From the NCBI RefSeq assembly GCF_004010195.1, contig NC_057754.1, positions 11,703,950 through 11,738,695 on the forward strand: a stretch of DNA of 34,746 nucleotides, read 5' to 3'. How positions within the stretch are numbered: the first letter of the stretch is position 1; every line of letters starts with the position of its first letter. The position numbers were made by a program, and so were the translations under genes. The DNA is from Chiloscyllium plagiosum. Lineage: Eukaryota. Below, piece after piece: positions 1 through 34,746 of the stretch. Under the pieces are notes generated by a model, which did not search any database, had not been told where the DNA came from, and saw nothing but the letters and a program-made list of their open reading frames with translations.

Positions 1-213
1 GACCTTCCAAAATGCATCACCTTGCATTTATCCAGGTTGAACTCCATCTGCCACCTCTCAGTCCATCTCTGCATCCTGTCAATGTCCCGCTGCAGCCTAC
101 AACAGCCCTCTATATTGTCAACGACACCTCCAACCTTTGTGTCGTCTGCAAACTTGCTGACCCATCCTTCAATCCCCTCATCCAAGTCATTAATAAAAAT
201 TACAAACAGTGGA

Positions 214-570
214 GGCCCAAGGACAGAGCCCTGTGGAACACCACTCACCAAAGACTTCCAGGCAGAATATTTTCCTTCTACTACCACTCGCTGTCTTCTG
301 TTGGCCAGCTAATTCTGTATCCAGACAGCCATGTTCCTCTGAATCCCATTCCTCCTGACCTTCTGAATGAGCCTACCAGGGGAACCTTATCGGCCCAAGG
401 ACAGAGCCCTGTGGAACACCACTCACCAAAGACTTCCAGGCAGAATATTTTCCTTCTGCTACCACTCGCTGTCTTCTGTTGGCCAGCTAATTCTGTATCC
501 AGACAGCCATGTTCCTCTGAATCCCATTCCTCCTGACCTTCTGAATGAGCCTACCAGGGGGAACCTTATC
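214..570. repeat. Direct tandem duplication of ~178 bp inside the LINE
   Basis: 214-391 and 392-570 are identical except for one A/G substitution and one extra G in a G-run. Confidence 0.95.
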
Positions 571-958
571 AAATGCCTTGCTGAAATCCAGATACACCAC
601 ATCCACAGCTCGACCCTCATCAACTTTTCTAGTCACATCCTCAAAGAACTCGATAAGGTTTGTGAGGCATGACCTGCCCCTCACAAAGCCGTGTTGACTG
701 CAATTAATCAAGCCATGCTCTTCCAGATGGTCATCAATCCTATCCCTCGGAATCATTTCTAACATCTTGCAGACGACAGACGTGAGACTTACTGGTCTGT
801 AATTGCCGGGGATTTCCCTATTTCCTTTCTTGAAGAGAGGAATTACATTTGCCTCTCTCCAGTCCTCAGGTACGACTCCAGTGGAGAGCGAGGATGCAAA
901 GATCTTTGCAAGTGCCGAAGCAATTGCATTCCTCGTTTCCCAAAGCAGCCAAGGACAA

Positions 959-1287
959 GCAGTGGGCGACTCGGTGGCACCGTGGTTAGCACTGTTGCCT
1001 CACAGCGCCAGAGACCCGGGTTCAATTCCCGCCTCAGGTGACTCTCTGTGTGGAGTTTGCACATTCTCCCCGTGTCTGCGTGGGTTTCCTCCGAGTGCTC
1101 CGGTTTCCTCCCACAGTCCAAAAATGTGCAGGTTAGGCGAATTGGCCATGTTAAATTGCCCGTAGTGTTAGATGAAGGGGTAAATATAGGGGAATGGGTC
1201 TGGGTGGGTTACGCTTCGGCGGATTGGTGTGGACTTGTTGGGCCGATGGGCCTATTCCCACACTGTAAGTAATCTAATCTAATCTAA
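959..1287 (+). mobile_element. tRNA-derived SINE (HE1/V-SINE-like), full length
   Basis: Pol III A box TGGCACCGTGG (975-985), B box GGGTTCAATTCCC (1018-1030), V-domain-like core TGTGTGGAGTTTGCACATTCTCCCCGTGTCTGCGTGGGTTTCC, and an (AATCT)n tail. Confidence 0.93.
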
Positions 1288-2461
1288 ATCTGGTCCGGGC
1301 CTGGCGACTTGTCAATCTTAATGTTTGACAAAATTTTCAGCACATCAGCTTCCTGTATCTCTATCCATTTCAGCATGCACACCTGCTCTTCAAAGGTTTC
1401 ATTCACTACAAAGTTCGTTTCTTTCATAAAGACAGAAGCAAAAAACTTCTCCAGACTCCACACACAAATTCCCTATGCTATCCCTGATCGGCCCTACTCT
1501 TTCTTTGACCATTCTCTTATTCCTCACATAAGTGTAAAATGCCTTTGTGTTCTCCCTAATACGTTCTGCCAAGCCTTTTTCGTGCCCCCTCCTGGCTCTC
1601 CTCAGACCATTTTTAAGCTCCTTCCTCGCCTGCCTGTAATCCTGTAGAGCTGAGCTTGACCTTAGCTTCCTCCACCTTATGTAAGCTACCTTTTTCCTTC
1701 TGACGAGAAGCTCCACCGCTCTCGTCATCCAAGGTTCCTTTATCTTACCACTTCTTGCCTGTCTCAGAGGGACATATTTATTCATCACTTGCAACAACTG
1801 TTCCTTAAACAGTCTCCACATGTCTATAGTGCCTTTACCATGGAACAATTGCTCCCAGTCCATGCTTCCTATCTCATGTCTAATCGCCTCATAGTTTCCT
1901 CTTACCCAATTAAATATCCTTCCATTTTGCCTAATCCTCTCCTTCTCCATAGCTATGTAGAATGTGAGGCAGTTGTGGTCACTATCACCAAAATACTCTC
2001 CCACCACAAGATCTGATACCTGCCCCGGCTCGTTTCAGAGCACTAAATCTAGAATGGCCTCTCCTCTCGTCGGCCTGTCAACGTACTGGGTTAGGAAACC
2101 CTCCTGAACACACTTTACAAAAACAGCTCCATTCAAATCTTCTGCTCGAAGGAGGTTCCAATCAATATTGGGAAAGTTAAAGTCACCCATTACAACAACC
2201 CTACTACGTCCACACTTTTCCAAAATCTGCTGATCTATGCTTTCTTCCATCTCCCTGCTGCTATTGGGGGACTGTGGTAAACCCCTAAAGAGGTGACTGC
2301 TACCTTGCTGTTCCTAATTTCCACCCATACTGACTCGGTAGGCAGATCTTCCTCGACAATGGAAGCTTCTGTAGCTGTGATACCCTCTCTGATTAGTAGT
2401 GCTACACCCACTCCTCTTTATCCCCCCTCCCTATTCTTTTTAAATGCTCTAAACTCTGGAA

Positions 2462-2539
2462 CATCCAACAACCATTCCTGCCCCTGAGAAACCCATGTCT
2501 CATCCAACAACCATTCCTGCCCCTGAGAAACCCATGTCT
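2462..2539. repeat. Perfect 39-bp tandem duplication
   Basis: CATCCAACAACCATTCCTGCCCCTGAGAAACCCATGTCT at 2462-2500 and again at 2501-2539. Confidence 0.95.
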
Positions 2540-2683
2540 CTGTTATGGCCACAACATCATAGCACTCGGTACTAATCCATCAGTGCAGATTAGTGATCCA
2601 TCAGTGAATTAGTGCAGATGGTCTGGATGGAGCTGATATTGTTAGGTGTGTCCAGGAAGGATTCCTGACTCAACATGTAGATA

Positions 2684-2821
2684 ATGTGTTGCTGCAAAAG
2701 CACAGCAGGTGAAGGTGCATCCAAGGAGCAGGAAAATCCTTGTATGCTGCCTGACCTGCTGTGCTTTTCCAGCAACACACTCTCAACTATGATCTCCAGC
2801 ATCTGCAGACCTCACTGTCTC
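2684..2821. mobile_element. Foldback cassette made of Penelope-like terminal-repeat sequence (family 1)
   Basis: Inverted arms TGTGTTGCTGCAAAAGCACAGCAGGT and ACCTGCTGTGCTTTTCCAGCAACACA. Flanked by CTCAACATGTAGATA (2669-2683) and CTCAATACGTAGATA (2822-2836). Confidence 0.8.
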
Positions 2822-4032
2822 CTCAATACGTAGATAGGCCGACTCGGGGGAGTCCGTGTTGGATTTGGTGCGAGGCAACGAGCCAAACCAGGTGTCAGAT
2901 TGCTCGGTAGGAGAGCATTTCAGTGACAGTGACCACAACGGCCTCACCTTTACCATAGCCCATGCAGAAGGATAGGAACAGACAGTGTGAGGAGGTATTT
3001 AATTAGGGGAGGGGAAATTATATTGCTATTAGACAGGAGCTGTGGAATATAAATTGGGAACAATTGTTCTACTGGAAATGCACAACATAAATATGGAGGC
3101 TGTTTAAGGAGCACTTGTTGCAAATGTTGGATAACTTTGTCCCACTGTGACAGGCAAGGAAGGCAAGGTGAAGAAGCCTTGGATGACAAGAGTAGAGGAG
3201 CTTCTTGTCAAAAGGAAGAAGGAAGCTTACTTAAGGTTGAGGAAGCAAGGATCGAGCATGGCTTTAGAGGATTACAGGATAGCTCGGAATGAACTCAAAA
3301 ATAGACTGAGAGGAGATAGGATGGGGCATGAAAAAGCCTTGGTGGAAAAGATTAGGGAAAACCTAAAGGCGTTCTACACATATGTGAGGAATAAGTGAAT
3401 GATCAGAGAGAGGGTAGGGCCGATCAGGGATAATGGCAGGAACTTGTGCCTGGAGTCTGAAGGGGTAGAGGCTGTAAATGAGTTTTTTGCTTCAGTATTT
3501 ACAAGAGAAAGAGACCTTGTTCATAGCGAGAACACCATGGACCAGGTTAATAGGCTTGAACAGATTGATGCTATGGAAGTGGATGAGGTGGAAACTTTGT
3601 GAAGCATCAAGATCGATAAGTGCTCAGGGCTGGACCAGATATATCCAAGGTTACTATGGGAAACAAGGAATGAGATTGCTGCGCTTCTGGTGATGATCTT
3701 TGCATCCTCACTCTCCACGGGAGTAGTACTGGCTGATTGGAGGGAGACAAATGCTATTCCTCTGTTCAACAATGGGAATAGGGAAATCCCTGGGAGTTAC
3801 AGACCAGAAAGTCTTACGTCTGTGATAAGCAAGGTACTGGAAAGGATTCTGAGAGATGGTATTTATGCTATTTGGAAAAACATTGTTGTTTGATTAAAGA
3901 TAATCAGCATGGCTTTGAGAGGGGCAAGTCATACCTCACCAGCCTTATTGAGTTCTTTAAGGATATGATGAGACAAGTTGATGAAGGTTAAGGAGTGGAT
4001 GTGCTGTATATGGATTTCAGTAAGACTTATTT

Positions 4033-4351
4033 TTAGATTAGATTAGATTCCCTACAGTGTGGAAACAGGCCCTTCAGCCCAACCAGTCCACACCGACACT
4101 CTGAAGAGTAACCTACCCAGACCCATTTCTCTCTGACTAATGCACCTAACACTATGGGCAATTTAATATGGCAATTCACCTGACCTGCACATCTTTGGAC
4201 TGTGGGAGGAAACCAAAGAACTCGGAGCAAACCCACACAGACACGGGAGAATGTGCAAACTCCACACAGACGGTCGCCCGAGGCTGGAATCAAACCTGGG
4301 TCCCTGGCGCTGTGAGGCAGCAGTGTTAACCACTGAGCCACCGTGCCTCCC
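4033..4351 (-). mobile_element. HE1/V-SINE-like element
   Basis: Reverse complement of the SINE at 959: (TTAGA)n tail at left, A/B boxes at right. Confidence 0.92.
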
Positions 4352-4841
4352 TAAGGTTCTCCATGGTAGGCTCATTCAGAATGTTAGAATGTATGGAATA
4401 CAGGGAAATTTGGCTGTCTGGATACAGAATTGGCTGGCCGAAAGAAGACGGCCAGTGGTAATGAATGGGAAATATTCTGCATGGAGGTCGGTGACTAGTG
4501 GTGTCCTGCAGGGATCTGCTTTTTGTAGTTTTTATAAATAATTTGAATGAAGAAGTGGAAGGGTGGGTTAGTAAGTTTGGCCCCGATGACAAAGGTCGGT
4601 GGTGTTGTCGACAGTGTCGAGGGCTGTTGCAGCCTACAACATGGCATTAACAGGATGTGGAGCTGGGCTGAGAAGTGGCAGATGCGAGTTCAACTTGGAC
4701 AAATGTGAAGCGATTATTTTTGGAAGGTCGAATTTGAATGTTGAATACAGGGTTAAAGATAAGATTCTTGGCTGTGCAGAGGAAGAGTTGGATCTTGGGG
4801 TCCACGTACATAAATCCCTCAAAGTTGCCACCCAAGCTGAT

Positions 4842-5160
4842 AGGAGAAAGTGAAGACTGCAGATACAGGAGATTAGAGGATGGACAGGTAGGACAGTTTA
4901 AGAGGGCAGTTCTGAGTTGGAGGGTTGGATCTGGGATAAGGTGGGGGGTGGGAGATGAGGAAACTGGTGAAATTGACATTAATGCTGTGTGGTTGGAGGC
5001 TCCCAAGGCAGAAATGACACCTCCAGGCGTCGGGTGACGAGTGTTTGGTGGTGGAGGCGGCCCAGTACTTGCATGTCCTTGGCGGAGTGGGAAAGGGAGT
5101 TAAAGTGTTCGGCCACAGGGCGCTGGCGTTGTTTAGTGCGGGTGTCTTGGAGGTGTTTTC
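4842..5160 (-). mobile_element. Penelope-like element 3' fragment (C-terminal part of GIY-YIG endonuclease plus trailer)
   Basis: ORF 4979-5191(-) contains HLQDTRTKQRQRPVAEHFNSLSHS, homologous to the endonuclease region at 12930-13270. Terminal word AGGAGAAAGTGAAGACTGCAGAT at ~4843. Confidence 0.78.
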
Positions 5161-6133
5161 TGTCCCAGAACAGAACCTGGCCTAGCACCAACCCCTAAGG
5201 CACCTAGTCACAGGCCTCCAGTCTGACAAGCATCCTTTCACTGTTACCCTCTGCTTCCTACCATCAAGCCAATTGTGTATCCAATTTGCCAGCTCTCCTT
5301 GGATTCCATGCGGTTTAATCTTTCAGGGCAGCCTTATCAAAGACCTTCCTGAAATCCATACAGACTACAGCCACCACCCTATCCTCGTCAACCTTCTTGG
5401 TCGCTTCAAAGAACTCTTAACAAATTTGAGAGGCATGACATCCCATGCACAAAGCCATGCTGACTACTCCTAATCAACCCTGTCTTTCCGAATATATTTA
5501 TATCTTATCCCTCAGAATTTTCTCAAGTAACTTACCTACCACAGATGTTCGGCTTACTGGTCAATATTTCCTGGGTTTTTCTTTGCAGCCTTCCTTGAAT
5601 AAGGGCACAACATTCACTATGCTCCAGTCTTCTGGAACCTCACCAATGGCAAAAGATGATGGAAAAATATCAACTCGGGCCTCTGCAATTTCTTCACTAG
5701 GTTTTTACAGTGTTCTTGGATATGCCTGGTCAAGACCAGAAAATTTATCTACCTTCATACATCAACACTTCCTCTACTATGATATGGACTGTCCCCAAGA
5801 TATCACCGCCCGGGGTGGAACCCCGCACTGCCTGATTCTATCTCCTTCCCAAGATCCACAAGCCTAACTACCCCGGCTGACCTATTGTCTCAGCCTGCTT
5901 CTGCACCAACGAACTCATCTCCACCTCCCTCAATACTGTCCTATCCCCCTTAATCCAGGAACTCCTCCACATACGTTTGGGACACCACACACGCCCTCCA
6001 TCTCCTCCAAGATTTCCGTTTCCCCAGCCCCCAACTCCTCATCTTCACCATGGACATCCAATCCCTCTATACCTCCATCTGCCATGACCAGGGCCTCCAA
6101 GCCGACTGTTTCTTCCTCTCCCAACGTCCCCAC

Positions 6134-6813
6134 NNNNNNNNNNNNNNNNNNNNNNNNNNNNNNNNNNNNNNNNNNNNNNNNNNNNNNNNNNNNNNNNNNN
6201 NNNNNNNNNNNNNNNNNNNNNNNNNNNNNNNNNNNNNNNNNNNNNNNNNNNNNNNNNNNNNNNNNNNNNNNNNNNNNNNNNNNNNNNNNNNNNNNNNNNN
6301 NNNNNNNNNNNNNNNNNNNNNNNNNNNNNNNNNNNNNNNNNNNNNNNNNNNNNNNNNNNNNNNNNNNNNNNNNNNNNNNNNNNNNNNNNNNNNNNNNNNN
6401 NNNNNNNNNNNNNNNNNNNNNNNNNNNNNNNNNNNNNNNNNNNNNNNNNNNNNNNNNNNNNNNNNNNNNNNNNNNNNNNNNNNNNNNNNNNNNNNNNNNN
6501 NNNNNNNNNNNNNNNNNNNNNNNNNNNNNNNNNNNNNNNNNNNNNNNNNNNNNNNNNNNNNNNNNNNNNNNNNNNNNNNNNNNNNNNNNNNNNNNNNNNN
6601 NNNNNNNNNNNNNNNNNNNNNNNNNNNNNNNNNNNNNNNNNNNNNNNNNNNNNNNNNNNNNNNNNNNNNNNNNNNNNNNNNNNNNNNNNNNNNNNNNNNN
6701 NNNNNNNNNNNNNNNNNNNNNNNNNNNNNNNNNNNNNNNNNNNNNNNNNNNNNNNNNNNNNNNNNNNNNNNNNNNNNNNNNNNNNNNNNNNNNNNNNNNN
6801 NNNNNNNNNNNNN
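6134..6813. other. Assembly gap (N run)
   Basis: Run of n. Confidence 1.
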
Positions 6814-6969
6814 ACCTGTCAATCTTCCTTCCCACCTATCCGCTCCACCCTCCTCTCTGACCTGTCACCTTTACCCCTTCCTGCATCCACCTATTGCACT
6901 CGCAGCTACCTTCTCCCCAGCCCCACCCCCTCTCATTTATCTCTCCACCCCCGAGGCTTCCAGCCTCAT

Positions 6970-7001
6970 ACCTGATGAAGGGCTCCTGCCCGAAACATCG
7001 A
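6970..7001 (+). ncRNA. Minimal hammerhead ribozyme-like motif (slightly decayed)
   Basis: C-CTGATGA-A-GGGC-tcct-GCCC-GAAA-CA-TC-GA. Confidence 0.65.
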
Positions 7002-7881
7002 TTTTCCTGTTTCCTGACCTGCTGTGCATTTCCAGCACCACTCTAATCTTGACTCTAATCTCTAGCATCTGCTGTCCTTACTTTCACCCAAGATAACACC
7101 ACTAATTTTCCCAAGTTCCCAAGTCTTCTTGTCTTTCTCCATGGTAAACACAGAGGAGAAATATTTATTGAGGATCTCGCCCACCTTCACTTTGGTCCTT
7201 CAAGGGCCCTATTCTCTCTCTAGTTATTCTTTTTCCTTTAATATAGTTAACAAATCTTTTTGGATTCACCCTAATCTTCTGAGCCAAGGGTATCTGTGCT
7301 CCTTTTCACCCTCCTGATTTCCTTCTTCAACAACCTCCTGTATCTCCTATATACCTCCAGGGATTCTGTTGTTTCCAGCTGCCCGTACCTGAGCCTTACC
7401 TCCCTTTCTCTGGTCAAAGCCTGAATATCGCTTGTCATCCAGGGTTCCCTATTCCTGCCAACCTTGTCCTTCACCCTCATAGGAAAATATAGATCTTGAA
7501 TTCTAGCTATTTCACTTTTAAAGGCCTCCCACTTGCCGGAGGTCCCATTTGCCTGTCAATCCCTGCAAGCTCCTGTCCAATTCCATCAAAATTCACTTTG
7601 CCCCAATTTAGAACTTGAACCTGTAGACCAGTTTTGTCCCATTCTCTAACTATTTTAAAATTAAAAATAACTGTGGTCACTGATCGCAAAGTGTTCCCCC
7701 ACTGTCACTTGTTCTGCCCTATTTCCCAAGAGTAGGTCAAGTTTTGCCCCTGCTCGATTGGGACCCTCTATATACTGCTCCAGGAAATTTTCCGGAATGC
7801 AATTAACAAATTCCACCCCATCTAACCCTATGGCGGTTCCAGTCTATCTCAGGAAAATTAAAATCCCCTACTACGACAATC

Positions 7882-8095
7882 ATAGAACATAGAAAAGTAC
7901 AGCACAGAACACGCCCTTTGGCCCACGCTGTTGTGCCGAGGTTTAATCCTAACGTAAAATATAGTAACTTAAGCTACGCACCCCTCAACTCACTGCTATC
8001 CATGTGCAAGTCCAGCAGTCGTTTAAATGTTCCCAATGACACTGCTTCCACCACAACAGCTGGCAACACATTCCATGCCTTCACAACTCTCTGCG
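7882..8095 (-). mobile_element. Short CR1-type LINE 3' end
   Basis: CATAGAACATAGAA tail repeat followed by reverse-strand 3' UTR and ORF2-end sequence. Confidence 0.75.
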
Positions 8096-8598
8096 CTCCC
8101 ACAAGTCTCCCCAACCTCCCTGCATATTTGTTCCTCTGATTTCCGTTGACTATTTGGGAAGTCTATGGTACAACCCCAATAAGGTCACCAACCCCTTCTT
8201 ATTTCTTAGTTCCACTCACAAAGCCTCAATTGAATGATCCTTCAATTATTTCATCTCTGATTACTGCTGTGATACTCGCCTTAATAAAAAATGCAACTCC
8301 CCCTCCCCTCCTTCCAACACTGCTGTCCCGCCTAAAGCACCTGTTATCTGGCATATTAAGCTGCCAGTCCTGTCCTTTCCTTAGCCATGTTTCTGTAAAT
8401 GGATAACATATCCCAGTTCCATGTACCTATCCACACCCTGAGTTCATTGGCCTTATTTGGCAGCCCTTTTGCATTGAAATAAGTGCAATTTAATCCAACA
8501 GGCATTCCTCTCTTCCTGTCATATTCCAACTAGACTGTCCCTTCAACTTACTATTTCTGATGACTGTTGTTTTGCTGTCTTTATCACATAATATGTAG

Positions 8599-8645
8599 TT
8601 CTTAGGATATTCAGCTACATAATATGTAGCTGAATATCCTAAGAA
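8599..8645. repeat. Perfect palindrome with 23-bp arms and a 1-nt centre
   Basis: TTCTTAGGATATTCAGCTACATA-A-TATGTAGCTGAATATCCTAAGAA. Confidence 0.95.
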
Positions 8646-8678
8646 AAGAAACATAATATATAGGAAATAAAATAAATT

Positions 8679-8960
8679 ATAGAATCCCTATATTGTGGGA
8701 ACAGACCATTCAGCCCAACAAGTCCATACTGACCCTCTGAAGAGGATCTCACCCAGCTATCCCCATCCCCTAACCCTGTAGACCTGCACCTAGCCTGCAT
8801 ATCTTTGGATTGTGGGAGGAAACTAGAACACCTCGCAGAAACCCGCACTGACCCAGGGAGAATGTGCAAACTCCACGCAGTCAGTCACCCCAGGGTAGAA
8901 TTGAACCTGGGTCCCTGGTGCTGTGAGGCAGCAGTGATAACCACTGAGCCACTGTGCCAT
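8679..8960 (-). mobile_element. HE1/V-SINE-like element (older copy)
   Basis: Same core and A/B boxes on the reverse strand, more diverged than the other copies. Confidence 0.88.
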
Positions 8961-9573
8961 CTTTATGGACGTTTGCTGAAACTGTTAGCATTCACTGCTG
9001 ACTCTGAAATTAAATAAAATGTTCAACGTGCTTGTGAACAACACATTATCCAAGGATTGCACAAAGGCTTGGCATCTATTGTTTGGAACTGTTTAATTGA
9101 ATTGATAACTTATATTTACTTTATTTTCTGTTCAATTTATCCCTTATCTGTGTCTGTCTATTGGTGTGAATGGAGGTCATGCTCAAAGAATCATACATAT
9201 TAATTAGATTACCTGACTGATTATCTTTGTTTTGCTCAAGTTATTGATACTTCTTGTTTAAGTTTTAAACTTGGTGTCCAAGATCAGTTATTCTCAAAGT
9301 CAGGTAATGAACAATTGTGAAGTAGGATCGTGACACTGATTTAGTTTGGCTTGTAATTAGTGTTTTGAAGAAGCTTTGGGTGGTCAATATTAGCTCAGAA
9401 GCAGAAATGATCTCCAGTGTAGGTCAAACAATTTCTGAACATTGGGAGATAAAACTGGAAAATCAGCAGCATATAACCAGAGATCAAGAGAAATACAAAC
9501 TTCATTTGGACACAACTGGCAAAAGTAACAACAAAATACCTCACAAAGTTCAAATAAACCCATTATTAGAGGC

Positions 9574-10590
9574 ATAGTCAAAGATGTAAACTGCACAGAA
9601 ACAGATCCTTCGGGCCAATCACTCCATGTTGACCATAATCCCAAATTAAGCGAGTCCAACCTGCCTTGGCCCATATCCTTCCAAGCATTTCTTATGCATG
9701 TACTCCTCTAAATGCCTTTTAAATGTTGGAACTGTACCCGCATCCGGCACTTCTTCTGGAGGTTCATATCACAGACAAATCACTCTTGACTGAAAAAAAA
9801 TTGTCCCTATATCTTTTTTAAATCTTTCTCCTCTCACCTTAAAGATATGCTCCCTTTTCTTGTAATCCCCCACCCCGAGGGAAAAGACATGTGCCATTCA
9901 CCTTACATGTACACCTTTATAAATCTCTGTAAGATCACCTCTCAACCTGGTTGAGAAAAAGGTTCTAGACTCTCCTTATGATTCAAATGCTTCATTCCTG
10001 GCAATACCCTGGTAAATCTCTTCTGAACCCTCTCCAGCTTAATTATATCTTCTTTAAAGCAGCGAGACCAGCACTGGAGACAGTACTACAGAAGAACATC
10101 CTGTACAATCTCAACATCCTTTACTCAAAGATCTGAGCAATGAAGGCAAGCATATAAAATGCCTTCTTAACCACCCTATCTGTATGTGACAGCTCTCATG
10201 ACCAGTCATCTCGAAGCTAGCTTGCTGTGACTCCATGACTGCTGTCTGACCTGCTGTGATCTCCAGTGTTTATTTTTAGGATCATCTATATGTGATGCAA
10301 GCTTCAAGAGATTATGTACCTGAACCCCTCGTTCTCCCTGTTTCGCAACACTACCCAAGGCCCTATTATAAATTGTATAAATCTTGCTATTGTTTGCTTT
10401 ATCAAAATGCAATATCTCTCATTTATTCAAGTTAAACTTCACTCTTCAGCCCATCGACCCAATTGAACAAAATCTCTTTGTAATCTTAGATAACCTTCTT
10501 CACTGTCCACTGTACCATCAATCTTGCTGTCACCTGCAAACTTACTAATCATGCTTTCTATATTTTCATCTAAGCTATTTATATAAATGA
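9574..10590 (-). mobile_element. CR1-clade LINE 3' portion, decayed
   Basis: AAACTTACTAATCATG (SKFA motif on the reverse strand), MHFDKANNSKIYT, and a 3' UTR near 9575-9680. Confidence 0.8.
10190..10283 (+). mobile_element. Short degenerate Penelope-like terminal-repeat insertion
   Basis: Contains TGCTGTCTGACCTGCTGTG. Flanked by ATCTGTATGTGA (10178-10189) and ATCTATATGTGA (10284-10295). Confidence 0.6.
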
Positions 10591-10772
10591 GAAGTAAAAC
10601 AGGAAGTCAGACAATGGCAGAGAGGTGATGAGGGAAAGCAAAGGCCAAACAAAGCAATAGATGGACATGGATTCAGATCCACAGTAAGTGAGTCACACCA
10701 GCCTCACAGTTTTGGAACCAGAACATGGCACAGGAGGATTGACAGTGTCGACAAATGCTCAAAAACACTCAC

Positions 10773-10819
10773 CTCGCAAACACTTCCACTGTTTCGAAAT
10801 CTCCTGCTGGAACCTGCAG
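10773..10819 (-). other. Candidate small internal exon (probably untranslated)
   Basis: The minus strand reads tttacttacttttgatatgttttcag|CTGCAGG...TTTGCGAG|gtgagt in non-repetitive DNA; no transcript evidence. Confidence 0.35.
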
Positions 10820-11349
10820 CTGAAAACATATCAAAAGTAAGTAAAAGATATTCCTGCTGCCTTCAAATCTTATAAGTCCCTGCAAAAGGTGTTTCAGAAA
10901 CGTGTAGTTTCAGTTGGAGGTGAAAAATGTAGCGGAGACAGGGTTCCAGGGGATAATAAGGAATGTGGGGTTGAAGTCAGAATCAGATCAGCTGGGATCT
11001 TACAGAATACAGTAGTAGAACAGGCTGAATGGGCCAAATAAGACTAAAAGACACAAGAACACAAATAGACCATCCTGCCCATCAAGTCTGCTCTACCATT
11101 TGATAATGGCTGATTATTTCTCAGCCATTTTCTCAACTCCATTCGCCTACTTGCTCTCCATAACGCACGGTCCCCTTACTAATCAGAAACCTACTGCTGT
11201 CTTAAATGACTTCATCTCCACACTTTCTGCGGCAAAGCATTCCACAGATTATCCACAAACATGCCCTCAACTTGCTACTGATCCAAACGCCTGTTGTTGA
11301 CCCTGGGACTGTTTCAGCTATTTTTTGGCATAATTTTACATGGATAAGC

Positions 11350-12160
11350 ATGAGGTGAGGAAGGAGCGGGGAGGGTGCGAGCAGGGAGGGCAGGCAAGGG
11401 AGGGGTGAGCAGGGTGGACAGGCGTGGGAGAGGGCGAGCAGGGTGGGCAGGCGTGGGAGGGGACACTCTAGGAGAGGAGGAGAGGGAGTGGCATGCGAGG
11501 AGGGGAGGGGCAGGAGGGGGTCAGCTATGAAGGGCTAGCGGGAGGGCGTGGAGGAGGACTGGAGGGGGCGACCGGGGAGGGGAGGAGCAGGAGGGTGGTG
11601 AGTGAGAAGGTGAGCGAGGAGGGAAGGTTCTGAAGGGGGCGAGCGAGGAGGGAAGGCATGTGAGGAGGCGTGGCGTGGTAGGAGGCAAGTGAGGGTCANN
11701 NNNNNNNNNNNNNNNNNNNNNNNNNNNNNNNNNNNNNNNNNNNNNNNNNNNNNNNNNNNNNNNNNNNNNNNNNNNNNNNNNNNNNNNNNNNNNNNNNNNN
11801 NNNNNNNNNNNNNNNNNNNNNNNNNNNNNNNNNNNNNNNNNNNNNNNNNNNNNNNNNNNNNNNNNNNNNNNNNNNNNNNNNNNNNNNNNNNNNNNNNNNN
11901 NNNNNNNNNNNNNNNNNNNNNNNNNNNNNNNNNNNNNNNNNNNNNNNNNNNNNNNNNNNNNNNNNNNNNNNNNNNNNNNNNNNNNNNNNNNNNNNNNNNN
12001 NNNNNNNNNNNNNNNNNNNNNNNNNNNNNNNNNNNNNNNNNNNNNNNNNNNNNNNAGGAGGGGTGGGTAGATGGCGAAGCTGCGGCAAAGGTGAGGACAT
12101 TGGGCGGGCAATGGTCTGAAGGTAGGGAGAGTGGCGGGGGCGAGATGGGGCAGGGAGCAG
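11350..12160 (+). repeat. G/A-rich low-complexity tract with a ~29-bp imperfect tandem repeat; contains gap 11699-12055
   Basis: About three GAGCAGGGTGGRCAGGCGTGGGAG-like units at ~11379-11459; dense GGG runs. Confidence 0.85.
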
Positions 12161-12444
12161 CGAGACAAACAAAGGATCATCGGTTCCTGAGTTAACTTCC
12201 AAGCTTGGTCTCAAAAACAAACAACTCATTCATTCTTTTGATCACCAGCTGCTGCTCAGTCAAAAGCCATTTGTTCAGCTCTCAGATTCAAAACGAAAAT
12301 ATTTTTAAAATCTGCAAGTTTTTTGACAACGCACAGTGGAAAAACCTTTAACCAGTGACACAGATTGAGTTAGTGGGGCAGTATTGATTGGAGTTGAGAA
12401 CAATGAGAGGTGGTCTCATTGAAGCAAATTAGATTCTGAAGGGT

Positions 12445-14326
12445 CTTCGGAAGCCAGGGAAGTGATTGCTGGGCTCCTTCTTGTGATGTTTGTGTCATCG
12501 ATAGTCACAGGTGAGGGGCCAGGAGACTGTAGGTTGGCTGAAGTGGTTCCACAATTTAAGAAAGATGGTAAGGAAAAGCCAGTGAACTCTCGGCTGGTGA
12601 GCCTGACATCGGTGGTGGGCAGACTGTTGGAGGGAATCCTGACAGACAGGATTTACTTGCATTTAGAAAGGCAAGGACTGATTTGGGTTAGTCAACGTGG
12701 TTTTGTGCATGGAAAATCATGTCTCACGAACTTGACTGAATTTTTTTAAGTAGTTTCGCGGAGCGCTGACCAGTGGACATATCTATATGGTCTAGGAGAA
12801 ACTGAGGACTGCAGATGTGAAGATCAGAGTCAAATGTGTGGCGCTGGAAAAAAACAGGTCAGGCAGCATCCGAGGAGCGGGTGAGTCGATGTTTCGAGCA
12901 GAACCCTTCATCAGGAGTGTGGGTACCTTCCCTTGCCATTACAAGAGGTATAAAACCTGCACCTACACCTACCACTCCTCACCTCCATTCAAGGCCCCAT
13001 TTTCCTGCACATCTGAACACCTCACCTACTGTGTCTGTTGGTTTTTATTTGGTTTCCTCTACATCAGGGAGACAAGAAGCCAATTTGTGGAATTCACAGA
13101 ACATCTCCAGAACACATGCACAAAACAACCCCACCATCATGTGGCTGACCACCTCAACTCCCCCTCCCACTCTACTAAGGACAGACAAGTTGCAGGCGCC
13201 TTCACCACCAAATCCTAGCCACCAAAACCTGGAGAAAGAACACTTCATCTTCTGCCTTGGGATCCTCCAACCACATGGAATCAATGTCAATTTCACCAGT
13301 TTCATCTCCTCTCCCCCAGCTTATCCCAGGTCCAGCCCCCACCAACTCAGCATCATCCTCTTGAACTGTCCTACCCGTCCATCTTCCTTCCCACCCATCT
13401 ACTCCACTCTATCACCATCACACCCCACCTTCATCTACCTATCTTCTCCCCAGCTCCACTCCCCTCCCATTCATCACACACCACCCCCTATAGTCCTGGT
13501 GAAGTGCTTATGCCCAAATTGTTAAGTTTCCTGCTCCTCGGATGCTGTCTGACCTGCTGTGATCTATATGGACTTCAGTAAGATGTTCGACAATGTTCCT
13601 CATGGTAGACTGGTTAGCAAGGTTAGATCTCATGGAATACAGGGAGAACTAGCCATTTGGATACAGAGCTGGCTTGAAGGTAGAAGACAGAGAGTGGTGG
13701 TGGAGGGTTGCGTTTCAGAATGTAAGCCTGTGACCAGTGGTGTGCCACAAAGATTGGTGCTGGATCCATTACTTTTTGCCATTTATATAAACAATTTGAA
13801 TGTGAACGTAGGAGGAATGGTTAGTAAGTTTGCAGATGACACTAAAATTGGAGGTGTAGTGGACAGCGAATGAAGGTACCTCAGCATACAACAGGAGCTT
13901 GATCAGATGGGCCAATGGGCTGAGGAGTGGCAGATGGAGTTTAATTTAGATAAATATGATGTGTGCCATTTTGGAAAGGCAAATCAGGGCAGGACATTTA
14001 CACTTAATGGTAAGGTCCTGGGGAGTCTTGCTGAACAAAGAGACCTTAGAGTTCAGGTTCATAGTCCTTGAAAGTGGAGTCACAAGTAAATAGGATAGTG
14101 AAGAAGGCATTAGGTCTGCTTTCTTTCATTGGACAGAGTATTGAATATAGGAGTTTACAGGTTATGTTGCGGTGTACAGGACATTGGGTAGGCCACTTTT
14201 AGAATATTGTGTGCAATTTTGGTCTCCCTCCTACTGGAAGGAAATTGTGAAACATGATAGAGTTCAGAAAAGATTCACAAGGAGGTTGCCAGGGTTGGAG
14301 GGTTTGAGCTATAGGGAGAGGCTGAA
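12445..14326 (+). mobile_element. CR1-clade LINE RT fragment interrupted by a Penelope-like element
   Basis: SQRGFVHGKSCLTNLTEFF, then IYMDFSKMFDNVPH and VSKFADDTKIGGVVDSE after the insertion. Confidence 0.92.
12791..13561 (+). mobile_element. Truncated Penelope-like element: inverted terminal repeat, GIY-YIG endonuclease remnant, direct terminal repeat
   Basis: FSCTSEHLTYCVC...FLYIRETR...EHL...HVADHLNSPSHS. Hammerhead motif on the minus strand at 12886-12916 and a decayed one on the plus strand near 13494. Perfect 10-bp duplication ATCTATATGG at 12781-12790 and 13562-13571. Confidence 0.88.
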
Positions 14327-14680
14327 TAGACAATAGGTGCAGAAGTAGGCCATTCAGCCCTTCGAGCTAGCACCACCATTCATTATGATCATGGCTGATC
14401 ACCCACAATCAGTATCCTGTTCCAGTCTTATCCCTTGATTTCACTATCTTTCAGAGCTCCATCCATCTCTTTCTTAAAAGTATCGAGAGACTTGGCCTCC
14501 ACTGCCTTCTGGGGCAGAGCATTCCATATATCCACCACTCTCTGGGTGAAGAAGTTTCTCCTCAACTCTGTTCTAAATGGCCGACCCCTTATTTTTAAAC
14601 TATGCCCTCTGATTCTGGATTCACCCATCAGCGGAATCATTCTTCCTGCCTCCACAATGTCCAATCCTTTACAAATCTTA
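14327..14680 (-). mobile_element. CR1-type LINE 3' end
   Basis: RGHSLKIRGRPFRTELRRNFFTQRVVDIWNALP, the canonical CR1 ORF2 C-terminus, plus 3' UTR. Confidence 0.9.
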
Positions 14681-14682
14681 AG

Positions 14683-16800
14683 GATAGACCAGATCTAAAA
14701 GTTGAAGTTCTAAATTGGAGAAAGGTCAGTTTTGATGGTATTAGGCAAGAACTTTCGAAAGCTGATTGGGGGCAGATGTTCACAGGTAAAGTGATGGCTG
14801 AAAAATGGGAAGCCTTCAGAAATGAGATAATGAGAATCCAGAGAAAGTATATTCCTGTTAGGGTGAGAGGGGAGGCTGGTAGGCATAACGAATGCTGGAT
14901 GACTAAAGAAATTGAGGGTTTGGTTAAGAAAAAGAAGGAAGCATATGTCAGGTATAGACAGGATAGATCAAGTGAATCCTTAAGAGTATAAAGGAAGTAG
15001 GAGTATATTTAAGAGGGAAATCAGGAGCGCAAAAAGGGGACATGAGATACCTTTGGCAAATAGAATTAAGGAGAATCCAAAGACTTTTTACAAATACATT
15101 AAGGACAAAAGCGTAACTAAGGAGAAAATAGGGCCCCTCAAAGATCAGGAAGGAAGCCTTTGTGTGTAGCCGCAGAAAATGGGGGAAGTACTAAATGAGT
15201 ATTTTGCATCAGTATTTACTGTGGAAAAGGATGTGGAAAATATAGATTGTAGGAAAATAGATGGTGACATCTTGCAAAATGTCCATATTGCAGAGGAGGA
15301 AGTGCTGGATGTCTTGAAATGCATAATGGTGGATAAATCCCCAGGACCTGATCAGGTGTACCCCAGAACTCTGTGCGAAGATAGAGAAGTGATTGCTGGG
15401 CCTCTTGCTGAGATATTTGTATCATCGATAGTCAGAGGTGAGGTGCCGGAAGACTGGAGGTTGGCTAAGGTGATGCCACTATTTAAGAAGGGCAGTAAAG
15501 ACAAACCAGGAAACTATGGACCAGTGAGCCTGACGTCAGTGGTGGGCAAGTTGTTGGAGGGAATCCTGAGGGACAGGATGTACATNNNNNNNNNNNNNNN
15601 NNNNNNNNNNNNNNNNNNNNNNNNNNNNNNNNNNNNNNNNNNNNNNNNNNNNNNNNNNNNNNNNNNNNNNNNNNNNNNNNNNNNNNNNNNNNNNNNNNNN
15701 NNNNNNNNNNNNNNNNNNNNNNNNNNNNNNNNNNNNNNNNNNNNNNNNNNNNNNNNNNNNNNNNNNNNNNNNNNNNNNNNNNNNNNNNNNNNNNNNNNNN
15801 NNNNNNNNNNNNNNNNNNNNNNNNNNNNNNNNNNNNNNNNNNNNNNNNNNNNNNNNNNNNNNNNNNNNNNNNNNNNNNNNNNNNNNNNNNNNNNNNNNNN
15901 NNNNNNNNNNNNNNNNNNNNNNNNNNNNNNNNNNNNNNNNNNNNNNNNNNNNNNNNNNNNNNNNNNNNNNNNNNNNNNNNNNNNNNNNNNNNNNNNNNNN
16001 NNNNNNNNNNNNNNNNNNNNNNNNNNNNNNNNNNNNNNNNNNNNNNNNNNNNNNNNNNNNNNNNNNNNNNNNNNNNNNNNNNNNNNNNNNNNNNNNNNNN
16101 NNNNNNNNNNNNNNNNNNNNNNNNNNNNNNNNNNNNNNNNNNNNNNNNNNNNNNNNNNNNNACTTAATGGTAAGGTCCTAGGGAGTGTTGCTGAACAAAG
16201 ATACCTTGGAGTGCAGGTTCATAGCTCCTTGAAAGTAGAGTCGCAGGTAGATAGGATAGTGAAGGCGGTGTTTGGTATGCTTTACTTTATTGGTCAGAGT
16301 ATTGAGTACAGGAGGTGGGAGGTCATATTGCAGCTGTACAGGATATTGGTTAGGCCATTGTTGGAATATCGGAAAGTTGTTGTGAAACTTCAAAGGGTTC
16401 AGAAAAGATTTACAAGGATGTTGCCAGGGTTGGAGGATTTGAGCTATAGGGAGAGACTGAACAGTCTGGGGCTGTTTTGCCTGGAGCGTCGAAGGTGGAG
16501 GGATGACCTTATAGAGGTTTGTAAAATTATGAGGGGCATGGATAGGGTAAATAGGCAAAGTCTTTTCCCTGGGGTCCGGGGGTCTAGAATTAGAGGCCGT
16601 AGGTTTGACGTGAGAGGGGAAAGATATAAGAGACCTACGGGGCAACTTTTTCACACAGAGAGTGGTACATGTATGGAATAAGCTGCCAGAGGAAGTGGTG
16701 GTGGCTGGTACAATTGCAACATTTAAGAGGCATTTGGATGGGTATGGGAATAGGAAGGGTTTGGAGGGATATGGGCCGAGTGCTGGCAGGTGGGACTAGA
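14683..16800 (+). mobile_element. CR1-clade LINE ORF2 (relatively young); contains gap 15586-16161
   Basis: LNEYFASVFT, DKSPGPDQVYPR, VSLTSVVGKLLEGIL and LVRPLLEY; a few stops and frameshifts. Confidence 0.93.
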
Positions 16801-17110
16801 TCCCCTCTTATCCTTCTCAACTCAAGTGTATACAAGCCCAGTCACTCCAATCTTCACCATATGATAGTCCCACCATTCCGGGAGTTGACCTTGTGAACCT
16901 ACGCTGCACTCCCTCAATAGCCACAATGTGCTTCCTCAAAATTGGAGACCAAAACTGCACACAATACTCCAGGTGCAGTGTCACCAGGGCCCTGTACAGC
17001 TGCCGAAGGACCTCTTTGCTCCTATACTCAATTCTTCTTGTTATGAAGGCCAGCATGCCATTAACTTTCTTCAGTGCCTGCTGTACCTGCATGCTTGTTT
17101 TCATTGACTG
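16801..17110 (-). mobile_element. CR1 ORF2 internal fragment in the opposite orientation
   Basis: LYRALVTLHLEYCVQFWSP in ORF 16817-17104(-). Confidence 0.85.
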
Positions 17111-17798
17111 AGGCTGGGGCTGTTTTCCCTGGAGTGTTGGAGGCTGAGGAGTGATCTTACAAAGGCATGTAAAATCATGAGAGGCATGGATGGATAAATA
17201 GACAAGGTCTTTTCCCTGGGATCGGGGAGCCCAGAACTAGAAAACATGGGTTTAGGGTGAGAGGGGAAAAAATTCAAAGGGACCTAGGGCAACTTTTTCC
17301 ACGCAGACGTGGTACAAATATGGAATGAGCTGCCAGAGGAAGTGGTGGAAGCTGGTACAATTAGAACATTTAAAAGGCATTTGGATAGGTATGTAAATAG
17401 GAAGGGTTTAGAGGGATGCGGGCCAAATGGGACTAGATTAGGTTAGGTTAGGATGTCCGGTTGGAATGGAGGAATTGGACCGAAGGGTCTGTTTTTGTGA
17501 TATATGATTAGATTAGATTACTTACAGTGTGGAAACAGGCCCATCGGCCCAACAAGTCCACACCGACCCGCCGAAGCGAAACCCACCCATACCCCTACAT
17601 TTACCCCCTACCTAACACTATGGGCAATTTAGCATGGCCAATTCACCTGACCTGCACATTTTTGGAATGTGGGAGGAAACCGGAGACCCGGAGGAAACCC
17701 ACGCAGACACGGGGAGAACGTGCAAACTCCACACAGTCAGTCGCCTGAGGCTGGAATTGAACCCGGGTCATATATCTCTATGACTCTGACTGTATGAC
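17111..17798 (+). mobile_element. CR1 3' end with a SINE inserted in its tail
   Basis: Homologous to 16465-16800. The 3' UTR includes TTGGACCGAAGGGTCTGTTT; the tail CTATGACTCTGACT resumes after 17770. Confidence 0.85.
17508..17770 (-). mobile_element. HE1/V-SINE-like element lacking its 5' end (A-box region)
   Basis: (TTAGA)n tail, V core and B box; ends just past the B box. Confidence 0.9.
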
Positions 17799-17799
17799 A

Positions 17800-18105
17800 G
17801 GATAAATTTTGAACTGATGCTCCCCCTCATGGAAGAGTCTAGGACCAGAAAGCATCATCTCGGAATAAAGGGACACCAATTTGAAACTGAGATGAGGATT
17901 TTCTGTTCTATTGTAAGAGTTGGAGCTCCTTACCATTGAGCTGTGGGGCAGAGTTCTTGTGAATATCTCAGGCTGAGATAGCCAGATTCTTGATCAGTAG
18001 TGGAATCAAAGATTACAGGAAAAATGCTGGAAAGCGGACTTGAAGAATGTCAATCATACTGAATAGTGAAACAGGCCTACTCCTCTTCCTAATACATAAA
18101 GTCTT
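17800..18105 (+). mobile_element. Old CR1-type 3' end
   Basis: Degenerate similarity to the reverse complement of 14327-14680. Confidence 0.6.
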
Positions 18106-18181
18106 CCAGTAGTCTGTAGGAAGAGTTGCAACCAGTTAGACAGCCTGAGAGGGAGTGAACTGACTGTGGAAAGTACTTTAA

Positions 18182-18928
18182 CATAGACTGAAATAAAATG
18201 GAAACAGACCCTTCGGTTCAACTTATCCATGCTGATCAGATATTCTAACCTAATCTAGTCCCATTTGCCAGCATTTGATTGCTTCATTCCTGATGAAGGG
18301 CTTTTGCCTGAAACGTCGATCTTCCTGCTCCTCGGATACTCCCTGACCTGCTGTGCTTTTCCAGCACCACTCTAGTCTAGACCCCTACATCTCTCTAAAG
18401 CCTTCCTATTCATATACCTATCCATATGCCTTTTAAATGCTGCAATTGTACCAGCTTCCACTACTTTTTCTGGCAGCTCATTTCATACATGTATAACCCT
18501 CAGCATGAAAGGATTGCCCCTTAGGTCCCTTTTATATCTTTCTCCTTTGACCCTAAACCTATGTCCTCTAGTTCTACACTCACCCCAGGGAAAAGACCTT
18601 CTCTAATTATCCTATCCATGCCCCTCATGATTCTATAAACCTCTATGAGGTCACTCCTCAGACTCCGGCATTCCAGGGAAAACAGCCCCAGCTTATTCAG
18701 CCTCTCCCAATAGCTCAAATCCTCCAAATCTGGCAACATCCTTGTAAATATTTTCTGAACCATTTCAAGTTCCACGACATCCTTCCGATAGGAAGGAGAC
18801 CAGAATTACAAGCAATATTCCAAAAGTGGCCTAATCAACAACCTGTAAAGCTGCAATATGACCTCCCAACTCCAATACTCTGACCAATAAAGGAAAGCAT
18901 ACCAAATGCCTTCTTCACTATCTTATCT
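18182..18928 (-). mobile_element. CR1 3' portion
   Basis: LEMVQKIFTRMLPDLEDLSYWERLNKLGLFSLE, plus 3' UTR. Confidence 0.88.
18280..18381 (+). mobile_element. Solo Penelope-like terminal repeat (family 1) with a hammerhead motif at 18288-18319
   Basis: TC-CTGATGA-A-GGGC-tttt-GCCT-GAAA-CG-TC-GA followed by CTGACCTGCTGTGCTTTTCCAGCACCAC. Confidence 0.8.
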
Positions 18929-19777
18929 TCAGTTTACAGAAACAATATGGATGTTCTTTCCATTGGATTAGAATTTATTTGATCATCCAGACAGCAGAGA
19001 CAGAGATCCCTACACTATGGAGATCCTGTGGAAATATCAGGACAATGACAGGGATACAGTTACCCACCTGAGCTGACCACCCAATGGTGCAGTCACACCA
19101 GGGTCAGACAATTTCTCTGCTCCACGTGCAGGAAGAATTCAGTCAGACATTTAGGTGCTGAGAGCCCTGTTAAGTTTACAGGGAGTTACAGGAGTTGGAT
19201 TCTGTGGGATTGCTGCTTTTTATCCCACCCACCTTCATCTTCCCTTCATATTGGCCTTTTCCTGCAGTAAGTGTACAAACCAGCAGAGCCGCACATGCAG
19301 ATTTTGGCTCAGAATGGTTGGGGGGGGTGGAAAGAGTGTGGGCTACGCATGGTCACGCCCACTCACGGTCACATCACGACATTGGCGGACACCCACCAAA
19401 AACAAAGACTAACGGCCGTTAAACGGGGCCTGTTTCAGGAGGAGGCCCGAGGACTCCGCTGCACCAGAACACTCAGGTTTGGGGATTGCGACCTCAACTC
19501 CACAATTATGAATTATACTTTCCAGAATGTTTCTCCGACAGCTGCCTACTTTAACCTTTGCCTACTTTAACCTTTACCTACCACCCATGGAATGTGATAA
19601 ACTTCCAACCGTCACAGACATGTTCGATATCCCAATCAGCTGTGCGCATGCTCCACTCTGCCACCCGCCTGATTGACGGCGCAGAGCCAATAGGAAGCAA
19701 GAGGCGGGATAGGAGCTGCCGGCCATCCATTCAGAGTGAGCGAGGGACTCACCCTAACCAATCAACGATTATGGGGC

Positions 19778-19914
19778 TCTGGATTAGTTCTGCTGGAAGA
19801 GCACAGCAGTTCAGGCAGCATCCAAGGATTTATTCCTGATGAAGGGCTTTTGCCCGAAACGTCGATTTCGCTGCTCCTTGGATGCTGCCTGAACTGCTAC
19901 GCTCTTCCAGCACT
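19778..19914. mobile_element. Foldback Penelope-derived cassette enclosing a perfect hammerhead motif
   Basis: Arms TGCTGGAAGAGCACAGCAGTTCAGGCAGCATCCAAGGA and TCCTTGGATGCTGCCTGAACTGCTACGCTCTTCCAGCA. 17-bp duplication ATCAACGATTATGGGGC (19761-19777) and ATCAATGATTATGGGGC (19915-19931). Confidence 0.88.
19834..19865 (+). ncRNA. Minimal (short stem III) hammerhead ribozyme motif, intact core
   Basis: TC-CTGATGA-A-GGGC-tttt-GCCC-GAAA-CG-TC-GA; predicted cleavage after GUC. Confidence 0.78.
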
Positions 19915-20059
19915 ATCAATGATTATGGGGCGGTCTAGCGCTTTAACCTATCGGAGAGAGTGAGGGGCGGGATTAGTCCTACAACTAATCAGTGAAAGAG
20001 GAGGCGGGTCTGGAGCCAGAACTTGGTCCTGGACTGAAAGGCGAAAGTGGGTCCTGAAG

Positions 20060-20150
20060 GTTAGAGTGGTGCTGGAAAAGCACAGCAGGTATGGCATCAT
20101 CCGAGGAGGAGGAAAATCGACGTTTCGGGCAAAAGCCCTTCATCAGGAAT
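20060..20150 (-). mobile_element. Solo Penelope-like terminal repeat with an intact hammerhead motif (20117-20148, minus strand)
   Basis: TCGACGTTTCGGGCAAAAGCCCTTCATCAGGA is the exact reverse complement of 19834-19865. Confidence 0.82.
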
Positions 20151-20309
20151 GAGGCGGGACTGGGAGGGCATTGTTCTCACAATGTTTCTGCAGCACATTC
20201 AATGGAAGCATTTTCAGATAGTCAAATCCAAGCAGATCTCACAGCAAAGTCGAATAAAGACACTCCCCGTTCACGAACTCCTCAATATCATCGGCCTTTC
20301 ATCGTGCAA

Positions 20310-21300
20310 TGTAAAAGAATAATGCACAGAGGGGTACAGGCCCTTCCGCTTCCCCTAAACCTGCAACTACATTATTTAACCTTCCATACTGAAACTGTCT
20401 GCACTTACAGGATCCAAAGCTCACTGCTGCCTTTCTTTTCATGTATTCGTCCAGGTGTTCCTTGAATGCCTCCGTTGTGTCTGCTTCCGCCGCTTCCGCC
20501 GCTTCCTCTGTCAACACATTCCAGGCATTCACCACCTTTTGTGTGAAAAAACCTGCCTCACGTATATCTTTTAAACATCCTCTCTATTCCTGTACATTGA
20601 ACCTCTGTCCCCTGGTAATTGACCCCTCCACCCTGGGAAAAAGCCTCATACCTTCCACTCTATCCATGCCATTCACAATCTTATAAACTTTTATCAGGTC
20701 ACCCCTCAATCTCCTGTGTTGTAGTGAAAGCAAACCCAGTCCACCCAACCGTCATTCATAGCTAAAATACCCCATATCAGGCAATATCCTAGTAAACCCT
20801 TTTCCAAAGAATCCACATCTTTATGGTAGTGTATGCAATATTCAAAGGGTGGCCTAACTAAAGTTCTATAAAGCTGCTGCATAACTTGCCAATCTTTATA
20901 CTCAATGCCCCTTCCAGTGAAGTTAAAAATCACACAACATCAAGTTATAGTCCAACGGGTTTATTTGGAAGTACAAGCTTTCTGAGTGCTGCCCCTTTGT
21001 CAGGTAGTTGATGTAGGATCAGCGCTCTGAAAGCTTGTACTTCCAAATAAACCTGTTGGATTATAGCCTGGTGTTGGGTGATTTTTAATTTTGTCAACCA
21101 GCAACTCTACATCATGCCTTCCAATGAAAGCAAGCATGCCATTGGCCATTTCTACTAGCTTATGTACGTGCATTGCCACTTTTAGTGATCTGTGGACTTG
21201 CACACTCAGATCCCTGTGCTGATCAATACATATAAAGGTTCTGCCATTGACTGAACAATGTCCACCTGTAGTTGACCTTCCAAAGTGCATCATCTCACAT
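20310..21300 (-). mobile_element. CR1 3' portion interrupted at 20922-21116
   Basis: QLYRTLVRPPFEYC, VNAWNVL and EMMHFGRS on the minus strand. Confidence 0.85.
20922..21116. mobile_element. Foldback cassette, Penelope-like family 2
   Basis: Arms GTTAAAAATCACACAACATCAAGTTATAGTCCAACGGGTTTATTTGGAAGTACAAGCTTTC and its near reverse complement. Duplication CCTTCCAGTGAA (20910-20921) and CCTTCCAATGAA (21117-21128). Confidence 0.82.
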
Positions 21301-21641
21301 GTGTCCGGTAAATGGGCCTGTTTCATGAATGCCAACTTTCTATGTAGCAACAGAGTCTCTCTAATTCCCCTGCTTTCCTCCCAAAACTCTGCAAGTTTAT
21401 TTCTCTAAAAAAGGAAATTAGATGAGCATTTTAAGTCATTGGTTCTCCTCGGTTCCACCCGTAAGGTGAGAGGTCTGGGTAGGACCACTCATTCTGGAAA
21501 AGAAAGCTTTATTCCACCTGTGGTTTTGTAAAATGTTGTGCATAATACATACCCCAACATTTTAGAATTTACATAAATCCCTTAAATGAGGGGATTGAAG
21601 GCATAGTAACTAAAGATGGATTTAAGAAACCTAGGTTATTG

Positions 21642-21959
21642 GATTAGATTAGATTACATACAGTGTGGAAACAGGCCCTTCGGCCCAACAAGTCCACACC
21701 GCCCCGCCGAAGCGCAACCCACCCATACCCCCCTACATTTACCCCTTACCTAACACTACGGGCAATTTAGCATGGCCAATTCACCTGACCTGCACATCTT
21801 TGGACTGTGGGAGAAAACCGGAGCACCCGGAGGAAACCCACGCAGACACGGGGAGAACGTGCAAACTCCATACAGTCAGTCGCCTGAGGCGGGAATTGAA
21901 TCTGGGTCTCTGGCGCTGTGAGGCAGCAGTGCTAACCACTGTGCCACCGTGCCGCCCAC
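21642..21959 (-). mobile_element. HE1/V-SINE-like element, full length and young (CpGs retained)
   Basis: The minus strand starts GTGGGCGGCACGGTGGCACAGTGGTTAGC; V core and (AATCT)n tail present. Confidence 0.94.
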
Positions 21960-21964
21960 CACGA

Positions 21965-23035
21965 AGACATAAGGAGTTTACGTACCAATATTGGTAGATA
22001 GATTCAGTGAATATGCAAAATATCTTGCAGATGGACTAAAATGTTCACCTTGACTGGAAGGATAAATAAGAGCAAAGCATTACTTAAATGGAGAATGACT
22101 ACAGAATTTGGAGGTGGAGAGGGCTTTAAAGCATGTCACAGAGTTTGCATGTAGGAACAGCATATAATCAAGAAATATAATGGTTTGTTATCCTTTTTAT
22201 GACAGGAATTGAATAGAAATGTAAGGATGTTCTGAAATAAAAACAGAAATTGTGGAAAAAGCTCAGCAGGTCTAGAAGCATCTGTGCAGAGAAATCAGAA
22301 TTAATGTTTCAGGTCAAGTGTTTTGTGTCCTCAGAACTGATGGTTGCTAGGAAAATCTCAGTTTATTTCCAGAAGATAGGGTGGGGAGAGAGGGTATTGA
22401 GTAAATGATAGATGGGAATGGAGCCCAAACAGACAGAAGAACAGTTGGACAGACAAATGAATGGAAAATGACCTGGCTAGAAGGATGAAGAGCTATTAAT
22501 GGGGACTGGTACACATTAACAATAAGCTGTGTCTGATAGCAGAATACGTGATAACAAGGTCTGATGTCTGGGGATTGGGGTAAGGACATGGGAGAGCTCA
22601 AGCCCAAAAGTTATTGAACTCATTATTGAGTGTGGAGGGCTGCAGGGTCCCCAAGCTGAAAATAAGGTACTGTTCTTCCAGCTTGTGCTGAGCTTTGTTA
22701 AAGCACTGCAGCAAGACGGAGACAGAGATGTTGGCCAGGGAACAGGGTGGTGTGTTGACGTGGCAGGCAAGTGGAAGCCTTACCATGCCTTTTTTGCACA
22801 AAATATACTGAGAGCGGTTGAGCTTTTTCAGCAATTTCTGTTTTTGTTTCTGATTTAAAGCATCCACAGTTCTTTTGGCTTTTAATAAGGATGTTCTGCT
22901 TCATTTATGCAGAGAATTGGTAAATCCACATTTCAAATACTGTATGCAATTTTCATCATTATCTTTCAGGAAACATATAAATTTATTGGAGTGGTTCAGA
23001 GGCTGTTTATTAGATTGAAACCTGGAATAGGTGAC
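21965..23035 (+). mobile_element. Old CR1 RT fragment split by the insertion at 22235-22885
   Basis: Degenerate similarity to other CR1 copies (TTACTTAAATGGAGA, AATACTGTATGCAATTTT). Confidence 0.6.
22235..22885 (-). mobile_element. Truncated Penelope-like element with inverted termini (family 4)
   Basis: KLEEQYLIFSLGTLQPSTLNNEF (PLE C-terminus). Inverted ends AAAAACAGAAATTG..AAAAAGCTCA and TGAGCTTTTT..CAATTTCTGTTTTT. Perfect 13-bp duplication TAAGGATGTTCTG at 22222-22234 and 22886-22898. Decayed hammerhead at 22299-22338(-). Confidence 0.85.
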
Positions 23036-24963
23036 TGACAGTGAACCCGAGAAGCATGTTCAGGGAAGGACATTTGAAATAAAAACAAGGAGATAATCTG
23101 AGGAAAAAATATACCAAACTTAGATAAAGGAGGGAACATATGGGATATAGTAATTTATGCTTCTAAACTAAGTATATTCACACCATCCAGAATAATGTGT
23201 TCTGAATGTCTATCATTGATTTACAATATCTTTGCTCAAACCATATTCCTCTTCTTGAGCAGTCAGTAAGGATCAAGAATGACTTTCTTCCACTTAAGTG
23301 TTGTGGGTCCTGAGGTTATTCAGTAGTTCAAGGCTAGATCCACAAAAGCACTACCACATGTGGGGCAGATGATATTTGCTGAAGGGAATGGGAGTGATGC
23401 TCAGTCACATGCTTTTTCCATTGTTAATATTCATTTTCCATCTTGGCCTAAAGATGTTCAAAATTGTTGACTTCTTCGCAGATGCATCTTCACCAAAGTG
23501 GATGGTTTGGGTCAACAATTACCCCCCCCCAGTGAATGGGAATATTGGATTTTTCGTTTGAGAAAATGTGGAGACAAACTTGAATGCATTTCTCTGCCAA
23601 CCTGGAAATATTTTTCCTTGAGGATGCTTAGTCAGATTAAAGAGTATGTATTGGAAGCCCTCTATCAGGCATGTGGATGATGTGAACTGCCCAATGCAGA
23701 TGATTGATCATACCCAGCCCCTGAATTCAATGTTCTTTGGTCTGATCTGCACCTGGTATAACTTTTTACATGGGTCAGGTATGGCATGAAACACGAAATC
23801 AATAATCCACAAGGGCACCTGATAACGATGAATAAAACTAACTTCTCTCAGGGAGATAGAACATTGTGAACATGAGCTATTGCATTTAAAGTCTAGAAAG
23901 GAATCGTAACAAATCACTGCTTCTCAAAATTTCCCAGTATGACCCATTTTAATGCCTCAGAATCTGTCTCACCCAAAAATTACAGGTTTTGGGGTGACAG
24001 AGAATTGTTGATCAATGGGAGAAGGGGGAGGCAGGTGGGGTGTTAATAACAGATTATTCATGAATTTTAACCTCAATTATTAATGCAATAACATTCAGTT
24101 TATTCAGATTTTAAAACTGGCAATTTTTAAAATCTAACAGGATCCTGATTCTTTATATAATAGGGATGATTATTAATTGTAATAATTTTGATATTTCATA
24201 AATCAGAGGTGATTATTGATGAAATATTTTCCAAATTATTGAAGGAAGAAGCAACTGATTATAAATGAAAGCAACTGTATAAATAATTAAATCTTGATTC
24301 ATCATAAACCCACACACAGAATCTTAAAAGCATAGGTGGCAGCCATTTGGCCCATTATGCTGGCACTGTCTCTGAAAATACTGACAATTTGTTCCTTTTC
24401 CTTAAATGGTCTATCCCTTAATCTGAGACAAAGTCCCTGGTTCTAATCTGAACATCCTGGGGAGATATCAATCTACATCCATTCTGTCAGAACATTGTAA
24501 GTTTCAATGAGATCAAATATTATGATCCCAGTTGATGGAAATACTGCACAAGTCAAATCTCTGAATGAAATCTGACTTAATCTGAAACTCATGTTTCATT
24601 TTTGCAATTAAATTACACATTTGGTTAATTACTGAACATATTCACATGAGGCTACCAACATTCATTTTAATAATATAACACATTTATTGCATAAAATAAG
24701 GCTCTATACAAAGGTGACAATTTTGAAAGACCTTAACACATTTAAACAATTTCCCCAGTAAAATACTCAATCTCAGTGAAGTATCACTCTTGTCTTTTTT
24801 TCATCTGTTAATGGGATATGGTTGTTGCTGGCTCAACACTAACTGCTTGGCTGGTAGTGGTGGTGAGGTGCCTTCCTGAATGTCTGCCCTCATTAGGGTC
24901 TTCAGTCACACACATTGCTATTCTATCACTTTAAAACTTGATTCAAAGTTCCACATTATGATG

Positions 24964-25242
24964 TTAAAAATCACACAACATCAGGTTATAGTCCAACAGG
25001 TTTAATTGGAAGCACACTAGCTTTCGGAGCATCATCAATTTTTCAATGTATAATTTCAGTTACATCACACTGTAAATTTTTGCTATAAATTCTGTGTGTT
25101 AGGATTGAGCCCTCCACTACCACCTGATGAAGGAGCGATGCTCCGAAAGCTAGTATGCTTCCAATTAAACCTGTTGGACTATAACCTGGTGTTGCGTGAT
25201 TGTTAACTTTGTACACCCCAGTCCAACATCGGCATCTCCAAA
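24964..25242 (+). mobile_element. Foldback cassette, Penelope-like family 2, with a hammerhead motif at 25121-25155
   Basis: Inverted arms of ~70 bp. CAC-CTGATGA-A-GGAGC-gat-GCTCC-GAAA-GC-TA-GT. Duplication CCACATTATGATG (24951-24963) and CCACATTATTATG (25243-25255). Confidence 0.85.
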
Positions 25243-25618
25243 CCACATTATTATGGTCACTATTTAACAAAGGCTTCTTTGCAGCAAAGTTAGTAATTAG
25301 CCTTTATCTTTACAGAATGCTAAATCTAAAACAAGCTGATTCCAACTTGGTCCTTCAATGTTCTACTTCAGAAGTATTCAGTGCAAACTGAATTTCATCC
25401 TCCACAGCATCCATGCTGTTTAGGTTCATCCAGTTTATGTGGGAATTGAAGTCACCCGTTATTATTGTATGGCTCTTATAATATTTACATATCATTTTGT
25501 GAATTAATTCAAAGGAAGTATTTGGGATATGAAGTAGATTCATCAGACTGTGATTTTAATGCATACACACTGTATTATCACCCAAAGTTGGGCTGGATGT
25601 TTTAACATTTTTAGGACA

Positions 25619-26186
25619 TGTTATTATGTTGTCACTTTAAAAAAAAAAGAGTTATTTTGTCATTGGTTTTATCAAGAAAGGTGGTAAAGGCAGAGGTGTT
25701 GAAGAATCTAGTATAATAACGGGAAGGGTCTTTCCAGTTCTCCCAATTCAGGTTTTTTCACTGTATTTTCACTGTAGCAGTCATAAGATGTGCGATTCCA
25801 CGGGAGTTGCAAGCTTCAGTAAAGGATTCCACTGATTTTCTGTTGAAGTTCCCTCCTGCCTGTAAGAATCTGTGTTTGAATTTTGCTTTTTGCCAAGGAA
25901 TGGGTTTATGGGACGTTACAGTATTGGAACAGTTATTTAGAAGTAGTTACTGTATTGAGTTGGCTAAGTTTTCCAACAGTTAAAATTATTCCAAATTCTG
26001 ATTTCTTTTGTTCATGTTTCAACTGTAGCGTTTAAATAAATTGTGTTTTGCTTAAAGCCCAAGTAGTTTGACCAGTTGCATCAGACCTGGAACATCCACT
26101 TCACATCTGCCTTTAAAATAAGAAAAAGTTAGGGTCTCAAGTACATTCTTAAAATATTTTGAGGTGGTCTGGCCTGGTCCATAACA
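25619..26186. mobile_element. Possible solo LTR
   Basis: Bounded by TGTTA...TAACA, with AATAAA near 26035; no clear target-site duplication. Confidence 0.3.
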
Positions 26187-26224
26187 GTGTGATGTGATTA
26201 ACAGGAAATTACAGCTCATGCAGT

Positions 26225-27814
26225 CACTTGTGGACTTGCTGCTGTCTAAGCAGATGTACTATTAGGAAGGATTTCTCAGTGAATCCTTTCCAAATTTAGT
26301 GAAGAATGACCTCTCTCCAATGTGAATTTGCTGGTGTACACTGATTTGAGACAATCATCTGAACCCAGTCCCGCAGAGAGTGCACTTGAGTGGTCTCTCA
26401 TTGGTGTGAACACAGTTCAATCCCCCAGAACTTTTAAAATACTTGCCTCATTGTGGACATTTAAAATGCCTCTCATCAGAGTGAACACATTGATGGCGTA
26501 TCAGATCTCAGGATCTTGTATAACATTTTCCACACACTGTGCATTTGAAAGGTCTCTCCCAAATGTGAACTCGCTGGTGAGTCAGGAGGTGGATTTTCTG
26601 AGTGAAACCCTTCCCACATACAGAGCAGGTGAATGGTCTCTCTCCGGTATGAGTGCGCTGGTGTGCAGTGAGACGAGATGACCGCTTGAACCCAATCCCA
26701 CACTGTGAGCACCTAAATGGTCTGTTGTCAGTGTGAACATGTTCATGTAACTTCAGTTCTCCAGAGCTTTTATAACACTTCACGCAGTCGGGACATTTGA
26801 AAGGTCTCACCTGAGTGTGAATTCGCTGGTGTGCCTTGAGGTGGGCTGATTCACAAAATCCCTTCCCACACTGAGTGCAGGTGAATGGCCTCTCCCCAGA
26901 GTGAACTCGTTGGTGTGTCAAAAGGGTGGAAAACCGAAAGAATATTTGTCCACATTCAGAGCAGATGAATGACCTCTCCCCAGTGTGAAGACGCTGGTGT
27001 AGAGTGAGTTGAGATGATCTCTTGAAGCCGTTTCCACAGTGAGAGCACCTGAACGGTCTCTCCTCAGTGTGAACACGGTGATGGATGATCAGCTCCCTGG
27101 AACCTTTAAAGCACTTTCCACACTCTGAACATTTAAAGGGTCTCTCCTCAGTGTGAACCACGTTGATGGGATTGCAGATAGTGAGAACTTTTAAAACACT
27201 TCCTGCAGTTTGGGCATTTAAAAGGTCTCTCCTCACTGTGAACCTGCTGGTGTGCCTTGAGGTGATAGGACTGAGTGAATCCACTTCCACATTCAGAGCC
27301 GGTGAATGGCCTCTCCCCAGTGTGAACGTGTTGGTGAACAGTGAGTTGGGATGACCACTTGAAGCCAGCCCTCCCAGTCGGAGCATGTGAACCGTCTCTC
27401 CTCAGTGTGAATACGCTGATGGGACATCAGCTCACTGGAACTTTTAAAGCACTTCCCACAGTCTGGACATTTAAAAGGTCTCTCCTTAGTGTGAACTCGC
27501 TGGTGTGTCAGCAAGGTCAGCAATTGAGTGAATCCTCTTTCACACAGGGAGCAGATGAATGGCCTCTCCCCTATGTGAATACGTTGATGAATTTTCAGTG
27601 CAGAATGATGGCTGAATCCCTTTTCACAATCCCCACATTTCCATGGTTTCTCCACAACGTGACTGCATTTATGGTTCTTGAGGCCAATTGATTGGCTGAA
27701 GCCTTTTTTGCATGCAGAACACAAGTATTTGTTCTCCCCATTGTGAATGGTGCTTTCTTCTTTTATGTTTAAAATGTGGTGATATTCTGGTTGTGATAAA
27801 CTGGGTGACTCCAT
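26225..27814 (-). pseudogene. C2H2 zinc-finger array gene without a visible KRAB/SCAN domain (~17-18 finger units), disrupted
   Basis: CxxC-x12-HxxxH fingers with [11 protein letters not shown] linkers across three frames. ATG at 27814. +1 frameshifts at ~27370-27376 and ~27158. In-frame TGA at 26508-26510, 26448-26450 and 26355-26357. Polypyrimidine tract plus CAG acceptor at 27876-27877, just upstream of the ATG. Confidence 0.88.
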
Positions 27815-28064
27815 TAGATCATGGTGTGATGTTTGCTTTCAGTTTGCAGCCTTCAAATCCCCCACTTCTCATACTCTGTGGATTAATTTGAAACAGAAGG
27901 CAGGAGTAAGAGAGAAGGCACAAAAACATAAAGGCAGGTTGTAAAAGCATACTGAGTGAATCTGGGGCAATTTGCTGGACAGGCACTTGGGAACAGTTAC
28001 CACAAAAGCTTCTCAAATGTCATAGAAGCTCAAAATTAATATCGATCAGAGAAGAAACCTGCTA

Positions 28065-28200
28065 CCTGGTGTGGGCCCACACAATTAGGTGAAGGGGTAA
28101 ATGTAGGGGAATGGGTCTGGGTGGGTTATGCTTCGGCAGGTCAGTGTGGACTTGTTGGGCCGAAGGGCCTGTTTCCACACTGTAATCTAATCTAAAAAAA
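28065..28200 (+). mobile_element. 5'-truncated V-SINE-like 3' end
   Basis: GTGTGGACTTGTTGGGCCGAAGGGCCTGTTTCCACACTGTAATCTAATCT. Confidence 0.88.
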
Positions 28201-28628
28201 AGACCGGCATGGAGCAGAGTGAGAGAGACATAGGGAGGATGTAGGAGAGTCAGGAAGCAAAGGATTTTATACATCTACAATTTGCCCTGAAATGTGTTCG
28301 GATGGTCCAAATCCTCAATCTCCACCAGCTCAAAGGATCAGGGGAGCAGATTTATGTGAAAATCTTCACCACCAAGTTACCTTCCAAGACACACGATCCT
28401 GACATGTTTGACATCCACTGCTGGAGGAACAGAGACTTCTTTTGACTGAACATTAGGAGGATGAAAGTCAATGCCTTCCATCCCTGTTACAAAGTCCATT
28501 CCCCAGCCACTGACTGAATCTCTTTCTCTGGCAACTGCATAATCCTCAAATAGACTGTTCAGAAGCTTGCTGCCATATTTCACCCCAAACTGAGATTCCA
28601 ACATATGCCCACATCATCAGTAAAACCA

Positions 28629-28860
28629 GGAGAAAGTGAAGACTGAAGATGCTAGAGATCAGAGTCAAAGAGTGTGGTGCTGGAAAAACAGAGCCAGTCA
28701 GGCAGTATCTGAGGAGCAGGAGAGTCTATGTTTCGAGCATTAGCTCTTCCTCAGGAAGGAGCCATCCTTAGTGAGATCAAAACACTCCTGATAAACAGTT
28801 TATGCTTGAAACGAAGATTCTCCTGCTCCTTGGCTTTTCCAGCACCCCACGTTTTGACTC
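28629..28860. mobile_element. Inverted pair of family-1 Penelope-like terminal repeats
   Basis: GGAGAAAGTGAAGACTGAAGATGCT start. Hammerhead motif at 28725-28756(-): TC-CTGAGGA-A-GAGC-taat-GCTC-GAAA-CA-TA-GA. Decayed plus-strand copy near 28786-28850. Confidence 0.75.
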
Positions 28861-29079
28861 AAAGACTTCCATCTTAGGAACATCAACTGAATCCATCCCA
28901 GTCGCAGCTCATCTGCTTCTGAAACTCTCATCCACTCCATTATTATCTGTACACTTAATGATCCTAACACTTCTCCACATTGAACCTTTTAGTAAGTGAG
29001 ATGACTGACCCTTGCGCTACCTGTCTCCTCACTCACACCAACTCTTACTGAGCCATCCTCAGTGGCATGAAAACATTGT

Positions 29080-29288
29080 CCCACAGGAGGGCCGCGCATG
29101 CCCTCTGCTACACCGTGACCTTATCAAGATGACATCTGCCCAGAGGAAGGCCGCGCATGGGCTCTACTACACCGTGACTTTATCAAGGTGGCATCCTCCC
29201 ACAGGAGGGCTGCACATGCCCTCTGCTACACCTTAGCCCTATAAAGATCGCATCCTCCCATAGGAAGGTCAAGCACGTGCTCTGCTAG
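29080..29288. repeat. 59-bp tandem repeat (3.5 units), candidate promoter of the zinc-finger gene
   Basis: Units start at 29080, 29139, 29198 and 29257, and contain GCCGCGCATG and AAGATGRC-like words. Confidence 0.85.
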
Positions 29289-29349
29289 CCAATGCGGATG
29301 GCATCCCGAAGTCTGTGCACACCTGCTCCCTCAACGAAATGTTGGAGCA

Positions 29350-29585
29350 AATTGCTGCAGAGCAAGTTTTGGAGATAACAGTGAGTCAGACATCATCAAT
29401 GGAGGGAGAACAAGCTAACGTTTGAGTCTGGATGACTCTTCATCAGAGCTGAAGTGAAGTGTGGCGGGGACACATTTATGCCATAGCTTGCGGGGTTATG
29501 TGGGTGTAGGGTGCTGGTGGACAAAAGATGTTGATAGTTCAGATTAAGGGATCGGAATGTGAGGATTGCAGAACAATGGTGTATC
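29350..29585 (-). mobile_element. Penelope-like terminal region (family 3) with a hammerhead motif at 29413-29450
   Basis: Minus strand: AGCT-CTGATGA-A-GAGTC-atcca-GACTC-(G lost)AAA-CG-TT-AGCT. Confidence 0.7.
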
Positions 29586-29589
29586 TACC

Positions 29590-32500
29590 TCCCAGATTTC
29601 AAAGGACTGACAGTCCCACCAGGATTGGTGGGGGTGGGGGTGGGGGTGGCGGCGGGTAGGAAGAGGTAAGGAGGGGAGACAGGACATGATAACAGAATAT
29701 AACAAGCCAAAAGAGGTGGAGCTGAGTGGAAGTGAGCCAGAGAGCAATCTGGAAAGATAAAGGATATAAAAATGTACCTCAGGGATTTGTGGAAGAGCAG
29801 CCTGGGAAGGTAAGAGTTTCTGATTCTGAGTGTTTCAACTGAGGGGGAGCTGAAAAGTGACATCACAGGAAAGATGTGATTTGATTGGCTAATCAGGGAA
29901 TCTGCTAAATTCAAATCTGGGCTAAAAGTGAGTCTGGGCTAAATTATTGGCGATAACTTGCATTCATATTAAGATAATAAGCAGAGATATAAATATAGTT
30001 AAAAATAAAATTAAAATTAAAAACTAATTAAATAAAATAAGGATGGAGGTCTTATTCCTGCATGATGTTGAAGCTGGTCGACCCCATTGTGGTTCTGACT
30101 GACCACATCTGTAGTAAATGTTGGAACTCTAGCTCAGAGTTGATGAGCTGGATTCTGAGTTTTGGATATTGCGACACATCAAGGAGGGGGAAGAGTTATC
30201 TGGATGCTGTGTTTCAGGCAATGGTCACACCCCTTAGACCAACTAACTTGAATTTGGTCAATAGTCTGGGACAGAATGATGTGACTGTCAGTGAGGCAGG
30301 TAGAGATATCCAGGAGGTAGAGTTGCAGGAGACTCAGCCCTTGTCCCTGTCCATCAGGTTTGAGTGTCTTGCTTCCTGTATGGAAAGGAAGGAGGATTGC
30401 AGGAAGGATAGCTGACTGACTGCAGCACCATGGTGCAGGGAGCCATTTAAATGGGGGGAGAGAAGAGAAATGTGGTTGTAATTAGGACAGTTTTGTTAGG
30501 GGCCTACACAACGTTCTTTGTGACCAAGACTGGGATCCTGAATGTTGTGTTGCCTATGTGGTGCTTGGGTTCAGGATATCTCACCTGGGCTGCAGATGAA
30601 CTTGGAGTGGGAGGGTAAAGATCCAGTTGTCATGGTCCATATAGGTTGTATGGGAAATTAGAAAACTCAAATTAAAGGAGGAGGTAAGAGTGCTGGTTAG
30701 CAATGTGGTGGATGGTTACCAGACAATAAAGGTGAGGGACAGAGCAGGTGAATATCTCTATGCACCAAAGAGTAGGAAAATTTACCAGTAGATCAAATTT
30801 ATAAGTTTTGTGTTTAAATGTACAAAGCACTTGAAACAAAATTAATGCATTAATGGCGCAAATAGAAACAAAAGGGTGTGATTTGATCGCGATTACTAAG
30901 ACATGGTCACAAAGAGACCAGGGCATAGAATTGAAAATCCAAGGGTACTCAGCATTTCGGGAAGATCATCTGAAATGAAAAGTAGGTGTGTGGCTTTGGC
31001 TGCTAAAGGAAGGGATCAACGTTGTATTGAGAAATGACGTAAGCACAGGAGATCAAGAGTCATTCTGGGTACCAATAAGAAATAACAAAGGGAATCAATA
31101 CCTGGTACGAGTAATCTGTAGGTCCTGAACCAGTAGTTCTTCAGTAGGGTACTGTATAAACTAAGAAATACTCAAGGCTTGCAAGAAAGGTACGGCAATA
31201 ATTATGATTATAACATTCCCATAGATTGCAAGAATCAAATTGACGTGAATAGCCTGGAGGCAGAGTTCATTTAAAATATTAGATATTGTTTGTTGGAGAA
31301 GTATGTTGTGGAACCACCCAGGAAGCAGGCTACTCTGGACTTGATATTGTGGAATTAGGAGAGATTAATTGATGACATCACAGTTAAGGATCTTCTAGGG
31401 AGCAGTGATCATTGTTTGATAGGATTCAAAATTAGTTTTGGGGTGAGAAGTTGGAATCCCACACAAGTATTCTGGAATTAAACAAAGAAAATTACATAGG
31501 AATGAAGACAGATTTAGCCTGATTAGATTGGGCAGGAAAGCTAAATGGTAAGACAGCGGATGTGCAGTGGCAGATGTTTAAGAAGCTACTCAATTCCACA
31601 CAACTAAAATATATCCAAGTGAGGAGGGAAGATGGTAAGGGGTGGGGTGGGGGTGTCAAAAACCATCTATGGCTAAATAAGGTGGTCAAGGACAACATAA
31701 AGTCAAAAACTAAGGTATACAATATTGCAAAGGCCAGATGCAGGCTGAAACTTTCAAATATAAACAAAGGGAGACTAAAAAATTAATTTATAGGGCTACG
31801 GTAAATTACAAAACTAAACTTGCACAAAATATCAAAAAGGACAGCAAAAGCTTCCATAGGTATATAAAAGGGAAGAGAGTCACAAAGGTGAATGTTGGTC
31901 CCTTGGAAGATGAAACTAGAGCGTTAGCAGTTGCGAACACTAAAATGGCAGAGATGCGAAATCAATACTTTGCCTTAGTTTTCATGGTGGAGGATAATAG
32001 TACCACTCCTACTGGAACGGGCAAGTCAGAGGCAATAGGAAGGGTACAACTTAGAACAAGCAACATTGATAGGGAAAAGGTATAGAGCAAACTACCACGA
32101 TTGAGGGCAGATAACACCCCAGGCCTGATGGCCTACATCCTACATAGTGGACCCACTGGTTACAATATTCAAAAATTCCCTGGAGAGGGGAAAAGTTCCA
32201 ATGGTTTGGAGATGTGCCAAAGTAACACCCTTATTCAAAAAGGGAGGGAGGCAATATGTGGGAAATTATAGACCAGTTAGTTTAACATCTGTTGTTGGGA
32301 AAGTTTTGGAATCAATTATCAAGGAAGTAATATCAGGATATTTGGCAAGTCAAAATACTATCTATCAAAGACAGCATGATTTTATGAAGGGCAAATCATG
32401 TTTGACTAATTTGCTACAGTGCTTTGAAGATGTAACAAGCAAAGTAGATAATGGAGATCCTGTAGATGTGCTGCAATATCTCTGGAGTTCTGGAAGGGAT

Positions 32501-33616
32501 TTGATAAGGTGTGGCACAAAAGTTTAATTCGCAAGGTTGGATCATATGGGATTGGGGTAATTTATTAGTTTGGATGGGTGAACTGCTGATGGACAGAAGA
32601 CAGAGTGTCAGGATATTATTTTTCTGCATGGCAACTAGTAACTAGTAGAGTGCCACAGGGCCCCAGCATTTTACAATCTATATTAATGACTTGGATACAG
32701 GGACAGAAGGCTCTATAGCCAAATTTGCGGATAACACAAAAATAGGTGGGATGGTAAATTGGAATGAGGAGATAAGAACCTTACAAATGGATATGGATAG
32801 GTTAAGAGAGTGGGGCAAAATGTGGCAGATGGAGTTTGACGGGGATATACGTGAGGTCATGCATTTTAGTCGGAAAAACTAGAAGGCAAAGCCATTATCT
32901 AAATGGGGAAAGACTTTGAGGTGTTGCAATACAGTGGAATCTGGGTGTTCGCGTTCGTGAGTCACAGAAAACTAGCATGCAGACACAGCAGATAATAAAG
33001 AAAGTGAATTAAATGTTGACTAACATAGCTAAAGGAACACTATATAAAGGTCAGGAAGTTTTGTTGCAACTAAACAACACCCGGAGAATTGTGCGAGTTT
33101 TGGTCCCTTTATTTGAGGAAAGATACAGTGGCATTGGAAGTTCATTAGATTGAACCCAGAGATGAGGGGTTTGTCATATGAAGCGAGATTGAACAGTTTA
33201 ATTCTATACTCTCTGGAATTTAGAAGAATGAGGAGGGATCAAATTGAGGAGTTCATGATGATAAACGGTGTGGATAAAACAGACGTGGAGTGGATGCTTC
33301 CTCTTGTGGGGAATTCTAGGATGAGAAGTCATAACCTTAGGATAAGGGGTAACAAATTTACAATAAAGTTGAGGAGAAGTTACTTCTCCCAAAAGGTTGT
33401 GAATCTGTGGAACTCGCTACCCCAAAGTGCAGTGGATGCTGGGACAGTGAGTAAATTTAAGGAGCCGTGAGACAGATTTTTAATCTGCAACGGGTTGAAG
33501 ATTTATGGGGAGAAGGCAAGAAAATGAGGGTGAGGAGATATCAACCATGATTGAGTGGCGGAAAAGCTCAATGAGTGGAATGGCCTAATTCTGCTCCTAT
33601 ATCTCATGAACTTATA
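29590..33616 (+). mobile_element. Near full-length but decayed CR1 LINE (5' UTR, ORF1 remnant, ORF2, 3' tail)
   Basis: ORF1-like Cys motif (HICSKC) and esterase-like segment at ~30040-30650. ORF2 motifs: GATTTGATCGCGATTACT (DLIAIT), GSSDH, NYRPVSLTSVVGKVLESII, IAKFADNTKIGG and RRSYFSQKVVNLWNSLP. 3' UTR ends TCCTATATCTCATGAACTTAT. Confidence 0.9.
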
Positions 33617-33639
33617 AAAGAAAAGGAAGAAATGGGAGT

Positions 33640-34370
33640 TGGTTGACAATTTGAATGTGTTGGACTCAGTATTTCATCCAGGAGTCCATAAAGTGTCAAG
33701 TCTGAAGACCAGATATTGTTCTTCCAGCTCGTGCTGAGTCATAGGAACACTGCAGCATGTCAAGGATAGACACGTAGGCATGAGATAAAGGTGCTGTGTT
33801 AAAATAACTGGCAATGGGAAGGTCACAGTCATGCTTGCACATAGATAGAAGGTGTTCTGCAAAGCGATCACTGAGTCTGTGTTTGGTTTTTCCAATGTTG
33901 ATTAGGCCATATTGGGTGCAGTGAATACAATACACAAGATTGGAGGAGATACAGGTGAAATGCTGCTTCATGTGGAAAGACTAATCAGGCTCTCAGATGG
34001 TGAGCAGGGAGATGGTGAAGGGGCAGATGTTGCAGTTTCTGCAGATACATAGGAAGCTGCCAGGGGGATGGCAGGTGGTGTTACTGGTCGTGAAATACAC
34101 TAATGTGTCCTGGAGGGAACAATCCCTATCAAGTGCAGATTGGGGAGTGAGGGGAAGATGTGTTTGGTGGTGACATTCTGCTGGAGTTGTCTGAAGTGGC
34201 AGAGAATGATCCTTTGAATGTGGAGACTAGTGGATGAAAGTAAGGAAAGGGAACCCAATCTTCAAGTGATGAGAAGGAGCGAGGATGGAAGCACAGGTGA
34301 TAGGTTGGATACAGTTGAGGGCTCTGTCAACTACAGTGGGTGGGAAACCACAGTTATGCAAGAAGCAAGC
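33640..34370 (-). mobile_element. Penelope-like GIY-YIG endonuclease region
   Basis: FTCISSNLVYCIHCTQYGLINIGKTKHRLSDRFAEHL and ELEEQYLVFRLDTL. Confidence 0.85.
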
Positions 34371-34372
34371 CA

Positions 34373-34746
34373 TGGCGAAAGTGAGGACTGTAGATGCTGG
34401 AGATTAGAGTCTATAGTGTGGTGCTGGAAAAGCACAGCGGGTTAGGCAACATCCGAGTAGCAGGGAAGTCGATGTTTCAGGCAAAAGCCCCATCAGGAAT
34501 GAGGCTGGGAGACTTGGGATTAGAGTCTATAGTGTGGTGCTGGAAAAGCACAGCGGGTTAGGCAACATCCGAGTAGCAGGGAAGTCGATGTTTCAGGCAA
34601 AAGCCCCATCAGGAATGAGGCTGGGAGACTTGGGGGAGGAGAGATAAATGGGAGGGGTGGGGTTGGGGGGGGTGAAGGTAGCGGAGAGTGTGATTGGTGG
34701 GTGGAAGTGGGGGCAATGGTGATAGGTCGGAGAGGAGGGTGGAGCG
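34373..34746 (-). mobile_element. Family-1 Penelope-like 3' terminus with an exact 116-bp tandem duplication; runs off the window
   Basis: 34402-34517 equals 34518-34633; each copy has a hammerhead remnant with a damaged CTGATGA core. Confidence 0.85.

Follow-up and report, generated by a model that had tools for sequence, protein, structure and literature searches.

Cassettes built from inverted Penelope termini recur in a 34,746-nt stretch of Chiloscyllium plagiosum DNA (contig NC_057754.1, positions 11,703,950 to 11,738,695; hereafter the window). Do they constitute a hairpin element that multiplies as such, or does each record the insertion of an ordinary Penelope-like element (PLE)? A sequence-only reading had described them as MITE-like fold-backs and had left both origins open. 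The analysis below indicates that the hairpin inserts are back-to-back stubs of PLE ends, most likely formed afresh at each insertion in conformity with the published PLE insertion pattern, and not a new hairpin element.

Structure of the inverted cassettes

All seven cassettes of the sequence-only reading were recovered. Local alignment found inverted arms in each of them, with identities, in coordinate order, of 33/37, 25/27, 36/38, 63/72, 36/43, 67/71 and 25/29, and BLAST within the window gave self-inverted matches with E values from 1e-43 to 1.2e-5. Two cassettes tested by folding had z-scores of -10.9 and -15.2, and none of 200 shuffles was equally stable. Every cassette consists of two 5'-truncated PLE ends placed head to head (7/7), and the arms represent the ends of three PLE families, designated A, B and C. 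An extension of 28-60 nt, the tail, is found on exactly one arm in six of the seven cassettes and on both arms in none, and one arm overhangs its partner by 13-60 nt in all seven.

The family-A fold-back at 2684-2821 (unstranded, as are the other fold-backs) joins a tail-less arm (2684-2738, sense on the minus strand) to a tailed arm (2737-2821, sense on the plus strand) with a junction overlap of 2 nt. Both arms start downstream of the ribozyme core, and the cassette is without one. The short arm of the family-A insertion at 12791-13561 (plus strand) is inverted and tailed (12791-12922, sense on the minus strand) and has a predicted minimal hammerhead at 12891-12914; it is followed by a long tail-less arm (12921-13561) comprising a broken GIY-YIG C-terminal region (12916-13324), the 3' UTR and a decayed hammerhead. 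In the family-A fold-back at 19778-19914 neither arm (19778-19828, sense on the minus strand; 19829-19914, sense on the plus strand) bears a full tail; the arms, 36/38 alike, are the least decayed, and the predicted minimal hammerhead core (19836-19860) lies in the loop. The last family-A fold-back, at 28629-28860, consists of a tailed arm (28629-28761, sense on the minus strand), a spacer of about 20 nt and a tail-less arm (28783-28860) that has lost 14 nt internally.

Family B contributes two fold-backs. The first, at 20922-21116, pairs a tail-less arm (20922 to about 21009, sense on the minus strand) with a tailed arm (21009-21116), and its ribozyme cores are decayed and within the duplex. 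In the second, at 24964-25242, a tail-less arm (24964-25033, sense on the minus strand) faces a tailed arm (25034-25242) containing a predicted minimal hammerhead (25124-25149), an ATTAAA signal (25164-25169) and, at 25208-25242, a tail of 35 nt; the centre is occupied by one-arm sequence that stays unpaired over about 100 nt. The family-C insertion at 22235-22885 (minus strand) has a long tail-less arm (22235 to about 22800, sense on the minus strand) and, inverted to it, a short arm (about 22800-22885) whose tail measures 36 nt. The earlier claim that endonuclease sequence persists in two cassettes was borne out by tblastn, which placed GIY-YIG sequence at 12916-13206 (plus strand) in 12791-13561 and at 22777-22607 (minus strand), the GIY-YIG C-terminus of the long arm, in 22235-22885.

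Several other PLE copies are present in the window. A longer family-A-type copy at 5760-7088 (plus strand) contains a broken reverse-transcriptase fragment (5818-6130), a 3' UTR, a hammerhead (6972-6996) and a tail end at 7088; the two sides of an assembly gap are presumed to be one copy. Non-inverted family-A ends occur at 18277-18381 (plus strand, hammerhead 18290-18314), where no duplication was found at the ends, and at 20037-20165 (minus strand, hammerhead 20122-20146). The family-A end at 4843-5161 (minus strand) retains the endonuclease C-terminus and tail, with the ribozyme region deleted, and that at 34375-34746 (minus strand, tail end 34375) includes a 116-bp partial tandem (34402-34518 / 34518-34634), the only direct one, in which the ribozyme has a 2-nt deletion in both units. 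A broken fragment at 33699-34376 (minus strand) carries a PLE linker and GIY-YIG sequence and has a weak DNA match to family C.

Identity of the elements

The endonuclease piece had no match in a word-indexed search of proteins; an exhaustive search detected relatives, 61 of them for the 98-aa piece at E<=0.001. The long relatives carry RVT_1 and GIY-YIG domains and a CxxxxCxxC linker, and match five places in the window. Proteins of 813 and 816 aa with RVT_1 and GIY-YIG matched the piece at 12922-13215, and the same proteins matched the reverse-transcriptase fragment at 5818-6130. The longer of the endonuclease pieces kept in two cassettes matched Neptune-type proteins. None of the four short fragments from the window had a Pfam hit, and no intact ORF is present in the window. 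The linker motif, found in the relatives and at 33699-34376, is decayed at 12922. Judged from sequence, the elements are probably endonuclease-bearing PLEs of Neptune type; the clade was assigned from the CxxxxCxxC linker, a motif given for both Neptune and Nematis in Craig 2021 (PMC8557442). The Penelope origin of the cassettes is supported.

Target-site duplications

Duplications of 15, 10, 17, 12, 13 and 13 bp had been proposed for six cassettes, and direct repeats of these lengths do adjoin the ends of six of the seven: 2669-2683 / 2822-2836 (13/15 identical), 12781-12790 / 13562-13571 (10/10), 19761-19777 / 19915-19931 (16/17), 20910-20921 / 21117-21128 (11/12), 22222-22234 / 22886-22898 (13/13) and 24951-24963 / 25243-25255 (12/13). 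In a null set of 300 random position pairs, real repeats included, 0.7-2% scored equally well. No duplication was found at the ends of 28629-28860, where the best repeat (4/5) was matched by 92% of the null pairs.

LINE paralogs provided a further test. A paralog at 1985-2145 (minus strand) lacks the interruption and contains the target of the 2684 cassette once. The one-copy form of the target fitted better in 5 of 5 paralogs tried for the 20922 cassette, in 5 of 6 for 22235 and in 1 of 4 for 12791; a single target copy is thus seen for three of the four cassettes that have paralogs (2684, 20922 and 22235). The paralog search found none spanning the targets of 19778, 24964 or 28629, and no orthologous empty site appeared among the best 15 of 637 joints in the runs on 24964-25242. 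The latter cassette is likely common to a second organism (organism B), two contigs of which cross its flank borders by 17 and 26 letters, below the standard of 31.

Retrotransposition with variable duplication length, as proposed earlier, agrees with the 10-17 bp repeats. True MITEs, that is, non-autonomous DNA transposons moved by a transposase acting on terminal inverted repeats, would also be short, palindromic, high-copy and bounded by duplications, but here the duplications vary in length and one cassette has none, the ends are asymmetric in all seven, the junctions are not uniform, the arms continue into endonuclease coding sequence, and family-A ends occur uninverted too. A transposase origin is therefore scarcely credible, and the label "MITE-like" is not retained.

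Ribozyme motifs and arm decay

A flexible pattern-plus-stem scan of the window predicted nine minimal hammerheads, seven of them in family-A or family-B ends; it was used in place of an earlier fixed-spacing pattern, which gave 7 matches against 1.8 expected. Rfam returned no match to the predicted hammerheads and only three sub-threshold microRNA matches. Many arms begin 5-13 nt upstream of the ribozyme core. Within the cassettes the core is absent, decayed or paired in six of seven and free in the loop in only one. In old arms identity has fallen to 74-85%, and nothing suggests that pairing was maintained.

The sister arms of the family-B cassettes have seven diagnostic columns in common as against the other cassette, with one cross-pattern column, and the family-B and 19778 sister arms have subfamily-specific sites in common. 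In three decayed family-A cassettes the sister arms are no closer mutually than to other copies; those of 12791-13561, for example, are 45/61 alike and no closer than either is to other copies. These decayed arms, and the spacer and missing duplication of 28629-28860, could point to two separate events, a second PLE end having inserted in reverse beside an earlier one or a later rearrangement having occurred. Against this, one duplication encloses both arms in six of seven cassettes, all seven are head to head, and the family-B and 19778 arms share their subfamily-specific sites, so that two events are very unlikely.

Inversion junctions

The inversion junctions differ among all four family-A and both family-B cassettes. 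Sequencing runs X1, X11 and X15 were aligned to a 1891-bp stretch around 24964-25242. Contig ends piled up at 24963 (904, 906 and 94 contigs, respectively) and at 25242 (619, 598 and 81), with unrelated flanks beyond (agreement 0.37-0.44). Family-B ends are very abundant (57,900 contigs in X1); their outer ends occupy two fixed sites separated by 35 nt, and their inner ends vary. The tail-less ends of family A are ragged and lie between +65 and about +93 relative to the core. When additional copies were sought by pattern, viral contigs gave 1 and 0 matches and metagenome contigs 18; these 19 loci were rejected as chance, each matching the window over at most 26 nt.

The runs listed 637 joints and no dominant one, the best occurring in 14 contigs per DNA run. 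The joints span the whole 1891-bp stretch and may at such stringency be artefacts, and the best 15 were displayed, so the breakpoint spectrum is visible in part. Among the joints displayed, the one linking 25015 to 25119 recurs in two species, with 14 contigs each, and X1 has 6 contigs that join 25030 to 25121; some junctions are therefore shared. The intervening letters differ in the three displayed rows of the 25015-25119 joint, with a varying left-arm stop and only the right-arm start in common, which fits a stopping hot spot.

This recurrent joint and the very high copy number are what might be expected if a few fold-back masters were transcribed, mobilised in trans by PLE protein and copied as hairpins. 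Non-autonomous PLE derivatives are described in parts of two sources (PMC8557442; bioRxiv 10.64898/2026.07.22.740005), and a passage of PMC3846280 presents pLTRs as able to mobilise other sequence in trans. The known non-autonomous forms, however, are head-to-tail tandems; here cassettes of one family have no common junction, the recurrent joint has the variable letters of a stopping hot spot, the core is free in one cassette only, and the old arms do not visibly keep their pairing. Such amplifying hairpins are unlikely, and a hairpin-plus-ribozyme class, the second origin offered by the earlier reading, is unsupported as the main explanation by the differing junctions and asymmetric ends. Fixed outer ends combined with 637 scattered joints favour formation at each insertion, its first alternative. 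Each cassette is, with good probability, one dead insertion of an endonuclease-bearing, probably Neptune-type PLE, whose inversion was made during insertion and left a hairpin as by-product.

Transcripts and editing

Among family-B RNA reads, which come from other copies, 733 of 2,907 show poly(A) at 25181 or 25184, 12-15 nt past the ATTAAA of the arm, and reads span the predicted ribozyme cleavage site. The idea that 24964-25242 belongs to the 3' UTR of the zinc-finger gene next to it found no support: in a sample of about 2% of a single-cell library, no RNA reads fell on the unique flanks of this cassette, and depth was zero over 24400-24911 and 25296-25743. The suggestion that the arms might undergo A-to-I editing was likewise not upheld. 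A>G plus T>C changes made up 91/279 places in RNA run X21 against 62/222 and 71/253 in DNA runs (p 0.28 and 0.26), counts that test no single locus because the reads derive from mixed paralogs. Run X15 (RNA by guess, from another organism) gave 62/157, p 0.02 against X1 in an uncontrolled comparison.

It is conceivable, if rather doubtful, that family-B ends supply a working poly(A) site at many loci and that a subset of fold-backs, whose right arms in two species begin at a common point some 10 nt upstream of the ribozyme core, is a small self-amplifying hairpin subfamily or was templated by a short RNA whose 5' end is fixed. If so, the second arm of a family-B fold-back would carry a poly(A) signal whichever strand is read, and pairing with the first arm could switch it off or on. 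Polyadenylation within family-B ends, if confirmed per locus, would be a dispersed source of transcript ends; a literature search, judged by its listings, showed nothing evident on polyadenylation in Penelope-like terminal repeats.

Proposed mechanism

Formation at each insertion could proceed as follows. The element protein would cut both target strands with a stagger of 10-17 nt, and a separate cDNA would be primed by each cut strand. Of two internal start sites, one cDNA would use the outer and its partner the inner, which would explain why only one arm has a tail. Both cDNAs would usually stop early, often just beyond the ribozyme, and their free ends would be joined with a 0-3 nt overlap or short filler. 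The resulting hairpins would be by-products that later decay. The published accounts describe an adjacent inverted 5'-truncated copy with a tail of 30-40 bp that is often present on a single end (Craig 2021, PMC8557442), inverted pLTRs with 8-10 bp duplications in a rotifer (Arkhipova 2013, PMC3846280), and PLE cleavage and extension of both strands, with two reverse-transcription start sites bounding the tail (Frangieh 2024, PMC11167929).

A fixed second start site accounts less well for the ragged tail-less ends of family A than for the family-B ends. Within the per-insertion explanation, two-primer synthesis is somewhat preferred, and one cDNA folding back on itself is only a little less probable; sequence alone cannot separate them. 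The many short copies could test the origin of PLE inversions, as genome-wide counts of tail/no-tail pairs, inner ends and overlaps would separate two-primer from fold-back priming.

Comparison with known systems

In L1 twin priming, both target strands act as primers while the element inserts, and the resulting inversion affects part of one copy without duplicating it. Its junction overlaps are short, as here; it differs in that both arms of the present cassettes carry the same element end. Literature searches found no paper on Neptune or Penelope retrotransposition in sharks and nothing related on palindromic non-autonomous Penelope elements in sharks.

The predicted ribozymes resemble the minimal type-I hammerheads of metazoan PLE repeats (Cervera and De la Pena 2014, PMC4209133) in their CUGAUGA core, one unpaired base before helix II, G-C closing pair and palindromic positions around GAAA. 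That study reports motif pairs 100-700 bp apart on opposite strands in PLE terminal repeats; in the fold-backs here most copies of the motif are damaged or lost, or lie in a duplex with the opposite arm. Non-LTR retrozymes (Li, Clavereau and Pollet 2026, bioRxiv 10.64898/2026.07.22.740005), reported from a single chondrichthyan among the genomes sampled, are likewise non-coding, hammerhead-bearing repeats derived from PLE ends, but they form head-to-tail tandems with a hammerhead per unit, whereas the present cassettes are single head-to-head units with target duplications.

The sections of PMC11167929 on the Poseidon element of Anolis (PAc) in vitro describe a tail bounded by two start sites, comparable to the family-B ends 35 nt apart, and an upstream ribozyme, as here, where RNA reads span the predicted cleavage site. 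The present elements differ in looking Neptune-type and in the ragged tail-less ends of family A, and those sections offer no model of inverted insertions.

The closest likeness is to endonuclease-bearing PLE insertions, for which portions of Craig 2021 (PMC8557442), Arkhipova 2013 (PMC3846280) and Schostak 2008 (PMC2377424) describe head-to-head inverted ends with a tail at one end, short variable duplications, a C-terminal GIY-YIG domain and inverted repeats varying in size. The duplications found here (10-17 bp) are slightly longer than the rotifer cases of 8-10 bp given in part of PMC3846280. Here, in contrast to the published insertions, truncation often leaves 50-200 nt of each copy, which makes the whole insert a small hairpin, and copy number is very high. 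Such stubs could be mistaken for MITEs or microRNA hairpins in repeat annotation, and they offer a clear and very abundant natural example of the published insertion pattern.

Fold-back cassettes and their target sites

The window consists of repeat-rich animal DNA with assembly gaps. The sequence-only reading had described cassettes with inverted arms, each arm being one end of a Penelope-like element (PLE), and such arms were present in all seven (named by their starts 2684, 12791, 19778, 20922, 22235, 24964 and 28629). Local alignment of arm against arm gave identities of 33/37, 25/27, 36/38, 63/72, 36/43, 67/71 and 25/29 in window order, and self-inverted BLAST matches had E values from 1e-43 to 1.2e-5. 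Folding compared with shuffles for two of the cassettes gave z values of -10.9 and -15.2. Target duplications of 15, 10, 17, 12, 13 and 13 bp had also been claimed, and direct repeats of these lengths do adjoin the ends of six of the seven cassettes, with identities of 13/15, 10/10, 16/17, 11/12, 13/13 and 12/13; 0.7-2% of 300 random position pairs reach an equal score. The same check found no duplication at the ends of 28629-28860.

Several cassettes break LINE fragments of which the window also contains uninterrupted paralogs (the surrounding repeats we take to be CR1-type LINE and SINE). For 2684-2821, the single paralog found aligned without gaps when one repeat copy was removed and with a 15-nt gap when both were kept. 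Among hand-picked paralogs, the one-copy target form scored higher in 5/5 cases for 20922, 5/6 for 22235 and 1/4 for 12791. No paralog spanning the target site was found in the window for 19778, 24964 or 28629.

Around cassette 2684, LINE fragments at 45-2064 and 2847-4684 (about 73-79% alike) lie in opposite orientation and thus form a long imperfect inverted repeat. Cassette 19778 lies inside a stretch (19300-20030) that by eye is promoter-like, with presumed CCAAT boxes, GC boxes and GCGCATGC motif; its duplication takes in part of the CCAAT-box region. At 8586-8663, 13-bp direct repeats (12/13) enclose a palindrome that is close to perfect (22 pairs, 8599-8645), together with 5 further nt. 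The same 13-mer recurs at the palindrome centre (8617-8629), and the window holds no second copy of the palindrome. On the minus strand, 26300-27900 carries a C2H2 zinc-finger array broken over three frames (27838-27293, 27426-27148 and 27401-26508), which is either a pseudogene or the product of assembly errors. Direct duplications with 99-100% identity, 214-382 / 392-560 (169 bp) and 34402-34518 / 34518-34634 (117 bp), are either recent local duplications or assembly artefacts.

Element identity

A 98-aa frame at 12922-13215 had 61 relatives in a protein search (E up to 0.001). RVT_1 and GIY-YIG domains with a CxxxxCxxC linker occur in three long relatives (813, 816 and 609 aa). The two named relatives among six examined belong to a skate and a shark, which makes a cartilaginous-fish host probable. 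In an excerpt of Craig 2021 (PMC8557442), the Zn-finger-like linker motif is assigned to Neptune and Nematis. Five of these relatives, used as tblastn queries against the window, matched 12916-13206 (+) and 22777-22607 (-), which bears out the endonuclease sequence claimed within 12791-13561 and 22235-22885. Further matches were 5161-5021 (-), 34376-33699 (-) and a reverse transcriptase fragment at 5818-6130.

By DNA similarity, the seven cassettes fall into three families. Family A comprises 2684, 12791, 19778 and 28629, together with uninverted ends near 4843, 6965-7088, 18280, 20040 and 34375; family B comprises 20922 and 24964, and family C 22235. A pattern-plus-stem scan placed seven of nine hammerhead matches in family-A and B ends, and these hammerheads fit the minimal motif in the consulted part of Cervera and De la Pena 2014 (PMC4209133). 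A fourth family, of what are probably PLE ends, occurs at 10190-10283 and 29330-29460. The 10190 copy is uninverted and has a 12-bp duplication, its target being present once in LINE paralogs; simple insertions thus exist beside the fold-backs.

Ends of the arms

In all seven cassettes, the element ends face outward and the truncated 5' sides join centrally. A tail (a 28-60-nt extension) is found on exactly one arm in six of the seven and on both in none; 19778 has the full tail on neither arm. The tailed ends of family A (three cassette arms plus three or four uninverted copies) reach +122 to +126, counted from the hammerhead ribozyme core, and their tail-less sister arms about +65, +77, +81 and +93. 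In family B, the two tail-less arms both reach +83, with the tailed arm of 24964 ending 35 nt beyond.

The inner ends lie at ~+39/+28 in 2684, -8/~-570 in 12791, +39/-7 in 19778 and -7/-5 in 28629 (family A), and at ~-7 to -13/+1 in 20922 and +13/-90 in 24964 (family B). Since these positions differ, no junction is common to two cassettes of one family. Junction overlaps judged by eye are 0-3 nt, 28629 having a spacer of ~20 nt instead. In family B, sister arms share the same letter at 7 columns that separate the two cassettes, with 1 cross-pattern column, and the sister arms of 19778 are alike at 35/37; three older family-A pairs (35/41, 45/61 and 37/48) match no better than the best matches to other copies.

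In predicted folds, the core is free in the loop in 19778 only and is paired with the opposite arm in 24964 and 28629. Cassette 2684 lacks it, 20922 and 22235 have it in decayed form, and the inverted arm of 12791 contains it with a decayed copy opposite. In one case, the tail-less arm of 2684-2821 (2731-2738) begins at the predicted cleavage site, directly after the position that GUC occupies in intact copies.

Family-B copies in sequencing runs

Four runs were compared with 24400-26290 at 88% likeness: X1 (organism A, DNA; 57,900 contigs matched), X11 (organism B; 49,242 contigs), X15 (organism C, RNA by guess; 8,236 contigs) and X21 (organism A, RNA; 2,907 reads, ~2% of the run read). Depth was concentrated on cassette 24964-25242. 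Loose ends with unrelated flanks piled up at 24963 (904, 906 and 94 contigs in X1, X11 and X15) and at 25242 (619, 598 and 81), which indicates two fixed outer ends in family B. A second element of ~0.5 kb (~25620-26190), possibly a solo LTR, is moderately repeated and occurs in each of the four runs.

Over the whole stretch, the four runs gave 637 joints (links between two separated positions), some of which may be artefacts at this likeness; of the 15 listed, 14 lie inside the cassette. The best-supported DNA joint among these 15 links 25015 to 25119 (14 contigs in each of two species), and the letters between its sides differ across the three rows listed. It suggests a common right-arm start with differing left-arm stops. 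A small amplified family-B hairpin subfamily may also exist; the pattern of the 15 listed joints, a partial view, favours formation at insertion.

On the unique flanks of the cassette, the ~2% of X21 read contained no reads. Reads from other family-B copies had a strong one-strand bias (depth 1036 versus 89 at 25104-25167), consistent with element-sense RNA, and their sequence variants indicate several source loci. Poly(A) follows 25181 in 345 X21 reads and 25184 in 388; these sites lie 12 and 15 nt downstream of the ATTAAA at 25164-25169, a hexamer found on both strands of both family-B cassettes. The DNA loose ends had no A-run at 25181/25184 among the matches listed. Because the poly(A) RNAs stop short of both fixed ends, we infer that they could not template insertion from that repeat. 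The proposal that the hairpins might be ADAR substrates gained no support, A>G and T>C places not being enriched in X21 relative to the DNA runs (p 0.28 and 0.26).

Formation of the inversion

Taken together, these results confirm the fold-backs, and we consider it quite probable that each inversion was made afresh at insertion, as junctions differ within families and the listed joints point the same way. A PLE protein studied in Frangieh 2024 (PMC11167929) cuts each of the two target strands and extends it, and reverse transcription starts at two internal sites bounding the tail. In what we regard as the simplest reading, the two target strands would be cut with a 10-17 nt stagger, each would give rise to one cDNA from a different start site, both cDNAs would stop early, and their free ends would be joined. 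Self-priming (fold-back synthesis), proposed in the part of Arkhipova 2013 (PMC3846280) seen here, is an explanation of the same class and accounts at least as well for family-A ends, whose ragged tail-less stops suit it. Sequence alone cannot separate it from two-strand priming.

Five of 12 family-A and B arms start within ~13 nt upstream of the core, as do 6 of 14 family-B joints among the matches listed; this latter count may be too high if alignments break where subfamilies differ. These clustered starts could mean that the polymerase stops once past the ribozyme, or that a transcript begins or is spliced at this point. In two long family-A copies, a pyrimidine run followed by AG lies just upstream of the core; the intron of Drosophila Penelope terminates at helix I, on its 5' side (PMC4209133).

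Comparison with known systems

The label "MITE-like" did not hold, as the cassettes lack fixed-length duplications, symmetric terminal inverted repeats and uniform copies. In literature searches, no listed paper dealt specifically with such stubs in sharks. The fold-back pattern itself is already published. As far as the excerpts go, the cassettes match PLE insertions in which an inverted 5'-truncated copy adjoins the 5' end and one end often bears a 30-40 bp tail (PMC8557442), inverted pLTRs with 8-10 bp duplications (PMC3846280), Drosophila inverted repeats of varying size (PMC2377424), and paired hammerheads on opposite strands 100-700 bp apart (PMC4209133). Non-LTR retrozymes, on the other hand, form head-to-tail tandems in the portion consulted (bioRxiv 10.64898/2026.07.22.740005), whereas the cassettes are arranged head to head.

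Follow-up and report, generated by a model that had tools for sequence, protein, structure and literature searches.

The repeated motif in the window that we analysed, a 34,746-nt stretch of the Chiloscyllium plagiosum genome, very probably represents minimal type I hammerheads located 3′-terminally in truncated copies of Penelope-like retrotransposons. Selection likely maintains them only in a few master elements that transposed, and the dispersed copies are likely inert. Most of the copies in the window are broken, and the broken ones are likely inert. All nine sites listed in the initial annotation are present, and four of them contain a complete minimal hammerhead (18288+, 19834+, 20117- and 25121+). 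The nine sites are as follows:

6970..7001, + strand: decayed family 1 copy, stem I of 1 bp, ACAT
12886..12916, - strand: decayed family 1 copy, ACAT and shortened stem II; inverted partner of the truncated element 12922-13561
18288..18319, + strand: complete family 1 minimal hammerhead, its 10.1-11.1 pair turned into G-U by CpG decay, from the motif scan
19834..19865, + strand: intact family 1 minimal hammerhead (TC/GA, GGGC/GCCC, GAAA-CG-TC), predicted cut after 19863; the genome has near-identical copies
20117..20148, - strand: intact family 1 minimal hammerhead, from the motif scan
22299..22338, - strand: family 4 copy with ACAT and a destroyed stem II
25121..25155, + strand: family 2 minimal hammerhead with an AGCT palindrome, an intact core, an intact stem II and 2 of 3 bp in stem I
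28725..28756, - strand: family 1 variant, stem II GAGC/GCTC, stem III decayed; head-to-head with remnant 28783-28833+
29413..29450, - strand: family 3 copy, stem I 4 bp, stem II 5 bp, G12 missing, predicted dead

The CTGANGA...GAAA frame can be read at eight of the nine sites. The exception, 29413-, reads GACTC-AAA and lacks the catalytic G12, the general base, so the statement that the core stays fixed is untrue there. The stem I (TC/GA) and the GAAA-CG-TC segment described for family 1 are found in intact copies such as 19834+; 6970+ has AC in the 5′ arm of stem I, leaving 1 bp, and 28725 has TA instead of TC. In stem I of 25121+, CAC is present as described and faces GTA (2 bp), the family form being GTG. 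Stem II of 22299- has indeed decayed, with 1 bp left of the family form GGGTC/GACCC. In intact copies a palindrome, ACGT or AGCT, occupies 15.1-16.1 in place of a stem III loop; the ACAT variants already noted replace ACGT in four copies (6970, 12886, 28725 and 22299).

A search for the core, TH and a stem I of at least 2 bp finds 7 sites in the window, against a mean of 0.11 (maximum 2) in 500 dinucleotide shuffles. Adding a stem II of at least 4 bp and a palindromic stem III leaves 4 sites, against 0 in all 500 shuffles. Because dinucleotide shuffles do not model repeats, we used a selection-free test on 570,064 bases sampled at fixed positions, with no pairing rule: a stem II of at least 4 bp is present in 39 of 71 core matches, and in 0 of 13 in the reversed-sequence control. 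The match could in principle be a chance one amplified through repeat copying, since repeats are not independent and Rfam yields no hammerhead match at E<=10 for the window, but we regard this as almost certainly wrong. The selection-free sample contradicts it, as do the covariation in an alignment not fitted to the motif and the recurrence of this core, with differing paired stems, in three groups whose tails are unrelated (families 1/3/4/7, 2 and 5/6). Four weak Rfam matches are chance or inverted-repeat hairpins. The identification as a hammerhead is backed by the core, the stems and the palindromic stem III. Stem I spans 2-4 bp across families, and the ~6-bp stem I, loop 1-loop 2 contacts and Rfam match of a canonical type I hammerhead of the Schistosoma type were not found. 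Another register of stem I, formed by upstream CATTC and downstream GGATG and judged by eye, was dropped because its preceding triplet and stem III vary across subfamilies.

Compensatory changes support stems I and II, with one extra base after position 9. Across the consensuses of the four families, 32 of 36 cells are Watson-Crick compared with 19.0 after shuffling. At least seven family types coexist in the genome, and for seven families the count is 52 of 63 against 27.9 (maximum 43 in 200,000), with 8-14 in slid controls. An unfitted MAFFT alignment gives 76% paired versus 63.5%. Covariation of the stems between families, as initially proposed, is therefore borne out, but the four families are not independent: families 1, 3 and 4 have one homologous tail in common. 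Pair 10.1-11.1 is GC in six of the seven family consensuses and GU in one. At the palindrome pair 15.2-16.2 the only compensatory change is that of family 2 (GC vs CG), while CA and TG are decay forms.

Variation within families is mostly CpG decay. C11.1-G12 and C15.2-G16.2 are both CpG sites, so the first targets of methylation damage would be the palindrome and the catalytic base. Of the 52 spanning copies in the 570-kb sample, 7 have a changed G12, and all CpG sites are intact in 80,723 of 153,184 family 1 matches genome-wide. The CpG decay of ACGT suggested from the window is thus supported in genomic copies. As copies decay after insertion, testing the genomic copies of a single family for covariation would mostly give a negative result despite a real fold. 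The rate of change is 2.3% in the core and 6.2% in the tail (Fisher p 0.0002) among copies selected by matching through the core, which favours this difference; as the tail also holds subfamily differences, we set it aside as evidence of core retention.

The link to Penelope-like elements holds for all four families. Every family is placed at the 3′ end of an element with reverse transcriptase (RT), CxxC linker and GIY-YIG, and frames for RT, CX2-5CxxC and GIY-YIG lie upstream of families 1, 2, 3 and 4. The CX2-5CxxC linker and a CCHH-type C-terminal GIY-YIG are found in 33750-34373 and at two other loci of the same genome (L091 and L086). The longest open frame seen in this genome has 497 aa; its homologs contain RVT_1 and GIY-YIG, with the linker pattern in 94 of 120 and the DKG motif in 2 of 2 checked. 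Pfam returned no match on degraded frames from the genome, and only GIY-YIG (E 0.11) on window frames. Features in common with the Neptune clade (PMC8557442) include a GIY-YIG at the C-terminus in which two cysteines lie between the GIY and YIG parts, the CX2-5CxxC linker, DKG in homologs, 5′ truncation and an adjoining inverted copy; the linker is not specific to Neptune, being common to Nematis (PMC8557442). The motifs and the reported vertebrate range point to elements of the Neptune type. Three same-strand pairs 2.4-3.8 kb apart were considered as full-length elements; none of the three flanks a frame, and they are independent insertions instead. As no element with two intact ends was found among these candidates, we infer the dimer context.

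In total, the window contains 21 recognisable element ends rather than nine. The other remnants are:

2686..2785, both strands: head-to-head pair of tail-only family 1 ends
5819..6130, + strand: remnant of a Penelope-like RT, separated by an N gap from the 6970 copy downstream (tblastn E 1e-8)
10190..10277, + strand: heavily decayed family 3 end, absent from the initial annotation
12922..13167, + strand: remnant with the zinc finger of the linker and GIY-YIG (tblastn E 2e-6); a decayed family 1 end follows at 13494-13561+
19762..19931, both strands: head-to-head insertion of a tail-only copy (19791-19828-) and the intact 19834+ copy
20920..21094, both strands: head-to-head pair of decayed family 2-type ends, absent from the initial annotation
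22600..22798, - strand: remnant of a GIY-YIG C-terminus, seen in translation, lying upstream of the copy from family 4, with an inverted tail at 22811-22841+
24963..25033, - strand: family 2 inverted partner, truncated within stem II
33750..34373, - strand: RT thumb, CxxC linker and GIY-YIG remnant with stops and frameshifts (tblastn E 1e-41; Pfam GIY-YIG E 0.11)
34415..34618, - strand: two tandem family 1 ends with a 116-nt period, both cores broken; the window has no other close same-strand pair

The head-to-head insertion containing 19834+ is bracketed by 16-nt direct repeats (19762-19777 and 19916-19931, 15/16 identical), likely a target-site duplication.

Intact forms of all four families are present in the genome. 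Exact intact motifs number 80,723 for family 1, 12,463 for family 2, 50 for family 3 and 238 for family 4, with 0 in the controls; the total is at least 93,474 in 3.56 Gb, about 26 per Mb. Worn copies are likely close to a million. The 570-kb sample contains 155 element ends (2.7 per 10 kb) and 17 intact motifs (about 0.3 per 10 kb). The earlier estimate, which put potentially self-cleaving motifs at about 3 in every 10 kb, is thus right for element ends and too high for intact motifs, none of which has an intact same-strand partner in the sample. Adjacent copies in the sample form 35 head-to-head pairs and 11 same-strand pairs, and in none of the latter are both copies intact.

The short copies might be non-autonomous retrozymes, tandem 170-400 nt units travelling as circular RNA, a very remote prospect. 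Many copies are just 100-150 nt long, and one preprint reports retrozymes in one chondrichthyan genome (bioRxiv 10.64898/2026.07.22.740005). However, tandem arrays of intact motifs are absent from the window and from the 570-kb sample, both cores of the tandem pair at 34415-34618 are broken, 5′ ends are staggered and extend into the GIY-YIG frame, and the dominant head-to-head arrangement is a known signature of truncated insertions. Non-LTR retrozymes, as described in PMC7229834 and bioRxiv 10.64898/2026.07.22.740005, resemble the motifs here in their type I layout, weak stem III, dimer function and very high copy number. They differ in having tandem units, canonical stems and circular RNA, whereas the copies here are dispersed, staggered and often head-to-head ends of coding elements, and tandem units each with an intact hammerhead were found neither in the window nor in the 570 kb.

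The 5′ boundaries of the sampled copies are spread over the motif, with no peak at cut site position 0, and 12 of 28 family 1 copies end within 15 nt upstream of the core. Both observations would suit a fold retained as a protein-binding or reverse-transcription signal, with a cutting activity that is a vestige or can be dispensed with. Naiad elements lack canonical hammerheads and yet thrive (PMC8557442), and catalytic mutants of a lizard element left insertion in vitro unchanged (PMC11167929). We nevertheless consider this reading unlikely: all seven family types retain the catalytic letters, the palindrome and the NUH triplet, with G12 partly lost through CpG decay only, and in the lizard element C3G and G8C abolish cutting while the double mutant partly rescues it (PMC11167929).

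The favoured account is of a ribozyme whose motif selection likely keeps only in a few transposing master elements. By comparison with published relatives, two motifs in a partial-tandem element transcript would pair through the ACGT or AGCT palindrome to form stem III. Cleavage would follow GUC, CUA or GUU and would probably depend on assistance by the element protein. Cleavage of the motifs here is thus suggested by analogy. In predicted monomers the core is buried in an inactive hairpin or the fold does not form (9 of 9). The dimer fold has -13.3 kcal/mol compared with -28.9 to -37.6 for alternative dimers, in nearest-neighbour energies that ignore core tertiary pairs. Cleavage by dimers is reportedly also claimed in the title of Lunse et al. 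2017.

Among four RNA runs compared, one, a polyA library, contains 966 family reads, in both directions and from other copies, and a second contains 0; the locus-unique flanks are almost without RNA read cover. Read starts and ends do not pile up over 1.5 kb, a weak test on about 2% of a single-cell polyA library. The RNA runs are possibly from a related species, since the best DNA sets match only 0.25-0.36 of words. These reads, the at least 93,474 exact motifs and the activation of the lizard motif by its element's protein (PMC11167929) would fit a real share of dispersed intact copies cutting host pre-mRNAs, with a distant partner in the same transcript, in trans or with an element protein. 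We find this quite improbable, given the missing pile-up, a family 1 stem I of just 2 bp, the lack of same-strand pairs with both copies intact in the sample and the absence of lizard RNA-seq reads that end at the site (PMC11167929). A latent network, in which host pre-mRNAs would hold cut sites switched on by Penelope protein or by distant pairing and CpG decay at G12 would act as an off switch, is highly improbable; if it existed, element activity would trigger widespread host RNA cleavage through ~26 perfect motifs per Mb.

The class to which we assign the motifs, the minimal hammerheads in pseudo-LTRs of metazoan Penelope-like elements, is already known: Cervera and De la Pena described it in 2014, together with its covariation, its solo copies and the low activity of its dimers (PMC4209133). 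Common to both are the type I layout, the extra base between positions 9 and 10.1, the G10.1-C11.1 pair, the palindromic 15.2-16.2, close opposite-strand pairs and a predominance of solo copies of truncated elements; several consensus families with compensatory changes, and thousands of vertebrate solo copies, were likewise in that report (PMC4209133). Stem I is 2 bp in family 1 here (4 bp in one subfamily) and 4-5 bp in the schistosome families (PMC4209133). The Poseidon element PAc of the green anole also has a hammerhead in a vertebrate Penelope-like terminal repeat, and belongs to another clade without the linker finger (Frangieh et al. 2024, PMC11167929). The PAc motif was assayed, with no cutting without protein, and is dispensable for insertion in vitro, whereas the motifs here are known from sequence alone. 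In the literature searched, mostly without subscription papers, a search on hammerhead ribozymes and retrotransposons of cartilaginous fish returned no paper, and one on shark Penelope ribozymes none of relevance (a single mention of "shark" refers to head shape); two supplementary files of PMC4209133 contain no shark term.

As the class is known, our finding mainly confirms that RNA structure can be read from raw sequence, and among the features of this genome only the density is notable. The contribution of this genome is scale: its perfect motifs, at least 93,474 of them, compare with ~9,000 copies in Xenopus and 4,000 in coelacanth, under differing search rules (PMC4209133). The presence of at least seven families of different ages at this scale makes the genome suited to asking about the in vivo role of the motifs. 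Relative to the 126,247 retrozyme copies given for axolotl in PMC7229834 and bioRxiv 10.64898/2026.07.22.740005, the latter stating a 28 Gb genome, the motifs here are fewer in absolute terms and several times denser.

The initial annotation described nine minimal hammerhead ribozymes in four families of Penelope-like terminal repeats (family 1: 6970+, 12886-, 18288+, 19834+, 20117-, 28725-; family 2: 25121+; family 3: 29413-; family 4: 22299-). A pattern scan of the window recovered CTGANGA...GAAA at eight of the nine sites; the ninth, 29413-, reads GACTC-AAA and is without G12, the general base of the hammerhead (PMC6155905). Four copies (18288+, 19834+, 20117- and 25121+) keep the core, stem II, the palindromic stem III and a stem I of 2 bp or more, a combination found in none of 500 shuffles. 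Stem I of 6970+ is only 1 bp, stem II of 22299- is lost, and ACAT is carried by four of the nine. An Rfam search of the window returned no hammerhead match. By homology, its 33,133 called bases contain 21 element ends (recognisable 3' tails, with or without the motif), so the nine sites are the best ones. The motif is real, assigned to the right family and of a known kind; the majority of copies in the window are broken, and the intact ones have no close same-strand partner. The stretch 19300-20150 is CpG-rich and promoter-like, with CCAAT and GC boxes (CpG observed/expected 0.59-0.65 at 19501-20500 vs 0.29 for the whole window, the motif copies' own CpGs included in the ratio). It holds both perfect family 1 copies, and may account for their absent CpG decay (n=2).

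The covariation proposed among the four families was borne out. The window and all fetched loci of the same genome (5 window-overlapping loci excluded) yielded 234 core hits, which we clustered by tail only before aligning the majority sequences on core letters with no pairing rule. The families compared are few and related. For families 1-4, selected for looking right, 32 of 36 cells were Watson-Crick, against 19.0 with shuffled partners (0 of 100,000). For seven families the count was 52 of 63, against 27.9 with shuffled partners and 8-14 with slid pairings; family 6 here was hand-picked from three copies out of a list filtered for pairing, and one sister subfamily was excluded. When 17 real copies picked by hand were aligned with MAFFT, unfitted and with some rows off by one, 76% was paired vs 63.5%, and 8 of 10 pairs had changes on both sides. 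In a selection-free test, stem II reached at least 4 bp in 39 of 71 unconstrained core hits vs 0 of 13 in reversed DNA.

Changes within family 1 (52 motif-spanning copies) are mainly CpG decay. Pair 10.1-11.1 is GC in 36 copies, GT in 13 and AC in 3, and the palindrome pair is CG in 25, CA in 13, TG in 10 and other in 4; stem II shows a single compensatory change, to AT at 10.2-11.2 (3 copies). C11.1-G12, a conserved step, is itself a CpG. G12 is altered in 7 of 52 copies; elsewhere in the core the figure is 12 of 520, which is biased low.

The best named homologs of the window's retroelement protein are from sharks and rays. Upstream of family 3 and 4 relatives lie broken frames with reverse transcriptase, a CxxCxxC-type linker and GIY-YIG; family 2 relatives reach the same kind of frame across a long CA-rich spacer, and family 1 ends lie downstream of frames of this kind, both in the window (at 5819-6130 and 12922-13167) and at another locus, L160. 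Pfam found no domain in a degraded 497-aa frame of this genome; a protein search with it gave 405 matches at E<=1e-20. Among the 120 homologs listed, most have PF26215, many RVT_1 and some GIY-YIG; rescanning four of them found RVT_1 in all and GIY-YIG in three. A linker finger is described as a mark of Neptune and Nematis, missing in Penelope and Poseidon (PMC8557442). Judged by this finger rather than by a tree, the element is likely of Neptune type. The tails of families 1, 3, 4 and 7 are mutually alignable, well above shuffles; the family 2 tail aligned with none of them. By eye, those four tails share TGCTG...CAGCA (e.g. 18345-18370), which could form a hairpin directly before the AC-rich end and, by analogy with a lizard element, may mark the start of reverse transcription. 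In 60 sampled 10-kb loci, the motif can be recognised in 28 family 1 copies, of which 12 end no more than 15 nt before the core, a rough figure because upstream sequence varies among subfamilies. This suggests a structure limiting copying.

Across the 3.56-Gb assembly, exact intact motifs number 80,723 (family 1), 12,463 (family 2), 50 (family 3) and 238 (family 4), with 0 for each reversed-pattern control; the sum is at least 93,474, or 0.26 per 10 kb. With CpG decay permitted, family 1 has 153,184 matches. The 60 sampled stretches (fixed positions, 31 contigs, 570,064 called bases) gave 155 ends with tail-only queries, or 2.7 per 10 kb. After removal of 4 tandem tail repeats, 82 of the remaining 151 reach the core start, 52 have the core letters and 17 the complete fold. 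Extrapolated, the genome would hold about a million ends, roughly one in nine intact. Every feature in the initial annotation is already covered in PMC4209133, with motif counts of ~9,000 for Xenopus and 4,000 for coelacanth; for axolotl, PMC7229834 gives 126,247 of type I, and a 2026 preprint reports retrozymes in one chondrichthyan. A literature search of incomplete coverage turned up nothing published on these shark families, which Lunse et al. 2017 may treat.

Adjacent same-family copies in the sample are head-to-head in 35 pairs (27 within 235 nt), tail-to-tail in 8 and same-strand in 11, the last spaced at least 436 nt with no pair intact in both copies. Three same-strand exact-match pairs considered as ends of one element turned out to be separate insertions. 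The window has head-to-head pairs at 12886/12922, 19791/19834, 24963/25121, 28725/28783 and 20920/21009. An adjoining inverted truncated copy is a known insertion signature (PMC8557442); being antisense, such a partner could not complete a dimer. One such insertion lies between direct repeats:

19762-19931: head-to-head insertion, 138 nt, flanked by 16-nt direct repeats

The direct repeats are likely a target-site duplication, and RNA of the insertion would form a hairpin. An Rfam mir-2007 match was a chance product of this insertion.

In predicted folds, none of the nine monomers forms the hammerhead, and intact family 1 copies pair the core with the cut-site strand. The dimer hammerhead scored far worse than alternative folds in an energy model ignoring tertiary pairs. 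These predictions are consistent with the low activity published even for dimers (PMC4209133) and with a lizard motif reported to cut only with the element protein, to be dispensable for insertion in vitro and to leave no RNA-seq read ends at its site (PMC11167929). In one polyA single-cell run, a weak test, 966 reads of other family copies on two motifs, in both directions, showed no end pile-up. Reviews call the in vivo role unresolved (PMC6765202, PMC7761336). Selection would act on master elements, whose partial tandems would put two motifs on one RNA, and dispersed copies would decay.

Three more hammerhead-bearing families, absent from the window, were seen at other loci (L153:7119+, L141:2087-, L124:9735+, L106:4344+, L140:4332-): two combine a longer stem II and T as extra base with tails of their own; the third has GGGT/ACCC. 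A young family 1 subfamily (L098:9036+, L102:175+, L106:5050+, L158) has GAAT 3' of the cut site, which lengthens the 2-bp stem I to 4 bp; it is a good assay candidate.

Other features of the window are as follows.

26300-27750, minus strand: C2H2 zinc-finger array, 84-nt period, ~17 fingers, several frameshifts and stops
960-1290, 4030-4350, 8690-8960, 17500-17770, 21640-21960: frequent short interspersed repeat
1-950, 1300-2070, 2840-4860, 13560-17450, 30600-33600: long repeat fragments
214-560: local tandem duplication, 178-nt period at 99%
29074-29287: local tandem duplication, 59-nt period, three times
34397-34628: local tandem duplication, 116-nt period at 98%

The broken zinc-finger array is a pseudogene or reflects assembly errors. 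The long fragments resemble CR1-type LINEs, and the near-identical local tandem duplications may be assembly artefacts.

Follow-up and report, generated by a model that had tools for sequence, protein, structure and literature searches.

Two putative Penelope-like element ends with minimal hammerhead motifs upstream of a probable CpG-rich promoter in Chiloscyllium plagiosum

Two perfect, convergent hammerhead motifs beside a CpG-rich patch of the Chiloscyllium plagiosum genome are very probably inert passengers, brought in by two independent insertions of Penelope-like element ends upstream of a leftward promoter. The window analysed, 34,746 nt of contig NC_057754.1, is repeat-rich vertebrate DNA with 1613 N and SINE- and LINE-like pieces. 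Judged from the sequence, both cassettes are identified as end stubs of a Penelope-like retrotransposon carrying a minimal type I hammerhead. They would have inserted independently, in the upstream portion of a CpG-rich promoter present in single copy. Each presumably arose when target-primed reverse transcription stopped early and left a 5′-truncated copy. The motifs may have stayed identical as the most constrained part of active source elements, with low promoter methylation sparing their three CpGs. Three things would keep them inert: their position outside the leftward mRNA, their inability to form helix III by themselves, and the single duplex into which any RNA reading through both would draw them.

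The preliminary description reported these as the only two flawless copies of the motif in the window, exact 32-nt reverse complements facing each other, and this was upheld. String comparison across the window showed motif A (19834–19865, plus strand, predicted cut 19863/19864) to be the exact reverse complement of motif B (20117–20148, minus strand, predicted cut 20119/20118), in convergent orientation. Identity reached 37 nt, 2 nt further left and 3 nt further right (19832–19868 and 20114–20150). The pair were the sole copies with 0 mismatches among seven ungapped matches in a window scan allowing up to 11 mismatches; the next-best copy (18288–18319), 1.5 kb off, had one mismatch, a CpG transition. 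A flawless motif, in this usage, is one that equals the family consensus of the window and retains its CpGs.

Cassette A (19778–19914) is a palindrome with a predicted hairpin of −83.4 kcal/mol (z −11.6), and many other contigs start matching at its left edge (19778–19779). Its inverted arm (19778–19828, minus strand), the 3′ part of the element end without the hammerhead, matches the right arm at 36/39 nt, and its sense arm (19829–19914, plus strand) is the putative 5′-truncated end of a Penelope-like element. The flanking 17-bp target-site duplication overlaps the CCAAT box at 19758 with its left copy (19761–19777, plus strand) and runs into the GC box at 19928 with its right copy (19915–19931, plus strand). 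That this duplication parts a CCAAT box from its GC box had been claimed before, and the spacing fits: the reconstructed empty site, CCAAT plus 11 nt plus GC box, equals the intact unit at 19687–19708, so that cassette A would have split one CCAAT/GC-box unit. The two copies of the duplication, however, are not identical, differing at one CpG position (C19766 versus T19920) that had gone unflagged.

Cassette B (~20057–20155, minus strand) appears to be an independent 5′-truncated end of the same element family. It has at least four private changes (20091, 20092, 20097 and 20109), at which 85–96% of the depth in run X11 carried the other letter; summed over six unique pieces, X11 and the window disagree at 59 of 1164 letters (5.1%). 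We found no duplication flanking B, only 5–6 nt chance words away from the junctions, and saw no inverted arm. Host sequence with GC boxes at 19965 and 20003 separates the cassettes (19932–20056) and is less conserved, with 8 and 10 differences in 113 letters in X11 contigs. No tandem array was found across the cassettes. A single insertion event spanning both cassettes was rejected, since A comes with a duplication of its own and 11 of 80 columns distinguish it from B. A 135-aa frame over cassette B was rejected as a gene, with three sub-threshold Pfam matches only.

The family to which the cassettes belong is dispersed, with 10 motif-bearing copies in the window. Summed contig depth in X11 was 2.5–2.9 million over the motifs and 14 over the promoter core, a contrast of five orders of magnitude which, though not a copy number, shows that the family is huge. 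The link to Penelope-like elements comes from a sister unit (~12790–13560) composed of an inverted end, a GIY-YIG-like frame and an end with a degenerate motif, with the same 10-bp word on either side, at 12781 and 13562. The frame had an atlas score of 0.94 and clusters with PF01541 in 13–23% of members. Placement of the motif in the terminal repeat of an element with reverse transcriptase (RT) and GIY-YIG domains was thus seen at the family level only, where sister copies flank the GIY-YIG-like frame. Pfam gave no match in four decayed frames over the RT-like and nuclease-like pieces.

Further repeats were recorded in the window. The segment 12781–13571 looks like a complete small Penelope insertion with its 10-bp duplication, apparently within a LINE reverse-transcriptase remnant. 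At 5954–7090, a Penelope RT-like piece (a lead only, score 0.89) is followed by an N gap and then by a family end with a hammerhead at 6970 and a long tail. Head-to-head palindromic family stubs also occur at 28630–28870 and 2680–2825, the one at 2.7 kb without a hammerhead on either arm. A second palindromic short-element family occupies 24960–25240 and 20920–21100, and its copy at 25124–25154 has a different hammerhead-like core. Exact or near-exact tandem duplications of 116, 178 and 39 bp (34402–34634, 214–570 and 2462–2540) are possibly assembly artefacts. A 59-bp tandem array of 3.5 copies with GCGCATG words lies at 29075–29290, and a G-rich, CpG-containing low-complexity stretch surrounds an N gap at 11340–12170.

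Published systems share parts of this anatomy. The min-HHRs of metazoan Penelope-like elements are described, in the excerpted text of Cervera and De la Pena 2014 (PMC4209133), as mostly solo truncated copies, with dual opposite-strand motifs 100–700 bp apart. The motifs here share the type I core, the extra nucleotide after A9, the G10.1-C11.1 pair, the palindromic 15.2–16.2 stretch and the lack of helix III, but helix II is only 4 bp and helix I has only two contiguous pairs. The promoter setting is absent from that account as excerpted; one file of its supplement had 0 matches for 'shark' or 'Callorhinchus', and shark entries may stand in the rest. Excerpts of Arkhipova et al. 2013 (PMC3846280) describe endonuclease-bearing Penelope elements with an inverted pLTR and a target-site duplication. 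Cassette A resembles this layout, with an inverted terminal repeat at its 5′ end and a duplication, while B has neither; unlike it, each insert measures no more than 137 or 99 bp in all, and the duplication is 17 bp versus 8–10 bp in the rotifer examples excerpted. Like the Poseidon element PAc of Anolis, as excerpted from Frangieh et al. 2024 (PMC11167929), the family has its hammerhead in the pLTR and variable 3′ ends; PAc prefers AT-rich (ATT) targets, and the duplication of cassette A contains ATT. Unlike the cassettes, PAc is a full active element, whose ribozyme requires the protein for cutting and is not needed for insertion in vitro. Animal non-LTR retrozymes, in the excerpted text of bioRxiv 10.64898/2026.07.22.740005, are likewise short non-autonomous Penelope-derived hammerhead units, one chondrichthyan included. 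By definition, these contain two or more successive tandem units, each with a complete motif, whereas the A/B pair is inverted with host DNA between. The literature covered held nothing on point about Penelope hammerheads in sharks, the supplements of that preprint and part of PMC4209133 being outside its scope.

The DNA into which the cassettes inserted has been called a CpG-rich promoter and island with CCAAT and GC boxes; the boxes were confirmed and a promoter is probable, but the island is modest. CpG islands are recognised by GC >0.5 and CpG o/e >0.6 over 200 bp, and by a stricter rule of GC 0.55 over 500 bp. The patch passes the first rule and fails the second: its promoter-like single-copy core (19340–19777) has a GC content of 0.53 and a CpG o/e of ~0.7. 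The values were 0.528 and 0.73 for 19340–19780 and 0.524 and 0.62 for 19300–20200, against a window o/e of 0.30, and repeat-containing stretches near 700–1300 and 21560–22100 scored as high among 784 N-free 440-bp windows. Distinct GC-box hexamers are clustered, with 6 of the 18 window sites in 19664–20158. The spacing of CCAAT and GC box alone was not above chance (1 match versus 1.67 expected). The proximal elements (19632–19708, plus strand) comprise CCAAT at 19632, TGCGCATGC at 19643–19651, which we take to be NRF1-like, CCCGCC at 19664, and CCAAT at 19687 with a GC box at 19703. One X11 contig covered 19340–19801 at a depth of 14.1 with 18 other letters in 449; among the 14 of 18 core differences listed, only that at 19665 falls inside a proximal element word. 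An LTR origin of the patch is unlikely given its single-copy depth in X11 and the lack of a second copy in the window.

The direction of transcription comes from a single contig of X15, which is only guessed to be RNA. At a depth of 2.7, 172 of its 186 letters match 19397–19568 with one difference. The other 14, which do not match, extend left of 19397 from precisely the position of a GT donor on the minus strand (19396–19395; context TTG/GTGGGT). Because the contig stops at this donor, the transcript would run leftward, placing both cassettes upstream, and 19397–19568 (minus strand) is a probable first or early exon. On the simplest reading of this one low-depth contig, a spliced leftward transcript has its start at position 19568 or further right, under the control of the CCAAT/GC elements at 19632–19708. 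Of the 8.3 million records of the single-cell run X22, none matched, an outcome without bearing on transcription. Together, the clustered boxes, the single-copy depth in a relative and the contig ending at a GT donor indicate that the patch is probably a real promoter. We guess that the gene is a further member of a zinc-finger cluster, lying outside the window.

It is instead possible, if unlikely, that the CpG-rich patch is not the promoter of this transcript, and that the contig derives from DNA or from an exon lying further downstream or reached by read-through, perhaps one of the zinc-finger locus at 26.3–27.8 kb. The contigs show neither start nor strand, X15 is RNA by guess only, and the zinc-finger frames are on the same strand. 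Against this, GC boxes and CCAAT words cluster directly right of the contig end and are conserved in X11. Pfam searches of seven frames gave good matches only in the two zinc-finger frames (26.3–27.8 kb, minus strand). That C2H2 array (26300–27870, minus strand) has strong Pfam matches, is split over several frames, which may reflect a pseudogene or assembly errors, and has a splice-acceptor-like sequence nearby, near 27870. The low-copy segment 18946–19290 has a splice-acceptor-like site at 19025 (minus strand); diverged paralogous contigs match it, several from X11 and one from X15. A 16-bp tandem duplication at 19543–19581 is present in the window and X15 and missing in X11.

Upstream of a leftward promoter, the cassettes could matter as DNA or double-stranded RNA: A might have altered promoter strength by parting the CCAAT and GC boxes and duplicating 17 bp, or the inverted A/B pair might give dsRNA. 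The insertion site within a CCAAT/GC unit accords with the first, and the 82-nt arms, 87% complementary and with a predicted A/B duplex of −133 kcal/mol, with the second. In X11, however, two substitutions (19969 G>A and 19971 G>A) disrupt the GC box that lies right of A at 19965, and the stretch between the cassettes is 7–9% diverged versus 4% in the core. Little therefore seems to depend on that box, and the proximal CCAAT/GC unit stayed intact, which suggests that the insertion of A was tolerated. We regard this alternative as rather improbable.

Equally improbable in our estimate is plain youth of both copies, in a region that is not unusually low in methylation. The modest CpG enrichment, equalled by repeat-rich stretches, would accord with this, as would one CpG transition inside the duplication of cassette A and another in the GC box at 19965. 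Yet an X11 contig at single-copy depth enters cassette A by 24 letters past the duplication, fewer than the 31 that our rule for bridging demands. Because a relative about 5% diverged already has the left junction of A, cassette A predates the split and is not young. Cassette B, for its part, has its private changes within 99 nt, and CpG transitions are rare in the core. Among the 14 listed of 18 differences from X11 in 19340–19777, which has 26 CpG sites, one was a CpG transition, compared with 3 of 13 listed differences in the right flank (20159–20457; 9 CpG sites). This contrast gave Fisher p = 0.044 on a count that set aside 10 of 40 listed difference rows (cassette rows, 20391, 18979 and 18991), and the worst case, with all four unlisted core differences taken as CpG transitions, gives p = 0.40. 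The rarity of CpG transitions thus weakly favours low germline methylation of the core. Of the two options offered earlier, an island unmethylated in the germline or young copies, the first is retained at that strength and the second falls for A. In elephant shark somatic tissue, start sites are hypomethylated and transposons methylated according to the excerpted account (PMC5437953).

Dates could be only coarse. The epaulette shark mutation rate, 7e-10 per generation (CI 1.4–14.1e-10; PMC10587355, in excerpt), yields only 'millions of generations'. X15 and X11 share an organism label, yet over the 172 letters in which X15 shows a single difference from the window, X11 shows four listed substitutions and two deletions; dating therefore made no use of labels. 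The match of an X17 contig covering 20144–20284 (141 of 163 letters, 11 differences, depth 3.1) ends at 20144, at the border of motif B, and leaves 22 letters unmatched. B could be absent or altered in organism C, and we did not count this contig as evidence.

We aligned nine copies, leaving out a duplicate near 34616 and omitting three arm-only rows from the nine-copy counts. Four of the nine (A, B, 18288 and 34500) had no non-CpG substitution in the motif, while their 3′ parts differed at 3–6 of 46 sites. As had been proposed, other copies show CpG-type decay, the seven other aligned copies having kept 9 of 21 motif CpGs. Retention in A and B (6/6) exceeded this (p = 0.02) and, less clearly, the 7/12 of the four least diverged copies (p = 0.11), but the test is circular because A and B were picked for being flawless. 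None of the columns at which A and B differ falls within the first 32 (p = 0.002), the strongest figure in favour of the preliminary description and one accounted for by the family-wide conservation of the motif over the rest. For 4–5 private changes in the 99 nt of B, the probability that all fall outside the 37 identical nt is 0.15–0.09; for 2–5 changes in A it is 0.53–0.20. By these estimates, flawlessness is within chance for the age of the copies and is a family-wide property at non-CpG sites. The figures from within the window fit chance together with retained CpGs, and contigs of the orthologous copies break within the repeat. At the A/B locus, too, the conservation presumably reflects selection on source elements.

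Folding predictions further argue against activity. Both motifs have a complete conserved core (CUGAUGA, GAAA and UC at the cut site), with an extra nucleotide at A19843 and a G19844-C19855 pair of predicted probability 0.999; motif A has the features described in the excerpts of PMC4209133. The palindromic ACGT at 19859–19862 stands at 15.2–16.2, and there is no monomeric helix III. In helix I, three of five positions pair in both copies (two contiguous, a U-U mismatch and one more), compared with ~4–5 bp as the norm for min-HHRs. Each motif alone is predicted to fold as an inactive hairpin without helix III and with a probability of 0.03 for the first pair of helix I. No canonical self-sufficient type I hammerhead was found, which would have helices I and III in stable form or a tandem partner on the same strand. 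Rfam gave 0 matches at the gathering score in the whole window, and none of five matches at E ≤10 in 19300–20300 was to a hammerhead family; these we attribute to hairpin chance. The excerpts of PMC4209133 report no cleavage for single minimal motifs, which need a dimer, and little for dimers. The nearest same-strand copy is 1.5 kb off and has a G10.1-U wobble. As a dimer needs two same-sense copies and A and B are opposite, RNA reading through both would bury the core in duplex, and predicted through-transcripts of either strand indeed pair the two motifs (−199 and −169 kcal/mol). According to these models, the convergent layout works against ribozyme use. Cassette A folded alone has its motif in a hairpin loop, so a short plus-strand RNA ending before B could leave motif A free.

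Co-option as ribozymes, which the preliminary description had raised, would take the form of an upstream antisense plus-strand RNA carrying motif A, cut with the help of an element protein or a family RNA in trans and tuning the promoter, with B doing likewise for minus-strand RNA. The complete cores, the motif free of A/B differences, the retention of A since before the 5% split and its exposure in a hairpin loop when folded alone speak for this, as does protein-assisted cleavage in a lizard element (PMC11167929, excerpted). We nevertheless consider it very improbable: neither motif has a helix III alone, helix I is weak, no same-strand partner is nearby and the opposite copies anneal. The one putative spliced transcript would run away from the cassettes, its contig sitting left of both, and flawlessness is within chance. 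Among the matches listed (24 of ~59,600 pieces), no RNA contig bridges unique flank and motif A, and in the excerpted text of PMC11167929 even the active lizard element, which cuts only with its protein, has no RNA-seq reads ending at its site. The narrowest form of co-option has the slightest probability of all: cassette A would have been retained since before the 5% split because upstream antisense RNA of the promoter carries its minimal hammerhead in sense, and cutting of this RNA would have to wait for Penelope protein or another RNA of the family to complete the ribozyme in trans.

The cassettes, which we favour as passengers, also differ from known cases of domestication. Like the domesticated amniote hammerheads (RECK, CTCL and DTNB introns, Clec2 3′ UTR; PMC6155905, excerpted), they are of retroelement type and near a host gene. 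The amniote ones, however, are highly conserved, inside host transcripts and in some cases equipped with tertiary contacts, whereas the present motifs are of the minimal kind, match a consensus found in many copies and lie upstream of the transcript. Nothing on point about a co-opted hammerhead in a promoter was found in the literature covered. Proof of co-option would make this a case of hammerhead domestication in a promoter instead of an intron or UTR. Were the antisense reading completed in trans true, promoter output would sense transposon activity, and, given the abundance of the family, other shark promoters could carry such a switch. Under the passenger reading, transposon stubs beside a promoter would keep their consensus CpGs, and 'perfect' ribozyme motifs would be expected there and would be no sign of function.
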